64,000 bases of DNA from a virus. The notes beneath the pieces were generated by a model that was not told where the DNA came from, did not search any database, and was given only the letters and a program-made list of their open reading frames with translations. Both the position numbers and the translations under genes were made by a program. Of this stretch, positions 1 through 64,000 are shown in pieces (positions within the stretch are counted from its first letter, which is position 1; each line of letters starts with the position of its first letter). The DNA lies in the IMG/VR virus record IMGVR_UViG_3300042475_001686, positions 32,001 to 96,000 of that record; one strand, given 5' to 3'.

Positions 1-45
1 TTACTAAGTGAGCCTCAATTATTTACAACACAGGAGGCTTACTAA

Positions 46-328
46 TATGGGAAGTAATTTCGCACACGATTTAGCGTTGTTTGATGATATGGCTATTGAG
101 AAGCAGATTAGAATTCACTTGTCTGCTAATCACTACCCACCCGTTCCACCTATCATGGTTCAACCTTGTGTTGAAGCCATTGACGCTGTGAATGACGCAG
201 GACTTTGGGATTTAGAAATTCCTATGCCTGAAGGTGTAAGTTATAAAGGTTTGACTACTGCTCCTGCTTGGGCTATTATTGAACAACACCACCTTGATGC
301 GTGGCTTATTGAAAGAGAGGAAGTCTAA
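46..328 (+). CDS. Hypothetical early phage protein
   Basis: ORF 8..328; the ATG at 46 follows an AGGAGG SD; stop overlaps the next start (TAATG). Confidence 0.7.
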
Positions 329-468
329 TGAAATTTGATGAAATGGTAGTAAAGGTTCTTGACCTATTCCCTGAAGCGTTCTTCCATGAAGGAGAAGATG
401 GCGAGGTAGTAATCTCAACAGGCTTCAGACTTGTAAATGACGAACTAATAGCGATGGAGGAAATCTAA
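328..468 (+). CDS. Small acidic hypothetical protein (46 aa, MKFDEMVVKVLDLFPEA...)
   Basis: Read manually; translationally coupled to the upstream ORF; GAGGA SD. Confidence 0.65.
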   Translation: MKFDEMVVKVLDLFPEAFFHEGEDGEVVISTGFRLVNDELIAMEEI

Positions 469-469
469 A

Positions 470-679
470 ATGGAATACACTTACTCACTTACTACTTCCT
501 ATGACGGAAGCCTTGTAAATACCCTGCGAGTATCAGACATGCTTGAAGCCGTAAATGTGTGGGATAAATGCGTAGACTTTGGAGATGCTAAGGAATACGC
601 AACCTACAACCTATCAGACCCAACAGGTAAAATGTATACAAAAACCTTTTATCGTAATGGAGAGGTATCCATTCGCTAA
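470..679 (+). CDS. Hypothetical protein
   Basis: ORF with GGAGG SD, tightly packed. Confidence 0.7.
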   Translation: MEYTYSLTTSYDGSLVNTLRVSDMLEAVNVWDKCVDFGDAKEYATYNLSDPTGKMYTKTFYRNGEVSIR

Positions 680-913
680 ATGTCTGATACAATGATTCGT
701 ATGGAAGAAGACTTTCGCTTGGTAGATATTCTCAACGCAGACCAATTAGAAGTAGGAGATCTAATTGGTTTGAATGATGAAGTTGTTAGAGTAATTGAAA
801 TTGCCCCAGCAAAATTTGGTTATGTTGTCACCTATGAAAATGAATTTGGTGAAAAAGAAATTTCAGATATAACTGATGATGAACGTTTTGAATTATTTAT
901 AGAAAACTTCTAA
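680..913 (+). CDS. Hypothetical small beta-barrel-like protein
   Basis: ORF abutting the upstream stop; LEVGDLI motif typical of SH3/KOW-like barrels. Confidence 0.65.
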   Translation: MSDTMIRMEEDFRLVDILNADQLEVGDLIGLNDEVVRVIEIAPAKFGYVVTYENEFGEKEISDITDDERFELFIENF

Positions 914-946
914 AAACCGCCTAGGCGATTCGGACAATTCGGACAT

Positions 947-975
947 TTGCATTTTTGTTATTTTTATGATAAGAT
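947..975 (+). promoter_or_regulatory. SigA-type promoter for a leaderless transcript
   Basis: TTGCAT-17-TAAGAT with extended TG; ATG 6 nt downstream at 982. Confidence 0.65.
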
Positions 976-981
976 TATTAC

Positions 982-1113
982 ATGATGAAAAAAACGGCTG
1001 AGGAATTACGCAGACTTATGGAATTACGCAGATCTAATGCTGCAACTCCATTAAGGAATAAAAAATCCTACTCCCGCAAAGTTAAACACAAAAAATTTGA
1101 CTTATCAAAATAA
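982..1113 (+). CDS. 43-aa basic microprotein with an ArfA-like C-terminal motif
   Basis: MMKKTAEELRRLMELRRSNAATPLRNKKSYSRKVKHKKFDLSK; leaderless start directly after a promoter. Confidence 0.6.
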   Translation: MMKKTAEELRRLMELRRSNAATPLRNKKSYSRKVKHKKFDLSK

Positions 1114-1125
1114 AAATGTTATAAT
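1097..1125 (+). promoter_or_regulatory. Strong SigA-type promoter
   Basis: TTGACT-17-TATAAT with extended TG, followed by AGAAAGGA SD. Confidence 0.8.
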
Positions 1126-1145
1126 AAAAATAAAGAAAGGAACCC

Positions 1146-1865
1146 ATGAAACTAAAACGTAGCATGGACAGAAAGGTAACTAATGCCGTCTCACCCAATG
1201 GAAAAACCCCAACAATTGCCAACACTTTTGGATTGCCTGCTGGAAAGGCTTTCTCGTGCCCTGGTGCCACCAATACTTGTGAAAGTGTTTGTTACGCAGG
1301 AAAACTTGAAAGAGTATACAAAGGAGTAAAGGCTGTACTCCTGCACAATTGGGAATTACTAAAAGACGCAGACCATGACACTATGGAAAACCTGCTGCAG
1401 GAAATGATTGAAGACTTTAGAAAAGATTGTGAAAAGAAAGACGCTCCTCTGCTATTCCGCATTCACTGGGACGGGGACTTCTTTTCTGATGAGTACGCAT
1501 TCGCATGGAAACACGTTATTCTAAATAACCCTGATATCAAATTCTGGGTTTATACACGTGTAGCCTCTGCTGCTAATATGCTAAAGAATATAGATAACTT
1601 ATCTCTATACTATTCAACAGATAAAGATAACAAAGAGATTGCTATTAGTCTAAATAAGGAAAAGGGCATTCGATTGGCATACCTTGCGGATACCTTCGCA
1701 ATTGGGCAGGCAGACCTAAAGGCAATGATAGGCAAGCCTGGTGCTAAGTGTCCTGAGAATAAAAAGGCTATTCCCCTAATCTCACAGGCAGGCAGCGCAT
1801 GCGTGTCTTGTGGCTTGTGTATTGACGAGAAATCTGATATAGTATTTAGCGCAAAGAAAAAGTAA
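1146..1865 (+). CDS. GP88-like phage protein (Cys-rich, radical-SAM-like Fe-S motif)
   Basis: SCPGATNTCESVCYA, FRIHWDGDF, FWVYTR and C-terminal CxxCxxC, the pattern of the Gene-product-88 family. Confidence 0.7.
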   Translation: MKLKRSMDRKVTNAVSPNGKTPTIANTFGLPAGKAFSCPGATNTCESVCYAGKLERVYKGVKAVLLHNWELLKDADHDTMENLLQEMIEDFRKDCEKKDAPLLFRIHWDGDFFSDEYAFAWKHVILNNPDIKFWVYTRVASAANMLKNIDNLSLYYSTDKDNKEIAISLNKEKGIRLAYLADTFAIGQADLKAMIGKPGAKCPENKKAIPLISQAGSACVSCGLCIDEKSDIVFSAKKK

Positions 1866-1936
1866 GGGACAGATGAAAATAATACTATTATTAGGGTGGG
1901 CTATGCTCCTATGGGTGCTTTTCTATCCCCCCCTAA

Positions 1937-1977
1937 AGTGACCTATCTCACAATCTCAAAATGTGAGAAATGTCAGA
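1937..1977. promoter_or_regulatory. Tandem CRP-like boxes
   Basis: AGTGA-N6-TCACA (1937-1952) and TGTGA-N6-TCAGA (1962-1977) just upstream of a promoter. Confidence 0.5.
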
Positions 1978-1983
1978 AATAAC

Positions 1984-2012
1984 TTGACACAGCAAAAAAT
2001 AAATGTCATAAT
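1984..2012 (+). promoter_or_regulatory. Strong SigA-type promoter
   Basis: TTGACA-17-CATAAT with extended TG. Confidence 0.75.
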
Positions 2013-2051
2013 AATAACAAGTAAGAAAACAACTAACAAAGGAGAAAGAAA

Positions 2052-2219
2052 ATGGCAGTAGCAACAGCAACCTACAAGGTAGGCGACCTATACACCTCAC
2101 AGAAGTCAAAGGTTACAGGCACTATCACAGAAATCAAGCCAAACAAGGACGGCTCAACTGTTCGTGTCAAACTTGATGTCAATGGCACACCTCGCTGGAC
2201 AACTTGGACAGCAAAGTAA
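2052..2219 (+). CDS. 55-aa SH3/KOW-like microprotein (paralog A)
   Basis: MAVATATYKVGDLYTSQKSKVTGTITEIK...; AAGGAG SD; own promoter; not in the ORF track. Confidence 0.75.
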   Translation: MAVATATYKVGDLYTSQKSKVTGTITEIKPNKDGSTVRVKLDVNGTPRWTTWTAK

Positions 2220-2235
2220 TTCCTAATACAGGAAA

Positions 2236-2265
2236 AGTCCTGAGCATGACTACTAAAACTGCTCA
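2236..2265 (+). ncRNA. H-type pseudoknot motif, copy 1
   Basis: AGTC-C-TGAGCA-T-GACT-ACTAAAAC-TGCTCA. Confidence 0.75.
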
Positions 2266-2266
2266 C

Positions 2267-2295
2267 TTGACTTTCTAACTGAAAAATGTTAGACT
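2267..2295 (+). promoter_or_regulatory. SigA-type promoter
   Basis: TTGACT-17-TAGACT with extended TG. Confidence 0.7.
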
Positions 2296-2331
2296 ATAAA
2301 TAACCCAAAACCCATAAGAAAGGAAAACAAA

Positions 2332-2754
2332 ATGGCAAGAAGCCAAAAAGCAATTAGCGTGAAAATCGCTACGACTAAAGTTATCAAGGCTTTAGAAACT
2401 AAGTTAGCACAAATCCAAAAGGATAAGGCTAATCAAGCAACTAACGAGGAGAAGTTCAACAAGGCTCACGAAAAGTGGTCTAAAGATGTTGCTAAACTTT
2501 CTCTCAACGCTATCAACAAGGCAGAGGACTTATCTGCTAATCTAAGATACAATGGCATGGTTCATGTTTCTTTTGATTTGCCTAAAGGTTCTATTGACCT
2601 ACCTGCTCAACCTGAAAAGGATTTTGACACTTATCATGAGTGGCAATACAAAGAAATGGTAGATGAAATTGAGAACGCTATTCGTATTCTCAAGATGACA
2701 GATGAGGAAGTAGTTTCTACCTCAACTTACAACGCTATCGCCCGATACTTGTAA
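2332..2754 (+). CDS. Hypothetical coiled-coil protein
   Basis: 140-aa ORF, AGAAAGGA SD. Confidence 0.8.
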   Translation: MARSQKAISVKIATTKVIKALETKLAQIQKDKANQATNEEKFNKAHEKWSKDVAKLSLNAINKAEDLSANLRYNGMVHVSFDLPKGSIDLPAQPEKDFDTYHEWQYKEMVDEIENAIRILKMTDEEVVSTSTYNAIARYL

Positions 2755-2759
2755 TTCAC

Positions 2760-2787
2760 TCTCCTGAGCATGAGATAAAACTGCTCA
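2760..2787 (+). ncRNA. H-type pseudoknot motif, copy 2
   Basis: TCTC-C-TGAGCA-T-GAGA-TAAAAC-TGCTCA. Confidence 0.75.
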
Positions 2788-2815
2788 CTAACAAAATAGA
2801 CAGAAAGGAAAACAA

Positions 2816-2983
2816 ATGACACTCGGAGGCTACACTTATCAGGTAGGAGATTTATTTACTACCAGCAAGACAGGCGTTACAGGACGAATTGAAAAGTTTG
2901 TTCCACAAAGTAAAAATGTAACTCGTGTAATGCTTCGTTTGGCAAATGGTCAGCAACGATTTGCTATGGTAAAGACTTACTAA
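2816..2983 (+). CDS. 55-aa SH3/KOW-like microprotein (paralog B)
   Basis: MTLGGYTYQVGDLFTTSKTGVTGRIEKF...; AGAAAGGA SD; similar to 2052..2219. Confidence 0.75.
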   Translation: MTLGGYTYQVGDLFTTSKTGVTGRIEKFVPQSKNVTRVMLRLANGQQRFAMVKTY

Positions 2984-3068
2984 TAAAATTGTTACTCTGT
3001 GTTCAAGGCAGACTGCGACACAAAATCGAATTGTGTTGATCTTTCTGCGAAAGTCCCTTGAGTAACCT

Positions 3069-3096
3069 TACTCCTGAGCATGAGTATAAACTGCTC
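3069..3096 (+). ncRNA. H-type pseudoknot motif, copy 3
   Basis: TACTC-C-TGAGCA-T-GAGTA-TAAAC-TGCTC. Confidence 0.75.
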
Positions 3097-3121
3097 CCCT
3101 CTCAAAAAATCGCCTAGGCAA

Positions 3122-3198
3122 TGTGATTTAAAACACAGTCCACTATGTGAGATAGTTTACGTTCTCGATTTGATTTCCCCTCTAAAAAATGTTATGAT
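3122..3198 (+). promoter_or_regulatory. Tandem CRP-like boxes plus SigA-type promoter
   Basis: TGTGA-N6-ACACA (3122-3137), TGTGA-N6-TTACG (3146-3161), TTGATT-17-TATGAT (3170-3198). Confidence 0.55.
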
Positions 3199-3224
3199 TA
3201 TATTATCTAAGAAAGGATAAATAA

Positions 3225-3488
3225 ATGATTAGCACCGCAATAGCAATACAAATGGCAACGCAGGACGCAGTTCATGACGAGAGTGTTATGGATTTGGCTT
3301 CTGCTCTTTATCATCACAGAAATGAAATGAGCGACGAGGACTTTGCTAAAGCAATGTTTATGTATTCTGCTCATCTATCAGCAATGACCGCTACTTTAGT
3401 TACTCATGCCTGCTTGACTGAAAGCCAACTAAATGATATGCTTGAAACAATAAAGGAAATGGATTCCATGGGAAAGGATATTGAATAA
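3225..3488 (+). CDS. Hypothetical protein
   Basis: ORF with AGAAAGGA SD. Confidence 0.75.
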   Translation: MISTAIAIQMATQDAVHDESVMDLASALYHHRNEMSDEDFAKAMFMYSAHLSAMTATLVTHACLTESQLNDMLETIKEMDSMGKDIE

Positions 3489-3928
3489 TGGAAACAACAG
3501 AAACCGTAGTACCCGAACACTACAACTCCAATCAACTCGTAACTTATAAGGTTATTGAGAATGGTGCCGCTACATATCCAACCGTAAAGGTTGTGGACCT
3601 TGAGTGGGACCTGTATCAGAATCGTTCTAATGCAGCCAGTCTGTCTCAATACATTAATAAAGTAAATCAGTTAGAGAATCGTCTTCCTGATTATCTTGAT
3701 ATGGATTCAGAAGATATTGTCTCTGATATCTGCAGCATTTTTGGATTCAACCCAACTAAGGAAATTGAATTCGAGGCAACAGCCACAATTACTGGTCGTG
3801 TACTTGTACCACTTAGTGATTTAGCAAACTTTGATATCGACGACATAGACTTAACCGTTTATGCAGATTCACATTCACACGACGTTGAAGTTGATGTAGA
3901 AGTTGACCACATCTCTCGTGTAGACTAA
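3488..3928 (+). CDS. Hypothetical acidic protein
   Basis: ORF coupled to the upstream stop (TAATG). Confidence 0.75.
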   Translation: METTETVVPEHYNSNQLVTYKVIENGAATYPTVKVVDLEWDLYQNRSNAASLSQYINKVNQLENRLPDYLDMDSEDIVSDICSIFGFNPTKEIEFEATATITGRVLVPLSDLANFDIDDIDLTVYADSHSHDVEVDVEVDHISRVD

Positions 3929-3935
3929 TAAATTT

Positions 3936-4038
3936 CTTGGCCTTCATGAAAGGGGCCAAGATCTGCAAGCATTGCTCCTCTTTCATCCTTTCTTTAGGGA
4001 GCATGCAAGGGACCTGAGCACGTCCACGTAAACTGCTC
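3936..4038 (+). ncRNA. Candidate sRNA: two hairpins (second with an anti-SD loop) plus pseudoknot copy 4
   Basis: CTTGGCC..GGCCAAG; GCATTGCTCC-[loop with TCCTTTCT]-GGAGCATGC; GGAC-C-TGAGCA-C-GTCC-ACGTAAAC-TGCTC (4010-4038). Confidence 0.6.
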
Positions 4039-4112
4039 TTTAAAAATTGCCTAGCCCGCAAAATCTTATTTTGTCAAATTTACGGCGTGTCGGGACATTT
4101 ACGTACCAGGAT

Positions 4113-4141
4113 TTGCAATTGTCAGAGGGTTATGCTAAGAT
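4113..4141 (+). promoter_or_regulatory. SigA-type promoter
   Basis: TTGCAA-17-TAAGAT with extended TG. Confidence 0.65.
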
Positions 4142-4173
4142 TGATAAATCACTTACAGAAAGGACAAAAAATA

Positions 4174-5190
4174 ATGGCGCATGAATTAGAAACGCAAAAT
4201 GGCGTTGCTTCTTTCGCATCATTCCGTGAACCTGCTTGGCATGGTCTTGGCACAGTATTCACGGAAGAAAAAACAACAGCAGAAATGTTATCTGCTGCTA
4301 ATCTAAACAATTGGAATGTTCGTCTTGAGGACGTAAATGTTCCATCTCACTTATCGTCAGATAAATCTTATCAATATGTTGTTCGCACTAACCCTACGGA
4401 TAACACACAGACCGATATTCTCGGTGTTGTTGGTGAGCGTTATCATGTTTTACAGAATGAAGATTTATTCTCATTCGGTGATAATATTCTTGACGGCGGA
4501 GGTCGTTGGGAAACTGCTGGCTCTATTCGTGGAGGTCGTGTTGTATTCGGTTCTCTTGCTCTTGAGCGTGAAACTGTATTAGACCCAAATGGTGTTGCGG
4601 ATAAGGTCAAAACTTATCTTCTCATCAATACATCACATGACGGCTCTATTGCTATTCAAGCAAGTATAACACCTGTTCGTGTTGTATGCGCTAACACTCT
4701 AAACCTTGCTCTTGGCTCTAAGCGTGGGCGTAATGCTATCAAGCAATCTTTCAAGATTCGCCACACACAGACCGCTAATGGTAAAGTTCAAATTGCTCGT
4801 GAGGCTCTTGGTCTTGCTAATGCTTACATGGACGCTTTCGACATCATGGCTAAACAAATGATTGAGAAAGAAATCACAGCGCAACAGTTCAATGATATTG
4901 TTCTCGCTGCGTATCCTAAGCCTGATGAAGAAAAGAAGGGCGCACTTACTCGTTGGACTAACAAGGTTGATGTTATCAATGACATCTACACAGGTGAGTT
5001 CAATGGCATGATTGCTGGCAATGCGTGGGGTGCTTTCAATGCTCTTACTGAACGCCTTGATTGGCATCGTTCTGCTCGTGGTGGAAATACTGAGGCAATG
5101 CTCGCTGCTGCTTCTGGTTTTGACGCAACAATTACAGCAGAAAAAAATCGCTTGCTAACTGTTGTAAAAAATACTTTGCAACTCGCATAG
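4174..5190 (+). CDS. DUF932-family phage/plasmid protein
   Basis: MAHELE..PAWHGLG, ETAGSIRGGRVVF, LLINTSHDGS, TPVRVVCANTL and IRHT motifs; AGAAAGGA SD before ATG 4174. Confidence 0.85.
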   Translation: MAHELETQNGVASFASFREPAWHGLGTVFTEEKTTAEMLSAANLNNWNVRLEDVNVPSHLSSDKSYQYVVRTNPTDNTQTDILGVVGERYHVLQNEDLFSFGDNILDGGGRWETAGSIRGGRVVFGSLALERETVLDPNGVADKVKTYLLINTSHDGSIAIQASITPVRVVCANTLNLALGSKRGRNAIKQSFKIRHTQTANGKVQIAREALGLANAYMDAFDIMAKQMIEKEITAQQFNDIVLAAYPKPDEEKKGALTRWTNKVDVINDIYTGEFNGMIAGNAWGAFNALTERLDWHRSARGGNTEAMLAAASGFDATITAEKNRLLTVVKNTLQLA

Positions 5191-5194
5191 CAAA

Positions 5195-5223
5195 ATTTCC
5201 TGAGCATGAAATAAAACTGCTCA
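5195..5223 (+). ncRNA. H-type pseudoknot motif, copy 5
   Basis: ATTTC-C-TGAGCA-T-GAAAT-AAAAC-TGCTCA, starting 5 nt after a stop codon. Confidence 0.75.
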
Positions 5224-5354
5224 ATTTTTATTTTTCAATTTGCAGATCATAACAAAAAATGCCTAGCAAAACCGACAAATCGGACATTGTATTTTTGTAA
5301 ATATTTTATTACGTAGCACTTGCTTTTTTTGCTGGATTGTGGGATAATAAATAT

Positions 5355-5552
5355 ATGACAATAGACGAACTAACAACCCACATATTTAAAATGCGTAATG
5401 GTTTGGAAGAAGACCTACGCAATCTTGCTGATGAAATGGAAGCACTTGACCCTGCTGCTAAAGACTTTGCTGACCTTGACTTTGAATATAATTTTATTAA
5501 TGGACAGGTAGCGGCATTCAATTACGTACTTACTAAGATAGGCCTACAATGA
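5355..5552 (+). CDS. Hypothetical protein (leaderless)
   Basis: TTGCTT-17-GATAAT (5320-5348), then ATG 6 nt later. Confidence 0.65.
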   Translation: MTIDELTTHIFKMRNGLEEDLRNLADEMEALDPAAKDFADLDFEYNFINGQVAAFNYVLTKIGLQ

Positions 5553-5692
5553 GCAGACTGTACACCATTGATGAATTAGTTACAGAGATCTATGAAGATA
5601 ACCTATCTCATTTTGATGACAGAGACACATCGGATGACTGTGATTGTCAGATCCATACTACCATTAGGACTATTGTGCAATATTGGGAGTAA
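5549..5692 (+). CDS. Small hypothetical protein (47 aa)
   Basis: ATGA overlap with the upstream stop; read manually. Confidence 0.55.
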   Translation: MSRLYTIDELVTEIYEDNLSHFDDRDTSDDCDCQIHTTIRTIVQYWE

Positions 5693-5693
5693 C

Positions 5694-5722
5694 TTGACAT
5701 ACCCCTGACATTTTGCTAAAAT
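5694..5722 (+). promoter_or_regulatory. Strong SigA-type promoter
   Basis: TTGACA-17-TAAAAT with extended TG. Confidence 0.8.
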
Positions 5723-5752
5723 TGCATTACGAACCCAACAGAAAGGACCCCA

Positions 5753-6487
5753 ATGCCCAATTGGTGCTACAACTATCTTGACATATCAGGTGACGAAACC
5801 CTGATTGCAGATATCAAACGACAACTCAACAAACCATTTGTAAAAGACCATGATTCATGGAATGCTACAACTGGACAAATGGAAGTATCTCAAACTACTT
5901 ACCCTAATCCTGTGTTTGCATTTCATAATATATATAATCATAGACAAGACGGTATTTCAGACGAGGAATATATCAAGCAACCTGACCATACCCTGCCTTT
6001 AGAGGAATCTCTTATGTTCAAGGGTAATCATTGGTACGACTGGAATGTTCGCAATTGGGGAACCAAATGGGACGTTGCTGTTCACGATAACGATAAGTAT
6101 CCTGATACTGAGTTATATGAGGAGAGCACTACAGTTCTTGGATATAAATTCAATACCGCTTGGTCTCCACCTATTCAGGCTATAACTAAACTATCAGAAC
6201 AATATCCTACTCTCAACTTCAATCTATCTTATGAAGAAGAAACAGGTTGGGGTGGGGAAGTTACATTGCTTAATGGTTTTATCACTACCGTTGAGGAATA
6301 CGAGAACAAGTGTCGTGACTGTGATGAACTTAACAGTCTTGAGTATTGTGAGAATGACTGCGGTGAGATATGTAATGTATGTCACTATATGGGCGAGGCT
6401 GACCTTGACTGTGTTGCAGAATGTCAGGACCACAAGGTATACTTGGATGAAAAGCATGTACCCGACTATAGATTGGAAAAGGCATAA
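5753..6487 (+). CDS. DUF1281/YubB-like ferredoxin-fold protein with a Cys-rich tail
   Basis: MPNWCYN, WYDWNVRNWGTKWD and FNTAWSPP motifs. Confidence 0.8.
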   Translation: MPNWCYNYLDISGDETLIADIKRQLNKPFVKDHDSWNATTGQMEVSQTTYPNPVFAFHNIYNHRQDGISDEEYIKQPDHTLPLEESLMFKGNHWYDWNVRNWGTKWDVAVHDNDKYPDTELYEESTTVLGYKFNTAWSPPIQAITKLSEQYPTLNFNLSYEEETGWGGEVTLLNGFITTVEEYENKCRDCDELNSLEYCENDCGEICNVCHYMGEADLDCVAECQDHKVYLDEKHVPDYRLEKA

Positions 6488-6771
6488 TGGAAATATCACC
6501 TACCGTGCTCGATGAGCGTTTACAAAAGTTAGTTAATCTTGGTGTTGAAGGTATCGACATCATGCACGGACAACTAAAGAATATGATGTATGAGGCTGAA
6601 GCAGAACTACGCATGGCCCAAGAGGTAGAGGAAGAAAACGACTATTCCGACGCCATGGAATCAATGGAACGTAAATATTGGGAGGGATATACAGACGCAC
6701 TTGCACTTTGCTACGGTTTGACGTATGATATATCTTTCGCTATTAAACAAAAGGAGACAGACAATGCTTAA
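6487..6771 (+). CDS. Hypothetical acidic protein
   Basis: ORF coupled to the upstream gene. Confidence 0.7.
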   Translation: MEISPTVLDERLQKLVNLGVEGIDIMHGQLKNMMYEAEAELRMAQEVEEENDYSDAMESMERKYWEGYTDALALCYGLTYDISFAIKQKETDNA

Positions 6772-7099
6772 GACAGATAAGTTAATACTAATAGGACAGT
6801 TTGCAGTAGACAGTGGTCAAGCCATTATTGGAGACCCATGCTATTTAGATGAGTGGAAAAACTGGGACAGAGAAGTAGATAACTTTGACGACCATGTTAA
6901 TAGAGTTGGTGAGTATGGCTACCTCGGTGCTTGCAACGCTACCATTACCAAGGGCTTTGGTGAATTAGGAAATCAAGCAGTAGCATTTTCTACTGGCTAT
7001 GGTGACGGTTTATATCCAGTTTATGCCCATATTAATGAGGACGGCAGAGTTGGAATGGTTGTAATCGATTTTACAGGAGAGTATCTTGATGATGAATGA
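6764..7099 (+). CDS. DUF4241-like protein
   Basis: VDSGQ..IGDPCY and FSTGYGDGxYPV motifs; AAGGAG SD. Confidence 0.7.
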   Translation: MLKTDKLILIGQFAVDSGQAIIGDPCYLDEWKNWDREVDNFDDHVNRVGEYGYLGACNATITKGFGELGNQAVAFSTGYGDGLYPVYAHINEDGRVGMVVIDFTGEYLDDE

Positions 7100-7170
7100 T
7101 TGGATCCAATTGACATTGCCGCTGGAATTTGATACCATTAACATAAACCCTACTACAGAAAGGACTCCTA

Positions 7171-7530
7171 ATGGGAGCACGTTGTAATTTCGTATTTAAA
7201 CAATCAGAGGACCAGGCTGTAACCCTATACAGTCACTGGGACGAAAGCCATATGTATGAACTGCTGGCAGCAGCGCTTGGACATGCAATGCCACGTATTG
7301 AAATGGGTGATATCCCGTATGCGACTCGAATGGCTATTAGTTATATTATTAAAGAATCTATTCTGGATGAGACAGGATATGGAATTTATGCCATGGACCC
7401 GTCAGACCAAGGATTCTTGGACCATCCAATCACCATTGATTTCACTGACATGACAGTTGGTGAGGGTGAGGCCTGGCATTCCATTAATGATTTTATTAAC
7501 TACAATCTTGTGACGACGGTCACTAAATAA
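7171..7530 (+). CDS. Hypothetical protein
   Basis: ORF with AGAAAGGA SD. Confidence 0.75.
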   Translation: MGARCNFVFKQSEDQAVTLYSHWDESHMYELLAAALGHAMPRIEMGDIPYATRMAISYIIKESILDETGYGIYAMDPSDQGFLDHPITIDFTDMTVGEGEAWHSINDFINYNLVTTVTK

Positions 7531-7609
7531 AGCGAAGACTGGGTACCTTCGCTTGTTGCCAGGGGGGCAGGTTCGACTGTCTACGGACTTGCCTCCCACA
7601 TCTTTTTTT
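7530..7609 (+). terminator. Double hairpin / intrinsic terminator
   Basis: AAGCGAAG/CTTCGCTT stem, then a 14-bp stem with 3 G.U pairs (7562-7597) followed by a T tract. Confidence 0.6.
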
Positions 7610-7632
7610 GATACAATCTATAAGGAGGAACT

Positions 7633-7878
7633 ATGGCTTACAGTGTTAGACGAGCACCACAGAATACCAAAGAAATACAAGTAGCACAGAGAATAGCAAA
7701 GATAATCAACGAAGACATGGGTCTAAACCTTGAGGCTGTTGGCTATCATTTGGTGAGAAACCACCCACCAATTGTATGGCACCGCCTTGAAGTTCTTGCC
7801 TTGACAGCAGGGGAAGAACATGATAAACTTATGTCAGACTATTTAGGAGAACAACATGTCGGTACCCTTTTCGGATAA
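7633..7878 (+). CDS. Hypothetical protein
   Basis: AAGGAGG SD; promoter TTGCCT-17-TACAAT at 7589-7617. Confidence 0.75.
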   Translation: MAYSVRRAPQNTKEIQVAQRIAKIINEDMGLNLEAVGYHLVRNHPPIVWHRLEVLALTAGEEHDKLMSDYLGEQHVGTLFG

Positions 7879-8146
7879 GTGCGGGATTTTAGGTCAGTTC
7901 TGGTTTGAATACAGAGATGACGAAAAACTCAAAGAGTTCATTTCTTATAATGACATTGGATTGCCTTTGTCATGGTTTATTGCTACGGGAGTGGTAACAC
8001 CAAACCCTATGGCAGAGGACTATGTAAATGAAACTTTCAATCTATTCTTGGCAGCATTAGAATTGTCAGAGGAAGAAATTGAGGGTTTGGATAGCCTAAA
8101 CGAAATCCTTGAAATCGTAGAAGCCAAGCAAGAGGACGAAGACTAA
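7856..8146 (+). CDS. Hypothetical acidic protein
   Basis: ORF overlapping the upstream gene end; AGGAG SD. Confidence 0.75.
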   Translation: MSVPFSDKCGILGQFWFEYRDDEKLKEFISYNDIGLPLSWFIATGVVTPNPMAEDYVNETFNLFLAALELSEEEIEGLDSLNEILEIVEAKQEDED

Positions 8147-8475
8147 AAATCTAAGTCCCCCTTGCGGGGCCGCCTAGGTAGATATCTAGAAACCATATCA
8201 AACCACAAACCATAAAACCATTTTACGAATGTATTACGAACCATTGTAAATTTTTCCCAGAAAGATTACGATCCAAACCATATTTTCCCCAAACCATATA
8301 GCATAATATTTTTGGTTTGTCAAACCTTCAAGCCATAGTGTATGATTGTTTGTATAGTACTAGGGGTATTACGATGTCTTTTATATACCCCGCCGTTTTT
8401 TAAAGACATTACGAACGCCGATTTCTTCCCCCCTCCAGAAAGTTTGGCGGGAATAAACGGGAGTATAATAATTAT

Positions 8476-8700
8476 ATGAGTCCCCGTCACTTTTCAAAGA
8501 TGTATCAAAACAAAAGTCAACACAGACATGATCAGCAATCTGACTGGGACTCTTTTACAAAAGACATGACGGTTTTGACTGGTATGTTATACTCAATTGC
8601 AAAGGCACCTCTCAAACCATTCATCCCTGCCTTCTACAAAACGGCGGGAGAAGTTAAAAAAGATTACGAACCTCTCTATAATCCCCCTATAAAGGAATAA
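8476..8700 (+). CDS. Hypothetical protein (leaderless) inside the repeat region
   Basis: TATAAT 8464-8469, ATG 6 nt downstream. Confidence 0.5.
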   Translation: MSPRHFSKMYQNKSQHRHDQQSDWDSFTKDMTVLTGMLYSIAKAPLKPFIPAFYKTAGEVKKDYEPLYNPPIKE

Positions 8701-8806
8701 CAAACCATATTTCCTGGTTTTAAAACATTTTAAAAAGTATTACGAACTTATTGGAATTTTTCCTGGATATTTGGCAATTTTCATCCAAAATAGATTACGA
8801 ACCCTA

Positions 8807-8835
8807 TTGACAAACCATGGTTTTGGATGTATAAT
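8807..8835 (+). promoter_or_regulatory. Perfect consensus promoter with no obvious downstream gene
   Basis: TTGACA-17-TATAAT. Confidence 0.75.
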
Positions 8836-9030
8836 GCCCAAACCTTATATGATGGTTTGACAATATCGGGCATATATGGTATGAGGGTTTGTGAGGTTTG
8901 AAGATATTGGGTGTGAGGGTTTGTGAGGTTTGGGATTACGAACGCCATCTATAAAAACGTTCCATTCACCACTATCCTCCACTTCACTCCACTTTAACCC
9001 TATCCAATAATATAATCAGTAAGATTTATC

Positions 9031-9083
9031 TGTGGATAACTTGTGGATAACTAATGTCAAACCGATGATAACCCTGTGGATAA
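9031..9083 (-). promoter_or_regulatory. Three perfect DnaA boxes (TTATCCACA on the - strand)
   Basis: TGTGGATAA at 9031-9039, 9042-9050 and 9075-9083. Confidence 0.75.
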
Positions 9084-9167
9084 CTCTGTCTTTTCCCATC
9101 CACAAACAGTACAAAAATAGATTATCTTGGTGTCATCTGCATGGGTACTAAATCTATGTAAATGCAT
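9057..9167 (-). CDS. Possible 36-aa leaderless His/Cys microprotein
   Basis: MHLHRF...FCTVCGWEKTELSTGLSSV; TATAAT 6 nt upstream of the ATG. Confidence 0.4.
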   Translation of the reverse strand: MHLHRFSTHADDTKIIYFCTVCGWEKTELSTGLSSV

Positions 9168-9203
9168 TGGGTAATTATAAAACCATTATTTGCGACGGTA
9201 TAT

Positions 9204-9722
9204 TTAATAAGATGTTATTTTTGAGCGGGGTATATAATTAACGTTAATAACCTGTCTCATTGGTCCCATATGTGGTGTACACCATGAATGTTTAGAACCA
9301 TCAAACAAGATAGCAGCACCACGTTTGGGTGATATTGAGTGAACTATCTCCAAACCATCATAGATCAAGGTGTCTCCGTATGCATCATTAACGTAATATA
9401 GAAAAACCAGGTGATATGCGGACATGTCTGTATGTGGGGTTGATACTATAGTCTTTGTATTAGGGGGTGTCATGTTGAATTTGACTCTACTCACTATACC
9501 CTCGCCAATTTGGTATTTGTTTAGCATTTTATTTAGGATAAACCTTGTAGCCTTATATTCTGGTGTATTTTCTTCATGGTCTGAGGTAAAGTATTTGATG
9601 TTACCTTCATCATCGACCTTATCTAAAATATTACAATATTGCCATTTATAAACAGAATTGAATATAGTATCTATATCATCTATTTCCTGGTCGCTTAGGA
9701 AATTATCATCATATATGAACAT
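9204..9722 (-). CDS. 2OG-Fe(II) oxygenase-like protein
   Basis: PHTD..LYYVND..GDT..LFDGSKH..R.VIN pattern (HxD...H...R). Confidence 0.75.
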   Translation of the reverse strand: MFIYDDNFLSDQEIDDIDTIFNSVYKWQYCNILDKVDDEGNIKYFTSDHEENTPEYKATRFILNKMLNKYQIGEGIVSRVKFNMTPPNTKTIVSTPHTDMSAYHLVFLYYVNDAYGDTLIYDGLEIVHSISPKRGAAILFDGSKHSWCTPHMGPMRQVINVNYIPRSKITSY

Positions 9723-9844
9723 ACAAACCCTATCTGTAGAGTTTAATTATAACATAGGCCATATTAGAGATATTAACCCCTATTGCTCGTTTAGAGCATA
9801 AGAGGGTTTGTTATTCTATTTTCCGCCGAACTTGAAAGATGATA

Positions 9845-10642
9845 TTATTTTTTATATCTTTGTGCTTTAATATCAAGCAATATATGATCTGTTACACCTT
9901 TGTGCTCTAATATTGCCTCATTCATTAGATGATATTCTTCACCCAACGCCGAAGAATAACCAAATTCAGAATGTATGACCATAAAAATATAATATTTTTC
10001 ACCATCAGTAACTTCTTCAGCAACATGCACTGTTGTACAAGGAAATATTAACGCACTTCCAGCAGATGGTTTTATTTTAATATCTAAATCTGGGAACAGT
10101 ATCTCTCCCCCAGAATAGTTATCATTGAGATAAAATAAAACTGACCAATCCATTGTATTTAATGGATTGTCTACATTTTTGTCAACATGTGGACCTATTT
10201 TACCTCCTACTTTATACTTTCTGAGAAAATAGTTTTTAGATATATACTCTAAATCTTTATTGCCAGTTTTTTCAGACCAAATTTTTATAATTTCTTTGTA
10301 CGGCTTATCTATAAGATCAATAGTTTTTTCTACAGTTTTGTGTGCATAATCTTCAAACACATATTCTGGTCTTGGCCAAAATAAATTATAGTTACTGGCA
10401 GATCTATCCCAATCAAATAATTTTTGTTTGCCTTTTGAATATGTATCTATCTGCATTTTCCAGTCATTTTCTGAGCCACTGCCTTTTACTGGACGACTAT
10501 CTCTCCAGTCTTCCCACGGCGGTATGACTGAGTGTGTTAATTCGTCAAGATCATATTTCTCTATTTGCTGTATAAAGTATTCTGATTCAGGAAGGGCATC
10601 TTCTATATAAAGTATGCCCATGGGAAGTTCTGTAATTTTCAT
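9845..10642 (-). CDS. Prolyl-4-hydroxylase-like 2OG-Fe(II) oxygenase
   Basis: KY..G..IGPHVD, YLNDNYSGGEILF, KPSAGSALIFP, HVAEEVTDGEKY. Confidence 0.85.
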   Translation of the reverse strand: MKITELPMGILYIEDALPESEYFIQQIEKYDLDELTHSVIPPWEDWRDSRPVKGSGSENDWKMQIDTYSKGKQKLFDWDRSASNYNLFWPRPEYVFEDYAHKTVEKTIDLIDKPYKEIIKIWSEKTGNKDLEYISKNYFLRKYKVGGKIGPHVDKNVDNPLNTMDWSVLFYLNDNYSGGEILFPDLDIKIKPSAGSALIFPCTTVHVAEEVTDGEKYYIFMVIHSEFGYSSALGEEYHLMNEAILEHKGVTDHILLDIKAQRYKK

Positions 10643-10696
10643 TTACATATTATAGCACTAAAAATAATATATTTTATACTATGATATAATCTTTGT

Positions 10697-11485
10697 ATGC
10701 CTAATTACGATTTATTAGAAGTTAAAGATCCACAAAAACTGCAAACCCTGAAGGATATCTGGGAGCCACGCAAAGAGTTCATCGAAAAAGATCTTTGGGT
10801 TATTCGTAACTTTTTGAGTGAAGAAGAACTTGAATGGCTAAATAAAGAAGCAATTGATCCAAACGGATGGTATCCAACTATGCGCTCCCCATATGGTGGA
10901 AATATTAGAAATAAGTTTCTTGGCTATGTTCCTGAGTATGGCGAAGATGGCATTTTAATTCCACCTCATCCAAAAAATAATCCAGTATTTGTTCCAGTAC
11001 CATTTCTTAATGATATTGAGGATAGATTAGAGTCTGTTTTGCCAAAATACTTTGCTGGTGCTGGAGCACTGCAATCATTTTTTGAAGTTTCAGAAGATGA
11101 ACCTCTTGTTTACAATCCAGATCAAAAAGTGAAAGATGTTGATTGGGCCATGGGTTGGCACTACGAGAGAGATGACGAAGATACAAAAGAAAAACAATTT
11201 ACAATAGTCGCTGAATCATCTAATAAGGCTGCAGTTATGTCAGAAACAATTATATCTGCATCATTTAATGTTTATATTAATGATAATTTTAATGGTGGTA
11301 TTTTAGAATTTAAAAACAAGGATTACTCCATCAAACCAGAACCAGGTATGCTAATTAACATTCCATTATATAAGGAGTTTGAGCATCGTGTTACTAAGGT
11401 AACTAAAGGTAATAGACATACTCTTTATGGAAGATGTTGGGAAGATATCAATAAATCTTTTTTATCTTCAAGAGAAGACTGTTAA
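10697..11485 (+). CDS. Prolyl-4-hydroxylase-like 2OG-Fe(II) oxygenase
   Basis: WHYE, YINDNFNGGILEF, KPEPG, EHRVTKVTKGNR. Confidence 0.8.
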   Translation: MPNYDLLEVKDPQKLQTLKDIWEPRKEFIEKDLWVIRNFLSEEELEWLNKEAIDPNGWYPTMRSPYGGNIRNKFLGYVPEYGEDGILIPPHPKNNPVFVPVPFLNDIEDRLESVLPKYFAGAGALQSFFEVSEDEPLVYNPDQKVKDVDWAMGWHYERDDEDTKEKQFTIVAESSNKAAVMSETIISASFNVYINDNFNGGILEFKNKDYSIKPEPGMLINIPLYKEFEHRVTKVTKGNRHTLYGRCWEDINKSFLSSREDC

Positions 11486-11504
11486 GTTTACTTGGGTTCT
11501 ATAA

Positions 11505-12044
11505 GTGATTAAAGAATTTATTGAATGTAAAAGAAGTGGAACTACCAAAGTATTTAAAGGTTTCCATAATAACGTATTAACTTGGGATGAGTTTGCTAAT
11601 ATAGTATATTCAGAATCAAAAGAAAAGTCGAAAATAAAAGAGTTAGGAGATTATGATAAGTCTCTTGGTGGAAAACTACACGGAAATATCATAGTAAAAC
11701 AAGACTTATACTTATATGTGATGCAAACCACAGCACCTCAAAAATGCATTGAAGTAATTGATAAGTTTAAAGAGTATGATGTGGTCTTGGGTTTATCAAA
11801 CTACTATGTAAATCTTTCAAATAGTATAAGCAATATTCCATCTCATAATGATCCATTAGATAATTTTTACTGGCAGTGTCAAGGTAGTGTACAATGGGTA
11901 GCCAATGGAGGTCAGACTTATATGGTTGAGCCTGGAGACTTAGTTTATATACCTGCCAAAACTAACCATGGGGTAAACTTTTTAGATAATCCAAGAGGAG
12001 CAGTAGGTTTTGCTGCAGATTTGAGTGAATATGTCCAAGCGTAA
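11505..12044 (+). CDS. JmjC/cupin-type Fe(II) oxygenase
   Basis: HND..DNFYWQCQG..W, VEPGDLVYIPAKTNH. Confidence 0.8.
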   Translation: MIKEFIECKRSGTTKVFKGFHNNVLTWDEFANIVYSESKEKSKIKELGDYDKSLGGKLHGNIIVKQDLYLYVMQTTAPQKCIEVIDKFKEYDVVLGLSNYYVNLSNSISNIPSHNDPLDNFYWQCQGSVQWVANGGQTYMVEPGDLVYIPAKTNHGVNFLDNPRGAVGFAADLSEYVQA

Positions 12045-12264
12045 ACTATTAGATGGTACAGAGGTAGATAATTACGATCACCCAATTGATCTTATTATTC
12101 ATACCAGAGCACCAGGTAAGTGGAAGTTGATTGATATGGAAACAGGAGAAGAGTATCTTGGCTCTATGATGGAACATCCCGACTACGGAGAAAAACTGAG
12201 GGCTAAGGTTATGATCTGTAAAATAGGCTCATGGGTAAAAACAAAAATGTCAGGTAAAAAATGA
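12030..12264 (+). CDS. Hypothetical protein (paralog of 13218..13382)
   Basis: HTRAPGKWKLIDMETGE motif; start uncertain (12025 or nearby ATG). Confidence 0.6.
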
Positions 12265-12952
12265 AACAATCAAATGAGTCAAAATCTCAGGCTGGTCAAA
12301 AAAGATACAGCAAAAATATCAATCGTGTAGCAGATAAGCCTAAATTATCTAAACACGAGAAGTGGGAAATGCGAGAAAGGGCCAGGATCATAGTTGAGGC
12401 CTTGACAAAAGACCAACTATAATTGCTTTATTATGCTATCCCACGAATCCCTTGTACAAACCATTTCTGATATTATTTATGATAGCCTTAAGGGTAAACA
12501 TAAAGATAAACTGGCCAAAGAATTAGCAGAACAAATTATTGAAGTTTTAGAGTTAGACGAACCAGAGACATGGACAAATTGATTCTTAATATATTATGCT
12601 ATAACTGCGGGGTTATGTATACTGCTTCTGTAAATACCCCGAATCTTATCCAAAGTTGTCCAAGATGCTATAATGAGAATATGGAAACAACAAAGTGCTT
12701 TTATTGTGATGAAGAAGCAAAGTATACTCAGCCAGGACAAAAGACTGGCAAGATTATAGACGTTTGCGAAAAGCACTTTACATTCAAGTATTGGGGGTAG
12801 TCGTGGCAATTGAAATGAAAGAATGGTCTAAAGAAACAAAGAGATCTATTTTATTAAGTGTAATTGTAATTGTTGGGGCTGTTATATTTTTTAGTTTAAT
12901 CTAATAAAATATTAAACTTTACAAACTGATACCTTTACTGTATAATTAATAT

Positions 12953-13060
12953 ATGACAAGTAAAGTTGTAATTTGCCCTATTTGCAAAAAAGAGACCGAA
13001 GTCCGTTGGGGTATATTTGCCCATGATACACTTAATAGACACCTTAAGGAGCATAAGTGA
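12953..13060 (+). CDS. 35-aa C2H2 zinc-finger-like microprotein (leaderless)
   Basis: MTSKVVICPICKKETEVRWGIFAHDTLNRHLKEHK; TTTACA-17-TATAAT, then ATG 6 nt later. Confidence 0.65.
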   Translation: MTSKVVICPICKKETEVRWGIFAHDTLNRHLKEHK

Positions 13061-13217
13061 AAAGATATAGTTTTCCAGATCCAGATAATGAAGGATACGA
13101 AATTGTTATACCAACTGAAGTAATTAAAGATATTACTATCGCATATATGAGAACTACTTTTTATTGGTCTGTAGGCTTATTTAGTTTTCTAATAGGTATT
13201 TTGATTGGAGTAAGTAT

Positions 13218-13382
13218 ATGAGGAAACAAGTTGAATTTACAGAAATGTCTGAAGAGACTGTGATTACATTAAGAACTAACTGTCCTGAAAAATATTTACT
13301 CGTTGATAGAGAGACTGGAAATGTTTTTGTTGCAAGAGAAACTGGAGAATGGGAGTTGATTCGTAATGGATCTATTCGATGA
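13218..13382 (+). CDS. Small hypothetical protein
   Basis: LRTNCPEKYLLVDRETG, similar to the ORF at 12025; GGAG SD. Confidence 0.6.
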   Translation: MRKQVEFTEMSEETVITLRTNCPEKYLLVDRETGNVFVARETGEWELIRNGSIR

Positions 13383-13707
13383 TTCTATTGTAGAGCATAA
13401 GTCTTTGCCACCATTGCGATGGATTGCAAATTTTTCTGGATCTATTGCATCCAGAGGTTTGTTGGAGATTTCTTATATGGAAGATGCAGGCTACACTGGC
13501 TGGAAATATAAACTAAATTGTTTTCTATGGGATAAATTTTGGCCGTTATATGCAAAATATGGTACAACATATAGACTAAGGATGGACTTGTCTGGCAAAG
13601 GTTGGGATGATTACGATGAAGATGGTGTCCCATATTGGGAGAAGTGGGATCTTTGGGATTATGAAGATGAAGAAACAGGCGACGGCTTTAGGATTATTAA
13701 AAAATGA
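13366..13707 (+). CDS. Hypothetical protein
   Basis: 113-aa ORF in the packed + strand operon. Confidence 0.65.
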   Translation: MDLFDDSIVEHKSLPPLRWIANFSGSIASRGLLEISYMEDAGYTGWKYKLNCFLWDKFWPLYAKYGTTYRLRMDLSGKGWDDYDEDGVPYWEKWDLWDYEDEETGDGFRIIKK

Positions 13708-13734
13708 AAACAACAATAAAGGAGAATAAATAAT

Positions 13735-13926
13735 ATGCAATGTGGATGTGGCTTTTCAACTGAATATCCTACATGTAATGGAACTCATAAAGTTATAAAG
13801 AGTGTTAAAGATAAAATTATTTCTGAAATAGAACAAATACCTCTTGAAAGCAACGGAATGCAGTTAAATGCATTAGGCATGAGAATGCTTGTAATTGATA
13901 TTATTAAAAAGGTTAAAGGTGTCTAA
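13735..13926 (+). CDS. CDGSH iron-sulfur domain protein
   Basis: CGCGFSTEYPTCNGTH matches C-x-C-x2-S-x3-P-x-C-D/N-G-S/T-H. Confidence 0.75.
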   Translation: MQCGCGFSTEYPTCNGTHKVIKSVKDKIISEIEQIPLESNGMQLNALGMRMLVIDIIKKVKGV

Positions 13927-14176
13927 CTGGGTCTGTCCCTGTAATGGCTGTAAGAAGGCACAGAAGGTCATTATAGACCAGATCGTAGAGGAGTATAGGT
14001 CTTGTCCTAACCTTGTAGAGTCTGAAGATAAACTGTTTTGTTATACATGGTGGAGACACGATGATTGCGAAAGACTAAGACAGTTATTATATAAGATTAC
14101 GAAGAATGATCGATATACCCTGCCAGAAATAAAACCATCAAATGATACAATTGATATATCAAAAGGATTGGAGTAA
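13895..14176 (+). CDS. Hypothetical Cys-rich protein
   Basis: CPCNGC motif; true start probably the GTG near 13919. Confidence 0.55.
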   Translation: MILLKRLKVSNWVCPCNGCKKAQKVIIDQIVEEYRSCPNLVESEDKLFCYTWWRHDDCERLRQLLYKITKNDRYTLPEIKPSNDTIDISKGLE

Positions 14177-14182
14177 AGTATA

Positions 14183-14842
14183 ATGTCAGCATTTCCAAAA
14201 ATAATTTGGCAAACCCATAAATGGGATTACGAAGATCTTCCAGATATCTACAAAAATACAAGCAAAACCTGGCAAGTTATGAATCCTGATTGGGAATATA
14301 GATATGTTCCTAATAGTCAGATGAGATCATATATTGAAAAACTTAATAACAAACAAATATTAAACTTTTTTGATAGAAATAACTCTCCATTAAATCAAGC
14401 AGATGTGTGGAGAGAGGTAATGGTTTATGAACATGGTGGAATATGGGCAGATATGGATTCTGTATGCTTGTTTCCAATTGATAAGGTTATTGAAAAGAAT
14501 CCAGATAAAGAAATGATTTGTATGTCTCCCGTCGTAAAATTTAGAATGGATGAAGACAATAACTATCAACCAATAGGGGTTGAGGATGGCATACAAAGAC
14601 TTATATCTGGAAAGGAATATGGTTATTGGATATCTAATGCAGCCTTTCTTGGTAAAAAACATAATAAAGTTTCAACTGAAATATTTAAAGCAATGACTGA
14701 GTTTTGGGGATTTAGAGAGTCTTCGTTTATGGGTATGAGAGCAGAACTATATGATAAATATCATGATGATATGTCATTAGATTTAATATGTGCCTTTCAT
14801 GATGGCATGTTTAATGATAGAAATTATCAATCTAAACAATAA
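14183..14842 (+). CDS. Glycosyltransferase, GT32/Och1-like (DxD)
   Basis: PKIIWQT, NPDWEY, ADVWR..VYEHGGIWADMD. Confidence 0.85.
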   Translation: MSAFPKIIWQTHKWDYEDLPDIYKNTSKTWQVMNPDWEYRYVPNSQMRSYIEKLNNKQILNFFDRNNSPLNQADVWREVMVYEHGGIWADMDSVCLFPIDKVIEKNPDKEMICMSPVVKFRMDEDNNYQPIGVEDGIQRLISGKEYGYWISNAAFLGKKHNKVSTEIFKAMTEFWGFRESSFMGMRAELYDKYHDDMSLDLICAFHDGMFNDRNYQSKQ

Positions 14843-14853
14843 TACGGCGGTAC

Positions 14854-14883
14854 TTGACAATCTGCCTTGCCTTGTTCTATAAT
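14854..14883 (+). promoter_or_regulatory. SigA-type promoter
   Basis: TTGACA-18-TATAAT. Confidence 0.7.
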
Positions 14884-14922
14884 TAGTATGTAAGCAAACA
14901 ACTCAAACAGAAAGACTTTACA

Positions 14923-15735
14923 ATGAAAAAACTTATCGCTATTATTTTTGCAATCGTTTTTACTGCAACCCCTATATCTCATGCAGATATTATTCCAGAA
15001 AAACCAATTTTTGACCCTTCGGAACATTGTGTCGTCGACCCCTTAACAGAAACTGTAATTAGCGTTGATAAAAAGTTTGATAATGGAAGTCTTTTAAAAA
15101 AATACGGAATAAAGATTTTATATCCTGGAGTTCAAAAAATACTCACAACAGATATTTTAAAATATCAGCAAGCATTACAAGAATATTCTACTTGGAGTTC
15201 AAACTTTGTAATTCAGTTTAAAATTTTGCTGCCAGAAAATATTTATGAAAATAATCAATGTGGTATGGAAAAATATAGATATGAACAGTCTATTGTAGAG
15301 TACAACACACCAGACGGAACCTGTACTAATTTTTGGTTATATCCAAATAAAACAAAATATAAGTATGAGGTAGTTGGTGAGTCTCACAGACTTATCACAA
15401 CAAGAAAATTGCTAGAGTCTAACTCTAAATTAAATGCTATAGGAGAAAGAGAGTTTTATCCAAATGCTATACTAAAACTTGAGCCTAATAATAAGTTTGA
15501 TAGATATGCTGTCATGGTTTTAATTAACAATAAGCATGTAGGATATGTTCCAGCAGACTTTGCTAAATATATGACACAATATATAAAGTCTACTAAAAAA
15601 AGTCAAATTACTGTCCCAGCCTGTATGGGTTCTGCGGGTGGTTGGCCTCAAGTAAATCTTAATATGGATCCATTTTTAAAATCTATTAAAAAAACAATTA
15701 TTGCATGGAGAGATGGTACAAGAACAGATAGATAA
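14923..15735 (+). CDS. Signal-peptide protein with a C-terminal HIRAN domain
   Basis: MKKLIAIIFAIVFTATPISHA; VVGESH...LKLEPNNKFDRYAVMV..HVGYVP. Confidence 0.7.
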   Translation: MKKLIAIIFAIVFTATPISHADIIPEKPIFDPSEHCVVDPLTETVISVDKKFDNGSLLKKYGIKILYPGVQKILTTDILKYQQALQEYSTWSSNFVIQFKILLPENIYENNQCGMEKYRYEQSIVEYNTPDGTCTNFWLYPNKTKYKYEVVGESHRLITTRKLLESNSKLNAIGEREFYPNAILKLEPNNKFDRYAVMVLINNKHVGYVPADFAKYMTQYIKSTKKSQITVPACMGSAGGWPQVNLNMDPFLKSIKKTIIAWRDGTRTDR

Positions 15736-15744
15736 TAGGTTTAA

Positions 15745-15818
15745 GGAGCAGTAGCCAAGTTGGTCAAGGCCCCGAACTCATAATTCGGTTATCGTAGGTT
15801 CAAGTCCTACCTGCTCTA
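15745..15818 (+). tRNA. tRNA-Met/Ile2 (CAT)
   Basis: Cloverleaf: GGAGCAG/CTGCTCT acceptor, CTCATAA loop, TTCAAGT T loop; no CCA. Confidence 0.9.
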
Positions 15819-15822
15819 CTTT

Positions 15823-15895
15823 GCCCTTGTAGCCCAGTGGTAGAGGCACACGACTTAAAATCGTGCAAGCGTTGGTTCGAATCCAACCAGGGGCA
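15823..15895 (+). tRNA. tRNA-Leu (TAA), short variable arm
   Basis: GCCCTTG/CAGGGGC acceptor, CTTAAAA loop, TTCGAAT. Confidence 0.9.
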
Positions 15896-15899
15896 CTAA

Positions 15900-15972
15900 A
15901 CCTCTGTAACTCAGTGGATAGAGTAGCGGACTTCTAATCCGTTTGTCGTTGGTTCAAATCCAATCAGAGGTG
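15900..15972 (+). tRNA. tRNA-Arg (TCT)
   Basis: ACCTCTG/CAGAGGT acceptor, CTTCTAA loop. Confidence 0.9.
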
Positions 15973-15987
15973 CTACAATAGTAATAT

Positions 15988-16060
15988 TGATCTGTAGTTC
16001 AGTTGGTAGAACACTCGACTGTTAATCGAGATGTCGCAGGATCGAGACCTGCCAGATCAG
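15988..16060 (+). tRNA. tRNA-Asn (GTT), variant T loop
   Basis: TGATCTG/CAGATCA acceptor, CTGTTAA loop, T loop ATCGAGA. Confidence 0.85.
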
Positions 16061-16061
16061 C

Positions 16062-16111
16062 GATACAGACACGGTAGGAATGGGAATAGGAAGACCTATC
16101 GTGTCTGTATC
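16062..16111 (+). other. 17-bp hairpin with a purine-rich loop inside the tRNA cluster
   Basis: GATACAGACACGGTAGG / CCTATCGTGTCTGTATC, one G.U pair. Confidence 0.7.
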
Positions 16112-16115
16112 ATAT

Positions 16116-16189
16116 GGTCCGTTAGTTCAGTTGGTTAGAACGCTACCCTGTCACGGTAGAGGTCGTCGGTTCAAGTCCGATACGGATCG
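16116..16189 (+). tRNA. tRNA-Asp (GTC)
   Basis: GGTCCGT/ACGGATC acceptor, CTGTCAC loop. Confidence 0.9.
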
Positions 16190-16193
16190 CATT

Positions 16194-16265
16194 GGCTCCA
16201 TCGTCTATCGGTTAGGACATCAGATTTTCAATCTGGGAAGACGGGTTCGATTCCCGTTGGGGCTA
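16194..16265 (+). tRNA. tRNA-Glu (TTC)
   Basis: GGCTCCA/TGGGGCT acceptor, TTTTCAA loop, TTCGATT. Confidence 0.9.
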
Positions 16266-16308
16266 CGAGTTTGATATAATGGAATAACTACTAGTAGAAG
16301 GAAATGTA

Positions 16309-18393
16309 ATGTCAGAAGCAAAGTGCCCATTTACGGGTAACAGTTTAAATAATGAAGGAACATATAATAAAGATTGGTGGCCAAACCAATTAGACTTGTC
16401 TCCTTTAAGAAAGAATTCATCTAAGTCAGATCCAATGGGAGAAGACTTTGATTATGCTGAAGAGTTTAATAGTTTAGATCTTGATGCAGTCAAGAAGGAT
16501 ATTGATACACTTCTAACTACCTCGCAAGATTGGTGGCCTGCTGATTACGGCAACTATGGACCACTATTCATTCGCATGGCATGGCATAGCGCAGGAACAT
16601 ATAGAACAACTGATGGTCGTGGTGGTGCTGGAGAAGGTCTACATAGATTTGCCCCACAAAACTCATGGCCAGATAATGGTAATTTAGATAAGGCTCGTAG
16701 ACTTTTATGGCCTATCAAACAAAAATATGGAAAGAAGATTTCATGGGCAGACCTCATGATTCTTGCTGGTAATGTTGCTCTTGAAAACATGGGCTTTAAA
16801 ACTTTCGGTTTTGGTGGAGGTCGTGTAGATGTTTGGGAAGCAGACGATACATATTGGGGTAGCGAAAAGGAATGGCTTGCAGACAACCGTTATAGCGGTG
16901 ATCGTGAGTTAGAGAATCCTCTTGCTGCTGTACAAATGGGTTTGATTTATGTCAACCCTGAAGGACCAAACGGTAATCCAGATCCATTGTTATCTGCACG
17001 AGATATCCGTGAGACATTCGCAAGAATGGCAATGAATGATGAAGAGACCGTTGCTCTTATTGCTGGTGGACATGCATTCGGTAAAGCACATGGTGCTGGA
17101 GATCCCAAGAATGTTGGACCAGAACCAGAAGGCGCATCTATTGAAGAGCAGGGCCTTGGCTGGAAGAATTCATTTGGTAAGGGTAATGCAGAAGATACCA
17201 TTACAAGTGGTATTGAAGGTGCATGGACTCCTACACCAACTAAGTGGGATAACTCCTACTTAAAGATTCTATTTAAGTATGATTGGAAGCAGGTAAAGTC
17301 TCCTGCTGGTGCGACACAATGGATTCCTACAGATGAATCTGCTGTTAATTTAGTACCAGATGCACATGTTGAAGGAAAGTTTCATGCTCCAGTGATGACA
17401 ACAGCAGATTTGGCTCTCAAGTTTGATCCAGAATACGAAAAGATTTCAAGAAGATTCTTAGAAGACTTTGACTATTTCTCAGATCAATTTGCTCGTGCTT
17501 GGTTTAAACTAACACACAGAGATATGGGTCCTGTTGCTCGTTATCTTGGCAAAGAAGTTCCTACAGAAGAACTAATTTGGCAAGATCCAGTACCAAGCAA
17601 TGTTAATATGAATATTGATGTAGAGTCTATCAAGAAGGCTATTAAGTCTTCTGGTATACCACTATATTATTTCGTATATACTGCGTGGTCTTCTGCATCT
17701 ACTTTCCGTAAAACAGATAAGCGTGGTGGAGCAAATGGTGCACGTATTCGCTTGGAACCTCAAATAAGTTGGGACTCCAACAATAAAGAAGTTATCTCCA
17801 CTGTAATTAATTATTTAGAAACATTGCAGAAGGAATACTCAGCATCATTAGCAGACTTAATTGTTCTTGCTGGATGCGCTGCTATCGAAAAGGTATCTGA
17901 AGAAAAGGTTGTAGTACCATTTACACCTGGAAGAACAGATGCAACACAAGAACAAACAGATGTGGAATCATTTAGTGTTCTTGAACCGATTGCAGATGGC
18001 TTTAAGAATTATTTAAAAGATGGAGTTATAACTCCTTCAGAAGTTCTTTTAGTTGAAAAGGCAAATATGCTAAACCTAACACCAGTAGAGATGGTTGTTC
18101 TATTGAGTGGAATGAGAACATTAATGACAAACAGACTAAGCAATGGTTATTTGATCAGTTTGTTATCTGGACAAATTACCTGGAAACAAACATCTATCAA
18201 TAATTTTGAAGGATATGTTGGTGGTGATCTTATAGGTAACGCAAGTCGTGTTGATCTTATTTTCGGATCTAATTCAGAACTTCGTGCTATTGCAGAAGTC
18301 TATGCTTCTGACGATGCAGAACAAAAGTTTATGGATGATTTTGCTCAGGCATGGAATAAGGTAATGATGCTTGATAGATTTGATGTAAGATAG
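16309..18393 (+). CDS. katG: Catalase-peroxidase
   Basis: [48 protein letters not shown]; own extended -10 (16272-16280) and AGAAGGA SD. Confidence 0.97.
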
Positions 18394-18401
18394 TAGGGGT
18401 T

Positions 18402-18473
18402 GCCTCCTTAACTCAGGGGTAGAGTACCCGCCTTGTAAGCGGGTTGTCGTAGGTTCAAATCCTACAGGAGGCT
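18402..18473 (+). tRNA. tRNA-Thr (TGT)
   Basis: GCCTCCT/AGGAGGC acceptor, CTTGTAA loop, TTCAAAT. Confidence 0.9.
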
Positions 18474-18489
18474 CTGATATAATTTGGTT

Positions 18490-18645
18490 ATGGATTTAGA
18501 AAAAGAAATTAAAGATATATTATTTAATATTGGTAAAGAAATTCAGATCCATAAATTAGTTGATGGTAATCTTATTATAGAAATAGATTATGATAAGTAT
18601 ACTATTGAAATGATGGAACTAATGAAAAAGTATTTATCTAATTAG
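18490..18645 (+). CDS. Small hypothetical protein (leaderless, 51 aa)
   Basis: TGATATAAT, then ATG 6 nt later. Confidence 0.55.
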   Translation: MDLEKEIKDILFNIGKEIQIHKLVDGNLIIEIDYDKYTIEMMELMKKYLSN

Positions 18646-18784
18646 ACTTATTCTTTTTGCTGTACTCGCCATATTTACCAAGTACTGCTTTGACTGTTCC
18701 ATCTTTTCTTAGACGAACAATATTTCCATCTTTAATTTGTATTGGATTAAATTTATCGCTTCTTTTATACTTGCCAGAAGACAT
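18638..18784 (-). CDS. Small basic hypothetical protein (48 aa)
   Basis: MSSGKYKRSDKFNPIQIKDGNIVRLRKDG...; overlaps the end of the upstream - strand gene. Confidence 0.5.
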   Translation of the reverse strand: MSSGKYKRSDKFNPIQIKDGNIVRLRKDGTVKAVLGKYGEYSKKNKSN

Positions 18785-19913
18785 TGCCACTACCACGCTT
18801 TCTATTACTTTGTTTTTGAATAGGATTAAGTATATCTGAAAATACTTTTTTATCTTTTTCAGAGTTTACTATTCTCCTTGACCAAGAATAGCCAGCATCC
18901 CCACCCCATGCTAACCACATAATGTACCCATTAGAAGGATTAGATTGATTTGCCCAATCTTTACCCTTTTTATCTACCTCGTGACGAGAAAAATAAGAAT
19001 ACATTCTTTTAACTGTGCTTAGTGATAATGTTTCTCCTCGTGCTAATTGACCTGCACGAGTCCAACCTACTGATGTACCTGCACCTTTTGCTTTACCTTG
19101 TTCTTTAAATCTAATTGCTTTACGTGCTGCTGCACGAGCACCTGCTGGCGGAGAATATCCCTCAGCCTTCGATACCGAATCTGTTTCATAAACAACAGTA
19201 TCATCATCTTCCCAAAGATCATCAGCCTTTTCAGCAGGAACACAGTTAGGAACTGGTCTTCCATTTGCTCCTGGTTTCATACCACGCTGTACATAGCCAT
19301 CCCAACATGGTGCCTGTTTGTTTACATTTGCACAACAATCTGATTTCATTTCACCAGATTGACATTGTGGGCATTGATCACATGTTACATCTAATTCTTT
19401 GCACATAGGGCAACCGCAGCCTTCGTATGCTTTTTTAACATCATCTTCTTCATCGTCTTCTTCATCATCATTTGAAGAGTTGCCAGAAATTGACTTATCC
19501 ATTTCATCATCTGACATCGTATCTGGCAGAATCATTACATCTGCTGCTTTTGCACCAACGAAGTATTCCGTCTCTTCTAATTCGCCCTCTTCCATTTCAA
19601 ACAGTTGAATTAAAATAGCAGGCTCTTCTGCACTTGCTTCAAGAGCATATTCAGATCCTGGAGTTCCAAGCATTCCCTCTGTCATAACGTGAACAACACG
19701 ACCAACATACATTTCTTCTTCATGTGGAGCCATAACCATATCGCCTTCTTTAACCATTGCCTTGCCTATATTGCCCTCAGAACGGTTTATAGCGTAAATC
19801 TGTGCTGCAGCCTCAGAACGAGTCTTATGGCAGCCCATAACCTCTCCTGTGTCCTTTAAAGCGGGGTATCCAGAACAACCATTGGACCCTTTAGCACCTA
19901 TACGATATGGCAT
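18765..19913 (-). CDS. Modular phage protein, putative head-associated
   Basis: Short modules typical of phage head proteins (GCH.T...A..Q; PCWDGY..GMK..VPNCVP; RAGQLA.GE.LS..TVKRM.SYFSRH..WGGD). Confidence 0.6.
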   Translation of the reverse strand: MPYRIGAKGSNGCSGYPALKDTGEVMGCHKTRSEAAAQIYAINRSEGNIGKAMVKEGDMVMAPHEEEMYVGRVVHVMTEGMLGTPGSEYALEASAEEPAILIQLFEMEEGELEETEYFVGAKAADVMILPDTMSDDEMDKSISGNSSNDDEEDDEEDDVKKAYEGCGCPMCKELDVTCDQCPQCQSGEMKSDCCANVNKQAPCWDGYVQRGMKPGANGRPVPNCVPAEKADDLWEDDDTVVYETDSVSKAEGYSPPAGARAAARKAIRFKEQGKAKGAGTSVGWTRAGQLARGETLSLSTVKRMYSYFSRHEVDKKGKDWANQSNPSNGYIMWLAWGGDAGYSWSRRIVNSEKDKKVFSDILNPIQKQSNRKRGSGNVFWQV

Positions 19914-19951
19914 AATAAATAGTATACCATATTTTATGGTAAAATTAAGGC

Positions 19952-20131
19952 ATGAATCAACAACTAACTTCAGAACAGCAAGCAGAGATTATCGCCAATC
20001 AGATAATTCAGGCTACAAAAAATAGTATTATTAATAGACTACAGCCAGCATTTAACAAACTTGCTGAAGGTCATCATCATTTTGATCAGGCTCTTGCTGA
20101 CGCTATCATTACTGACATTAAAAACGCATAA
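19952..20131 (+). CDS. Small hypothetical protein (leaderless, 59 aa)
   Basis: TGGTAAAAT, then ATG 6 nt later. Confidence 0.55.
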   Translation: MNQQLTSEQQAEIIANQIIQATKNSIINRLQPAFNKLAEGHHHFDQALADAIITDIKNA

Positions 20132-20136
20132 TAAAA

Positions 20137-20163
20137 GAGCAGTTTCTCCACATGCTCAGGTGG
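20137..20163 (-). ncRNA. H-type pseudoknot motif, copy 6
   Basis: Minus strand CCAC-C-TGAGCA-T-GTGG-AGAAAC-TGCTC, 3' of the Hsp20 gene. Confidence 0.75.
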
Positions 20164-20184
20164 TCAGTATGACAATACTGTTAC

Positions 20185-20604
20185 TTACTTGATTTTGATA
20201 GTTTTTGGTTTCTTTTCTTCTGGGATGTTTCTTTCCACAAAGACGCTAAGAATACCGTCTGCCATTTCAGCACGATCAACCTCCATATACTCTCCAAGAG
20301 CAAAGGTGCGTGTGAATTTTCTGGTTGCGATACCCTTATGAAGTACCTCAGAAGAGGACTCTTCGGTTTTCTCACCCTTGATAATTAGACTTCCATTATC
20401 CACAGAAACCTCTACCTCACTCTTGCTAAATCCAGCAAGGGCTAAAGATAGTTTGTAAGTGTCCTCATCAAGTTTAACCACATCATATGGTGGGTAGGAT
20501 TGACGAGTTGCCTCACGATGGATATTTGAAAGACGGTCCAACTCTCTGTTGAAACCGATAAAAAAAGGATCTTTGAAAAGATCCAATGACCATGTACTTA
20601 CCAT
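20185..20604 (-). CDS. Small heat-shock protein (Hsp20/IbpA family)
   Basis: YPPYDVV, LALAGF, LHKGIATRKFTRTF, DGIL, IPEEKKPKTI; AAGGAGG SD. Confidence 0.95.
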   Translation of the reverse strand: MVSTWSLDLFKDPFFIGFNRELDRLSNIHREATRQSYPPYDVVKLDEDTYKLSLALAGFSKSEVEVSVDNGSLIIKGEKTEESSSEVLHKGIATRKFTRTFALGEYMEVDRAEMADGILSVFVERNIPEEKKPKTIKIK

Positions 20605-20669
20605 TTTTTCCTCCTTGTTAAGCGAGTCATTTTAAGTACCCCCCTTTGGGCAGGTACCTTTATATTATA

Positions 20670-21737
20670 TCACAAACTTTCAGGGTAATTAATTTTCTTT
20701 TTTGCTTCATCAAGAGATTTTTGATCTGGTGCACCCCAATATCCAAAATATTTTCCTGTTATCATTTTATTAAAAAATAAATGTGCATTATTGTTTAAAT
20801 AGTTTATATAACAATTATCTCTTTGCGAAGTAACCCTTGCAACTCTCCAATCATCTTGATCTAAAAAGATGTCTGTATTTTTAAAATTATTATCGATTTG
20901 CTCTATTTTAAATTTATTTAATGTTGAAATTAAAGGGGCCTTTGGACTAAATATTTTATATCCTCTTGATAATAATCTAATAGAATAATTTGACTGGTCT
21001 CCATTAAAGGGGTCAAGTGCGTCGTGTAAAATTTCTCTGATTATATTTGCTTTTGAAAATACAAAAGAAGCATGAACACAATTAGTTTCTTCATAATCTT
21101 TTTCCCCACGACCCCCATGTTTTCCATAAACTATTGGAAAGTCTACATAGGCATCGATAGTTATGTCTCCTTGCTTTCCATTATAAACAATTTCTGGAAT
21201 AGTTAAATCTTTTGTATTTATAAGTGGATAAGACTCTTCTAAATTATATGGATCAATTTTTACAAAAGTATTTTTTATAAAATCTGGCATAAGAATTTCT
21301 TCAATGTTATTTGGGTTATAGGTCCAAGAAATAGGGCATATTGAAGATAAAACGAGTTTGTCTTCATCAATTTGATTTTCATCTTTAATTTTATTAAAAA
21401 CTGAAATAATTTTTTCATCCCAGTCTTTAGTAAATATTGTATGAGCATCTATTTGAAACATGTAATCAAAACTATAAAATTGTAATAAAGAGGCATTTGC
21501 TCTACCAAAACCTACACCTAAAGGAATTGGACTAAGTATTTCTGTATAAAATATTTGATCATTTTTAGTCATAAACTCATCATCAAGCAAAGAATTTTTT
21601 TTGTCAAGTATATTATTAAATACTCCAAAATATATTTCGGATGGATTTTTTGCTGCCGATAATGCACTCTGTATTGTTTGTTTTATAAATTTTTCTTCAC
21701 ATGCAGCAATTGGTATAAATATAGATTTTGTATTCAT
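20670..21737 (-). CDS. Glycosyltransferase, GT60-like (Skp1-hydroxyproline GlcNAc-transferase family)
   Basis: IFIPIAA..E, TI.SA..A..P..I.FGV, GVGFGRA, MFQIDAHTIFTKDWD, F.GDQ..YSIRL..RGY. Confidence 0.7.
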   Translation of the reverse strand: MNTKSIFIPIAACEEKFIKQTIQSALSAAKNPSEIYFGVFNNILDKKNSLLDDEFMTKNDQIFYTEILSPIPLGVGFGRANASLLQFYSFDYMFQIDAHTIFTKDWDEKIISVFNKIKDENQIDEDKLVLSSICPISWTYNPNNIEEILMPDFIKNTFVKIDPYNLEESYPLINTKDLTIPEIVYNGKQGDITIDAYVDFPIVYGKHGGRGEKDYEETNCVHASFVFSKANIIREILHDALDPFNGDQSNYSIRLLSRGYKIFSPKAPLISTLNKFKIEQIDNNFKNTDIFLDQDDWRVARVTSQRDNCYINYLNNNAHLFFNKMITGKYFGYWGAPDQKSLDEAKKKINYPESL

Positions 21738-21755
21738 ATAATTTTATTATAGCAT

Positions 21756-21789
21756 AAAAAATGGAGATGCTAAATTAATAACACCTCCA
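21756..21789 (-). terminator. Intrinsic terminator-like hairpin
   Basis: TGGAG(A)TG..CACCTCCA next to an A tract. Confidence 0.5.
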
Positions 21790-21813
21790 AATTTTATTTA
21801 TATTCTATCTAAA

Positions 21814-22089
21814 TTAATTAGACTTCTTTGCTGGTGCTTTCTTTTTTGAAGCAACCTTCTTTTCTAATTTCTTAAGTTCTGTATCAACTACAGTTGCTAC
21901 CAAACCAAATGTTGGATCCTTCTTGTCGATTGCTCTAATTGCTGGTCCTGCTACTGCAATTAAACCTGCCAACAAAAGACCTTCTACTCCAAGATCTGAA
22001 CCTGGTGCTGTGTATGCTGCACCAACTGCTACGACATACGATCTAGCATAAGACTTTAGAATATCTTTATGTTTCTTTGTTAGTTTCAT
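21814..22089 (-). CDS. Holin-like small membrane protein
   Basis: Two hydrophobic helices, highly basic C-terminus, AGGAGG SD. Confidence 0.5.
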   Translation of the reverse strand: MKLTKKHKDILKSYARSYVVAVGAAYTAPGSDLGVEGLLLAGLIAVAGPAIRAIDKKDPTFGLVATVVDTELKKLEKKVASKKKAPAKKSN

Positions 22090-22098
22090 TTTTTCCTC

Positions 22099-22257
22099 CT
22101 AGGATATGAATCTACTTATGGCATCGTAACCGAGCCATAAACCAATTATACCAGCAACTCCAGCAAACACTGGTGGGGCTGGAACTGGTAGTTTGAATGC
22201 TGCAAAAACCACACCACAGCCAAAGCCTGTAAGTATTGAAAATATAATCTCTTTCAT
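22099..22257 (-). CDS. XapX/DUF1427-like membrane protein (52 aa)
   Basis: MKEIIFSILTGFGCGVVFAAFKLPVPAPPVFAGVAGIIGLWLG; not in the ORF track. Confidence 0.75.
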   Translation of the reverse strand: MKEIIFSILTGFGCGVVFAAFKLPVPAPPVFAGVAGIIGLWLGYDAISRFIS

Positions 22258-22445
22258 AATTCATTCTCCTTTATTTTATCTAATGGTGTTGGTAATGTTA
22301 TTAATGTGCCACATTCCCTACAACTACCGTCTAAAAAATATAGCCCTATTTCGTAGTCTGTGGGGTCAAACTGAACAACTGCATTAAAATATACGCAACC
22401 ACATTCTGGACATTTGCATGTAGGTATACCTCTTGCATTAATCAT
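22254..22445 (-). CDS. Small zinc-ribbon protein
   Basis: CPECG...CRECG. Confidence 0.65.
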   Translation of the reverse strand: MINARGIPTCKCPECGCVYFNAVVQFDPTDYEIGLYFLDGSCRECGTLITLPTPLDKIKENEL

Positions 22446-22821
22446 TTGGTACGTCCTTCGGATATATTTCCTGTAATTTGTCAAATGCTTTTCTAAATCT
22501 ATGAATAGACAGATCACTTGGATTTTCTAAATCATACTCAATCTCTGCTTTGTACTCTAATAATGCAATATGAACATCTTCAATATATTTATATGCGATA
22601 TCACGAGTCTCATTTAAAAATGCAAGTAAATGTTCTTTTTCTATAGACTCATTATTATTGTTAAATCTTGCACTAACATATTCTATATCTCTAATTGACT
22701 GATCTATTGCAACAATAAGTTGTGTATTAAGATTTTTTAATCTTATAATCATTACTGATAAAGAAACTACAATTATGAATACTACTAAAAAAATAATAAA
22801 CTCAAGCATTTCGATCCTCAT
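22438..22821 (-). CDS. Membrane-anchored coiled-coil protein
   Basis: N-terminal TM helix. Confidence 0.65.
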   Translation of the reverse strand: MRIEMLEFIIFLVVFIIVVSLSVMIIRLKNLNTQLIVAIDQSIRDIEYVSARFNNNNESIEKEHLLAFLNETRDIAYKYIEDVHIALLEYKAEIEYDLENPSDLSIHRFRKAFDKLQEIYPKDVPND

Positions 22822-23287
22822 GAGTTACCCAGTAATACTTACATGTAGAGCAGCATGGCTGATTATATAAACTATGCTTGGCATAACTAAACTTAGAATA
22901 GTACATGGGGTCTTTATCAAATAGACTTGCTTTATGTGTAGTAACTACACGCATTAATTTATTATTGTCAGTCCAGAACGACGGTCTATTATTTCCCCAC
23001 TGATTCCAGCACTGATCTTTAAGTCTATTAAGATTAGCCTCGTTATTTTCTGTTTTGATGCCACGATACTTTGCTTCTATAATCATAGCCTGTACATATG
23101 TCCATAGACCACGCTCATAACCTTTCCACATAAGAACAGCAGGATGATTACGCCAGCCACCAGTAGGAGACTTGCCAGACAGTACGTTAAGTATCTGATA
23201 ACATTCAAGTATCTGTTTATTAAGACGTTTGCTATCAAGCATACGGGCAGCCGTTACTGGGTTAGCAGATGGTAAAAATGTTTGCAT
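22802..23287 (-). CDS. Pyrimidine-dimer glycosylase-like protein (MSMEG_6728/DenV-like)
   Basis: MQTFLP..LD.KRL.KQ.LE..QIL..GGW.NHPAV.MW.GYE. Confidence 0.8.
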   Translation of the reverse strand: MQTFLPSANPVTAARMLDSKRLNKQILECYQILNVLSGKSPTGGWRNHPAVLMWKGYERGLWTYVQAMIIEAKYRGIKTENNEANLNRLKDQCWNQWGNNRPSFWTDNNKLMRVVTTHKASLFDKDPMYYSKFSYAKHSLYNQPCCSTCKYYWVTHEDRNA

Positions 23288-23295
23288 TATTCTCC

Positions 23296-23580
23296 TTATA
23301 GCCAATACTTTAGTATAGCAGTTAAAGCAAGAATTGTCCAGAGGATGTTGAACCAAATAATTGTGGGCAATGTCTTGACAGTTGATGACCAGATTAATGC
23401 TAAACTAGTTATTAAAGCAATTATATAAAGCCACCAAATCTGTGTATTGAATAAAAGCCCTGGAATAATAATTGCTGCCTTGGTCATAAATGCAAAGAAC
23501 TCAACAGTATTAGGTTTATTCCAATACTCTTTATGCCCCATAGTTTTTAAAGCGTTTATCCATTCTGTTTTAAAGTTCAT
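23296..23580 (-). CDS. Small integral membrane protein
   Basis: Three hydrophobic segments. Confidence 0.65.
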   Translation of the reverse strand: MNFKTEWINALKTMGHKEYWNKPNTVEFFAFMTKAAIIIPGLLFNTQIWWLYIIALITSLALIWSSTVKTLPTIIWFNILWTILALTAILKYWL

Positions 23581-25121
23581 TTTAGTGAGTCCAAAAACTT
23601 TCTATGATCAGTACACTCTGAAACCTTATAGTTCTGATAATTAACAAAATAGTCATACATCTCTAATCCAGCCTTATAATCTTTTGATAGTTCTAAGTAA
23701 TTTTTTGCTATGCTCTTGTTTATTGTATTTTGTTCCGCTCCAATTTGGAACCAACTAGCACTAGCCCATGCTTTCCCTACATCAGACTTTGCTGGCAATC
23801 TATGTTGCCATACATTAATTTTTTCTTTAAGTCTTGCTGGAGCATTTTCATAAGAAAATTTTTCCCAGAACTTAGTATCTTTTCTTAAAGTCATATAATG
23901 AAAATAAATAAAGTCAGATATGTCATCGTTCATCTCTAACATAGTTTTATTGAATTCATCTCTTCTTGCCTGGGAGTTATCAAAAAGCCATGCTGGATTA
24001 TTAAAAATGTTTGTAAGTTCTGTAACACTTACCCAGATAGAAGTTGCTTCCAAAGGCTCAATAAAGTTAGCAGCAAGACCTACTGCGATGCAGTTATTTA
24101 TCCATAACTCCTCATAAGATCCAGCACTAAACCTAAATCCACCCTTATCTTTTCTTGGATACTTTGGCTCATATCCTAAAAATTCTTCTATTTCTTTTAC
24201 TGCTTCTTCTTCTGATATTAAAGAAGAGTCATATACATACCCGCATCCAAATCTATCCTGTAATGGAATCTTCCATATCCAACCATATTTCATTGCTATT
24301 GCCTCTGTGTACGGTGGTATATCTTCTGTCATTTCAATAAAAAATGGAACAGCAGAGTCTTCTGGCAAAAAGTCTTTATAACTTTTCCATTTTGCATTAA
24401 AGACTTTTCCTATAATTAATCTATGAAAACCACTACAATCAAAAATAAAATCACAATAAATCTTTTCATTATTTTCTAATGTTAAACTTTCTACATTATT
24501 ATTTTCATCTAAAGATACATTAATAATTGTTCCTTCAATAAGTTTAATTCCACGAATCAGTCCTATTTCTTTTAACTTATTTGCAAGTTTAACGGCATTA
24601 AAGTGAATTGATATAGCACCTATCTGATTATATTTGTTAATGCCTTCTTTTTCTTGGGAAAATCCAAATGACTGTTTTGTATCTTTAAGAATAAAAGGAA
24701 CCTTATTATTTTCTGAAACTTTTTCCATAAAATTGATTTCTTTAAGACTATCATTTTTTGATAATCCTGCTACCATAAAAGAACTAGTAGATAGATATGG
24801 TTCAGATGCTGGCTCAAAACCTAAAGACCTATCAGACAAAGCAAATGCATGATAAAAAAATTCATTATCATTATTCCAATTAGTAAATTTAATTCCATTT
24901 TTGATAGTTGCATCACAGTGTAAAATTAATTCTGATAATGGAATTTCTAAATGATTTAAAAAATCTGTTAAGAATGGTGTAGATCCCTCTCCAGCACCTA
25001 AAATTCCTATATCGTTTGATTCTATAACTGTTACTTCTAAGTCTGGGTATGATCTTTTGGCTTTGAGTGCTGTTAACCAGCCAGCAGTGCCTCCACCTAC
25101 TACAACTACCTTTTTAATCAT
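23577..25121 (-). CDS. Flavin-dependent halogenase (tryptophan halogenase family)
   Basis: VVGGGTAGW, GAGEGS, ATIKNGI (catalytic Lys position), FDCSGF, WIWKIP, FIEPLEATSI. Confidence 0.9.
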   Translation of the reverse strand: MIKKVVVVGGGTAGWLTALKAKRSYPDLEVTVIESNDIGILGAGEGSTPFLTDFLNHLEIPLSELILHCDATIKNGIKFTNWNNDNEFFYHAFALSDRSLGFEPASEPYLSTSSFMVAGLSKNDSLKEINFMEKVSENNKVPFILKDTKQSFGFSQEKEGINKYNQIGAISIHFNAVKLANKLKEIGLIRGIKLIEGTIINVSLDENNNVESLTLENNEKIYCDFIFDCSGFHRLIIGKVFNAKWKSYKDFLPEDSAVPFFIEMTEDIPPYTEAIAMKYGWIWKIPLQDRFGCGYVYDSSLISEEEAVKEIEEFLGYEPKYPRKDKGGFRFSAGSYEELWINNCIAVGLAANFIEPLEATSIWVSVTELTNIFNNPAWLFDNSQARRDEFNKTMLEMNDDISDFIYFHYMTLRKDTKFWEKFSYENAPARLKEKINVWQHRLPAKSDVGKAWASASWFQIGAEQNTINKSIAKNYLELSKDYKAGLEMYDYFVNYQNYKVSECTDHRKFLDSLK

Positions 25122-25363
25122 TGTTCCTTGCCACCTTCACGAACTAATAAAACTATTGCCCCATTGTCTTCCAAGGCCTTCTTAACCCTTACCATATATT
25201 CTACAGCACGTCTTTTGTCTTCGTCTGGAAGACGCATAAAAAGATCTTCCTTAGCCTTTACGGTAATAAAATGTTCATTATCTATCAACTCTAAATGAAA
25301 TCCTTTAGGAGCAAAATTGTCAAGAGATCTAAAGGCTCTACGCATAACATCTGTATACATCAA
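25118..25363 (-). CDS. Hypothetical protein
   Basis: ORF overlapping its neighbours by 4 nt. Confidence 0.7.
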   Translation of the reverse strand: MMYTDVMRRAFRSLDNFAPKGFHLELIDNEHFITVKAKEDLFMRLPDEDKRRAVEYMVRVKKALEDNGAIVLLVREGGKEQ

Positions 25364-25659
25364 AGCATTTCCTCTGGTTGCTTTCTAGCAGTAGTAATAA
25401 TTGCTTTTGTGCCTTCCCATCTTACACGACCCCTGCAACCGACATTATACTTTGTGTCTCCTTCATATTGTGAAGAAACAGCATAGGCATACCCATGCAA
25501 CTCAAAATCACTGGCCAAAGTTTGATTGCCATTTATAAATATTCTCCACACCATAGGATCTTCTGGACCAGCCTTTGTGTTAAATCTTAAAATAATATCA
25601 TCATAAGGCCTAAGCCATCTATCCTTAACTATGGCCCAAATATAATTTATTTTGTTCAT
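25360..25659 (-). CDS. Hypothetical protein
   Basis: ORF overlapping its neighbours by 4 nt. Confidence 0.65.
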   Translation of the reverse strand: MNKINYIWAIVKDRWLRPYDDIILRFNTKAGPEDPMVWRIFINGNQTLASDFELHGYAYAVSSQYEGDTKYNVGCRGRVRWEGTKAIITTARKQPEEML

Positions 25660-26417
25660 AACCCCATCTCTTTTCTTTTTTGTGTAGCAGAGATAGCCTG
25701 AATATCTGCAGGTAATTCAACCTGTTCAATCTTATACCCTACATCACGACCATAAACAATATTAGTAATGTTTGGCAATCTTAGAACCATTGCCCTATCC
25801 ATAAATTCATCTTTAGCGATATACTCTTTTACCTGATCAAATTTAAGAGGATCTTTGTCACTTGTATTATATGTATTACGAACACCAAGTAGTACCTGAT
25901 TTGTACGCTTACCTGCTTCAACATATAAAGCGTGATGCCCTTCATGCCATGGCTGGTATCTACCAAGCATTAAAGTTGTAGGTGCAGACCAATCATGTAA
26001 TTTAAACTGTTTAATTATCTCAGTTGCTTTTTCATTTGCATTCCATTCATGACTAATAAAGGCCATATCAAAATCTTCAAGCACTTCAAACATTTTGTTA
26101 GTGTCCTCGTATCTACCTTCTTCGATTGTCTCCATGTATATTAGTATGTCTGGTCTACCGAAGGCAGATCTTGTTTCTTTTGTAGGGCAAACAAAATCTA
26201 CGATAACTGGAGCAACACCCTGTCTGGCAATAAGTCTTGCCATTTCTCCCATACGTCTTGCCTGCTCAACCCTATCCTCATGACTAAACCCAAGATCAGA
26301 GTTTACTGTGGATCTTACCTCATCAGCATTGAGATGAATTGCATTAATACGTTCTTTAAGTGCTTTTGCTAATTCAGTTTTACCAGATCCAGGCAAACCT
26401 ATGATTTGTATAATCAT
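25656..26417 (-). CDS. APS-kinase-like P-loop kinase fused to a HIGH-type nucleotidyltransferase
   Basis: GLPGSGKT, NADEVR..DLGFS.EDR; second domain MLGRYQPWHEGH..YGRDVGY..ISAT. Confidence 0.85.
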   Translation of the reverse strand: MIIQIIGLPGSGKTELAKALKERINAIHLNADEVRSTVNSDLGFSHEDRVEQARRMGEMARLIARQGVAPVIVDFVCPTKETRSAFGRPDILIYMETIEEGRYEDTNKMFEVLEDFDMAFISHEWNANEKATEIIKQFKLHDWSAPTTLMLGRYQPWHEGHHALYVEAGKRTNQVLLGVRNTYNTSDKDPLKFDQVKEYIAKDEFMDRAMVLRLPNITNIVYGRDVGYKIEQVELPADIQAISATQKRKEMGL

Positions 26418-26586
26418 AATATATCTTCCTCTATTTCATCCAGGGATCTACTATCATGATTCTTGCATACTGGCCTAATAGCATAGCCATCAGCAATAAT
26501 ATTAATAGCAAAACCGTCACAATAATAACACTTAGACATAATATCTTTATTCTTTTGTCTTAAGAAGTCTAAGTATTGTTTGTTGT

Positions 26587-26880
26587 TCATTTTTGATCCT
26601 CATCAAGCGTTAAATTCTTCCATGTATTACCCCAGTCAGATTCTGTCTTATGGCTGTTAAACTCTTTAGATATGGCTCCAGATTCTAAATAAATACCGCC
26701 CCATACTCCATACTCTTTGCTTGATACACCTACAGCAAAACAAGTTTTAACAACTGGACATTGCATACATAGCGCATCAATTGCTGGTCTTAATAACTCA
26801 TCCTCTTCATATTTATCAAAGAATAAGTTAGTATCATAATCCAAGCAAGTCGCTGCGTCTTTCCATTTAAGTTTGTGCAT
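26587..26880 (-). CDS. whiB: WhiB-family transcription regulator
   Basis: W...A.C....NLFF ... C.QCPV...C ... YGVWGG. Confidence 0.9.
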   Translation of the reverse strand: MHKLKWKDAATCLDYDTNLFFDKYEEDELLRPAIDALCMQCPVVKTCFAVGVSSKEYGVWGGIYLESGAISKEFNSHKTESDWGNTWKNLTLDEDQK

Positions 26881-27091
26881 ATCCAGGAACAAACCTTTCT
26901 GGAATATCCCAACCATTTCTATCAGGCTCAAACCTTTTAGTCATATACCAACCGTTTTTAATAAACATCCCATACTTTGATGTTTTAGCCTTATCAGACT
27001 TATACTTACTGACAACAGTCCAGCCATCCCAAAACAAAGAACTGTTACTTGCTACGATTGATTCCATTTCTTCTAACGATGTTACTTTCAT
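26867..27091 (-). CDS. Hypothetical protein
   Basis: ORF with AGGAG SD. Confidence 0.7.
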   Translation of the reverse strand: MKVTSLEEMESIVASNSSLFWDGWTVVSKYKSDKAKTSKYGMFIKNGWYMTKRFEPDRNGWDIPERFVPGYAQT

Positions 27092-27098
27092 TATTCTC

Positions 27099-27452
27099 CT
27101 AGTATTGAAAGATTCCTACTTCGACATTATTTAATTGTGCTTGTGCAACTAACTTTGATGCGCTTTCATTTGGTTTTGATAAATATACAAAATAATTAAT
27201 ATCTAATATATTTTCTGATAACCAAGATGGAGCAACCTTAAACATCTTAATTTTCTTGCCACGAGACTTCATGCCCTTCTCAGAAACATTTACAAATTCC
27301 ATAACCATTTTATTAATGTTTGCTGGACCAGCAGTGTATATATAGAAGTACTCGTCTTCGGCAGGCATGCTTGATAGAGCAACGCCCATGGCACGAAGAA
27401 AAACTTGGTAGTCACTAAAACTACTAGTTCCCTGCACCCCAACGATCATCAA
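27099..27452 (-). CDS. Hypothetical protein (possible SLOG/YspA-like fold)
   Basis: IVGVQG..F.DY N-terminus. Confidence 0.55.
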   Translation of the reverse strand: MMIVGVQGTSSFSDYQVFLRAMGVALSSMPAEDEYFYIYTAGPANINKMVMEFVNVSEKGMKSRGKKIKMFKVAPSWLSENILDINYFVYLSKPNESASKLVAQAQLNNVEVGIFQY

Positions 27453-27846
27453 AAGCCTCTTCTCTTAATCTATCTATGATGAATATCATCTTATCTAATT
27501 GTACCTTATTCATAGTCATTGTGTCAACTACTCTGGTAGTTTCCTTATCAACATTTCCATGGCTCATATCGGCCATATAAAAGGTATTGTCTTTAATCCA
27601 ATATGCCTGGTCATCCATTATAATAACCTTAATATTAATATTTTTATCATGTCTATTAGATTGGCTATCTCTTTTTTTAGTTTTAACCAAATTAAAACTT
27701 TGTGCTGCACCAACCATAGTATGCCTTGTGCTTTGAGAAGATCTGGCAAGTTTTATATTTTCTTTTAGCACATCATACCGATATTGAATTTGTATAAATA
27801 AAAATACAAAAACGAAGGCAGATAAAAATCCTATAATATATTCCAT
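27424..27846 (-). CDS. Membrane-anchored hypothetical protein
   Basis: N-terminal TM helix. Confidence 0.65.
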   Translation of the reverse strand: MEYIIGFLSAFVFVFLFIQIQYRYDVLKENIKLARSSQSTRHTMVGAAQSFNLVKTKKRDSQSNRHDKNINIKVIIMDDQAYWIKDNTFYMADMSHGNVDKETTRVVDTMTMNKVQLDKMIFIIDRLREEAFDDRWGAGN

Positions 27847-27867
27847 AGAATCACCAGGATAATTATA

Positions 27868-28182
27868 CTACTCTCTTATAAGGTTTCTTTTAATCTCCTG
27901 AAGAGTATATTTTTCGTCTTCATCTAGTTTAGACAGAAATACTGGATGAAATGCTTTTTTGGTTAGCCTAACTATTGGATTCTCGGATGTAATATCCATG
28001 TCAATCATATCCAACTCCCATAGCCTTGTAACATGTGAATTAAACATATTATTTACTTCTCTGTGAAGAGTTGGGCTAACATCCTTAAGTTTGTCAGTAA
28101 AACTATATAGCATTTCTCCTGTTTCAGGATCAATTCCTGCTACCTCTACGGCACCGCTTAAAATTAAATCTTCTATCTCCAT
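27868..28182 (-). CDS. Hypothetical protein (paralog of 28184..28408)
   Basis: LIL.GAVEV.GID.ETGE..Y.FTDKLK. Confidence 0.7.
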   Translation of the reverse strand: MEIEDLILSGAVEVAGIDPETGEMLYSFTDKLKDVSPTLHREVNNMFNSHVTRLWELDMIDMDITSENPIVRLTKKAFHPVFLSKLDEDEKYTLQEIKRNLIRE

Positions 28183-28183
28183 G

Positions 28184-28408
28184 TTAATTCCTTATTCTCC
28201 AAGTCATTGACTTTGGTCCTATTTTATTAAGAACAAACAGATGATGCTTAAATTGATCTTCTAAGTCCTGATAAAGTTCAGGGTAAATTTCTTTAAGTTT
28301 ATCTGTTATATTATAGTAAGTTTCACCAGTTTCGAGATTTATATCTGCTATCTCAATACCGCCCTGTAAAACTAAATGCTCTATTAAAGCATCAGTCTTA
28401 GCGTCCAT
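28184..28408 (-). CDS. Hypothetical protein (paralog of 27868..28182)
   Basis: LVL.GGIEI.DIN.ETGE..Y.ITDKLK. Confidence 0.7.
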   Translation of the reverse strand: MDAKTDALIEHLVLQGGIEIADINLETGETYYNITDKLKEIYPELYQDLEDQFKHHLFVLNKIGPKSMTWRIRN

Positions 28409-28825
28409 TTATTTTGCTTTCTTTTTTGCGATTTCCCTTTGCTGGGCAAGAGCAGCAAAATCTTTTACCTTGGTATCTCCAAGATAGCCCCAAGCATAAC
28501 CATCTTCAATCATACGGTCATTAATAGAAATCGTATCACCGTCAACATATAGCCAGCCTAAAATGCGACCATATTTTTCAGAAGAGTCTGGCTTTTCTGT
28601 TTTTATAACTACAAGTTTGGCATCTTTTAGTTTAGACTTTAAGTATTCTTTTGCTTCAATCCCAAGACTTTTTTCAAACTTATCCGTGGTCCGTGATTCT
28701 GGAGTGTCAATACCAGCAAGGCGTACTCGTTGGGAGAAGGAAACATTGAAACCAAGATCAATGTCCACGTCAATAGTGTCTCCATCTACTACCCCCGTTA
28801 CCTTTTTTACTCTATACTCGTACAT
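28409..28825 (-). CDS. Thermonuclease (SNase family)
   Basis: VVDGDTI, RVRLAGIDTPE, KYGRILG. Confidence 0.92.
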   Translation of the reverse strand: MYEYRVKKVTGVVDGDTIDVDIDLGFNVSFSQRVRLAGIDTPESRTTDKFEKSLGIEAKEYLKSKLKDAKLVVIKTEKPDSSEKYGRILGWLYVDGDTISINDRMIEDGYAWGYLGDTKVKDFAALAQQREIAKKKAK

Positions 28826-29082
28826 TAGTTTTCGCTCCCTACTAATCGGTTCTCCACAAGTCGTTCTCTTTCATCAATAACTTCTAATGCAAACTTCATC
28901 ATATTATCATACCCAATTGCATTATCCATTGCCTTATTGTAGTGATGACCACAAAACAAAAGAGAAGATCCTGACTTACCAATTACCTTCACATATGCTT
29001 GGGCAGAGCAACGATCACAACGATCTGTTGCGTCTAGAAGCCATACCTTTTCTTCTGGTTTGTTCTTCAACATACTAAACAT
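28825..29082 (-). CDS. Actinobacterial-type small Zn-binding protein
   Basis: DRCDRCSAQAYV..LLFCGHH; start uncertain. Confidence 0.65.
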   Translation of the reverse strand: MFSMLKNKPEEKVWLLDATDRCDRCSAQAYVKVIGKSGSSLLFCGHHYNKAMDNAIGYDNMMKFALEVIDERERLVENRLVGSEN

Positions 29083-29083
29083 A

Positions 29084-29293
29084 TTATACCCTTCTATTAT
29101 CAGTTGTATAGAATCCAGAGCCATTGAATGTGACTCCTACATTAGAGTATACACGAACTAAAGGCTTATTGCAAGTATCGCAGTCATACCCTGGATCATT
29201 ATCAGACATTGATCTAATCTTTGTATATCTTATGGCACAAGACATACAGTCATATTCATATGATGGCACTACTTTTTCTTTCGCAACTGCCAA
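29084..29293 (-). CDS. FmdB-family zinc-ribbon protein
   Basis: P.YEY.C..C...C..C...RVYS..GV.F.GSGFY.TD. Confidence 0.8.
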   Translation of the reverse strand: MAVAKEKVVPSYEYDCMSCAIRYTKIRSMSDNDPGYDCDTCNKPLVRVYSNVGVTFNGSGFYTTDNRRV

Positions 29294-29369
29294 ACAGGTA
29301 TCCCACGAGGGGCGGTACTAAGTTCATAGCCAAGGACTTTCGCTACAAATCTTATAATTTTTATACGCA

Positions 29370-29588
29370 TTATTTTACCTTCCTTCCAAACCTAGCCCAT
29401 ACTCTTTCATGCAAATAAAAAAATGTCATCTCTAATGAAAGATACATAAGTCCATATAGACCAACATACTCCCACTCTGCTTCTCCAGTAAAATATTTTA
29501 ATACAAAGTAGATTATGCCAGCAACAAATGTAAAATGTACAAATGGCCAACTAATAGTTTTTAATAAACTTTTCTTTTTTGACTCCAT
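29370..29588 (-). CDS. DUF2061-like membrane protein
   Basis: ES.K.SL.KTISW ... FYLHERVW. Confidence 0.75.
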   Translation of the reverse strand: MESKKKSLLKTISWPFVHFTFVAGIIYFVLKYFTGEAEWEYVGLYGLMYLSLEMTFFYLHERVWARFGRKVK

Positions 29589-29630
29589 GGTATTTCTCCT
29601 TTATCTTATTATATCATCTTTGAAATTAGA

Positions 29631-31100
29631 TTATTGTTTGGTAACAACAATCTTATCAAAACTACCCTGCTTAATAACCTCAATGGTTAATCCACCAAAA
29701 CTTACTTTATCACCTTCATAAAGTAAAACATCTAAACTAGAATTTGACAAACTTCCATTGCATATTGTTGTTTCCATGTTATTTCTATTATTAGGAATAA
29801 CAGGAACCAAAAAATCTTGACCATGTCCCAGGGTTAAATCTAAAACATAGACTAACACGCCATCCCTTGGTTTTTTTGTAGTGCAAGAAAATTTATTAAC
29901 TCTTCTTGATTCAACAATTAAGGCCTTTGTTTCTGACAGTGGAAGTATTGCTAATTTAATTCCAGAGTCTTGGCTACTAAGTGGGACCAAGTCTATTTCT
30001 ACTTTAGTTATAGACTTAGAGTCTTTACAGTATACCTTTTCATCGGACATCCATCTTATCAAAAATTGAAGCCAGCCACTTAATTCTCTGGTACTCCCGT
30101 CTTGGTTTCCCATAACATCCCAATCCCAAAAAGGAGAATACCCTGTATTTCCTCCGACATGTGGAAGTCCTATCGAATGTCCAAACTCATGTACCCAATA
30201 ATTCCAAAGTGACTTATTATCTTTCGTTTGATACTTACCAGCAATTGAAAATGATGATATACGTCCTTCGTTTGTTATATAGTCTTTAACGTGTTGCTCC
30301 CAAGGAAAGCCATTCTCTCCTTCGTTGGCAATATTTTGATTTGCAGGTAGTATGAAAATGACAGTCTGAATATTAGTAAAATCAAATGTTGGATCTGCAG
30401 TGGCCATTGCAGTTCTAAAAAATTTAACTCCACCAGGTGTGCTATTGACTCCTTTGGTCAAAGTATAATCTGTAGATACGCCAGGTAAAGTTATCCATTT
30501 ATCTGATACTACCCATTCGACTTTAAACTTTCCCTCGCTGGTATTATAAAACCATTCAGATAACAGATTCATTTGTATATCCATGCTAGATCTAAAGTTC
30601 TTTTCTCCTGGCATATCTGAGAAATCCACGGGGATGAATGCCCATTTTACAGTTCCAGTTTTTTGGGTTAGAGGTTGTAAATTAGGAAAACCAGCCCAAG
30701 TGAAACCTCTTCTTTGGCTTGACTCTATTAACTTACAACGTTCAATGCTATCACCCGCTACAGATGGTGGTGCATATTGAACTGTAGTTTTAGTTGGTGT
30801 CGGTGTCGGAGTCGGAGTCGGTGTTGGTGTTGGAGTTGGTGTTGGAGTTGGTGTTACAGTAGGTCTTGGGGTAGGACTAACGCTTGGAACTGGTATTGGT
30901 GTAACAGTTTTTTTAACTGCCCACCTATAAAATCTACCATCTTTTAGACAAATACGATTGTTCTCAATCTTATTTACCTTTGATTTTGGGCAGGCTGCTC
31001 TGGTAATTGTATATTCACTTACATTATTTTGTGCAACTGGAGTTGGAGTTGGAGCAATTAATGATGCTATAGTTACCGCAGAAACGCATACAACGCACAT
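29631..31100 (-). CDS. Secreted M6-like zinc metalloprotease with a Pro-Thr linker
   Basis: IPVDFSD, HEFGHSIGLPH, WDVMG, ESRR, GVLVY; N-terminal hydrophobic segment. Confidence 0.75.
   Translation of the reverse strand: MCVVCVSAVTIASLIAPTPTPVAQNNVSEYTITRAACPKSKVNKIENNRICLKDGRFYRWAVKKTVTPIPVPSVSPTPRPTVTPTPTPTPTPTPTPTPTPTPTKTTVQYAPPSVAGDSIERCKLIESSQRRGFTWAGFPNLQPLTQKTGTVKWAFIPVDFSDMPGEKNFRSSMDIQMNLLSEWFYNTSEGKFKVEWVVSDKWITLPGVSTDYTLTKGVNSTPGGVKFFRTAMATADPTFDFTNIQTVIFILPANQNIANEGENGFPWEQHVKDYITNEGRISSFSIAGKYQTKDNKSLWNYWVHEFGHSIGLPHVGGNTGYSPFWDWDVMGNQDGSTRELSGWLQFLIRWMSDEKVYCKDSKSITKVEIDLVPLSSQDSGIKLAILPLSETKALIVESRRVNKFSCTTKKPRDGVLVYVLDLTLGHGQDFLVPVIPNNRNNMETTICNGSLSNSSLDVLLYEGDKVSFGGLTIEVIKQGSFDKIVVTKQ
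30793..30855 (-). repeat. (Pro-Thr)n coding repeat
   Basis: About ten 6-nt units encoding TPTPTP... Confidence 0.85.
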
Positions 31101-31101
31101 T

Positions 31102-31305
31102 TTAAATAAATATCCTTACTACATGTTCGCATGGGTCGCCTCCTGCTTCCCATTCTTCTACTTCTTCTTCACTCATATACTGATAACCACCGTCATGGGT
31201 GTGGCAATATGGATCACTAATCCAGCCTCTTTCAATGCCGTTTTGTAACCAAATACCAAACTCTTGTTCCTCTACAGACAAGCCATCTTCATTCATATGA
31301 TTCAT
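31102..31305 (-). CDS. Hypothetical protein
   Basis: CHTHDG...GGDPC motif; leaderless-type start. Confidence 0.65.
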   Translation of the reverse strand: MNHMNEDGLSVEEQEFGIWLQNGIERGWISDPYCHTHDGGYQYMSEEEVEEWEAGGDPCEHVVRIFI

Positions 31306-31320
31306 ATATTTAGTATATAC

Positions 31321-31854
31321 CTAAATGCTTAGAATGTCAATAGGGCCTTTACAAGATGTTGAATGATTTATAGCAGCATTGACTGCAAGTACCGCCCTTT
31401 TCCTTGCGTCTTTTTGTTTTTGTGTTGAGTATAATGAACCAAGTGCTAAATCTCCACCAGATCCCATTGCTAAATAGTCTTGTTCATATTGTGTTAGTGA
31501 CATATCTGCTGCATTATGTTCATATATTTTTCCACGTACACAAATAATCATGCCGAAATCTGATGATGTTGATGTATCAACCCACCAACCTTCATAAAAA
31601 TTACGTAATGCTTTTAGGAATTTGCTATACATAAACTTATCAATACTGCCACGACCTTCAAATGCTGGAGGTACAAATAAATGTCTTATTCTATCTCCAT
31701 CCATAGATCCAGCATACCCAAACATGTATCCTTCTTTTTTCCATATCTTAGGACTAGAAGATACATTAACTGTATTTTCATCTGAGATAGCACGATCACC
31801 AGCCATCCATATTTTATTATTTACTTTATCACGAACGACTGCTATGCAAGTCAT
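31321..31854 (-). CDS. Ntn-hydrolase, HslV/proteasome-beta-like peptidase
   Basis: N-terminal MTCIA (Thr1), MAGD, PKI, FGYAG, AMGSG. Confidence 0.8.
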   Translation of the reverse strand: MTCIAVVRDKVNNKIWMAGDRAISDENTVNVSSSPKIWKKEGYMFGYAGSMDGDRIRHLFVPPAFEGRGSIDKFMYSKFLKALRNFYEGWWVDTSTSSDFGMIICVRGKIYEHNAADMSLTQYEQDYLAMGSGGDLALGSLYSTQKQKDARKRAVLAVNAAINHSTSCKGPIDILSI

Positions 31855-31910
31855 TTAAATACCCTTCTATGTTTAGAATTTAGTATAGCATTGAACTAAA
31901 AATATGTCAA

Positions 31911-32504
31911 TTAGTTGACAGTTTGTCCACATTCTGGACATGTTTTAGGTTTCTTAGCAGTCTTATTAGGCTTTGTAGGTTCATCAGATTTCTTTACTGC
32001 TGCACCGCCAAACTTTGGGCGACCAAAGCCTACTATTGAAATCAAAACATTTTTCTTATTTTTCTTATAGGCACGAAGTTGTTTGCAAACTTCTCCGCCA
32101 TTTCTTTGGCTGCCCTTCTTATTGCTTGAAGTATTTCCCTCAATGCACCAGACTGTACCATCGCCGTTGTCTTCAATAACAATACCGACATGTGAAATAC
32201 GGTCTACGCCATCTGATGGGAAATCAAAATAGGCAATGTCACCTGGCTCTGGATCAGCAATATCTGCATCAATCCATGCTCCTGCCTTTTTAAATGCTGC
32301 TGCACCACCTGGAGTATAAACAGTATTAGGAACTTTTACGCCTGCTTCATTTGCACACCACATAACAAATGAACCGCACCATGGTTGGAAGTTAGCCTTG
32401 GTAAACTTACCGTACTTGGTTTCATTATCTTTTGGACCTTCAATAGTTCCAACTTCGCCTTTGGCTACTTCAATTAATTTTTCTGCTGTTCCCATTTCTG
32501 CCAT
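31911..32504 (-). CDS. Endolysin, CHAP/NlpC-type amidase
   Basis: NETKYG, PWCGSFV.W, PGDI, SHVGIV, IEGNTS, VGFGRP. Confidence 0.85.
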   Translation of the reverse strand: MAEMGTAEKLIEVAKGEVGTIEGPKDNETKYGKFTKANFQPWCGSFVMWCANEAGVKVPNTVYTPGGAAAFKKAGAWIDADIADPEPGDIAYFDFPSDGVDRISHVGIVIEDNGDGTVWCIEGNTSSNKKGSQRNGGEVCKQLRAYKKNKKNVLISIVGFGRPKFGGAAVKKSDEPTKPNKTAKKPKTCPECGQTVN

Positions 32505-32506
32505 GA

Positions 32507-32950
32507 TTAATCCTTATCCCACTCTGTATCAACTGGTTGTTCTTCTGGCATTTCGCCGTCTGGTTTCTTTGCAAGTCTTGCTCTTACTTCGTCAAGTTCT
32601 GCGTCAAGTTTATCTTCTGCCATTTTAATTTCAGATTCTAACTTTTTATCTGCCTGAGTATTCTTAGCATCCATTTCTTTATTAGATAGTTGTGCGGCCA
32701 TTATATCCTTTGCACCAGACTGTCCAATTAATAAACCTGCCAATGTTCCTGTTATAAATGTTGCAACTGAACCAAGAACATTGAAGAACATCTTATCATT
32801 TTCTGACTGTGCTCCTATTGGCTGAGTTACAAATATCAGAGCATATAAAATACCTAATGCTGTAAATAATAAAATTGCTCCCAATGTACAACCAAGAATA
32901 AACTTAAGTCGTGCATCAAGATCTTGTGGTGTTAATCTTTGCTTGCTCAT
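32507..32950 (-). CDS. Two-TM membrane protein with a coiled-coil tail (holin-like)
   Basis: Two hydrophobic helices, directly upstream of the endolysin. Confidence 0.6.
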   Translation of the reverse strand: MSKQRLTPQDLDARLKFILGCTLGAILLFTALGILYALIFVTQPIGAQSENDKMFFNVLGSVATFITGTLAGLLIGQSGAKDIMAAQLSNKEMDAKNTQADKKLESEIKMAEDKLDAELDEVRARLAKKPDGEMPEEQPVDTEWDKD

Positions 32951-33153
32951 TTATTGCCTTTCGTTTTCTGATACTCATCCCAAGCATCTTGTCCAATTAT
33001 ATCTCTTGTGCATGTGCCAGATGTCTCGCAAACAGGAGGGTTGCATTCTTTAGCATCCCAATTTGCTGGATCCTGACAAGGATAGCGATAGTGACCGTCA
33101 TACCCGCAGCCACTAAGACCTAATACAAGTATACACGATAGTAAAATCTTCAT
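32947..33153 (-). CDS. Small lipoprotein
   Basis: Lipobox LSGC; four further Cys residues. Confidence 0.7.
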   Translation of the reverse strand: MKILLSCILVLGLSGCGYDGHYRYPCQDPANWDAKECNPPVCETSGTCTRDIIGQDAWDEYQKTKGNK

Positions 33154-33170
33154 GTCTATATTATACCAAG

Positions 33171-33380
33171 TTATTCTTTCTCTTCACGAAGCGGGATGGT
33201 GATAAGCCATAGGGCTATTGATATTAATGTGGCTACCCCCACGACCTGCTGGGCGGTACCTGTAAGGGTAAGCCAAGCAATAAAGAAGCCAAGGATGGTA
33301 AATACTTGGGCTATACTCTCAATAATAGCAGCCTTAAACCACTTAAAGAGTCCTTTAACTACCTTCTTAATCATGTTCAT
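33171..33380 (-). CDS. Small two-TM membrane protein
   Basis: Hydrophobic profile; AGGAGG SD. Confidence 0.65.
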   Translation of the reverse strand: MNMIKKVVKGLFKWFKAAIIESIAQVFTILGFFIAWLTLTGTAQQVVGVATLISIALWLITIPLREEKE

Positions 33381-33381
33381 A

Positions 33382-35025
33382 TTATAACCTCCTTAGTGAC
33401 ATAACTGAACTAACTATATTTCCTACCAAAATAACAGGGATCACAACCTCTTGAACTTTTTCTCTCTGATCATCTGTCATATCTTTACCCCATTCTGAAG
33501 GGCTAAATACTTTTTCAAAATCTATATCTGTCAATACGCCAAGCGGATCTGCTAAGAATGCCTCTGTTTGTATTTCTGTTACAGCATCTGCTAATGTATA
33601 TGGCATGGGAGCATCTTCATTTTGTGCTGCCTTTTCAGCAAATTGAACTACGGCTGCTGCTACTGCAGGATTTTCTTTTGCTACCTCTGCAATAAGAGCA
33701 ACCTCTTCTGCCTTAATGCCAAGATCTTCTGCAAATTCTTTCTTTTCTTCTGGATTCAATTCAGTTAAAAAGTTTGATACTGCTGCCATTAATTTAGAAT
33801 CATTAACACTAATTAGTTTATTTAACTTCTTAAGTTCCTTGTCCGAAATAGGACTGCTATCCGTGTTATCATTATCTGGTGCTACTACAGGATCTTCGTC
33901 AACAGGTTGCTCAGGTTCAGGCTCTGGAGTTGGATCTGTATCCGTTGGCTGAGGTGAAGGCTCTTCTGAAGGCTCTGGAGTTGGATCAGTCTCTTCGTTC
34001 CCCTCATCTGTGGTATCAGGGTTTGGAGAAGGAGTGGGGTCTTCTGGTTCAGTTTGCTCGTCATCATCAGGGAATCTTGGATCCTCTGGAGTAATTATTT
34101 CTGGATCAACCTCAACATCAGGTTCAGGTAAATCTGGTTCATTTGTAGACTCAGGACTTGGGTCTGGAGTTGGCTCAATGTCCAAAGGTAGTTCTGGATC
34201 TGGTTCACTAAATTCTTCACCGTTTATGGAAGCAATAAGATTATTTAAATCTGATATTTCTTCAGCCAACTGAACTGCCTCTGCTACCTGCTCTTGCTGT
34301 TCTTCAGGCGTTATAGGGGCTTCTGTGGGCGTTGGAGAGGGTTCTGGAGACGGCTGCTGAGTAGGTGTAGGAGAAGGCTCTGGAATAGGTTCTGCCTGCA
34401 ATGTAGGGGCAGGTGCATTAGGAGAAACCTGTGTGGCACCCCAGGCCTCAAGAGAAACAATATCTCCATTATGAAGCCTTACCCCTGTTCTAAGATTTTG
34501 ATATTCAGGACCTTGATAACTATAGGACACCGCTAAACCGCCAGTATTAGTAATAGCCACTAAGATATTTACTGTACTTGGTTGTGCCCCATAGTTACCG
34601 AATGGGACCATATTTAGATTTAATTGAAATCCGCCCTCTGAATAATATATATCCAAACCAGATGTATTGCTTACTCCTGGAAACCAGTCCATTGAATATA
34701 AGGAGATAGATGGTGTAGATGGATAGGTATGAAATGTACCGTCAGGTTGTCCAAATGTAATTACTGAGTTAGTTGTAGCGTAAATGTTTTCATATTGTAC
34801 CCCGTCAAAAGTCACGGTAGTTGCGATTGGTATTTGATAAGATATGTCGTCACCTGAGCAAGTATCCATATGATGCACTGTAGGTTCGGCATCGCCTTCA
34901 TATGCTGCTGCTATGGTTTGTGATTGTATAAAGTTTACGCAGGTTGCGTTAGCGTTTTCTGGAAGCCATAAGTTGAATCCGAAGGCTAATAAAGTTGCTG
35001 TTAATATTCTGGTTAATCTTTTAAT
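33382..35025 (-). CDS. Secreted/surface Pro-Glu-rich protein, probable non-canonical (ATT) start
   Basis: Frame of 33382..34878 stays open upstream and encodes the signal peptide IKRLTRILTATLLAFGFNLWLPENANA; long PEP/TPEP-rich stalk; C-terminal hydrophobic anchor. Confidence 0.7.
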   Translation of the reverse strand: MKRLTRILTATLLAFGFNLWLPENANATCVNFIQSQTIAAAYEGDAEPTVHHMDTCSGDDISYQIPIATTVTFDGVQYENIYATTNSVITFGQPDGTFHTYPSTPSISLYSMDWFPGVSNTSGLDIYYSEGGFQLNLNMVPFGNYGAQPSTVNILVAITNTGGLAVSYSYQGPEYQNLRTGVRLHNGDIVSLEAWGATQVSPNAPAPTLQAEPIPEPSPTPTQQPSPEPSPTPTEAPITPEEQQEQVAEAVQLAEEISDLNNLIASINGEEFSEPDPELPLDIEPTPDPSPESTNEPDLPEPDVEVDPEIITPEDPRFPDDDEQTEPEDPTPSPNPDTTDEGNEETDPTPEPSEEPSPQPTDTDPTPEPEPEQPVDEDPVVAPDNDNTDSSPISDKELKKLNKLISVNDSKLMAAVSNFLTELNPEEKKEFAEDLGIKAEEVALIAEVAKENPAVAAAVVQFAEKAAQNEDAPMPYTLADAVTEIQTEAFLADPLGVLTDIDFEKVFSPSEWGKDMTDDQREKVQEVVIPVILVGNIVSSVMSLRRL

Positions 35026-35073
35026 TGTCCTTTCTTCCTCCAGATTTAATAAGACTATTATAGCATTTTATTT

Positions 35074-35105
35074 AAAAAGAAAAGGGAGCCAGTTTCCTGA
35101 CTCCC
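35074..35105 (-). terminator. Intrinsic terminator
   Basis: GGGAGTCAG-GAAA-CTGGCTCCC followed by a T-rich tract on the - strand. Confidence 0.8.
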
Positions 35106-35124
35106 AAATCTTTTAATTTGTTAA

Positions 35125-36285
35125 TTACTTAACAAGAGTAACCTTTGCCTTTGGATTCTTTGCGTTCCACTTCTTGGCAAGATCATTGAATGCCTTCTTC
35201 ATTGCAGCGATAGCAGCAGTATTCTCTGCCTTTACCTTTGCTAGTTCAGCATCAGAAGCAACCTTTGCAGCAGCGAGTGCATCTGCAACAGCCTTATCTG
35301 CAGCAACCTTAGCGGTTACAGCATCAGCCTTCAACTTAGCAATTTCAGCAGCAGCAGTGATAGCAGCAGCATCAGCAGCAGCCTTAGCAGCAACTGCATC
35401 AGAAGCAGCCTTTGCTACAGCAGCAGCGAGTGCAGCATCTGCAGTCACCTTATCAGCAGCACGAGCAGCCTTTTCTGCAGCGAGTGCAGCGTTAGCAGTA
35501 GCAAGTGCTCCAGCAAGATCAGATACTGTTACGATTGCAGTCTGAGAAGTTGTTGCCAACTTAATTGTTGGAACAGATGTTGGGGCAACAATAGATGCTC
35601 CAACAGCAACGGTTCCAGCAGTTGCAGGAAGTGAGATCTCTGATGTGTAACGACCTGTTACAAGAGCATCAGCAGTTACTGTTCCAGCAGTTGCGCCACC
35701 AAGAGTGGTAACAGTTACTGTATCAGCAACAGCGTTGCCGAAAATATCTGCTACATCAAGAGTTGCAGTTACCTTGCCAGAAATATTTCCTGAAGCAGGG
35801 ATTGACATCTTAAGATCGTATGCAGGACCTGCAACACCCTTAAGATAGATTGTTGTTGCTGCACCAGTTACAGAAATTGTAACAGCAGAAGCAGCAGTAC
35901 TTGTTGTATATGCATATACAGTCGCTGTTGTTGAAGCAGGCGTTACTGTAATTGATGATGATCCAGCAGATGCATTTACTGTTGAACCAATTGCAGATAC
36001 GAGGCGTGTGTTAGCACCTACTGCAGTAAATGTTACTGGTGTTCCAGCAACTACTGTAGCGGTGATAAGAAGTGCTTCGTTGTTTGTTGCAGTTGTGGTA
36101 TCTGCAACGCTTACTACGTTGTCAGAAGGAACCTTTACTGTGAATGGTGAGGCTGCTGTACCAGAACCAGATACTTCAGTTGTTACGTCTACTGAAACGG
36201 TATTGGCACTTGCAGGTGTCACTACGAGTGTGCTCGATGCCAAGGCTGCAACCATGACAAGGGCGATCTTCTTAAATGAATTCAT
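35125..36285 (-). CDS. Secreted Ala/Thr/Val-rich surface protein with an Ala-rich coiled coil
   Basis: Signal peptide MNSFKKIALVMVAALASSTLVVTPASA; Ig-like beta-rich core; AAGGAG SD. Confidence 0.75.
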   Translation of the reverse strand: MNSFKKIALVMVAALASSTLVVTPASANTVSVDVTTEVSGSGTAASPFTVKVPSDNVVSVADTTTATNNEALLITATVVAGTPVTFTAVGANTRLVSAIGSTVNASAGSSSITVTPASTTATVYAYTTSTAASAVTISVTGAATTIYLKGVAGPAYDLKMSIPASGNISGKVTATLDVADIFGNAVADTVTVTTLGGATAGTVTADALVTGRYTSEISLPATAGTVAVGASIVAPTSVPTIKLATTSQTAIVTVSDLAGALATANAALAAEKAARAADKVTADAALAAAVAKAASDAVAAKAAADAAAITAAAEIAKLKADAVTAKVAADKAVADALAAAKVASDAELAKVKAENTAAIAAMKKAFNDLAKKWNAKNPKAKVTLVK

Positions 36286-36313
36286 TTTTCTCCTTTTATT
36301 ATTCATTTTGTTT

Positions 36314-38098
36314 TTATATTGTTTTTAATCTATCCAAATAGTCTTGAATCTCTTCTATTTGACTAGGTTTATATTGTATCACGTTCTCAGGGAGCGTGTC
36401 AACTCTACGAGGCTGTCCACGGAAGGTATGGATGTCTACTTCAAGGTTTTGGTCCCTTGGTGTATAGGATATCGCACCAAAGATAGAACCGCAAACTGCG
36501 TCTGCAAGGTCTTTAGATTTTTTGCGAGGGTGGTCTACCTTATCATTTTTCATAATCTTAAGTTCTGTTAATTCTTCGAACAAGAGTTCAACAGCAGGCA
36601 TTACCAATCTTTGCTCATATACAAGCATTGCCATATCTTCATAATGCTTTTTTGCTACAGATACTGTCTCCGTTCTAATGCCTACCGCCTGTAATTCATT
36701 TTGAATATCAAATGACTGCCATCGGTCAAACGTGACTAGCCCTATGTTAAAACCAAGTCTACGTAAATTTTGTATCCATTGTTTTACCTCAGATAGGTTT
36801 ACTGGACCCTCTACCTTTGGCTCCCACCATGCTACGGCATCAACAACAACTATAGGAGATATTTGTTCGTAATCCTTAATGACCTGAACATTTACCCATT
36901 TCTCAACGTGTGCAATTGCTACAGCACACTTGTCATGCTTTTGTGCAAGGTCAGCATGAACATAATAAACTTTATCTGGGTCTGGCTTAAAGTTTTCTTC
37001 AAATCTTCTGAATTGATCCAGAGGATTTCTAATCGTCATACAAGCACGAACCTTATCTGCTTGCTTAAAAAATGCGTCAGAGGCATAAGTAGGAACACAG
37101 GCAAAACGCATCATAGCATCTCCAAGATCTGTCATAAAAGCAATCTTAAAATCATCTATTTTACGAGTAGGATTGACTTCCCATGTCGGACGCTTGAGTG
37201 CAAACACTCCAGGATATTTATATGACTTAATGTGATCTTCATCCCAGGATATCTCAAACCAATTATCTTTATCATCTTCTGGTAACAGTGGATTAATTAT
37301 AAACTTATGATTCTTTGATACAACTTCTTTGTCAGCAATTACTGCTTCATACCGCTCAGAAATAAAGTCTCCGTTATAACGTGGGAATGAAAGAAGAACC
37401 ACCTTGCCAAGATCGGGGAAACGAGAGTCTACAGAACCACGGAACGCTTTATAGATATTATCAGCAGTCTTTCCTTGTTCATTTCCTGTTGCAACCTCAG
37501 AAGCAAAACCAGAAATCTCATCAAGAACTGCAAGCAAAAGATTTAAACCCTCATGAGACTCACGCTCAGAGTGTCCAGAATAAACTGTAATAGATTTATC
37601 AAAACCGATTGAGTCTACCTTTGCCTCATACTTGCCAGCAAACCAAGGCGACTTTTCAATCTTAGTTTTAAAGCCTTTAAAGAAAACATTCTTAGCCTGT
37701 TGTGCGTTAATAGCAACGTTGATAAGATCTATTGCATCTCCACTTGGTTTTCCGAAATATCTTGCAGGGTCTTTGAGACATAATAACTTATATACAATAT
37801 AAGCACAAGCAACAGTAGAGGTAAAGTCCTTCCCACTGCCCTTCCCAAGTTGAAGAATAATTTCGTTCTTTGTGTATTTTTCATAATATCTTGCACCTTC
37901 CTCTTCGCCCATAATATTCTGAAGATCTTCTTTACGATAAATCTGACTCATAGCCTCAACAATGTCATATTGAATTGTCGACAGTCCTGGCTGCCCTAAA
38001 TAATCTGGGGACTCAACAAAAGTTTTTGCATCTACTGGAGTTTCTTCAAAATGATTATCTTTTAATGCCTCAAGAAAATCATCAAACATCATGGACAA
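36314..38098 (-). CDS. Terminase large subunit
   Basis: LGKGSGKD (Walker A), VLDE (Walker B), HADLA, FDRW, KDLADA nuclease motifs. Confidence 0.9.
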   Translation of the reverse strand: MSMMFDDFLEALKDNHFEETPVDAKTFVESPDYLGQPGLSTIQYDIVEAMSQIYRKEDLQNIMGEEEGARYYEKYTKNEIILQLGKGSGKDFTSTVACAYIVYKLLCLKDPARYFGKPSGDAIDLINVAINAQQAKNVFFKGFKTKIEKSPWFAGKYEAKVDSIGFDKSITVYSGHSERESHEGLNLLLAVLDEISGFASEVATGNEQGKTADNIYKAFRGSVDSRFPDLGKVVLLSFPRYNGDFISERYEAVIADKEVVSKNHKFIINPLLPEDDKDNWFEISWDEDHIKSYKYPGVFALKRPTWEVNPTRKIDDFKIAFMTDLGDAMMRFACVPTYASDAFFKQADKVRACMTIRNPLDQFRRFEENFKPDPDKVYYVHADLAQKHDKCAVAIAHVEKWVNVQVIKDYEQISPIVVVDAVAWWEPKVEGPVNLSEVKQWIQNLRRLGFNIGLVTFDRWQSFDIQNELQAVGIRTETVSVAKKHYEDMAMLVYEQRLVMPAVELLFEELTELKIMKNDKVDHPRKKSKDLADAVCGSIFGAISYTPRDQNLEVDIHTFRGQPRRVDTLPENVIQYKPSQIEEIQDYLDRLKTI

Positions 38099-38615
38099 TT
38101 GTAATCACTTCATCTTTCTTGGCAACTTCTGAAAGTCTACGCATAATCTCATCACGAATCTGTGGGTATTCTGAAGCAATGTCACGAAGGATAGCCATCA
38201 AAACATCTTGTTTCTTTTCTATCTGTAACATTTCTTCTGCCAGTTCTTTATTTTCTAACAAGCCTGCTTTCTGCAACATATCAATTCTTTTTGACTCAAT
38301 ATCCATAACAAGTTTAATTGCTTGTGTTTTTGCTCCAAGGTTATTTGTCAGAGATGCCTCATCAATTACCTCATAAGACTTTGCAATTAATTTATTATAA
38401 TGTGTATCCGCAACTGCGAGAGCCTCTTTTGCACGAGCACGAATAGCATCATTGGCTGATGCCATTACTTTCCACTCATTTATGTGTTGAACTACACGAG
38501 TTCTTGGAATAGCAAGATCTTTTGAAATTTTTGTTGCATCATTACCTTTTAGGTATTCTCCTACAACTGTATTAATTTCGTCAAGATGCTTAATTAAATC
38601 TTCTTCAGTCGACAA
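38082..38615 (-). CDS. HTH protein, putative terminase small subunit
   Basis: ATKISKDLAIPRTRV HTH; directly upstream of the terminase large subunit. Confidence 0.55.
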   Translation of the reverse strand: MSTEEDLIKHLDEINTVVGEYLKGNDATKISKDLAIPRTRVVQHINEWKVMASANDAIRARAKEALAVADTHYNKLIAKSYEVIDEASLTNNLGAKTQAIKLVMDIESKRIDMLQKAGLLENKELAEEMLQIEKKQDVLMAILRDIASEYPQIRDEIMRRLSEVAKKDEVITIVHDV

Positions 38616-38967
38616 GTCCGTAGTCCTCCTGATATCCTAACTCTTTTGCTTTTGCTATTTTAAGCAAAACAAGATAACCAATTAAATCATCAATATCGTT
38701 ATCGCCAACATATGATGTACCACGCATTATTCTGCTTAACTTATCATCAATCCTAACATGCAACTGTTCTCTTGCGTCCGCCTTACTAAAAATACGAACA
38801 GGCTCTAATGCTGAATTTCCATATGCTATATTTTTCTTAATTAGCATGTGTGCTATTTCATGGCATGACTCCCATATTTCTTTACCAGCAGATGTGCCTG
38901 CTGTTAATAGGTATAGATCTTCACACTTAAAACGACTCATGTCATTAAATACTGGATTCAAACTCAT
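38605..38967 (-). CDS. Nucleotide-modification-associated domain 1 (DUF1599-like) protein
   Basis: KKN.AYG, RIDDKLSRI, DDLIGYLVL. Confidence 0.7.
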   Translation of the reverse strand: MSLNPVFNDMSRFKCEDLYLLTAGTSAGKEIWESCHEIAHMLIKKNIAYGNSALEPVRIFSKADAREQLHVRIDDKLSRIMRGTSYVGDNDIDDLIGYLVLLKIAKAKELGYQEDYGLVD

Positions 38968-39119
38968 CTCTTTGACTTCCTTAATCCAAATTTAGCAAGG
39001 TATACATAAACAGTTTCCACACTTACCCCACATTCTTTTGCTATGTCTTCTGGAGATTTTTTATCAATATGATATCTCTTTTTTAGCCATAGTTCATTTG
39101 TATATAGTTTAGCACCCAT
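38964..39119 (-). CDS. Small HTH DNA-binding protein (51 aa)
   Basis: KSPEDIAKECGVSVETVYVYLAKFGL; read manually. Confidence 0.75.
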   Translation of the reverse strand: MGAKLYTNELWLKKRYHIDKKSPEDIAKECGVSVETVYVYLAKFGLRKSKR

Positions 39120-39121
39120 GA

Positions 39122-39736
39122 CTACTCCTTGTCAACCCCAATAGCCTTATCCCAGTTATTTATTGACCAATGACCTATGCCACAGGCATCTGCTACATCA
39201 TTATCATCAATCTTTTTACTATAAATAACATCTAATAATCTTATTGTTCTTTGTTTACGAAATTCTCTTTCATATGCTTTATACCAGGAATCTGATTTCC
39301 CTGGATTAGAAGATCTTATCTTAATTTGTTCTTCCTTGGTTAATCTTTTATTACCAAGGTAGTTCTGCCATGTTATAGGTGATACCTTTCCTATTACTTT
39401 AATTCCAGCCAATCCTGCTCCACCAAGTATGCCCCCTTGAATTAAGGCAAGATCTGCTGCAGTCTTTGGACTATTCATAAAGACAGTATGCTCAATAACA
39501 ACAGCCTCTACTAAATTATAATAATCAAATAATGCTTTAGATTTTTTACAGGCATCTGTTATTTTTTCATAGATGTCTCTGCCTTCAAAAGTTATTTTGC
39601 CATAACAATCTAAATTTTTATATGAATAAATTGCAAAAGCAAGATTATTAGTGCTTGCATCTATTGAACAAATTACACCAGGAACTTTAGATGGCATGTC
39701 AAATGAGTATCTATCTGCTTCTTTTGCTTTTGTCAT
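39122..39736 (-). CDS. RuvC-like resolvase
   Basis: SIDAS, VVIE, DNDVADACGI. Confidence 0.8.
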   Translation of the reverse strand: MTKAKEADRYSFDMPSKVPGVICSIDASTNNLAFAIYSYKNLDCYGKITFEGRDIYEKITDACKKSKALFDYYNLVEAVVIEHTVFMNSPKTAADLALIQGGILGGAGLAGIKVIGKVSPITWQNYLGNKRLTKEEQIKIRSSNPGKSDSWYKAYEREFRKQRTIRLLDVIYSKKIDDNDVADACGIGHWSINNWDKAIGVDKE

Positions 39737-40007
39737 TTGACAATCCCTTTACTTGTTTTAGTGCTTTCTTAACATCACTTGGATTAATTACACATTTGTT
39801 GCACAGTGGTTCGTCATTATATATAGATAACTTTTCTCCACATTGCTTACAAAGCCTATTCTTTCCCTTGCGTTTTTGTCGCCTGGTCTGAATATATCTT
39901 TGTGCAATTTTTTCTTTAGTGGCTTGCTCTCTACATTTTTCTGAACAATATATCTGATAAGATATTTCTGATTCAAAAGTGTGATCGCACCATCTACAAC
40001 TTTTCAT
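39711..40007 (-). CDS. Zinc-finger hypothetical protein
   Basis: C..C, YCS..C, C..C, C..C. Confidence 0.7.
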   Translation of the reverse strand: MKSCRWCDHTFESEISYQIYCSEKCREQATKEKIAQRYIQTRRQKRKGKNRLCKQCGEKLSIYNDEPLCNKCVINPSDVKKALKQVKGLSNDKSKRSR

Positions 40008-40854
40008 CTTCTAGCAACTCCAGAGGTTTAATTTTAATTACCCCTGTCTCTGCTTCAGCGCATGCCTTTTGAATTGGACAAACCTTACAAATCTTTGAAT
40101 TTGATCTATATGGTTTTTCTGGTAACTGCCTGTCTTCCCAAGACTTGCGAACTACCTTCATCCAATCAAATGCCTGGTCTACCCACCGACGGTAATGATC
40201 GTTTACTGTTACTGGCAAAGTTAATAACTGATGATTGTTTTTATTTTCATATATCATTACTCCCTTGCCAATTTTCCAAATTTTCATATACATTAACAAT
40301 TGCATTAGATGAGCCTTCTTTGCTTTACCTCTCATCTTTTTGTATTCAAAGTCGTCATTTCCTACAGTTTTAATTTCACCTATAATTCTCTCACCATTAT
40401 GATTTAGCATAACATCACCATAACCATCGAATGGAGGATTTTCTACTCTAGCACGGAACTCAAGTGAAGGATGTGTTTGCTTTTCATACTTTCGATCTAT
40501 AGGATCCCACTCCATGTCTTCATCCAATAGCCCAGCATTTTTAATTGCTTCTTGAATTCTATTATGTCCATAAGTTCCGTTAGTTCTGTTAGCAACTCCG
40601 TATGCATCTGAATTATCATAATGTACGGCTCCATCAAAAGCCAGGTACCAATATCTTGGACATTCACCTGCACCATAGGTTAGACCAGAAGCAGAGAAGT
40701 TTTGTTTTTTAGTAAACTTTGGCTTAGTCTTAGTCATATATCCAGACTCTATTTTTTCTATAAGCCCTTCAATAAATGATGCGTCTTCTACTACAGAATG
40801 CTTTTCGGCTTCTTGATTTTTTACCATTACTTGTTTTAATAAATTTTTTGCCAT
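39994..40854 (-). CDS. Cas4-like PD-(D/E)xK exonuclease
   Basis: CPR, G..D, EIKT, QL..Y, C..CP...C. Confidence 0.85.
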   Translation of the reverse strand: MAKNLLKQVMVKNQEAEKHSVVEDASFIEGLIEKIESGYMTKTKPKFTKKQNFSASGLTYGAGECPRYWYLAFDGAVHYDNSDAYGVANRTNGTYGHNRIQEAIKNAGLLDEDMEWDPIDRKYEKQTHPSLEFRARVENPPFDGYGDVMLNHNGERIIGEIKTVGNDDFEYKKMRGKAKKAHLMQLLMYMKIWKIGKGVMIYENKNNHQLLTLPVTVNDHYRRWVDQAFDWMKVVRKSWEDRQLPEKPYRSNSKICKVCPIQKACAEAETGVIKIKPLELLEDEKL

Positions 40855-40888
40855 TATATTCCTTTGTTTAAGTTAATTATATCAGATA

Positions 40889-41209
40889 TCATCGAGTTAT
40901 GTATTTGAGAGCAGACACAAGATTATTAATAGACTCTGCTGCTGTATAGTAAATATTTTTCTTTCCTCTGTCTGACTTGTCCACATTAGCCATCCATGTT
41001 GCCTTAAAAGCCATCTTGGCTGCTATAGCCTGTAGCCTTACTATCTCAACTGTAGCCACATTCATTGGTACATCTGGCTTTAGTATTAATTTTGCTATAA
41101 AGGTAAGAGCAGTGGTTAACTCTTCATCCTCCATATAGTCTGCTATTTCTGACAAACCATTAATCATCTCTATTGTTGTTTTATTACTATGCTGATCTGT
41201 TGTGTTCAT
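40889..41209 (-). CDS. Hypothetical protein
   Basis: ORF in the recombination operon. Confidence 0.7.
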   Translation of the reverse strand: MNTTDQHSNKTTIEMINGLSEIADYMEDEELTTALTFIAKLILKPDVPMNVATVEIVRLQAIAAKMAFKATWMANVDKSDRGKKNIYYTAAESINNLVSALKYITR

Positions 41210-41486
41210 TTTTCACCATCTGTTCTAGTAGTTCTAACTCTATTATAGCAAGTCTAGTTTTCTTACTGCCCTCGCCAAGCACCACTACAATGGCTGGGTC
41301 ATTTCCATTTCTAATAGCATCCGTAGTTGCCTTTGCCCAAACATCCTGATTTAGCGTAAAAGATTTTGAGTTCTCCTTAAAATCTACCGTAAAATTTTCC
41401 CAAGTGGCATCGCCTTTCTTTGTATTTCTACCAGAATTTTTATGCTGCTTTGCACCTATTCTTTTACTCTCGCTCTTTTCACTCAT
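41187..41486 (-). CDS. PD-(D/E)xK nuclease, Holliday-junction-resolvase-like
   Basis: E..NSG..KGD..DFKE..SF. Confidence 0.65.
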   Translation of the reverse strand: MSEKSESKRIGAKQHKNSGRNTKKGDATWENFTVDFKENSKSFTLNQDVWAKATTDAIRNGNDPAIVVVLGEGSKKTRLAIIELELLEQMVKNEHNRSA

Positions 41487-41647
41487 ACTTTTTAACCTTT
41501 TTATATCCAACTTTAAATAACTGAACTTCGGATAAATGTTTATCAGAACACATCCAAGATGCCATTCCAGTTGATGAATAGATTCTAATAGTTTTGACTT
41601 CTTTTTTACAAGACCTACAAGGAAATTTTCCTTCATAGATTGAATAC

Positions 41648-42661
41648 TTATCCACTAATTTTAGCCTTAATCATTTCTTGTAGATCAAGATCCTCTCTTA
41701 CTCTATTAACAAATCCTTCTCTACCTTGCACCTTAGAGCCATCTGGCAACAAATACCACGCTCCTGTACGTTCTACAATTCCAACTAATTCAGCAGTGTC
41801 AACAAGATCAGCGACCCCATCAATGCCCAGGTTATCGCCTCTAAAATAGAAATCATATTCACCAGACTGAAAAGCAGCACTGGTTTTAGAAAACTGTAGT
41901 TCCCATCTAACCTTTCTACCAACCTTTTCTTCAATAGCCTTGTCACCAACATATATTTTTCCTTTCAATGCTTGATTATCTGATTCAGACGAAAACAACT
42001 TAACAACAGTAGAAGAATAAAATTTAGTAGCCTGTCCACCTGTTGGTTGTTGGCTTGTGTACATTGCGTTAATATTATTTCTAGATTGTGATATTAGAAT
42101 TAATAGTGTTGGCTTTACTTTGTTATTTGCATAATTAAGCATCTTCCAAGCGTTGCTAAAATCTCGTGACTCTGCGCCAATCTGTTTTGTATTTTCTAGT
42201 TGTTTTAATTCTGTAGAATCTTTTTCAAAATAAATAGCAGGCAATAAAGATGTAATAGAATCAACAACAATAATATCTACACCAGCCTCTATAAGATTAA
42301 CACCTACGTCTACCATTTCATTAATAGTTCTGGCTTGAGAGACAATCAACTTTGATGTATCTACTCCTAATTTTTCTGCCCATGTTTTATCATATGACAT
42401 TTCAGCGTCGATCCAAGCACAAATTTTTCCTTCTGCCTGCGCTAATGCAATTGTCTGCAAGCATAAAGATGACTTAGCAGATGACTTTGATCCCCAAATT
42501 AATACCTGACGACCATAAGGCAACCCACCATTTAGAGCACGATTAAGTCCGTAACTTGGTGTTGCTGCGTATTCAGTCTTTGGCACCTCATCTCCTACCA
42601 AGATATTCTTTCTTAACTTAGGATTAAGTTGTGCTAATACATCTTCAACGCTAACCGACAT
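41648..42661 (-). CDS. recA: RecA/UvsX-like recombinase
   Basis: GGLPYGR, GSKSSAKS, WIDAE, IVVDS, ISQ.R, GG.A.KFYSS. Confidence 0.9.
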   Translation of the reverse strand: MSVSVEDVLAQLNPKLRKNILVGDEVPKTEYAATPSYGLNRALNGGLPYGRQVLIWGSKSSAKSSLCLQTIALAQAEGKICAWIDAEMSYDKTWAEKLGVDTSKLIVSQARTINEMVDVGVNLIEAGVDIIVVDSITSLLPAIYFEKDSTELKQLENTKQIGAESRDFSNAWKMLNYANNKVKPTLLILISQSRNNINAMYTSQQPTGGQATKFYSSTVVKLFSSESDNQALKGKIYVGDKAIEEKVGRKVRWELQFSKTSAAFQSGEYDFYFRGDNLGIDGVADLVDTAELVGIVERTGAWYLLPDGSKVQGREGFVNRVREDLDLQEMIKAKISG

Positions 42662-45600
42662 TTACATCCTCCAATATTACGGTTCCATCTTTGGTTTTAC
42701 CAAACTCAAATTTATATGCATGGCCTTCTTCAATTTTCATATATGCTTTTGCAAAGGCTGTTGGAAATACAGTTACAGAATGCAGTTCTCTTGACGTATC
42801 TGCTAAAGTTAAAGATGCCATCTTTTTCCCTGCTTTCGTTATCCTTGGTTTAAATGATACCACAAATAACTCTTCATCCTTATAAGGCAACATCCTGTAA
42901 TTTAAAAACTTAACTAATGCTGCATCAGAATTTTTAATTTCATCTACAGGAACAGCAGACACAATTCTATTATCAGAACAGAGTGCAATATAACTTCGTC
43001 CAGCCTCAATTGTAGTTTGTTCTTCATCAAACACTCCTATACTTCCAGTTTTATCTAATATTTCTACACGACTCCAACCCTTACCACGCTTTATACCCTT
43101 TACCATTCCCATAAGAATGAAGGATCCTTTTTCCTCAAAGTCTTCTACTGGATTAATAAAAGCATGAAAGTGTGATGGAACTGTTTGAGTAAATTCAGGC
43201 AATCCTAAATACTCATAAAGATTTTCACGAATCTCATTATCATTTCTTGGATTATCTGGAAATGTAGCAGCACCAATAATTCTTAGTGCTTCTAATGCTC
43301 TGCTGTTGACTCCATTACCTTTCGTAAATGTAAAGGTTTTAACTTCTTCGAAAGACTTAAAAGGTCGTGCCGATATATATCGTTCTGCAATCTTATCAGA
43401 GATAAACTTGATCCCCGACAATCCAAACCGAATACCCTTACCCTCAATTTTAAAATCAATATCCGAATCGTTAATATGAGGTAGTTTAATGCTAATACCC
43501 ATTCTCTTCGCTTCAATAAGATATTCAGTTCTCGCATCTTTGTCCCTTTCATTTTTAAGTAGTGAGTACATAAACTCAATTGGATAGTGATACTTTAGCC
43601 ATGCCGTCCAATACGAGAGCGTAGAATAAGCAACCGCATGAGACTTGTTGAACGAATAACCCGCATGCGCCTCAAAGTCATGCCATAAATCACGAGCCTG
43701 ATTAGGACTAATAAACTTAGAAGCACCATCAACAAAACGATCACGAAACGCATCAAACTCTCTAGCATCTTTCTTTTTACCAATGATCTTACGAACCTTA
43801 TCAGCCTCAGACCAAGACATACCTCCAAGTTGAACACAGGCCTGCATGACCTGCTCTTGGTATAGGATACACCCATATGTTTCTTCTGTGAATGGTTTCA
43901 TTGTTTGATGTAAATAATTTACTGCTTGTCTACCGTGCTTTCTTTCAATATAGTCTTTTCCAATCGTATTCATTGCACCTGGACGTACAAGAGCATTTGA
44001 AGCAGACAATTCTGCTAGATTTTTTACACCCATCTTTATAAGAAGATTTGTATATGGGGTTGCTTCACACTGAAACACACCTTTGGTGTAGCCTTCAGAA
44101 AGCATCTGGTATACCTTTTGATCACCCATATCTATCTTAAGTAAATCAATATCTGTGCCTTCTCGCTCTTTAATTATCTTAATTGTGTCATTAATAACAC
44201 TTAGTGTTTTAAGTCCGAGTGCGTCGATCTTGATGAGGCCAATTTTTTCAGCCTCTTCCATGTCAACTGCCACAACAGGAATGCGCTCATCAGAACCAGG
44301 GGAATTACGTGTCTCCATCGGTGCGTACCTAAAAATAGGATTTTTGCTAGTGACAACACCAGCAGCGTGAATACCAGTACCTCTAATACGACCACGAAGT
44401 TGTTCTCCATATTGCTCCACCTCTGGATATTTCTCTCTAAACCATGCAGTAGTTTTTGATGTGCAGTACTCATCCCAAGTATCCACTAACTTCAAAACTT
44501 TATTAACATCTACTAACGGAATATTTAATGCACGAGCAACATCTCGCACAACACCCTTATCTTTAAATTCTAGAAATGTTGCAATAGATGCAACATGTTT
44601 ATACTGCCTAACGAGATAATCTTTAACTTCATCACGACGAGAATCTTGAATGTCTGTATCAATATCTGGAAAGTCATTACGCTCAGGATTAATAAAGCGG
44701 AAAAATAAAAGCCCATGCTTTAATGGATCTATGTCTGTAATTCCAAGGGCATAACAAAGCAATGATCCAGCAGAAGAACCACGACCTGGACCTACCATGA
44801 TTCCTTCTTTCTTTGCCCAGGAAATCATACTCTGAACAACAAGGAAATATGGACCAAACTTTTTATCCTGAATAACAGTTAACTCTTCTTCAAGCCTATC
44901 AAGATATTCTTGATTTTTATCGAGACCTTTTTCTGCCAAACCAGTCATAGCCAATTCTTTTAATTGTTTGTCTGGATTCTTATATTGAACTGGAAGTAGA
45001 TTAAGGTTATCCTGAATATCATAGTCTTCAATCTTATTAGCAAGATCTATAGTATTTTCATAAATATCTGTTCTCCATACCGCCTGCTTTTCCATAGCAG
45101 CCTGAATCTCTTCATATGAAAGAAGATGAATATCAAACTTATTAAATGACATCTGTCTATCTGCACCGTATAAATAATCTAAACGCTTCATAAGGTCGCC
45201 TTGTTTTTTTGACTTCTCGTATGTAGCATCCTTTTGAATCTTATTAGAATACGTATTTAAGATTAACTTTAACTCTTGTATTTCTTTTTGTGAAGAATCT
45301 ACATGGTGGCAATCTGGGGTTACAATTGGCTTAACCTTAAACTCATCAGCAAGCATCAATATTGTTCTATTGATTGACTCATCATTGTGTGGCATAACCT
45401 CTAGATAATAGTCATCACCAAACTGTTCTTTAAACCACTTAATATATTTCTTTGCCATACCAAGTTCACCAAGTTCAATTGACTTAGCAATAATACCGCT
45501 TGGGCATGCAGAAGAAACTATGATTCCTTCTTTATATTTTGCAAGAACTTCAAAGTCAATTCTTGGCTTTTTATAATATCCTTCTGTCCACGCAATCTCA

Positions 45601-45929
45601 TTTAATTTATTTAAATTTTCTAAACCAACCTTGTTCTTGGCTAGAAGAATTATATGATTATAAACCATGTCTAGTGGAGTAGTGCGATCTGCTTTATCTC
45701 TTTGGTCAAAGCGATCTTCACACATATAACCTTCTATGCCAAGAATAGGCTTGATACCACTTGCTTTAGCAACACGATACATTTCTCTGTGGCCAGAAAG
45801 GGAGCCATGGTCTGTAATCGCAATCGCAGGCATACCCAGTTTGCTTGCTCGATCTACATATTCAGATGGCAACCCAATACCATCGAATAAAGAGAAGTGG
45901 GTATGTAAGTGTAGTGGTACGTAATTCAT
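42651..45929 (-). CDS. dnaE: DNA polymerase III alpha subunit
   Basis: PHP domain LHLHT.FS.DG, GRGSSAGSL, PDIDTD, GIHAAG, KIDALGL, YQEQVM, YSFNKSH. Confidence 0.97.
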   Translation of the reverse strand: MNYVPLHLHTHFSLFDGIGLPSEYVDRASKLGMPAIAITDHGSLSGHREMYRVAKASGIKPILGIEGYMCEDRFDQRDKADRTTPLDMVYNHIILLAKNKVGLENLNKLNEIAWTEGYYKKPRIDFEVLAKYKEGIIVSSACPSGIIAKSIELGELGMAKKYIKWFKEQFGDDYYLEVMPHNDESINRTILMLADEFKVKPIVTPDCHHVDSSQKEIQELKLILNTYSNKIQKDATYEKSKKQGDLMKRLDYLYGADRQMSFNKFDIHLLSYEEIQAAMEKQAVWRTDIYENTIDLANKIEDYDIQDNLNLLPVQYKNPDKQLKELAMTGLAEKGLDKNQEYLDRLEEELTVIQDKKFGPYFLVVQSMISWAKKEGIMVGPGRGSSAGSLLCYALGITDIDPLKHGLLFFRFINPERNDFPDIDTDIQDSRRDEVKDYLVRQYKHVASIATFLEFKDKGVVRDVARALNIPLVDVNKVLKLVDTWDEYCTSKTTAWFREKYPEVEQYGEQLRGRIRGTGIHAAGVVTSKNPIFRYAPMETRNSPGSDERIPVVAVDMEEAEKIGLIKIDALGLKTLSVINDTIKIIKEREGTDIDLLKIDMGDQKVYQMLSEGYTKGVFQCEATPYTNLLIKMGVKNLAELSASNALVRPGAMNTIGKDYIERKHGRQAVNYLHQTMKPFTEETYGCILYQEQVMQACVQLGGMSWSEADKVRKIIGKKKDAREFDAFRDRFVDGASKFISPNQARDLWHDFEAHAGYSFNKSHAVAYSTLSYWTAWLKYHYPIEFMYSLLKNERDKDARTEYLIEAKRMGISIKLPHINDSDIDFKIEGKGIRFGLSGIKFISDKIAERYISARPFKSFEEVKTFTFTKGNGVNSRALEALRIIGAATFPDNPRNDNEIRENLYEYLGLPEFTQTVPSHFHAFINPVEDFEEKGSFILMGMVKGIKRGKGWSRVEILDKTGSIGVFDEEQTTIEAGRSYIALCSDNRIVSAVPVDEIKNSDAALVKFLNYRMLPYKDEELFVVSFKPRITKAGKKMASLTLADTSRELHSVTVFPTAFAKAYMKIEEGHAYKFEFGKTKDGTVILEDVNVG

Positions 45930-45932
45930 CTA

Positions 45933-46595
45933 TTACCAGTCGATATTCGTCGCTGATGTAGATGAAGGAGAGTCAAAGCCAAGATAGAATGCTTCTTGTT
46001 CCGCATATGGAACACGACGCAATGCTTTCTCTAGTGCATATGGCTCAATACCTTCCCAATTAAACGGTTCCTTATCTGGAGCCGAAGGAATCAAAGTGTA
46101 AGATGTTTCAGTTCCCTGACCATTACGCTTTAACTTCCATGTTAGATTTGAGATGCTTCCTGTTTCAAGCGCATACTCACGAATAGTATTAAACGATGAC
46201 TGCTTACTAATACCCATTGACCAAATTGCAACATAAGGCTTATCTTCGATGCCATCATCTACCAAAACATTGCAATAGAAACGTAGACGACCACGCCATC
46301 CACTGTTACCCTTTGGATCCTTGCGGTACATTTCTTCAGCCCAGTCACGGCCTTCTGTGTCCATAGTATCTACAGCCTTACGCTTATAGTCTTTTGGATT
46401 TGTGTGTTCCTTGACGACAAACGCTAAACCACGCTTTTCGCTATAGTTTGCAGAGTCTTCGTCTAGTTCTTCAATAAAACGAATCTTAACTGCCTGTCCA
46501 TCAGCCAACTTAAGCCAACGAACCTTTGGGCCGTTCTCATCTGTCTTCTTATCAAGTAAAGCATTTATATTCTTTAGTCCTACTATTTTATTCAT
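45933..46595 (-). CDS. Single-stranded DNA-binding protein (gp32-like)
   Basis: L.DG..VKIRF, KRNGQG.ETSY, acidic/aromatic C-terminus; position in the replication operon. Confidence 0.7.
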   Translation of the reverse strand: MNKIVGLKNINALLDKKTDENGPKVRWLKLADGQAVKIRFIEELDEDSANYSEKRGLAFVVKEHTNPKDYKRKAVDTMDTEGRDWAEEMYRKDPKGNSGWRGRLRFYCNVLVDDGIEDKPYVAIWSMGISKQSSFNTIREYALETGSISNLTWKLKRNGQGTETSYTLIPSAPDKEPFNWEGIEPYALEKALRRVPYAEQEAFYLGFDSPSSTSATNIDW

Positions 46596-46613
46596 TATTT
46601 CTCCTTGTTTTTT

Positions 46614-47558
46614 CTATTTTAGCATAGACAGTATTGATTTGTCAAACTGATACTCTAGTTTCTTTATTGACGTATCGTCCATATCGCCTATATCTTTATA
46701 TTGTTTATCTAAGTTAATTACAGTAACATTTCCGTCTAATCTTTCGATTATTCGTTCTTTCATGTTACCGCCTGCCTCATCGTTATCAGCAATAATTATT
46801 ATATCACTAAAGTACCTTTGAAGCAAATCTATTTGTTTGGAAGACACATTGGCGCCAAGGGTGGCGACTGCTGGAAATCCAACTTGATCTAATCTGATTA
46901 CATCAAAAGAAGATTCAACCACATAAACCTTTGATGCTGTTTTAACTTTATTTAAATTAAATAATACCTTTGATTTAGGAAGTTTGGGGGTATTCTTAAA
47001 ATCTTTTCCTTCAATAGACCTACCGACAAATCCAACACATAAGCCTTCATTGTTATGCACTGGTATACAAACCATGTCTTGGGTTTCAGAATATCCAAGT
47101 TTAAATTTTATTACAGACTCTTTTGTAATCTTTCTCTTAATGAAATATTCTTTTGCTCGTTCTGATGACAATGCCTGTTCATGTAGCCTTTGGACTACAG
47201 ATATATCGAACTCTGTCCATTCTTCTTTTTCTACTAACTTAGAATTAACTTCAGATAAAATATCTGTTTCAACTTCCTTGCTTTTGATAAATCTAACAGA
47301 CTCAAAGTATGTTCTATTTGAAAAATGCATGACCAACTCTATTAAGTCTGCAGTCTTTCCACAAGAAAAACAAAAGAATAGTCCTGTATATTTATTTATT
47401 TCTCCAGCAGGTGTTCTATGATTAGAATGAAATGGACAAAATACTATGTATTCGGACTCTGCTTCTTTTTCTACAGTTACGCCAGATCCTGAGAGTACTC
47501 TTTTAACTTGGCTGGCTGTGTATAAATTGGTCTGGTTCCGTCTATCCCTAATATCCAT
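46614..47558 (-). CDS. DNA primase
   Basis: CPFH..CFSC zinc finger; VES.FD and IADND Toprim motifs. Confidence 0.92.
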   Translation of the reverse strand: MDIRDRRNQTNLYTASQVKRVLSGSGVTVEKEAESEYIVFCPFHSNHRTPAGEINKYTGLFFCFSCGKTADLIELVMHFSNRTYFESVRFIKSKEVETDILSEVNSKLVEKEEWTEFDISVVQRLHEQALSSERAKEYFIKRKITKESVIKFKLGYSETQDMVCIPVHNNEGLCVGFVGRSIEGKDFKNTPKLPKSKVLFNLNKVKTASKVYVVESSFDVIRLDQVGFPAVATLGANVSSKQIDLLQRYFSDIIIIADNDEAGGNMKERIIERLDGNVTVINLDKQYKDIGDMDDTSIKKLEYQFDKSILSMLK

Positions 47559-47803
47559 TCTACCTTTTTTCTCCCAACATATATTCCATATACGCTTAAT
47601 GCAAACTCAAAATAGTTTTTTTGTTCATTATATGATAGTGTAAACTCTGGGTTAATGTCAAATCTTGGGGCATACCCAGATAATCGCATCTCTGATACGA
47701 GTAATCTGATGTAGTCTTGCTGCAATCTGTATATGGCTGAATCATCTACTATGATCCCATCCAGACCAAATCGCTTTATAGCCCTGTGTGGAAATGTCTC
47801 CAT
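47477..47803 (-). CDS. Hypothetical protein
   Basis: ORF between helicase and primase. Confidence 0.7.
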   Translation of the reverse strand: METFPHRAIKRFGLDGIIVDDSAIYRLQQDYIRLLVSEMRLSGYAPRFDINPEFTLSYNEQKNYFEFALSVYGIYVGRKKVEWILGIDGTRPIYTQPAKLKEYSQDLA

Positions 47804-47811
47804 GGAGCATA

Positions 47812-49038
47812 TTATACTGACTTATCTTCATAATCCTTATACCTATAGTATCCCTTGTCAAAATCGGCTTGAACTAAGAATTCTCCCATAAAACCATTAC
47901 GGTTCTTGCGAAATACGCATTCAATAATATCGCTATTATTTCCTCTACCCAGCGCAAGCACCCAGTCTGCATCATAAGCAATCTGCCTTGACCATGCAGT
48001 TTGACCAAGGGTTGGCACGGTTTCAAGTTTAGTAACGTCATCAGGTGTAGCAGATGAAATAGCAATAATTGGTACCTCTTCTGCAATAGCCATAAGTTTG
48101 AGTTCACGAGACAAATTCTTCATACGAATAGTTTCATTATCTGACTTTTGATTAGGAGACATCAATTGTAAATAGTCAACAATAACAAAGTCTGGTTTAT
48201 ATTGATCAATCTTTCCTCGTAGCACTAATGGAGTAATATCTCCCCCAGTATCGTTAGAGATAATATGAAACTCTGGCTTTCCAGTAACATGCTTTGTATG
48301 CCAAGACTTAAGCATATCCATCTCAACCTGACCAGCACTTAACTTTCTATGAGACCAAACGCCCTCTCCCATAATTGCAAATACACGATTACGAACTTCT
48401 ACCTCAGACATTTCAAGGCTTATGATCATTGGGCTACGACCCTGTTTCCAGGCCTGTACAGCGAAATAGAGAGACAACCACGACTTTCCTATGCCTGGAT
48501 ATGCAAGGAAGACTCCTAACTGCCCTGGCATGATTCCAGAAGGAAGGTAGTTATCAAATCCTGGAAGGCCAGTCTTAATTCCTAATGCACCAGCCTCTTG
48601 TTGTTTCTTAAGATTTTCAAAGTATGCAACAGCAGAGTCTAAGTCTGTTACATCAATATCACGAATGGCTGCTGTATTTTTTCTAAGTTCTGCAGTTTTT
48701 GTAATTAAAGATTCTAGCGCATCTAGTCCCTGTCCACCCTGAACATCTGTTGCTGCAGATCTAATAATATCTTTTAAACTATTTGTTAAATATTCTGCCT
48801 GCAACTCTTCAAGGTGATGCTTGGTTGCGCCAACACCGCTTATGGGTTCAAAGTCTCTAAACTTTTCTACAACTAATTCTGTTGGTGGAACGGTAGCATT
48901 TGCTTCATAATATTTTCTGATAAACTGCCAAACATCTACATGCGTTGTTAGAATATTTTCTATATTAGCCTGGAGCAAAACATGCGCTTGCTTATCTTGT
49001 AGCACGGCTGAGATTAGTTTTGACTCTGTATTATTCAC
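47812..49038 (-). CDS. dnaB: DnaB-like replicative helicase
   Basis: AYPGIGKS, ISLEMS, IVDYLQL, SRELK..A, DAD, KNRNG. Confidence 0.93.
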   Translation of the reverse strand: MNNTESKLISAVLQDKQAHVLLQANIENILTTHVDVWQFIRKYYEANATVPPTELVVEKFRDFEPISGVGATKHHLEELQAEYLTNSLKDIIRSAATDVQGGQGLDALESLITKTAELRKNTAAIRDIDVTDLDSAVAYFENLKKQQEAGALGIKTGLPGFDNYLPSGIMPGQLGVFLAYPGIGKSWLSLYFAVQAWKQGRSPMIISLEMSEVEVRNRVFAIMGEGVWSHRKLSAGQVEMDMLKSWHTKHVTGKPEFHIISNDTGGDITPLVLRGKIDQYKPDFVIVDYLQLMSPNQKSDNETIRMKNLSRELKLMAIAEEVPIIAISSATPDDVTKLETVPTLGQTAWSRQIAYDADWVLALGRGNNSDIIECVFRKNRNGFMGEFLVQADFDKGYYRYKDYEDKSV

Positions 49039-49339
49039 TCAACCACTCCTTAGCCTTTTTTCTACGTTCTGCTCGTTCTTTTATATCTTTAGCATACTGT
49101 TCTTTTGCTTCCAGTATATCATGTGCCACATAAGCAAAATGATTCCATGTGGGGTTTTCTGTTACATCAAAATAATATTCTAATAAGTCATAGCAAACTT
49201 CAATAGTGTATGACTCTATAAGGGCATCAGCAGACCACTGCTCAATCCACTTATTATACTGTGGCTTCTGTCCTAGTTTAAACTTATAGTGTTTATCAAA
49301 CCTACTCAACAGAGCCAGTCGCTTCTGTTTGTCTGTCAC
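49031..49339 (-). CDS. Hypothetical protein
   Basis: ORF directly upstream of the helicase. Confidence 0.7.
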   Translation of the reverse strand: MTDKQKRLALLSRFDKHYKFKLGQKPQYNKWIEQWSADALIESYTIEVCYDLLEYYFDVTENPTWNHFAYVAHDILEAKEQYAKDIKERAERRKKAKEWLSE

Positions 49340-49340
49340 A

Positions 49341-49553
49341 CTAATTGCTTTCTTCTAGTTCAACCTTTGCTTCTGAGATTTTTGCTGCTAGTTTATCTTC
49401 AACAAACTTATACACACGCTCAAATGCTTGATCTGTATTCTCAGCATCACGCTTTGAGTCTACAACACCAAGATCTATCCTTAGTGACTGAAAGTTTCCA
49501 AGATTTAATGTGTATCCAAGTGTTACTGATACTTTAGTGTCTTCCATTTCATA
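49341..49553 (-). CDS. Hypothetical protein
   Basis: GYTLNLGNFQSLRID motif; start uncertain. Confidence 0.65.
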   Translation of the reverse strand, partial: YEMEDTKVSVTLGYTLNLGNFQSLRIDLGVVDSKRDAENTDQAFERVYKFVEDKLAAKISEAKVELEESN

Positions 49554-49561
49554 CCCTTCTA

Positions 49562-50104
49562 TTATATTGATTCTGACCAAATTGGTATAAATCTACCATC
49601 TTCAGTCTTCGTATATGTAAGTATACCATCTCCCATTCGTCTCGTCAACTCAGCCTTTGTGGGAGTAATATCGTTTGTTATTAAATTATCTTTTCTTGGC
49701 CTACCAATATGATACGTAGCCAGTATATCACGTATCTCTTTTACTTGCGACTCAGCGTAGTATGATCTTACTTGCCATCCACGTGCCCCGCCTTTTTGAG
49801 ATCCAGTAGGGAATGGAATAACACCACGCTTCATTAGTGAAGGCATATACTTTTTATGTCTATTAACAAGATCAGCAGTTTCTCCTACAGTATATGCTCG
49901 TTCTCTTTTAGTTTTAAAATCACTAATCAAACAACTTTCTAATCTATCTTTTGTTATATTATATATTGACATAATGCCATTAGATCTGTTATAATGCACA
50001 ATCCTAACAAGGTCATTATTTAAAAACCATACCTTTTTATTTCCTGGTATTACAGGAGCGACATTGTATTCTTCGCTCGTTCTATTTCCTTTGCGAGTAG
50101 CCAT
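49562..50104 (-). CDS. HTH (MerR-like) DNA-binding protein
   Basis: YTVGETADLVNRH..G.IP..R.Y. Confidence 0.6.
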   Translation of the reverse strand: MATRKGNRTSEEYNVAPVIPGNKKVWFLNNDLVRIVHYNRSNGIMSIYNITKDRLESCLISDFKTKRERAYTVGETADLVNRHKKYMPSLMKRGVIPFPTGSQKGGARGWQVRSYYAESQVKEIRDILATYHIGRPRKDNLITNDITPTKAELTRRMGDGILTYTKTEDGRFIPIWSESI

Positions 50105-50241
50105 CTACCTTCCTCCGAATCAGACGGCGGATGAAAAAACTTTCTTGATCCACACATTAAACAATAAATTTCTAAATGAGAAACAGAGTTGTAAATTCTG
50201 TCTATCATCATTTTTCTTGAACATTTTTTGCATGTTATCAT
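50050..50241 (-). CDS. Small zinc-ribbon protein
   Basis: CKKC...CLMCG. Confidence 0.6.
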   Translation of the reverse strand: MITCKKCSRKMMIDRIYNSVSHLEIYCLMCGSRKFFHPPSDSEEGRWLLAKEIERAKNTMSLL

Positions 50242-50684
50242 TAATTAGGTATACCAACAATAATTAAATTAACACCTATGGAGACCTCTCCAGGTGAGTT
50301 GAAGTTAACTACTCCATCTACTCTTGATGTCGTAGGCTCTTTTAAAACAACTGTTACATTTTTACCAGCCTCTGTTGCACCTATATTAATTGGTGTGGCA
50401 GTAACAATTGGTGGATATTTAAATTCTGGTTTAAATTGATAAGAAAAAGATTGCTGACTTCCTACGCTTTGATTGCTGCTTTTAACAACATCAACGTATC
50501 CCGCAATTATTCTTGTCTCTGATATTTTTGCACTTTGTGACTGAAATTTTGGAACATCTACTGTAACATATTTATATATAGCAGGTGAAACTTGAACAGA
50601 TAAATCATTGATAGCACGAACTATTTGATCTATATAAGATACATCTATTGGTTGCCCTGGTTCTGGTGATGGTATTTTTGCCAT
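50241..50684 (-). CDS. Minor tail protein (H-type-lectin-like C-terminus)
   Basis: F...FK.PP.V.AT ... VNLI.VG pattern; end of the tail operon. Confidence 0.6.
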   Translation of the reverse strand: MAKIPSPEPGQPIDVSYIDQIVRAINDLSVQVSPAIYKYVTVDVPKFQSQSAKISETRIIAGYVDVVKSSNQSVGSQQSFSYQFKPEFKYPPIVTATPINIGATEAGKNVTVVLKEPTTSRVDGVVNFNSPGEVSIGVNLIIVGIPN

Positions 50685-50700
50685 TATTCCTCCTGTCTAA

Positions 50701-51195
50701 TTATATCAGACTACCCTCGTTTTCAAATAATGTTGCAGACACAAATCTTTGTAGTGGTATAGTCTTGACCTGAACCGCAACCTTAACGTATGTTTTTGAT
50801 GTAGGATACACGATAGAATAATTAGTGCTTGTTGTTGCAGCATAATACTGCCAATCTGGATCGCCGTTTTCGTCTAAATCATTATTCCACCAAACATAGA
50901 TATGGTATTCTGAAACATTGTTTTGTGGTTGCCAAACTAGGTTTATAATTTTATCATTTGTGTTTACTATCATGCTGTTTAAAATTTCTTGTGCTGTATC
51001 TTGAGCGTTAATCTTGTATGCTGGAGACCAATGTGATGTTCTATTTTTATCCTCTGATATAAATCTATATCTTAGTATATATTTATTTATCTCTAATAAA
51101 TCACCATTTTCGTCTATAAATTTTTTGCCTAAAAATCCTGGAAGTTCAGACTTTGGAATTATAATCTTTTTTATACCTTGATCTGGCGTACTCAT
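50701..51195 (-). CDS. Minor tail protein (FN3-like)
   Basis: SHWSP, LVW, YHIY, V.VQ; tail operon. Confidence 0.55.
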   Translation of the reverse strand: MSTPDQGIKKIIIPKSELPGFLGKKFIDENGDLLEINKYILRYRFISEDKNRTSHWSPAYKINAQDTAQEILNSMIVNTNDKIINLVWQPQNNVSEYHIYVWWNNDLDENGDPDWQYYAATTSTNYSIVYPTSKTYVKVAVQVKTIPLQRFVSATLFENEGSLI

Positions 51196-52313
51196 TATTG
51201 CACATCCATGGCAAACCTAAATTCAATATAATTACTTGTATTTGCTGCCTTAACAATAGTTTCTGCATTTGTATTTTTTAATACAGTATAGCCAGTAAGT
51301 CCATATATTGGATTAGTGGTTGATACATTTTCAAATCTTACTGCGTCTAAGCCTACATAAAAATCTTCAGAAGGCGATCCATTTTTTATTACGGAAGAAT
51401 ATATTTTAATAATACTTACATTGTTCCATGTAAAACCAGTGCTCTTATATAATTCTTGTAATTGTTTTGTAATTACATAATATCTTTGATTTGCAAAATC
51501 ATAATCATCATCAGACATTACAATTTCAAATCTAGCCCATTCTCCAACACCAGCAGTATCGCTTTCTCCAAACTCTAATAATATTCTTACCTCATCTGGG
51601 ACAATAGATGGATCTGGATCTTTATTGATAATACTAAATGCTAGTTTAATTTCATCGGTAGGAGCATTTTGATTAAAATCTAATGCTGTTCCTAGTAAGT
51701 GTATGTGATTTGATCCAGCATTAATAGATAGATGTTCTCCAGATAATTCTAAGTCTGAAATATCTCCTCTAAGCATAACTATATTATTATAAAACCTTGC
51801 TCTTTCATATCTTGAAATTCTGTCTGTATTAGTAAATAATCTATTGTCAGAGTTAGTCTGAAATGCTTCATAGGTTTGATTAATAACGTTATCTTGATTA
51901 ATGCCGTCCAGTGGTTCGTAAACTACTGGCAATTCTGTTGCAGATGTTTGATTATGATATTCCCAGTTTTCGTTTACAGTAAAAGCAAAAAGGGATCTGC
52001 TGTCGTATGCTCCAGCCGATGGATTGGCGCCTGCAGAATATATTCCTACTTCTGAAATTTCATATCTTTCGTCTGTAGGAAGTTCTGCTGTTAAAACAAT
52101 CTTATTTACTCCGCCTTCATTAACATATCCTCTTGAAGTAATTGGTACTCTAAACATTTCAAAGTCTAAAGATTTTTTTGAGGAATAATCTCCAAAAGGC
52201 TGATTGCTTGCCAGTGGCTTTGATCCACAACCAATTGCTATATATGAGGCATAGGCGGGAGCCTGACCTATCAAATACTTGGCTAATATGCCTTTTCCTA
52301 TGTTAGTAATCAT
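51195..52313 (-). CDS. Minor tail/baseplate protein
   Basis: MIT..G...A.Y..YIAIG.G, FR.PI, ISEVGIY pattern. Confidence 0.65.
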   Translation of the reverse strand: MITNIGKGILAKYLIGQAPAYASYIAIGCGSKPLASNQPFGDYSSKKSLDFEMFRVPITSRGYVNEGGVNKIVLTAELPTDERYEISEVGIYSAGANPSAGAYDSRSLFAFTVNENWEYHNQTSATELPVVYEPLDGINQDNVINQTYEAFQTNSDNRLFTNTDRISRYERARFYNNIVMLRGDISDLELSGEHLSINAGSNHIHLLGTALDFNQNAPTDEIKLAFSIINKDPDPSIVPDEVRILLEFGESDTAGVGEWARFEIVMSDDDYDFANQRYYVITKQLQELYKSTGFTWNNVSIIKIYSSVIKNGSPSEDFYVGLDAVRFENVSTTNPIYGLTGYTVLKNTNAETIVKAANTSNYIEFRFAMDVQ

Positions 52314-52315
52314 AA

Positions 52316-52810
52316 TTACACCTCATATATTGTATCATCTAATACAACCCCGTCAGAAATTATAGAAACTTCAACCTGCTCATCCCTAGCCATATTTACG
52401 ACATTAATAACCAGATTGCCAGTTTCTGCCTCTATATATACTATTGAGCAGTCTGGTCCAGTACCACATATAGGAACTTTGCTCGAAAAGTTAATTGGGA
52501 ATTTTTTAAAATAGTTAAAATCTGTATCTTGTAGTGCTAAAATATTTTGTGGGTTATACTGAAAGTATAAGTTGGTTAAATTTTTAATAGGTTGATAAGT
52601 CACATTCTGACCATTAATAATGTCGGATCTTAATATATTTATTAATTCTTGTCCACCTATGTTTTCAAATATTAGGTCTGTCATTATTTCTATTGGCGTT
52701 GACTCATCGTCAAATAGAATAATATCTGGTGTAGCACTTTTGACATCTGAAGTTTTTGGTTTCGGGGTTGGGCTGGATGAAGGAAGATTGGGTGTGCTAC
52801 TAGTAGTCAT
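52316..52810 (-). CDS. Putative virion structural protein
   Basis: Position in the tail operon. Confidence 0.6.
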   Translation of the reverse strand: MTTSSTPNLPSSSPTPKPKTSDVKSATPDIILFDDESTPIEIMTDLIFENIGGQELINILRSDIINGQNVTYQPIKNLTNLYFQYNPQNILALQDTDFNYFKKFPINFSSKVPICGTGPDCSIVYIEAETGNLVINVVNMARDEQVEVSIISDGVVLDDTIYEV

Positions 52811-52811
52811 A

Positions 52812-55800
52812 TTAAACCTCACTCATATAAATAGTCATCTCTGGGCCATCATTGTTTTTATTGTACTCTATGTGATATACAACAAACTTAGTATCCTCAG
52901 ATGCTATTATATCAGTTCCACTATTATCTTTATATGATATGTTTACTAAGTCTCCTAATTGAATAGTTGCATTAGCAAATATTTTTACCCCGACATTTTT
53001 TCTTGGTCTTAAAATTTTATTAATAACCCAACTCATTAATTCGTTTGCATCATCGTTAGATTGAACATAGACTGGGTCTAGTGAAAATTCTTTTTTGCCG
53101 TAGGTGAGCCTACTAGTTTTTATTTTGTCATAGTCTATTGCAGCCTTTAAAGGAGAAACTATTGTTCCATCTTTTCCAATAACTGGATCTGAGAAGTTAG
53201 CATTTTTAGCAAAATAAGAATCAACGGTAAGTTGATTGTTAGATTCTTGAGTAAAGGCTATGCCTTGTATTCTAAGATAGTTACCGCTTGTTTCGTCAAG
53301 ATTGATTGAGGTATCTGTTGCATTGAATATTAAAAATTCTGCCCCGTAAGATCCTGCTTTAAAACCAGATACCGTGTAACCTTTTATTCTATTAAAGGTA
53401 GGAGACAGTTGTGCATATATTGCTGGGTAGGCCTTATCATATTTAACTTTTAGATACGCTGCCTCTCTCATAATAGTTCCGAACTCATCAAAATAAATAT
53501 TAAATGATGGTGGTTGACCAGTATTTATTCCTGATAAGTATGTTGACTGCACCATTCCAGACATAGCATATTTTCTAAATGATTCGTTTGCATCAATATG
53601 CTCATCGCCAAATGCTGATGCGACTGGAGTCTCTAAAGAAAAAGATGTATTTTGGCTATAGTTATTAGCAAGTGCATATACATTTTCAAACATACACTTT
53701 GAACCACCACGCACAAATAATGCAATGTTATTGTATACTGGCAATGGTCTTGGATCATCTACAATCTTAACCAGGTTATTATTAATGTATAAATAAAATC
53801 TTCTTACGGAGCCAATGTCCTGATACTCTACAGCAAGATCATACACAGTTGGATTTTGCTCTCCCATCATTCTTGCCTGTCCAGTAAACTTACCATCATC
53901 AATGATAATGTTGCTTAGTCCACCCCATAACTTTATTGGAACTGCTTTTCCATTTGAATCAGTTTTAACTTTATAAAAAATTACGTTATGTATATTGTCT
54001 ACATCAGAAGAATATTCGCTTACATTTTTTTCTGTTAGTGCAACAATTTCAAAATAATATCCTACATTTGTATCTGGATTTATCATAACCGCTATTCCTC
54101 CAGACCCTCCAGAAATATTTAATTGCTGGTTTGGCTGTGTTCCAGATAATACATAATATGAAACTGCGTTAACTGGTGTTTGTTCCTTTGTGTCTCCTAT
54201 TTCTACCTTTCCGATAATACGCATTCTTGTACCAAAATGCTTGTATTTATTATCCAAAGACTTGTATTGATACGAAACAAAGTCTAACGCTGGTTCTGTT
54301 TGGCTGAAAGATGGCCCAGTCATAACCAGTGCTGACGACTGAACTGATCCTGCCTGTGTTGATCTATTTGTATTATTTTCAGATTCATTTAAATATGAAT
54401 AAGATAAAAAGTTTTTAATTACTCCAGTTCTTGTATTTAGTTTTGCTTTTGCTGGATCTGGAGAACCAGGTATTGTTACAGACAAATCTTCCTCTAATAT
54501 TTCTTGCTGCGTGTAAACATCTCCAGGGCGCAAACCAAATAACTTATAACTAAGCATATTAAATCCACGAACATAGGTATCATTTTTCCAATATGTATTT
54601 AAACCAGCATCATGGGAGACAATGTTAGTACCAAACTGACCACGACCATGTCTTGCAACGTCTCCATTTTTCATAACCGTTATACCATTAATAACCTCGT
54701 ACTTTGGTTCAGCATAAATTCTTACAAGACCAGTTGGATATATCTTTCCATTGAAGGTAAGTTTAGACATGTAATCTTGATATTCTTGATTACTGCTAAT
54801 CCATACATTTCCTATTGCCCCGACAGTTTCTGTAGTATATGAGAACTTGCCATCTGATTCTTCTCTTAAAATATTTTTTTGTGCACCTGGAATGCTATAT
54901 TGAACTGCATCAAACTTAATTATTTCTCCGTTGGCATAAAAATATCCATTATATCTTCCCAACCAATAAACAGCCTCTCCTAAATCAATTACGTTGTTTG
55001 TTAATCTATTCCCAACCACAGATGGTGGTTGATTTGACAAATTAGAGTTAAGTGGTATTGCAGATAAGTTGTACGCAGATTGATTAGATACCTCGTTATT
55101 TATAGATCTAACATTTTGATCTCCAGTTATTTCCCATAGCAAGGCTGGCTTATATATCCAATTTTTTGCAGCAACTTCATTATCAATCATAGACGCTTGC
55201 TTTATACTTCCATAAGATCTTTGTATGTATCTTGTGTTATAGTTAATAACTCCATCATTATAAATGTTTCTTTCTTCTGATGAAATATCTATAATGTTTG
55301 ATATTTTTTCTTGAGTACTTACATTTTCTTTAGGACCAACCTTAACTAAATCATTTGATCCGTATAAAGTAGTATCAACCTGTCTTTCATCATTTGAAGG
55401 TAGCATATAGTTTTTACTCATCATTACAAAATTATTGTACTCATCAAAAAACATTGCGGTTTGAGTAGATATTGCTAAATCATTTAATATTTCTGCTACA
55501 GTTTTATCTGGTGGAATAAAGAAAAATGGAATCATTAATTCTTTTTCATTTTCTATTCTTTTAAATACATAATTAGAAAATCCAACTGAATCCAATAGTA
55601 ATGATATGGCATAACTAAGAGAAACATTTGTTACTAACATTTCTGGTGCTTTAATTGATTCAAAATAAAAATATAAATCTCTAAGATTAATGTCAACTTT
55701 TTTATCAGAATGTGAAATTGCTGGGAACCCTTCTGAGTACATAGTTTTAATAGGAACAAAATAATCATAGCCATTTACATTAACAGTAATATCATAAAAC

Positions 55801-57209
55801 TTTATCTGTATATTGTTTGATATATAATTTTTTATAATGCTTTCTGTATTGTTTTCGTTAAATGAATTATCGTAATCAAAAATATTTAATGTACCATTAG
55901 AGGCCAGTAGTTGACCGACTGGGAGTCCGCTTGTTCCTAAGTCTGACGCTGTCTTAGATACATTGAAGGCTACAACCTTATCTGTAATGTCTGCACTAAG
56001 TCTTGGCGATAGTTCAATTAAGTCAAAAGTAGAATTTACTTTGTTCATTGTATCAATTACTATTCTTAGTCCCTTTATAAACTCAAACTCTCTATAAATA
56101 TCTCTACCGTCAGAGGTTGAAGTAAACTTAACTGGGCTAACAAAATCAGTTACAAAATTTGTAAGTCTATCTACAGTTTCTTCTTCTAAAGACCAACCGT
56201 ACTCTGGTATAAAAATTTCCCATTGATTATTAAACCAAATATGGTACTCGCCTAAATCTTGAGGATTTGGTTTAATTAAATATGCATATCCATTAACAGA
56301 TTTTTCTGGTTTAAAAGAAACATCTGAGTACTCTTCAGCCCTAACAAATACATCACGATATTTATCAGGAACCTTTAACCCGTAAGATAGTTCAACATAT
56401 CCATCACTACTAATTATTGGGAAGCCACTTCTTCTTGTTGTTCCTGAGTTAAAGTTAATTATATCTACCCAATTATTTCCCTGCAAAGACTGAATCTTCC
56501 ATTTTACGGGAGTAGTTTTATTAGCATCTCCGTACAAAGGATCTGAAAAAGAGCCAGAGGAGTTTGAGAACGGACCCAAGTCTACGGAGCCTACATTTGT
56601 TTGCATTTTAATAACTATTCTATTTGCAGGAACTGGATTGTCATAAACAACAAATGGGGCAGCATCATCTATAAAATGTTGACCATTAACAAAATTATTA
56701 GCAATACCACGAAGTGTTCCTTGATCTGATCTAAACGATGTCCAGTATTTAAAGTTATCATTCTTATCAGCCATATAGTACCTTGGTCTATTTGCCATGT
56801 TAATATTTGAGTGATGTATTTTTCTTCCTGGAAAATATACTGCTTTATTAATTCCTGATCTTGGTCTAAACTTTTTAAAACAATCCTCAAGAGAATATAG
56901 CATTGATGACTTTTTATTTTCTGCTAATAGGAACCATGGCTCTTCGTTATCTTCAGGACTAATTCCACCGTCAACAACTATATCTGAATTTGTTGCTCCC
57001 GTATAAAAGTTTCCAATGTCATTAACGTCAAAAGTGTTTGGCAATAGTTTGTATTTTTCGGAATTTTCTGCAATTGGTCTATATCTATAATTTCCAATTC
57101 TAAAAATATTATTAGCAATATTCATATTCCACTCTGCTATTACTGCAGACTGTGTTCTAACAGTTGGAGATGTTTCTAAAAATAATTTTAGGTCTTTATT
57201 CTGAAACAT
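52812..57209 (-). CDS. Large minor tail / tail-tip protein
   Basis: About 1465 aa after the distal-tail gene; FFDEYNNF and C-terminal IQLGDLV hub-like motifs. Confidence 0.7.
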   Translation of the reverse strand: MFQNKDLKLFLETSPTVRTQSAVIAEWNMNIANNIFRIGNYRYRPIAENSEKYKLLPNTFDVNDIGNFYTGATNSDIVVDGGISPEDNEEPWFLLAENKKSSMLYSLEDCFKKFRPRSGINKAVYFPGRKIHHSNINMANRPRYYMADKNDNFKYWTSFRSDQGTLRGIANNFVNGQHFIDDAAPFVVYDNPVPANRIVIKMQTNVGSVDLGPFSNSSGSFSDPLYGDANKTTPVKWKIQSLQGNNWVDIINFNSGTTRRSGFPIISSDGYVELSYGLKVPDKYRDVFVRAEEYSDVSFKPEKSVNGYAYLIKPNPQDLGEYHIWFNNQWEIFIPEYGWSLEEETVDRLTNFVTDFVSPVKFTSTSDGRDIYREFEFIKGLRIVIDTMNKVNSTFDLIELSPRLSADITDKVVAFNVSKTASDLGTSGLPVGQLLASNGTLNIFDYDNSFNENNTESIIKNYISNNIQIKFYDITVNVNGYDYFVPIKTMYSEGFPAISHSDKKVDINLRDLYFYFESIKAPEMLVTNVSLSYAISLLLDSVGFSNYVFKRIENEKELMIPFFFIPPDKTVAEILNDLAISTQTAMFFDEYNNFVMMSKNYMLPSNDERQVDTTLYGSNDLVKVGPKENVSTQEKISNIIDISSEERNIYNDGVINYNTRYIQRSYGSIKQASMIDNEVAAKNWIYKPALLWEITGDQNVRSINNEVSNQSAYNLSAIPLNSNLSNQPPSVVGNRLTNNVIDLGEAVYWLGRYNGYFYANGEIIKFDAVQYSIPGAQKNILREESDGKFSYTTETVGAIGNVWISSNQEYQDYMSKLTFNGKIYPTGLVRIYAEPKYEVINGITVMKNGDVARHGRGQFGTNIVSHDAGLNTYWKNDTYVRGFNMLSYKLFGLRPGDVYTQQEILEEDLSVTIPGSPDPAKAKLNTRTGVIKNFLSYSYLNESENNTNRSTQAGSVQSSALVMTGPSFSQTEPALDFVSYQYKSLDNKYKHFGTRMRIIGKVEIGDTKEQTPVNAVSYYVLSGTQPNQQLNISGGSGGIAVMINPDTNVGYYFEIVALTEKNVSEYSSDVDNIHNVIFYKVKTDSNGKAVPIKLWGGLSNIIIDDGKFTGQARMMGEQNPTVYDLAVEYQDIGSVRRFYLYINNNLVKIVDDPRPLPVYNNIALFVRGGSKCMFENVYALANNYSQNTSFSLETPVASAFGDEHIDANESFRKYAMSGMVQSTYLSGINTGQPPSFNIYFDEFGTIMREAAYLKVKYDKAYPAIYAQLSPTFNRIKGYTVSGFKAGSYGAEFLIFNATDTSINLDETSGNYLRIQGIAFTQESNNQLTVDSYFAKNANFSDPVIGKDGTIVSPLKAAIDYDKIKTSRLTYGKKEFSLDPVYVQSNDDANELMSWVINKILRPRKNVGVKIFANATIQLGDLVNISYKDNSGTDIIASEDTKFVVYHIEYNKNNDGPEMTIYMSEV

Positions 57210-57850
57210 TATACCTCTTCCAAAGTAACCGAAATATTCCAAAAGTCAAAATTACTATTTCCACGTTTTACAACGTTATAACTAAAATCAGCAAAATACA
57301 TTTGTACTAATTGATTATATTGTGGAAGGTGTGCATAAGCATCATTATCTTTTCCAAAATTAGAATACTTATCATAAGCAAGATAGACCCAAAATGGACC
57401 TTGGTGATTTTCATACCAATCTAAAATTTCTACACCGCCTGCGCCACCATCGCTTGTGTACTCTAAATTATTTTGTCCGCCATGCGGGGACTTACCAGTT
57501 GTAGGATTAAACTCTGGAACTGTAAAGTATGATCTTGAGGGAAGCATATCCCATGAAGTTGATAGAGTTAGTTTATCGGCAATGTGATAAGATCTCATTC
57601 TTCCGTTAATCATTCTTTCTCTTGTTTCAATTCTTTTAATATTAAAATCTAATGGACCTCTATTATCATCAGACAATATTAAAAATTGATTATAAACAGA
57701 TTCGTCTGTTTCTGAACCTGGATCTTGGCCTACCTCTAATCCATTTGGAATATACAAACCAGAAATTAATGTGCCAGAGTTCTCAGACCATAGCATTGCC
57801 TGTGGTCTACCATATTTTTTTCTACCTGTCATGTATGATGATGTTGACAT
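57209..57850 (-). CDS. Distal tail protein-like
   Basis: Follows the tape measure gene; RMINGRMR..K..L..SW, W.ISVTLEEV. Confidence 0.65.
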   Translation of the reverse strand: MSTSSYMTGRKKYGRPQAMLWSENSGTLISGLYIPNGLEVGQDPGSETDESVYNQFLILSDDNRGPLDFNIKRIETRERMINGRMRSYHIADKLTLSTSWDMLPSRSYFTVPEFNPTTGKSPHGGQNNLEYTSDGGAGGVEILDWYENHQGPFWVYLAYDKYSNFGKDNDAYAHLPQYNQLVQMYFADFSYNVVKRGNSNFDFWNISVTLEEV

Positions 57851-60800
57851 TATATTCTGGCTCCTCTAAGTCTCTTTGAATCTACCTGCTTAATGTGACT
57901 CATTACTGCCCGTGCAATTTCATCAGGGTTTGCATCAGACTTAACATTTACACTAATACTATAATTATACACTGAGTCTCCAACTGAGTCTCCATTGTTT
58001 ATTGCCTTCATCTTATCTACACCATAATTTTCAACTGCGTAACGACTCATCACAAACTCACCTGGAGTTAGCATTGCTGGAACTATGTCTGTTCCAAGTG
58101 ATAATCCGCCCTTTGCAAAATATTTAGTTGGAATTAATCCTCCAGAACTTCTAAATGCCATTCCGCCATAAGGATTAATCCAAGCCCCTGCTCTTGCTGC
58201 TCTTTCTTCCGCTTCTCTTTCTGCTGCTGCTTTTTCTGCTGCTGCTTTTGCTTCTGCTGCTGCTTTTGCGGCTGCTGCATCTGCTTCAGCCTTTAATCTT
58301 GCTTCTTCTCTTAATCTTGCTTCTGCTGCAGAATCAGTAGTAGATCCTGTATTTCCTGTATTTACAGTACCACCTTTAACCCATCCTCTATTGTCGTCCC
58401 ATTCATAATCTCCAACTGGTTTAGGTGGTTTTGTCCATCCGCCTTTACCGTCTGAGATCCAGGCAGCGCCAGGTTGTTTTTGGTTATTAGTATTAGTATT
58501 ACCAGTGTTGGTATTAGTATTGCCAGTGTTAGTGCTGGAACTACTTGAACTACTAGAACTGCTTGAACTGCTAGAGCCACCAAGATCTATAGTTGTTATA
58601 TATCTTGTAATGTTTTCTGTAATATTTCTTATTTCATTAATTATGGTTTCTGTTTCTACACTATCTGGAATTGCATTTATAGTTGCTAAAATTGATGTCC
58701 ATGAAGTATCTGATGCTGATGCTGCTGCTGCAGCACCTTCCATTGCTAAAGCATAGGCTTCTGCTAAACCTTCTATTGCCTCTAACTTTATAACCATATT
58801 TTCATAATCTTCTAAAGTCATGCCAGCACTGTCATCGATGTCTTCTGCTGCATCAACTATACTTTGTAGATATTGTTCCTGTTGGAATAAATTATCTTCT
58901 TGATCTTGATATTTCTTTACTATTTTTTCTTGTTCGGCAAGATTTGCTTTTGCTGCAGTAACTTGTGCCTGAGCAGCAGTAACTCCTTTTTCAGCCTCAA
59001 GTACAGAAGCCTTAGCAGCAGCAAGTTCGGCCTCTGCTGCTATTTTTATCTTTTCAATTGCTGCAGCACGGCCTTCTTCAATCTTAGCAATATTTGCTTT
59101 AATAGTTTCGATTTGTTTTTCTAATTCTAGTCTTGCAGGATCATTTTCTAATTTATAAATTGCCTGACTAATCTGGAACTGTCTTTCAGAAATTTGTTCT
59201 CTGGTCATTCCAGTTTCTGCGCCACGCAAAGAATTAAGTTCATTCTTTCTGGCTTGTTCAAGAGATGACATCTGAGCATTTGCCATTCTTTCTTGTTCTG
59301 ATGCTCTCATTTCCTGTGCTGCTCTTGCTGCTGCTGCTATATCACCTTGAGATAATGCATCTGCTAAACCTAATTGCTGCTGTTGTGAGGCAGCAATATC
59401 TTGATTAATTTCGTTTACTTTTTGCAATGCTTCTAATTGTTTATCATATTTTTCATTAATTGATTCAGCCTGATAATCCATTATTGCAAGATCATTATTT
59501 AATTTATCAGATTCCTTATTTAATTTATCAACTTCATCTTGATATTTAATCTTAATTTGTTTTTCAATTGAATCTATCTTATCTTCTTCTGCTTTTATTA
59601 GGTTGTCTATTCTCTTATTTTCATTATCAATTGCTTTTTCTAAATTATCTTGAGCGGCATCTAAACGATCTTGGGCAGCAGATAAAGCATCTTCAGCAGA
59701 AGATAAAGCATCTTGAGCAGCATTTACATTGCCTTGTAACTGACTTGCTCTTTGTTGTGCTAACCCTAATGTTTGAGCATTGGCTGCTCTTTGTTTTTGA
59801 ATTGATGCAAGTGTTTGTCCTGCTCCGATTTGAGGAATTGCAAGACCAGCAGCCTTATATCTTTCTGCCACAGTAGCCATTGCTTGCTGCCCAATATTTT
59901 GTCCACCAACCTGTTTTCCAGTTTTTTTATCTGTTCTTATTGCTGTTGTAATTCCTGGTAATTCTGAAAGAGTCATATTAGAGTATGCAAGTTTTCTGGC
60001 TTTCATAACCTTTTGTGCTGCTTCAAAACCTGTTCTTGCTTGTTCTGCAGGACTTGATGTAGCAAAATCTATTGCAACTTGTAGTTTTGAATTTGCTTTT
60101 ATTGCATTAAGTCCATCTACTATTTCTTTTAATCTATCCCTAGCATCTGCAGCGCCAGACTCATAATCTTGCATTGCAGCAATTGCTGCTGAAAGTTGTT
60201 CTGGATCTTTTATAATATCTAACATTGCACCCTTTGACAATGTTATTCCTTCCTTTGACATCTTTTGGAAGAATTCTAAAACCTTTGGAACCTGTTTAAT
60301 GTTTGCAGCCTGTTCTAGCGCCTGAGAGCCTTTTGAAATAAGACCATTAATTCTCTCTCTTATAACTACCTGATTGTTAAGTGCAGCATTTGTTTTTAAA
60401 TCTTGCTCTGTAATTTTTCCATTTGCAATTGCAGAAGTAGTATATTCATCTTGTAAAATTCTTTCAATAGCAGTAGCACTATATCCAAGGGCAACTAACT
60501 TTCTTCTTGTTACTTCTTGCTCATTAAGAATTGCTAAAGACTTACCAGCAGCAGTATTAAACTCTCCAATAATAGCAGCATCAAAAGCCTTTGACATTGT
60601 TTTTGCATTATCAGCAAGAACAACATCTCCAACCTTTGCACCCTTTGGTAATAGTTTTTTACCCTTTGGATCAAATGGATCTACGACTCTTCCTTTATTT
60701 TTACCTCTTTTTATTTTGGTAGTCGCAGTCTTCATAAACTTGGCTTGTTCTGCTGGATCTAAATTCATTAACCAGTCAGCGAACTGCCTACTAGCGCCAA

Positions 60801-63800
60801 TCTTTTCTAGTTGTTGCTGAATGCCTTGATACTTATTTGCTATTGATTGAAGGTTGCCTGATGCTAAGGCTTTGTTTAATTCTTTTATACCGCCAGAAGC
60901 GTCGATTGCAGCGTTACGAACATTTTTTAATCTTGCAAGAATAAATGCATATGGATCTTCTTTCTTACCGCCACCATCGCTAGGACCTTTATACTTTCCG
61001 CCATCTTTAGTATAGATTTTTCCATCTTCGCCAACATAAGTTTTTGCTGCTTCTGATGCAACTGTTGTAGCGTCACTTGCAGCAAGTTTGCTTGATTCTG
61101 CATTATATGTTAACTCTCCAACAGCCTTTGCTGCAGTTCCAGTTAAACCTTTTGTTGCTGCCTTTGCTTTTTCTGCAGCAATTTTTCTTGCCCATTCTAT
61201 TTTTGCTTCTGGGCTTGCGAATATAAGATCATATACAGTTTTATATTTTGAAATTGCTTCTTTCTTTGCAACGTCTGGAAGTGCATCCCAATCTTTCCAC
61301 TGAGACATTAATGTTTGCATGCTGCTCTTATTGATTCCAGCAATACCCATTTCTGTTATTTTTGCAATTGCCTCTTTAGTTATTGGAGTTGGTACTTGCT
61401 CTATCTTGTCTAAATCATTTGCAAGTTTCTCTAATCCTTCTATACCTTGAGCCTTTATAAAGGCCTCCATGTTAATTTCTTTACCATCCATAACTGAAAG
61501 TTGTGCAAGTGCTTTGCCTATCTTATCAAATTGTGCTGGATCTTTACTTATAACATCTGCAGACATTTGCATAGCAAGTTCTTTATTATCAAAATCAGTA
61601 AAGAATTCCATCATCTCTACAGTTTTTTGTGGGCCATGAACTTCCATGCCCATATTTAATGTGTTGTAAAGATCTCCTTCTTTGCCTTCAAACATCTTCA
61701 AGAATGAATTAAATTGATCTGGGTTAGCAAATCCTTGTCCCATTAATACGTTTGCAACAACTTCGAGTTCTTGAGCCTGCCCCATGCTCTTGAATCCTCT
61801 ACTAGCAAAATTAGTACTACCGCTTACACCTGCAAGTTTTTGTTGTACAACCTTTGTCATTCCTGGAAAATCAGTTTTGTATCTTTCTTGTACAGATGAT
61901 TTTAATGCATCAAAGTATGCATCTTCTTCAGCATCTCCACCAAAAATTGCAGCACGTGTATTTTGAATATTTTCTCTAAATGTTTTAATCTCTGATTGAA
62001 TTTGATCATTAACCTTTTTATTCATTTGAGAAACATCTGTTATCATTTGAGAATCTAATTCTGCAATCTTGGACTTTAGTTCTAATTGTTTTTCAAGATT
62101 AGTTGTTTGTGCTAATTGTTTTTCTAATAACTGTATTTGCTTTTTATATTGCCATTCTGTAGCGTCTGCCTGTGCCTGTGCTAACTGTACATTATTAACA
62201 CTTAATGCTGCAAGCCTTGCTGCAGAATCTCTTCCGCCACCAGCACTTAATGCTTGTAATTCTGACTTTGTTCTTTCGCCTGCTTGTTGAATTATTTTCA
62301 TTCTAACTGCAAGAGGATCTTTTGTTAAATCTTCCCCATTGGCGCCTATAATGCTATCAAGATTGCCTAAAATATTTACTGTATATTTTCTGCTTCCTAA
62401 CTTAACTCCGATTTGTTCTGCAATGCTTGCTGCTTGCTCTGGAGTCAATACTCCATCTGAAATATATGAGGCTAACTGCAAACCAAAACTTTTAGCAGCA
62501 TCCCTGGAGCCAAAGTCTTCCATATTTTTAACAAAGCCTTCAGCCATCTTTTTACCAACATCTGATTGTAAAAATGTATCTCCAAACCTTGATCCAGCAC
62601 GTCTTACATCGTTATAATCATTGAATGAACCCTTAGATCTTACTTCCTGCATTGCACGTGATGCGCCAACCTTGTTTGTTATAGCGCCAATTTCTTCCAT
62701 CTTTGTTGTAGTAGCAGAAACTGAATTTACATATTCCGCCTGCTTTTTTGCTGCATTTTCAAAATGTTTGTTCAATGCAAACAAACCAGTTCCGACGGCT
62801 ATTGCTGCTGTAGTTACCAAACCAATAGGACCCATGCCAGCAAACATAGGAGCCATACCAGCAACCGCAGAAGCACCCATAAGCCCCATGCCCATTCCAG
62901 TATTTCCAGACATCATAGCAGCCATACCAGCCGTTCCTAGGGCCATTGAGGCACCACCAGAGAATCTTCCTACCTTCTCTTGACGCATTGCTTTAGCATT
63001 ATTCTTTTCTTGTTTAGCAAGTTCTTTTGCGCTTAATTGTCTTGTCTGTCTGTTCTTTAATTCTTCTCGCTCTATTTGACTTTTTCTTCTAGCATTAGCG
63101 TTATTGACTTCTTCTTGTACCTTTATTTTTCTATATCTTCTTAAAGCGTCGTCAATTTGTTGTTTAGTATATCTATTTTGTTGCTGTAGCAATCTTTGCT
63201 GATCTTGCATCGCCTTTGTAATACGACCTCTTGCAGCCTTACTTAATGTTGGATCTCCAGCATCTCTTCCTGTCATAACAAAGCCACGTCCAAGACGTCT
63301 TACTTGAGTTCCTGTCGCTACTCTATTTGTTGATGTTTCTGTTGCAACTCTTCTATCAGTTGACTTTCCAGTATCTGCAACTGCTCCTGCTGGCTTTGGA
63401 CTAGTATTAGCAGTGGTAAGTTTTGTTATTGCTCCTGTTTTAGTATCAACCATGTATTCTTTATTAGGATTTACTAAAACATTTGTTCCTTTTGTAGCCC
63501 CGCTTGCCAAATTAAATTGTGGTCTCCATTGATTGTAGTATCCTGTACCAAGTCTTCCATCAATTAATTCTGCTACTGCTCTAGACTGTCTTACTTCTCC
63601 TAGTTTAGGAAATGCCTTTGGCTTAGTTGTTTGGCTCTTTAGAAAATCTTCAGAAATAATATCAAGTTGTGCTGCTGCTCTAACTAACTTAACTTCAGAT
63701 GTGTTGGTCGGATGATTTTGACCAGACATATAGGTTGCTGAGTTTCTAAATTCTTTAATTTGATCTGGAGTTAATCTTAAAGCATTATTGTTTTTATCAT

Positions 63801-64000
63801 TCCAATCTAATATGTTGGTTGCTCTTTTACCAGCATTCATATAATTATTTAATAATCTTACGTCAAATAGTGCAGTTCCTTTAAGCCATTTTGCAGCACC
63901 TCTTCCTGACTCTCCTGTTTTTGCTATGTGGGATAGTTCTGGTCTTAATGCTTGAGCAATTTGTTTTTCTGTATATCCTAAAGATCTCATAGATTCTTTT
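57850..64000 (-). CDS. Tape measure protein (5' end outside the window)
   Basis: >2000 aa, Ala/Gly TM patch, long coiled coils, C-terminal FAKGG..GTDIVPAMLTPGEFV motif. Confidence 0.9.
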   Translation of the reverse strand, partial: KESMRSLGYTEKQIAQALRPELSHIAKTGESGRGAAKWLKGTALFDVRLLNNYMNAGKRATNILDWNDKNNNALRLTPDQIKEFRNSATYMSGQNHPTNTSEVKLVRAAAQLDIISEDFLKSQTTKPKAFPKLGEVRQSRAVAELIDGRLGTGYYNQWRPQFNLASGATKGTNVLVNPNKEYMVDTKTGAITKLTTANTSPKPAGAVADTGKSTDRRVATETSTNRVATGTQVRRLGRGFVMTGRDAGDPTLSKAARGRITKAMQDQQRLLQQQNRYTKQQIDDALRRYRKIKVQEEVNNANARRKSQIEREELKNRQTRQLSAKELAKQEKNNAKAMRQEKVGRFSGGASMALGTAGMAAMMSGNTGMGMGLMGASAVAGMAPMFAGMGPIGLVTTAAIAVGTGLFALNKHFENAAKKQAEYVNSVSATTTKMEEIGAITNKVGASRAMQEVRSKGSFNDYNDVRRAGSRFGDTFLQSDVGKKMAEGFVKNMEDFGSRDAAKSFGLQLASYISDGVLTPEQAASIAEQIGVKLGSRKYTVNILGNLDSIIGANGEDLTKDPLAVRMKIIQQAGERTKSELQALSAGGGRDSAARLAALSVNNVQLAQAQADATEWQYKKQIQLLEKQLAQTTNLEKQLELKSKIAELDSQMITDVSQMNKKVNDQIQSEIKTFRENIQNTRAAIFGGDAEEDAYFDALKSSVQERYKTDFPGMTKVVQQKLAGVSGSTNFASRGFKSMGQAQELEVVANVLMGQGFANPDQFNSFLKMFEGKEGDLYNTLNMGMEVHGPQKTVEMMEFFTDFDNKELAMQMSADVISKDPAQFDKIGKALAQLSVMDGKEINMEAFIKAQGIEGLEKLANDLDKIEQVPTPITKEAIAKITEMGIAGINKSSMQTLMSQWKDWDALPDVAKKEAISKYKTVYDLIFASPEAKIEWARKIAAEKAKAATKGLTGTAAKAVGELTYNAESSKLAASDATTVASEAAKTYVGEDGKIYTKDGGKYKGPSDGGGKKEDPYAFILARLKNVRNAAIDASGGIKELNKALASGNLQSIANKYQGIQQQLEKIGASRQFADWLMNLDPAEQAKFMKTATTKIKRGKNKGRVVDPFDPKGKKLLPKGAKVGDVVLADNAKTMSKAFDAAIIGEFNTAAGKSLAILNEQEVTRRKLVALGYSATAIERILQDEYTTSAIANGKITEQDLKTNAALNNQVVIRERINGLISKGSQALEQAANIKQVPKVLEFFQKMSKEGITLSKGAMLDIIKDPEQLSAAIAAMQDYESGAADARDRLKEIVDGLNAIKANSKLQVAIDFATSSPAEQARTGFEAAQKVMKARKLAYSNMTLSELPGITTAIRTDKKTGKQVGGQNIGQQAMATVAERYKAAGLAIPQIGAGQTLASIQKQRAANAQTLGLAQQRASQLQGNVNAAQDALSSAEDALSAAQDRLDAAQDNLEKAIDNENKRIDNLIKAEEDKIDSIEKQIKIKYQDEVDKLNKESDKLNNDLAIMDYQAESINEKYDKQLEALQKVNEINQDIAASQQQQLGLADALSQGDIAAAARAAQEMRASEQERMANAQMSSLEQARKNELNSLRGAETGMTREQISERQFQISQAIYKLENDPARLELEKQIETIKANIAKIEEGRAAAIEKIKIAAEAELAAAKASVLEAEKGVTAAQAQVTAAKANLAEQEKIVKKYQDQEDNLFQQEQYLQSIVDAAEDIDDSAGMTLEDYENMVIKLEAIEGLAEAYALAMEGAAAAASASDTSWTSILATINAIPDSVETETIINEIRNITENITRYITTIDLGGSSSSSSSSSSSSSSTNTGNTNTNTGNTNTNNQKQPGAAWISDGKGGWTKPPKPVGDYEWDDNRGWVKGGTVNTGNTGSTTDSAAEARLREEARLKAEADAAAAKAAAEAKAAAEKAAAEREAEERAARAGAWINPYGGMAFRSSGGLIPTKYFAKGGLSLGTDIVPAMLTPGEFVMSRYAVENYGVDKMKAINNGDSVGDSVYNYSISVNVKSDANPDEIARAVMSHIKQVDSKRLRGARI

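Follow-up and report, generated by a model that had tools for sequence, protein, structure and literature searches.

A covarying H-type RNA pseudoknot behind genes of phages and other mobile elements, a candidate message-end marker

In the aptamer of the preQ1-I riboswitch (RF00522), an H-type pseudoknot of small size, P1 is variable, the loop is conserved and an A-rich 3' tail pairs back to it; the antitoxin RNAs of type III systems likewise belong to the small pseudoknots, and small ribozymes are common in phages. REP elements and the T7 RNase III site hairpins are stem-loops of bacterial and phage mRNAs that, placed between cistrons or at the 3' terminus, hold off 3' exonucleases and let the parts of a polycistronic RNA persist for different times, and we know of no conserved pseudoknot in this stabilising role. 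The coremin motifs xrRNA-C and xrRNA-WCC of plant and other RNA viruses, which stall a 5'-3' exoribonuclease and for which a mechanical roadblock function in 3' untranslated regions has been proposed, consist of a short hairpin followed by a spacer of roughly 10 nt that pairs back to the loop; in the sections of PMC10321173 that define them, the loop of hp1 measures 4 or 6 nt (YGAD or YGNNAD), S2 has 3 bp or is non-canonical, and a second hairpin (hp2) is required directly after the spacer. The BWYV-type frameshift pseudoknots of luteoviruses and enamoviruses (about 28 nt), as outlined in parts of the same source, combine a short S1, an L1 of 1–2 nt spanning S2, a single nucleotide at the junction and a final, A-rich loop able to lie in the S1 minor groove, with a spacer of at least 5 nt to the ribosomal A-site codon. 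Finally, the PeSL cassettes of T4-type phages join a conserved terminator-side RNA structure, a plain stem-loop of lineage-specific sequence, to a promoter bordering small, variable and often orphan genes, with indels and shuffling between relatives having their edges at these elements, to the extent that the relevant passages of PMC4122927 cover them.

The window analysed here is a stretch of 64,000 nucleotides from a 117,492-base lake phage genome (IMG/VR record IMGVR_UViG_3300042475_001686), the host of which is suggested by a WhiB gene to be actinobacterial. A first-pass annotation had reported six copies of a pseudoknot-like motif, five on the plus strand and one on the minus strand, and all of them were found in place (Table 1). 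The pattern TGAGCA-N(5-14)-AAACTGCTC matched six times in the window and never in 100 shuffles, a sequence-only model returned the six copies at E ≤ 0.003 with the next match at E = 2, and no further pseudoknot copy was found beyond the six in the whole genome. As had been described, stem 1 (S1) differs in sequence from copy to copy with its pairing kept in all six, GAGCA pairs with TGCTC in all six, and the AAAC is invariant among them. Every copy also follows an ORF on the same strand, and the one behind the Hsp20 gene switches to the minus strand as that gene does. Additional hairpins directly 5' had been noted at four copies; clear predicted hairpins stand at copies 3, 4 and 6, but that of copy 1, a 5-bp TTCCT/AGGAA hairpin visible in the sequence on its 5' side, is absent from the MFE fold. 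The copies lie 310–1186 nt apart with ORFs between them, apart from one located 15 kb off. The ORFs of copies 1 to 4 gave no family match above threshold, and the ORFs of copies 1 to 5 form, together with their promoters, short units whose order is permuted among related phages.

Table 1. Pseudoknot copies and neighbouring features, with positions counted from the first base of the window.
Feature	Position	Strand	Details
Copy 1	2236–2265	+	S1 AGTC/GACT; loop CUGAGCAU; L3 ACUA+AAAC; S2 UGAGCA/UGCUCA; 16 nt past stop of ORF 2052–2219; abuts promoter-like site 2267–2295
Copy 2	2760–2787	+	S1 TCTC/GAGA; 5 nt past stop of ORF 2332–2754; intercistronic, end 29 nt before start of ORF 2816–2983
Copy 3	3069–3097	+	S1 TACTC/GAGTA; 85–86 nt past stop of ORF 2816–2983
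Copy 4	4010–4038	+	S1 GGAC/GTCC; final loop base C; 81 nt past stop of ORF 3488–3928
Copy 5	5195–5223	+	S1 ATTTC/GAAAT; 4–5 nt past stop of DUF932 gene
Copy 6	20137–20163	-	S1 CCAC/GTGG; 21 nt past stop of Hsp20 gene
Long composite hairpin	2991–3066		5' of copy 3
Two hairpins	about 3935–3961 and 3969–4005		5' of copy 4
Hairpin CAGTAT-TGTC-ATACTG	20180–20165		5' of copy 6
ORF of copy 1	2052–2219	+	55 aa
ORF of copy 2	2332–2754	+	140 aa
ORF of copy 3	2816–2983	+	
ORF of copy 4	3488–3928	+	
ORF of copy 5	4174–5190	+	DUF932 gene
Hsp20 gene	20185–20604	-	copy 6 at its 3' end
Sigma-70-like promoter	2267–2295	+	TTGACT-17-TAGACT with TG; consensus match only
Similar promoter-like sites	1984–2012, 3170–3198, 5694–5722		consensus matches only

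The consensus reads NNNC-CU-RRRYA-H-GNNN-N(1-4)AAAC-UYYYY(A) and spans about 28 bases, with an S1 of 3–5 bp that has a conserved C-G closing pair, an L1 of C(U), an S2 of 5–6 bp with a purine-rich 5' strand, followed by one junction nucleotide, and an A-rich L3 ending in AAAC. Copies were collected with patterns fixing part of the motif, and outside the window the AAAC is present in every match, but there the search patterns or the model demanded or rewarded it. The H-type pseudoknot predicted at first pass is demonstrated by sequence covariation in both helices. In a set of 99 copies for which only the sequence pattern guided selection, the three inner S1 pairs form in 98–99, pairs 5-18 and 6-17 are paired in all 99 with four Watson–Crick types, and the C-G closing pair is found in 95. 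The S1 covariation score for this set was 0.364, compared to 0.089 in shuffles (none of 500 reached 0.364) and no more than 0.085 in slid controls. In a set of 150 copies picked with S2 unconstrained, 94% of the S2 cells pair, which none of 500 shuffles matched, and all five S2 pairs display two-sided changes (AU 7, GC 7, AU 4, UA 1 and GC 2), confined to transitions (purine to purine or pyrimidine to pyrimidine). The same set contains G-U pairs in S2 (13 UG at one pair and 8 GU at another), and since these would be A-C mismatches on the opposite strand, the fold is strand-specific. Different S2 variants also stand side by side in single contigs (L053 and L091).

The knot resembles the frameshift pseudoknots in size class, topology and every trait listed above for them, including the spacer, but differs in occurring in many copies per genome and in belonging to DNA phages and mobile elements where the others belong to plant RNA viruses. 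A -1 frameshift function, which would call for a slippery heptamer 5–9 nt upstream and an overlapping -1 frame, was rejected, as no slippery motif is shared by the 21 nt upstream of the 85 copies that lie no more than 8 nt past a stop, there is no overlapping frame, and the codon 5 nt ahead of the knot is TAA, TAG or TGA. Similarly, the coremin order of short hairpin and back-pairing spacer recurs in the knot, and the coremin spacer contains AAAC-U, as the knot does. Membership was nevertheless rejected, since the loop of the knot is 8 nt long (C-U-RRRYA-H) in all aligned copies, S2 has 5–6 Watson–Crick pairs and there is no hp2, the 30 nt downstream being less structured than the control in the viral set. 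Xrn1 is, to our knowledge, absent from bacteria. The relation to the PeSL cassettes is one of analogy and not of membership: both show a conserved structure beside small variable genes and cassette edges at the element, but the knot is a pseudoknot with one consensus over unrelated phages and bacterial phyla, and it often lacks an adjoining promoter, a third of the copies leaving no room for one. The 3' stabilisers are hairpins, and what they have in common with the knot is the job proposed for it. PreQ1-I was discarded as a candidate, as its model did not match the knot at the gathering threshold or at E ≤ 10, the S2 of the knot is longer, and the knot follows stop codons instead of lying in leaders of queuosine genes; moreover, no queuosine family is among the 25 most frequent of the 31 Pfam families matched by 70 downstream proteins. 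The pistol ribozyme (RF02679), which has a P2/P3 hairpin with the cleavage site after the P1/pseudoknot core, was likewise rejected, with no Rfam match and no conserved or structured downstream part in the knot.

Rfam 15 gave no match for the knot at the gathering threshold, nor at E ≤ 10 when 3.2 kb and two 71-nt pieces were searched, which agrees with the first reading that it is not a named family, and a literature search found no paper on this motif. Its description as a phage RNA system proved too narrow: the motif is present in at least 120 IMG/VR contigs and in at least 119 genome contigs of bacteria or archaea, the latter including integrated or mobile elements, with assignments to many bacterial phyla and to Methanobrevibacter. 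A spread over so many phyla is easier to reconcile with a self-contained structure than with a site for a protein of particular hosts.

With crude ORF calls, a same-strand ORF was located upstream of 153 of 173 copies. The gap between stop codon and S1 displays a cliff at a minimum of about 5 nt, with 2 viral copies at 0–4 nt, 24 at 5 nt and 13 at 6 nt, and 1 bacterial copy at 4 nt, 11 at 5 nt and 9 at 6 nt. By ribosome-helicase geometry, a spacer of 5 nt puts the knot just outside a ribosome on the stop codon. On the other side, few copies are less than about 20 nt from the next start (6 viral copies nearer, 11 at exactly 20 nt). Such distance cliffs are expected in any compact genome for any structure that ribosomes must not melt. 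The next start follows within 40 nt in 89 of 281 copies, which leaves no room for a promoter, and the typical order at such tight junctions is knot, about 10 nt of A/U, SD and ATG. At 40 of 173 copies, a convergent gene and no co-directional one lies downstream. Copies of the Hsp20 group keep a constant 20 nt to the next start but a variable 33 to 72 nt to the Hsp20 stop, and here the knot looks positioned for the downstream gene. Just 3' of the knot (+2 to +10), only 2–12% of bases are G. For the viral set, the mean MFE of the 30 nt 3' of the knot is -2.1 kcal/mol compared to -3.2 in the control, and 12% of these stretches reach -5 kcal/mol or lower compared to 22%; a G-poor and weakly structured stretch is as expected of a single-stranded cleavage zone. 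Some assembled metatranscriptome contigs, a type that cannot show RNA ends, run through copy 1, so cleavage or ending of the RNA at this site is not invariable.

Judged by the borders of homology blocks among 17 related contigs, the knot travels with its upstream gene when cassettes shuffle. The blocks are permuted between relatives, and 13 of 44 right ends fall no more than 10 nt from the 3' edge of the knot, where 3% would be expected under uniformity and none of 42 left ends is found. Recurrent upstream families in other viral contigs are DUF932 (19 of 150 copies) and Hsp20 (16 of 150), and DUF3768, RadC and SSB also occur; early or leading regions of mobile elements typically carry DUF932, DUF3768, RadC and SSB genes. 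The downstream genes are diverse, as the Pfam matches given above illustrate. Since the knot moves with its gene, each gene would constitute a self-contained cassette.

The analysis establishes the fold and its strand, the rules by which the knot is placed, its link to the gene upstream and how widely it is distributed. Among the functions proposed at first pass, a putative exonuclease barrier or processing site still fits best, and we tentatively read the knot as a message-end marker and putative nuclease roadblock, a reading to which we give slightly less than an even chance; the fit is poorer for a terminator, a riboswitch, a frameshift signal, an antitoxin or a DNA operator. As a cis-acting part of the sense-strand mRNA, it would fold by itself into a compact H-type pseudoknot and punctuate the upstream gene like a full stop, keeping its fold while ribosomes terminate at least 5 nt away. 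A read-through transcript could then be cut in the G-poor, unstructured stretch just 3' of the knot, and 3'-to-5' exoribonucleases would be halted by it, leaving the upstream cistron with a defined and protected 3' end. In addition, two conserved 10-mers of the knot may supply microhomology for cassette shuffling. Nuclease blocking, downstream cleavage and any role in recombination are what we infer from the observed pattern. The short helices count against nuclease blocking: with S1 and S2 of the six window copies taken as isolated hairpins, the predicted energies are -0.8 to -5.2 (S1) and -4.5 to -5.4 kcal/mol (S2), and resistance would therefore need tertiary contacts. The strict conservation of L1 CU, AAAC and transition-only S2 changes exceeds the need of a pure barrier and could mean a specific partner.

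Such a partner is at the centre of one alternative, to which we assign a small chance, namely that the knot is a binding site for a conserved protein, the ribosome or a small ligand that controls translation across the junction, for instance by stopping post-termination ribosomes from sliding or re-initiating, or by repressing or activating the next cistron. The conservation beyond pairing needs (including the C-G closing pair), the exact spacing to stop and next start, the Hsp20 group and an architecture like that of small ligand-binding pseudoknots of the preQ1-I type all point in this direction, as do Saccharibacteria contigs in which a 14-codon mini-ORF with its stop inside L3 overlaps the knot. 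However, the variety of downstream Pfam families is unlike a riboswitch regulon, the copies facing convergent genes have no co-directional gene to control, an S2 of 5–6 bp should form without ligand, the spread over many phyla speaks against a lineage-specific protein, and no Rfam riboswitch model matches the knot. A transcription terminator or pause site seems improbable to a similar degree. In this case, S2 would form behind RNA polymerase with the aid of S1 and the triplex and cause the enzyme to pause or let go, either unassisted or together with NusA, NusG or Rho, and the knot would replace an intrinsic terminator between closely spaced promoters. This would suit the promoter-like sites after window copies 1, 3, 4 and 5, the lack of a canonical terminator after these genes, the copies at convergent gene ends, the G-poor, C/U-rich stretch 3' of the knot and the U-rich tracts directly after the knot, which occur at 45 of 165 viral copies compared to 11 of 165 in the control, and at 22 of 116 bacterial copies compared to 9 of 116. 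The non-canonical terminator suggested at first pass is nonetheless disfavoured: where only an SD separates the knot from a start no more than 40 nt away, transcription must continue through the knot, and the metatranscriptome contigs read through copy 1. About three quarters of the copies (214 of 281) have no U-tract, and its frequency is equal at tight junctions (18 of 89), in the middle class (20 of 72) and at operon-end or far positions (29 of 120). An intrinsic terminator, defined by a stable G+C-rich hairpin with a U-tract immediately after it where a transcription unit ends, was rejected on the same counts, with a U-tract after 67 of 281 copies and no enrichment at operon ends.

Slightly less probable again is an RNA processing signal at gene borders, recognised by an endonuclease (RNase P through a tRNA-like mimic, or RNase III, E or Y) or formed by a tiny self-cleaving motif. 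About a third of the copies are intercistronic, the unpaired nucleotides are conserved as in small ribozymes, and a universal enzyme or self-cleavage would account for the cross-phylum spread; against this, no Rfam ribozyme, pistol included, matches the knot, neither side carries a conserved or structured extra domain, a tRNA-like 3' ACCA is not enriched (ACC after 24 and ACCA after 12 of 281 copies, approximately as expected from base composition), and RNA contigs span copy 1 uncut. This alternative overlaps with the message-end reading, which likewise needs a downstream cut. A DNA-level element, either a palindromic operator (TGAGCA...TGCTCA) bound by a regulator or a single-strand DNA recombination site mobilising cassettes, is very unlikely. 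TGAGCA and TGCTCA do repeat each other in inverted orientation, a -35 box directly adjoins copy 1, and homology between relatives ends exactly at the 3' edge of the knot in permuted cassettes, but S2 variants coexist in one contig, the G-U variants break the palindrome, the spacer varies in length and contains a freely covarying stem, and the orientation is strictly that of the upstream gene. The codon-scale distances to stop and start are also kept, for which a DNA site has no reason, and shuffling driven by microhomology may be a side effect instead of a selected function. Least credible is an RNA resembling type III antitoxins, or a decoy, that neutralises a toxin or defence nuclease, as had also been suggested. 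The fold class and the association of several upstream families with early or leading regions would agree with it, but the claim found no support, since the copies are dispersed after different genes with ORFs between them and do not form a tandem array beside a toxin gene, no ToxN-type family matched in the ten window ORFs scanned, and no Rfam antitoxin RNA matches the knot.

RNA folds this small, conserved and widespread yet uncatalogued are rare, and a covariance model of the knot could enter Rfam at once. Should the knot be a portable message-end protector, it would account for the continued expression of orphan genes that have moved between unrelated phages and hosts, extend the xrRNA or roadblock idea from eukaryotic RNA viruses to bacteria, and provide a host-independent 28-nt part to stabilise or insulate cistrons in synthetic operons. 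The wider proposal built on the sequence pattern, which we regard as possible but doubtful, is that it represents the first prokaryotic class of exoribonuclease- or ribosome-resistant roadblock pseudoknots: a host-independent, triplex-stabilised 28-nt knot on the 3' ends of portable genes in mobile elements of many bacterial phyla and perhaps of archaea, DNA phages and prophages among them, which would protect the message end of each cassette in functional parallel to the xrRNAs known from eukaryotic RNA viruses and whose conserved halves would serve as joints for cassette exchange. For uncultured phage genomes, the knot is an annotation marker of gene ends and cassette borders. Tandem arrays free of ORFs also exist, with three copies in L071 and two in L201, an arrangement that, by analogy, resembles what is seen for roadblocks.

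The positions at which the first-pass annotation had placed six copies of the motif were all confirmed as exact by a sequence check, and the pattern TGAGCA-N(5-14)-AAACTGCTC was matched six times in the window, compared to no match in 100 dinucleotide-preserving shuffles. A sequence-only covariance model built from 99 copies (95 from other phages and 4 from the window), recovered all six at E ≤ 0.003, with no other match below E = 2. The parent IMG/VR virus record of the window comprises 117,492 bases and is rated complete, and no further copies of the approximately 28-nt H-type pseudoknot (the knot) were found in this whole genome. The phage genome recurs in lake-water metagenomes. A megablast search with window 1900-5400 gave no match among cultured phages. 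The host is likely actinobacterial, since the phage encodes a WhiB-family transcription factor and a DUF932 protein whose nearest relatives are actinophage proteins.

Coordinates of the knot copies and other features in the window
Feature	Position	Strand	Upstream ORF or gene	Stop-to-knot gap (nt)
Knot copy 1	2236-2265	+	ORF 2052-2219	16
Knot copy 2	2760-2787	+	ORF 2332-2754	5
Knot copy 3	3069-3097	+	ORF 2816-2983	85-86
Knot copy 4	4010-4038	+	ORF 3488-3928	81
Knot copy 5	5195-5223	+	DUF932 gene 4174-5190 (+)	4-5
Knot copy 6	20163-20137	-	Hsp20 gene 20185-20604 (-)	21
Two predicted hairpins before copy 4	3935-4007
TCCTTTCT in the second of these hairpins	3986-3993
AAAAWYGCCTAG box past copy 3	3106-3117
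AAAAWYGCCTAG box past copy 4	4043-4054
AAAAWYGCCTAG box past copy 5	5255-5266
AAAAWYGCCTAG box with one mismatch	913-924		ORF 680-913
WhiB-family gene	26590-26931	-
APS-kinase-like P-loop protein gene	25659-26417	-
Catalase-peroxidase-like gene	16309-18390	+
tRNA genes	15745-16265
tRNA genes	18402-18473

The interpretation of the motif as an H-type pseudoknot proved structurally correct, as both stems covary (99 copies for stem 1, S1, and 150 rows for stem 2, S2). Copies for the S1 analysis were collected from IMG/VR by a bare sequence pattern that did not demand pairing, giving at least 120 contigs; all copy counts from this and the prokaryote collection are lower bounds. At least three contiguous pairs flanked the conserved loop in 127 of the 139 matches listed from IMG/VR, where approximately 5% would be expected by chance, and one common spacing was shared by 100 of these 139. 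When 99 pattern-only copies were aligned without gaps, pairs 5-18 and 6-17 were formed in every copy, with each of the four Watson-Crick types represented. The closing pair was C-G in 95 copies, G-C in 2 and U-A in 1, and a fourth and a fifth pair were present in 82 and 36 copies, respectively. The S1 covariation score reached 0.364, compared to 0.089 for shuffled alignments (none of 500 shuffles attained 0.364), and slid partners gave 0.085 at most. A MAFFT alignment of the six window copies (A2), which was gapped inside S1', was left out of the analysis.

For S2, copies were collected by S1 pairing, a CT in loop 1 (L1) and AAAC only, leaving S2 itself unconstrained. Full pairing was retained in 34 of the 50 copies in this collection that carried a non-consensus S2. 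The 150-row alignment (A5), comprising all 35 non-consensus copies and the first 115 of 135 consensus copies, was used instead of an alignment from the sequence-only model (A4), which had clipped the variant 3' halves and was of no use for S2 counts. All five core S2 pairs changed on both sides in A5, with a score that none of 500 shuffles reached, G-U pairs were frequent, and the variants included AAGCA/UGCUU, GGACA/UGUCC, AGACA/UGUCU, GAACA/UGUUC, GGGCG/CGCCC and GAGUA/UACUC. The G-U pairs, together with the occurrence of differing S2 variants within one contig (contigs L053 and L091), exclude a duplex-DNA palindrome recognised by a single protein.

The consensus reads NNNC-CU-RRRYA-H-GNNN-N(1-4)AAAC-UYYYY, followed in 74% by an A that is able to extend S2 to 6 bp; AAAC, which ends loop 3 (L3), and much of the loop were fixed by the search patterns, so that these letters are invariant in part because of the way in which copies were collected. 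No conserved flank was found outside the consensus, and the 10 nt 3' of the knot are G-poor. An energy computation gave weak helices when each was taken in isolation, so that a stable knot would need support from stacking and from contacts between loops and grooves. In copy 1 (window 2233-2274), the MFE fold favoured an outer helix, AAAGUC/GACUUU, which encloses the S2 hairpin and rivals S1, and whose downstream half overlaps the -35 box; this helix is absent in relatives and was treated as a chance feature.

The motif is not catalogued in Rfam 15: no family matched at gathering scores in the whole window, and a search at E ≤ 10 (window 2150-5350 and two 71-nt pieces, the filters being laxest for the latter) gave chance matches only (the greA leader at E 0.49, C0465 and Pinc). 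No description of the motif was found in full-text literature; the subject of PMC12397905, in the portion available, is plant-virus class 3 xrRNAs, and phages are not mentioned there. Coremin-type xrRNAs need a second hairpin downstream according to the accessible part of PMC10321173, and membership in this group was rejected, as the knot is not followed by such a hairpin (hp2). The window copies thus belong to a large pseudoknot family that is carried by mobile genetic elements and has not been catalogued.

A pattern search of prokaryotes, using one genome per species, gave matches in at least 119 contigs, with an S1 of at least 3 bp in 103 of the 123 matches listed. The titles of the records listed name Patescibacteria, Chloroflexota, Bacillota, Actinomycetota, Desulfobacterota, Acidobacteriota, Bacteroidota, Verrucomicrobiota, Spirochaetota and Pseudomonadota, as well as two Methanobrevibacter bins, and many of the contigs are metagenome bins, among which mis-binned phage contigs are possible. 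A few matches resemble chance occurrences in coding sequence (e.g. three Pseudomonas contigs), and the upstream genes are mostly mobile-element cargo, namely DUF7249, DUF3768, DUF932, RadC, SSB, VG15 and YjcQ. Tandem knots with no ORF between them occur in other contigs: L071:7401-7575 holds three within 175 nt, the third being interrupted at the junction by a 4-nt insertion, and L201:4179-4250 holds two spaced 21 nt apart. For cultured phages, a 37-nt blastn search returned 34 weak records, and none of the phages found in this way combined the motif with published end-mapping. Cyanophage S-RIM4 carries one typical knot copy, 9 nt after a stop codon. A motif-like match in Escherichia phage flopper (MN850594.1; L246:1501-1526), possibly a degenerate copy or a chance occurrence, has an S1 of only 2 bp and is located in a 1.2-kb unannotated, structured and non-coding gap with tRNA-like sequence.

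With ORFs called crudely and mechanically (the first start after a stop, at least 45-50 aa), a same-strand ORF was found just upstream of 153 of the 173 copies listed, with another one downstream in 103, and a convergent gene lay downstream of 40. The distance from the stop codon to S1 was 0-4 nt in 2 of the viral copies listed, 5 nt in 24 and 6 nt in 13, then tailing off, and among the bacterial copies listed it was 4 nt in 1, 5 nt in 11 and 6 nt in 9. The next start codon followed at less than 20 nt in 6 of the viral copies listed, at exactly 20 nt in 11 and at 20-29 nt in 38. By the geometry of the ribosomal helicase, when a ribosome has the stop codon in its A site, the first pair of a knot spaced at 5 nt lies just beyond it. 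Given these distance floors, the knot sits as close to both codons as it can, and would never be melted by a terminating or initiating ribosome.

Predicted hairpins occupy the long stop-to-knot gaps in the window, and across the family, structure is somewhat more common in the 30 nt preceding the knot than in a control stretch (36% vs 22%). The second of the hairpins filling the gap before copy 4 holds a candidate anti-Shine-Dalgarno pyrimidine loop; in the related contig L043, the knot lies 5 nt after the homologous stop and the two hairpins are absent. A different arrangement was observed in Saccharibacteria contigs (L161:3755-3830; similarly L128, L167, L187 and L198), where the knot overlaps a 14-codon mini-ORF, MSSDREQWAGPEHD, with its stop codon inside L3, and the next gene begins approximately 22 nt past the knot behind a GGGAGG Shine-Dalgarno (SD) sequence. 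This arrangement violates the 5-nt rule, and the knot could be used for regulation here; a tRNA-Ser gene at a distance of 3 kb points to an integrated element in L161.

When window 1-9000 was compared with 17 related contigs, 13 of the 44 right ends of homology blocks in 1900-5400 fell within 10 nt of a knot 3' edge (uniform expectation 3%), including those of eight relatives at 5222-5233 and four at 2265-2266; the corresponding count for left ends was 0 of 42. The order of the blocks is permuted among relatives, L043 reading C...B-A-D. The upstream proteins of the 150 viral copies listed included 19 DUF932 and 16 Hsp20 proteins, the families found at window copies 5 and 6, while downstream proteins were diverse, the commonest being an SNase-like gene behind Hsp20 (7 of the 70 downstream proteins). 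These comparisons tie the knot to its upstream gene, together with which it moves. That homology edges coincide exactly with the knot, as well as the parallel with the PeSL cassettes of T4-type phages as treated in the available part of PMC4122927, suggests that the conserved knot halves double as recombination joints, maybe as a by-product. The order Hsp20, knot, SNase-like nuclease is conserved in L093, L096, L109, L019, L026, L037 and other contigs, where the knot invariably precedes the start of the nuclease gene by exactly 20 nt (AUUAAAAUUUAAGGAG spacer) and lies 33-72 nt past the Hsp20 stop.

The left arm of the window is a row of short units, each with a sigma-70-like promoter, one or two small ORFs and a knot, and no canonical terminators were found after its genes. 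Such units invite the reading of the knot as a non-canonical terminator, an option listed in the first-pass annotation, and a U-tract follows the knot more often than it occurs in the control (45 of 165 viral copies listed, compared to 11 of 165). The family-wide context, however, argues against termination, as 89 of 281 non-redundant copies listed lie at most 40 nt before the next start, separated from it by nothing but an A/U spacer and an SD, and the frequency of U-tracts does not differ between tight junctions (18 of 89), intermediate positions (20 of 72) and operon ends (29 of 120). The strict sequence conservation of the knot may reflect base triples, in which the C/U of L1 would occupy the major groove of S2 and the AAAC the minor groove of S1, or else a putative partner; a binding site for such a partner is a reading that we consider unlikely. 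Because the downstream genes share nothing, neither a riboswitch nor a dedicated translational operator is likely. A frameshift or read-through signal was rejected, there being neither a slippery sequence nor a second frame and all three stop codons occurring, as was a tRNA-like RNase P signal, ACCA not being enriched after the knot.

Since the remaining option fits all placement rules, we tentatively propose, at somewhat less than even chances, that the knot is a message-end marker and roadblock for the upstream gene. It would act as an autonomous folded module at the cistron 3' end, clear of ribosomes, with an unstructured, G-poor stretch just 3' of it, and the 3' end of the upstream message would be defined and protected by the knot after termination or cleavage farther downstream. 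Tandem knots without intervening ORFs would suit a roadblock. REP elements and T7 RNase III hairpins define and protect message 3' ends, which is the job proposed here, though the knot is instead a luteovirus-like compact pseudoknot.

In assembled contigs from four metatranscriptome runs (X15-X18), RNA contigs of relatives cover genes 2017-2835 and 4240-5058, and some span copy 1. Copy 1 and genes of the relatives are thus represented in RNA libraries, and assembled contigs say nothing on ends. In X16 the summed contig depth dropped across copy 2, with values of 4880, then 588, then 14; such depth can neither rank genes nor show ends.

A second repeat, the AAAAWYGCCTAG box, lies 4-33 nt past copies 3, 4 and 5, and its one-mismatch version follows an ORF with no knot. 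Each box has a promoter-like TTGC..-17-TGnTAnGAT approximately 40-70 nt downstream, and the box may serve the cassettes as an upstream promoter element or as a site for a regulator. Elsewhere in the window, the APS-kinase-like gene sits two genes beyond the WhiB gene, and a 694-aa catalase-peroxidase-like protein with two peroxidase-domain stretches is encoded between seven tRNA genes.

Follow-up and report, generated by a model that had tools for sequence, protein, structure and literature searches.

A covarying RNA module of two hairpins and a pseudoknot, with an anti-Shine-Dalgarno-like loop, follows an early operon of an uncultured freshwater phage

The element described here lies in the genome of an uncultured freshwater phage, an IMG/VR virus record of 117,492 bp. 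The stretch analysed, hereafter the window, comprises 64,000 nucleotides (record bases 32,001-96,000), has a G+C content of ~36%, and contains seven tRNA genes. A megablast search of window 3000-6000 against phage records returned no match. At the protein level, Streptomyces phages of 121-135 kb are the closest cultured relatives, with 51-53% identity for the DUF932 protein and 54-56% for the DnaE-like polymerase, and GP88 ('Gene product 88') is the Pfam family matched by one early protein. On the basis of these relatives and of the GP88 match, the host is probably a low-G+C freshwater actinobacterium. The 16S rRNA of Actinobacteria ends in CCUCCUUUCU. The features relevant to the analysis are as follows, in window coordinates.

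1131-1141, + strand: SD region TAAAGAAAGGA of gene 1146, an 11-nt exact complement of 3986-3996
3209-3218, + strand: SD region AAGAAAGGAT of the operon that precedes the element (first gene 3225-3488), a 10-nt exact complement of loop 2
3225-3488, + strand: first gene of this early two-gene operon
3488-3928, + strand: second gene of the operon, 146 aa (from the ORF list)
3935-4038, + strand: whole element, directly 3' of the stop codon of ORF 3488-3928
3935-3961, + strand: hairpin 1, with an 8-bp stem (3935-3942/3954-3961) and the 11-nt loop TTCATGAAAGG at 3943-3953
3969-4006, + strand: hairpin 2, with a 10-bp stem and the 17-nt loop CTTTCATCCTTTCTTTA at 3980-3996
3981-3987, + strand: 5' half of loop 2 (CUUUCAU), whose complement AUGAAAG lies in loop 1 at 3946-3952
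3986-3994, + strand: anti-SD core UCCUUUCUU, complement of AAGAAAGGA
4010-4038, + strand: H-type pseudoknot, S1 4010-4013/4022-4025 and S2 4016-4020/4034-4038, copy 4 of a dispersed family
2239-2264, 2763-2786, 3073-3096, 4013-4038, and 5199-5222, + strand, and 20137-20160, - strand: copies of the pseudoknot motif
4174-5190, + strand: DUF932 gene, downstream of the element, with the SD AGAAAGGA at 4157-4164

The element is a structured module of ~105 nt, in which hairpin 1 and hairpin 2 are followed by the H-type pseudoknot. The TAA stop codon of ORF 3488-3928 occupies 3926-3928, and hairpin 1 begins 7 nt downstream. The first-pass annotation of this DNA had proposed a small RNA with a 5' hairpin, a stem exposing a pyrimidine loop, and a terminal pseudoknot. 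All three parts are there: 3935-3942 pairs with 3954-3961, the stem of hairpin 2 is present in the sequence and covaries in relatives, and the pseudoknot is the fourth of five + strand copies. In hairpin 2, the 5' strand runs from G3969 to C3978 with T3973 bulged, the 3' strand from G3998 to C4006, and the closing pair is U3979.G3997. Its loop contains TCCTTTCT at 3986-3993. The CUUUCAU half and the AUGAAAG of loop 1 can form 7 bp (-7.0 kcal/mol with duplexfold), so a kissing contact between the two loops is predicted as possible. The fold of the single sequence is modest, with -34.9 kcal/mol (z -2.35) on the + strand and -33.2 kcal/mol (z -1.24) on the - strand. Both the element and the adjoining pseudoknot are missing from Rfam: only the seven tRNAs reach the gathering threshold when the whole window is searched with Rfam 15, and window 1-8000 gives 0 matches up to E = 5, for the pseudoknot and for the 6C family alike.

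The 146-aa protein encoded just upstream has no Pfam or PHROG match. Its 586 homologues are all hypothetical proteins, its ESM Atlas clusters hold hypothetical proteins only, and its AlphaFold model (pLDDT 80.7) has no PDB match at E <= 0.001. Nothing in these results speaks for an RNA-binding protein that would regulate itself by way of the loop.

The conservation of the element was studied at related loci. We found 419 DUF932 relatives in IMG/VR and compared the best 80 of the 419 loci, 12 of which carry a CCTTTCT-loop hairpin ahead of the pseudoknot. A strict two-loop pattern retrieved 32 viral contigs with one copy each, from which 19 distinct sequences were aligned. Across these, 15 of the 27 stem pairs are changed on both sides, and standard pairing is kept in 99.6% of the 513 alignment cells. 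Hairpin 1 shows changes on both sides in 7 of its 8 pairs, with 100% of cells paired, and hairpin 2 in 8 of its 10 pairs, with 98.9% paired. The covariation score was reached by none of 500 shuffles, and sliding the partners by 1-3 columns as a control lowers pairing to 29-42%. Both loops are invariant in the 19 sequences, loop 2 corresponding to alignment columns C48-T62. The expectation that the loop would be conserved while the stem varies was thus strongly borne out, and we regard the RNA structure and its anti-SD loop as almost certainly real.

A covariance model built from this alignment gave 11 full-length matches at 120-131 bits, one per locus, in 81 sources; the next-best score, 33 bits, is due to the pseudoknot part. 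All 130 matches of the model are on the + strand of their locus, i.e., that of the DUF932 gene. Together with four G.U cells in the alignment and the gene orientation, this favours a + strand RNA. Broader scans were dominated by chance. The exact 15-nt loop occurs in at least 117 stretches of IMG/VR, and among the 118 instances listed, the hairpin-1 motif accompanies 7 and the pseudoknot 8; the remaining instances mostly lack a hairpin and are chance matches. A scan for CCTTTCTT...CCTGAGCA was set aside since, among the matches listed, the relevant ones were swamped by chance ones. The strict two-loop pattern matched once in 185,579 prokaryote genomes, in a 1.9-kb Treponema MAG contig that lacks the hairpins, and we read this match as chance. 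Separately, an unrelated viral contig of higher G+C content (L309, 615 nt, 57% G+C) carries the identical 15-nt loop CTTTCATCCTTTCTT on a G+C-rich hairpin of 12 bp (reverse strand, 288-327), which adjoins GAGAAAGGG and precedes a gene start by ~45 nt.

Several divergent variants indicate which part of loop 2 is retained when the rest changes. Two of them (L219, L022) have the standard loop on other stems, and five (L002, L399, L413, L349, L363) have other stems and altered loops. The only loop segment common to all divergent variants is YCCUUUCUU, the complement of AAGAAAGGR. Hairpin 1 is missing from L399 and L413, and that of L002 has a different loop; CUUUCAU is absent from these three, and L349 retains only UUCAU. 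Among the variants seen, AUGAAAG in loop 1 and CUUUCAU in loop 2 either occur together or vanish together, whereas YCCUUUCUU is retained even without hairpin 1 and the CUUUCAU half. Loop 2 may therefore consist of two parts, judging from these sequences: one half that may kiss hairpin 1 and an anti-SD half that is kept regardless of hairpin 1. Because both kissing segments are invariant in the alignment, no covariation can be obtained for them. Most relatives have another structure at this place, a short GGGG-loop hairpin (TAGTAGGGGGCTACTA or GATAGGGGGCTATC) that replaces hairpins 1 and 2. It lies ~230 nt before the DUF932 start in L024, L035, L046, L052, and many other loci, and its stem takes in the stop codon of the upstream gene.

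The anti-SD half of the loop corresponds to a particular class of ribosome-binding sequences. AGAAAGGA occurs nine times on the two strands of the window, against 3.96 +/- 2.13 expected, a number reached in 4 of 100 shuffles. Seven of the nine copies are on the + strand (1134, 2317, 2802, 3210, 4157, 5740, and 7157), each 4-9 nt ahead of the ATG of a gene (1146, 2332, 2816, 3225, 4174, 5753, and 7171, respectively). These are the seven genes for which the first-pass annotation had described 3986-3993 as the complement of the SD, and every site was found. In a crude whole-genome ORF call (163 ORFs, each start picked by SD match), all 13 AGAAAGG-type SDs fall at genome positions 28,848-39,171, a block of small early genes that are on the + strand in all but one case. 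The AGAAAGG-type class is thus confined to the early gene block. The block also contains AGGAGG or AAAGGAG SDs, e.g., for the genes at genome 31,264, 32,047, and 38,764. Replication and structural genes elsewhere have AGGAG/GGAGG-type SDs, and other genes look leaderless. The leaderless mRNAs invoked earlier have candidates in 18 of the 163 crude ORFs, where an extended -10 (TGnTAnnnT) ends 5-8 nt before the start; ORFs of this kind, e.g., at window 10697 and 19952, likely give leaderless mRNAs.

Five of the seven AGAAAGGA genes lie downstream of a promoter listed by the promoter scan and having a TG-extended -10, with leaders of ~15-30 nt, and no promoter was found for the gene at 2816. For the DUF932 gene, a promoter absent from the scan list can be read by eye (TTGCAA at 4113-4118, 17 nt, TGnTAAGAT at 4133-4141). 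In the window, a few to ~20 nt separate the AGAAAGGA sites from the 5' ends predicted for these short-leader mRNAs. Among the 80 loci, all 12 with hairpin 2 use AGAAAGGA sites, at a density of 0.53 per kb versus 0.19 per kb in the 68 others. Yet 12 related loci of 4.7-7 kb each have 4-6 AGAAAGGA sites and no hairpin 2 (L004, L005, L010, L011, L013, L014, L020, L029, L033, L038, L040, and L043), and this SD class therefore does not depend on the element.

Loop 2 can pair with 8-12 contiguous bases of the early SD sites. The longest complement, 12 nt, is at genome 31,090, and the 11-nt perfect match between 3986-3996 and 1131-1141 that had been noted previously is exact. The operon preceding the element is transcribed from a predicted promoter at 3170-3198, which leaves a leader of ~20 nt; its 10-nt SD match to the loop is surpassed by matches of 12 and 11 nt elsewhere in the genome. 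Of the 28 related configurations listed, 23 have an exact complement of 8-12 nt between the loop and the leading SD of this operon, located 713-805 nt upstream. At locus L002, the loop has C in place of U and the operon's own SD has G in place of A, which preserves a 10-nt complement, and in L012 and L022, a GGG in this SD faces the UCC of an unchanged loop as a G.U wobble. The flanks of the loop and of the SD show 0-2 extra matches per case when examined for co-variation. Any anti-SD-like sequence matches SDs by definition, and the complementarity is not specific to the element's own operon. The predicted duplexes between loop and leader have a median of -10.4 kcal/mol for the 23 ORFs of the early block versus -7.5 for the other 140, and reach -10 kcal/mol or lower in 15 of the 23 versus 18 of the 140. 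Because a 10-nt motif of the 16S rRNA tail gives the same early-versus-rest trend (-10.0 versus -6.4), these energies do not show that the loop is selective.

The pseudoknot that ends the element is part of a family of its own. The motif CCTGAGCA-N-AAACTGCTC has five + strand copies, starting at 2239, 2763, 3073, 4013, and 5199, and a sixth on the - strand at 20137. These six genome copies, each shortly past a gene end, follow the consensus NNNNC-CUGAGCA-N-GNNNN-(N)UAAAAC-UGCUC, and the family is found in at least 134 viral stretches. Among 147 distinct instances, S1 forms at least 4 contiguous pairs in 108, compared with 9.4% in a shuffled-partner control, and takes 55 differing sequences. 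S2 shows the compensatory variants GGCCA/TGGCC, GGGCA/TGCCC, AAGCA/TGCTT, and GATCA/TGATC, in a parse that required pairing. The two helices thus covary as expected of an H-type pseudoknot, with the reservation that pairing was presupposed when S2 was parsed. A T-rich run follows the pseudoknot in 41 of the 147 instances. The structure is not simply a terminator, because the copy at 2763-2786 sits between two cistrons that have no promoter between them.

The motif AAAA-N(1-3)-GCCTAG(G/C) occurs at window 912-924, 3105-3117, 4042-4054, and 5254-5266 and at genome 30958, upstream of early promoters and often followed by CGGACA(T)TT; relatives have TTATCCACA repeats and GTGATC...GATCAC palindromes at the same place. 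A conserved structured stretch at 2990-3070 (GTTCAAGGCAGA ... TCTGCGAAAGTCCC within GTTACTC/GAGTAAC) precedes pseudoknot copy 3 and is shared with loci L037, L069, L072, and L073. A double hairpin followed by a T run lies at window 7533-7610, with counterparts at ~6590-6650 of L005 and ~6600-6670 of L008, and is probably an intrinsic terminator. Its second loop, which reads CCCCTTTCT in L005 and L008, was considered as another anti-SD-like loop and dropped, as the loop of the window hairpin (7563-7597) is unrelated.

Taken together, the sequence suggests that the element is probably a 3'-UTR module of the early operon 3225-3928, which might be processed, and that a separate sRNA gene is improbable. 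Positions read from the sequence place it 7 nt past a stop codon. Its motif complements the SD at the head of the operon, a property of icaR-type elements (see below). A metatranscriptome contig of one relative spans the upstream gene and the element, a kind of evidence that cannot prove a single transcript. In RNA contigs from four metatranscriptome runs, positions 4046-4139 are uncovered in all and cover resumes at 4173-4176; as contigs do not reveal where transcripts end and DNA may be present in an RNA library, this pattern is not counted as evidence. No site at 3930-4045 appears in the terminator scan. The sequence after hairpin 2, AAGGGACC, has no T run, so that this hairpin differs from an intrinsic terminator, and the TTTAAAAATT that follows the pseudoknot does not make it a canonical one.

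Among the mechanisms considered, the best supported, if tentatively held and somewhat short of an even chance in our view, is an action of the loop through base pairing with the SDs of early genes. Hairpin 2 displays in its loop UCCUUUCUU(UA), the complement of the early ribosome-binding sequence (UA)AAGAAAGGA, which would pair with early leaders both within its own mRNA, from 3' UTR to 5' UTR, and in trans. The resulting duplexes of 8-12 bp would extend upstream of the 8-nt AGAAAGGA core into the A-rich bases 5' of it. If the 16S rRNA of the host ends in ...CCUUUCU-3', its tail would have no bases for this upstream flank. Pairing would hinder binding of the 30S subunit and could create a double-stranded RNase substrate, and translation of early genes would be damped or shut off, with GGAGG-led and leaderless messages unaffected. 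A long life of the 3' fragment would be due to the structures on either side. What the sequences show is the structure with its conservation and strand, the complementarity, and the confinement of the SD class to the early block; that pairing occurs in vivo, which way it acts, and whether a separate RNA is processed out are matters of inference. With one anti-SD for ~13 early SDs, the device is stoichiometrically weak unless the fragment accumulates, and the invariance of the whole 15-nt loop exceeds what pairing with SDs needs.

A stronger version of the pairing mechanism, which we consider rather unlikely, is an early shut-off switch made of RNA only, in which a stable 3'-UTR fragment would out-compete the ribosome for the AAGAAAGGA class of SDs. 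The fragment would do so by pairing upstream of the AGAAAGGA core, beyond the reach of a 16S rRNA ending in CCUUUCU. Middle and late messages that are GGAGG-led or leaderless would then still be translated, and the phage would time its expression by mimicking the docking sequence of the ribosome. Temporal control in phages is mostly known from proteins, i.e., sigma and anti-sigma factors, nucleases such as RegB, and repressors. The switch would add a route to early shut-off at the level of RNA, via an anti-SD shown to one class of early messages, in abundant, uncultured phages of freshwater hosts, probably Actinobacteria. With a target class this short and well defined, the case can be tested directly.

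Known systems offer partial parallels. The RegB endoribonuclease of T4 is a protein that cuts GGAG and switches off early mRNAs at their SDs; it is likewise a phage device directed against the SDs of early mRNAs, whereas here an RNA would mask another class of SD. In ColE1, RNA I and RNA II form an antisense loop-loop kissing complex. The resemblance lies in two loops with ~7 complementary bases; here, in contrast, both loops belong to a single RNA and their contact is a prediction. No paper describing a phage anti-SD hairpin or this element came up in the literature search. The closest parallel is the 3' UTR of the icaR mRNA of Staphylococcus aureus, in which a UCCCCUG binds the SD of its own mRNA, thereby keeping ribosomes from loading and making an RNase III substrate (PMC3868564). 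This motif lies 260 nt past the stop codon and was proven by gel shifts, toeprints, and mutants, and the authors allow for action in cis or in trans (PMC3868564). Both systems have a pyrimidine-rich motif that matches the SD of its own message, located in a 3' UTR in icaR and in a probable one here. They differ in that icaR is a host gene with UCCCCUG, while our element is phage-borne, starts 7 nt past the stop, presents UCCUUUCUU in the loop of a covarying hairpin that has another hairpin on one side and a pseudoknot on the other, and matches a whole class of ~13 early SDs. A second parallel is with sRNAs such as 6C of Actinobacteria, whose C-rich loops bind targets without a chaperone (PMC6486639), and with the UCCC-motif sRNAs such as RsaE named in PMC3868564. 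The shared trait is the use of pyrimidine-rich hairpin loops for purine-rich mRNA sites, and 6C belongs to the likely host phylum of our phage. 6C is a separate gene with C-run loops, in contrast to the element, whose loops TTCATGAAAGG and CTTTCATCCTTTCTTTA have no such runs and whose mixed U/C loop copies the extreme 3' end of the rRNA tail.

Four other explanations of the element have to be weighed against pairing with early SDs. One, possible though on the unlikely side, is a purely structural 3'-end module that terminates, processes, or stabilises the early transcript, with loops that kiss or bind a protein and an incidental likeness to the anti-SD. The pseudoknot does recur, without the hairpins, after five other gene ends and in the many viral stretches of its family, and the presence of the GGGG-loop hairpin at the same place in most relatives means that the position tolerates other modules. 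The 7-bp AUGAAAG/CUUUCAU complementarity, its halves being present or absent together, and the full invariance of the 15-nt loop beyond what SD pairing needs also speak for a structural role. However, YCCUUUCUU is kept in L399, L413, L002, L349, and L363 without hairpin 1 or its loop motif, so the anti-SD half has a role independent of kissing; this half also matches the SD class of the early block precisely, and no T run follows hairpin 2. The long invariant loop could suggest recognition by something other than the variable flanks of SDs, as in a decoy that copies the 3' tail of 16S rRNA and soaks up a factor acting on this tail, whether a host nuclease or toxin, a phage protein, or a ribosomal protein. 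Some MazF-type toxins cut rRNA at the anti-SD, and UCCUUUCU is common to the loop and the 16S tail motif. But no candidate partner was found, the adjacent proteins having no family or structural match, and the CCUCC core of the tail is absent from the loop, so that a decoy seems to us quite improbable.

The remaining two explanations concern how the element is expressed. The first-pass annotation took it for a free-standing trans-acting sRNA that silences AGAAAGGA-led mRNAs of host and phage. Of this, the structured + strand RNA with an anti-SD loop holds, and the separate gene, which would require its own promoter, is not supported: the element begins 7 nt past a stop codon and no promoter is listed for it. 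A TTGACC (17 nt) TAATAA in the window does end at 3932, just ahead of hairpin 1, structured ends are what one would expect of a stable small RNA, and the loop matches many SDs. Yet the promoter scan lists no site at 3900-3935, TTGACC/TAATAA included. In relatives, the hexamers before hairpin 1 are spaced 11-12 nt apart or missing, which leaves no promoter with conserved spacing, and TTGAC is there part of the conserved C-terminal coding sequence. The RNA-library contig of one relative that bridges the upstream gene and the element adds weakly to this, and we consider a free-standing sRNA improbable. A very improbable explanation is that the motif provides a - strand gene with its SD and start, or that the inverted repeats work at the level of DNA. 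AAGAAAGGATG does read on the - strand, the ORF list has an 82-aa ORF with a TTG start at 3813-4061, and the - strand folds too (-33.2 kcal/mol). The SD that had been suggested there, AGAAAGGATG, nevertheless abuts its ATG without a spacer, and the ORF starting at this ATG comprises 7-57 aa in 18 distinct variants, with 7 aa in three, and is broken in frame by spacer indels, leaving no conserved protein. In addition, a - strand RNA would have A.C mismatches at the four G.U cells, and the early genes are on the + strand in all but one case. The alternative of a translated - strand ORF, raised as a possible refutation of the anti-SD loop, therefore fails.

Beyond the early block, the phage has genes for a 694-aa member of the peroxidase family (PF00141) at window 16309-18393 on the + strand and a tryptophan-halogenase-family protein (PF04820) at 23577-25121 on the - strand. 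Its seven tRNAs are listed with window 15745-18474.
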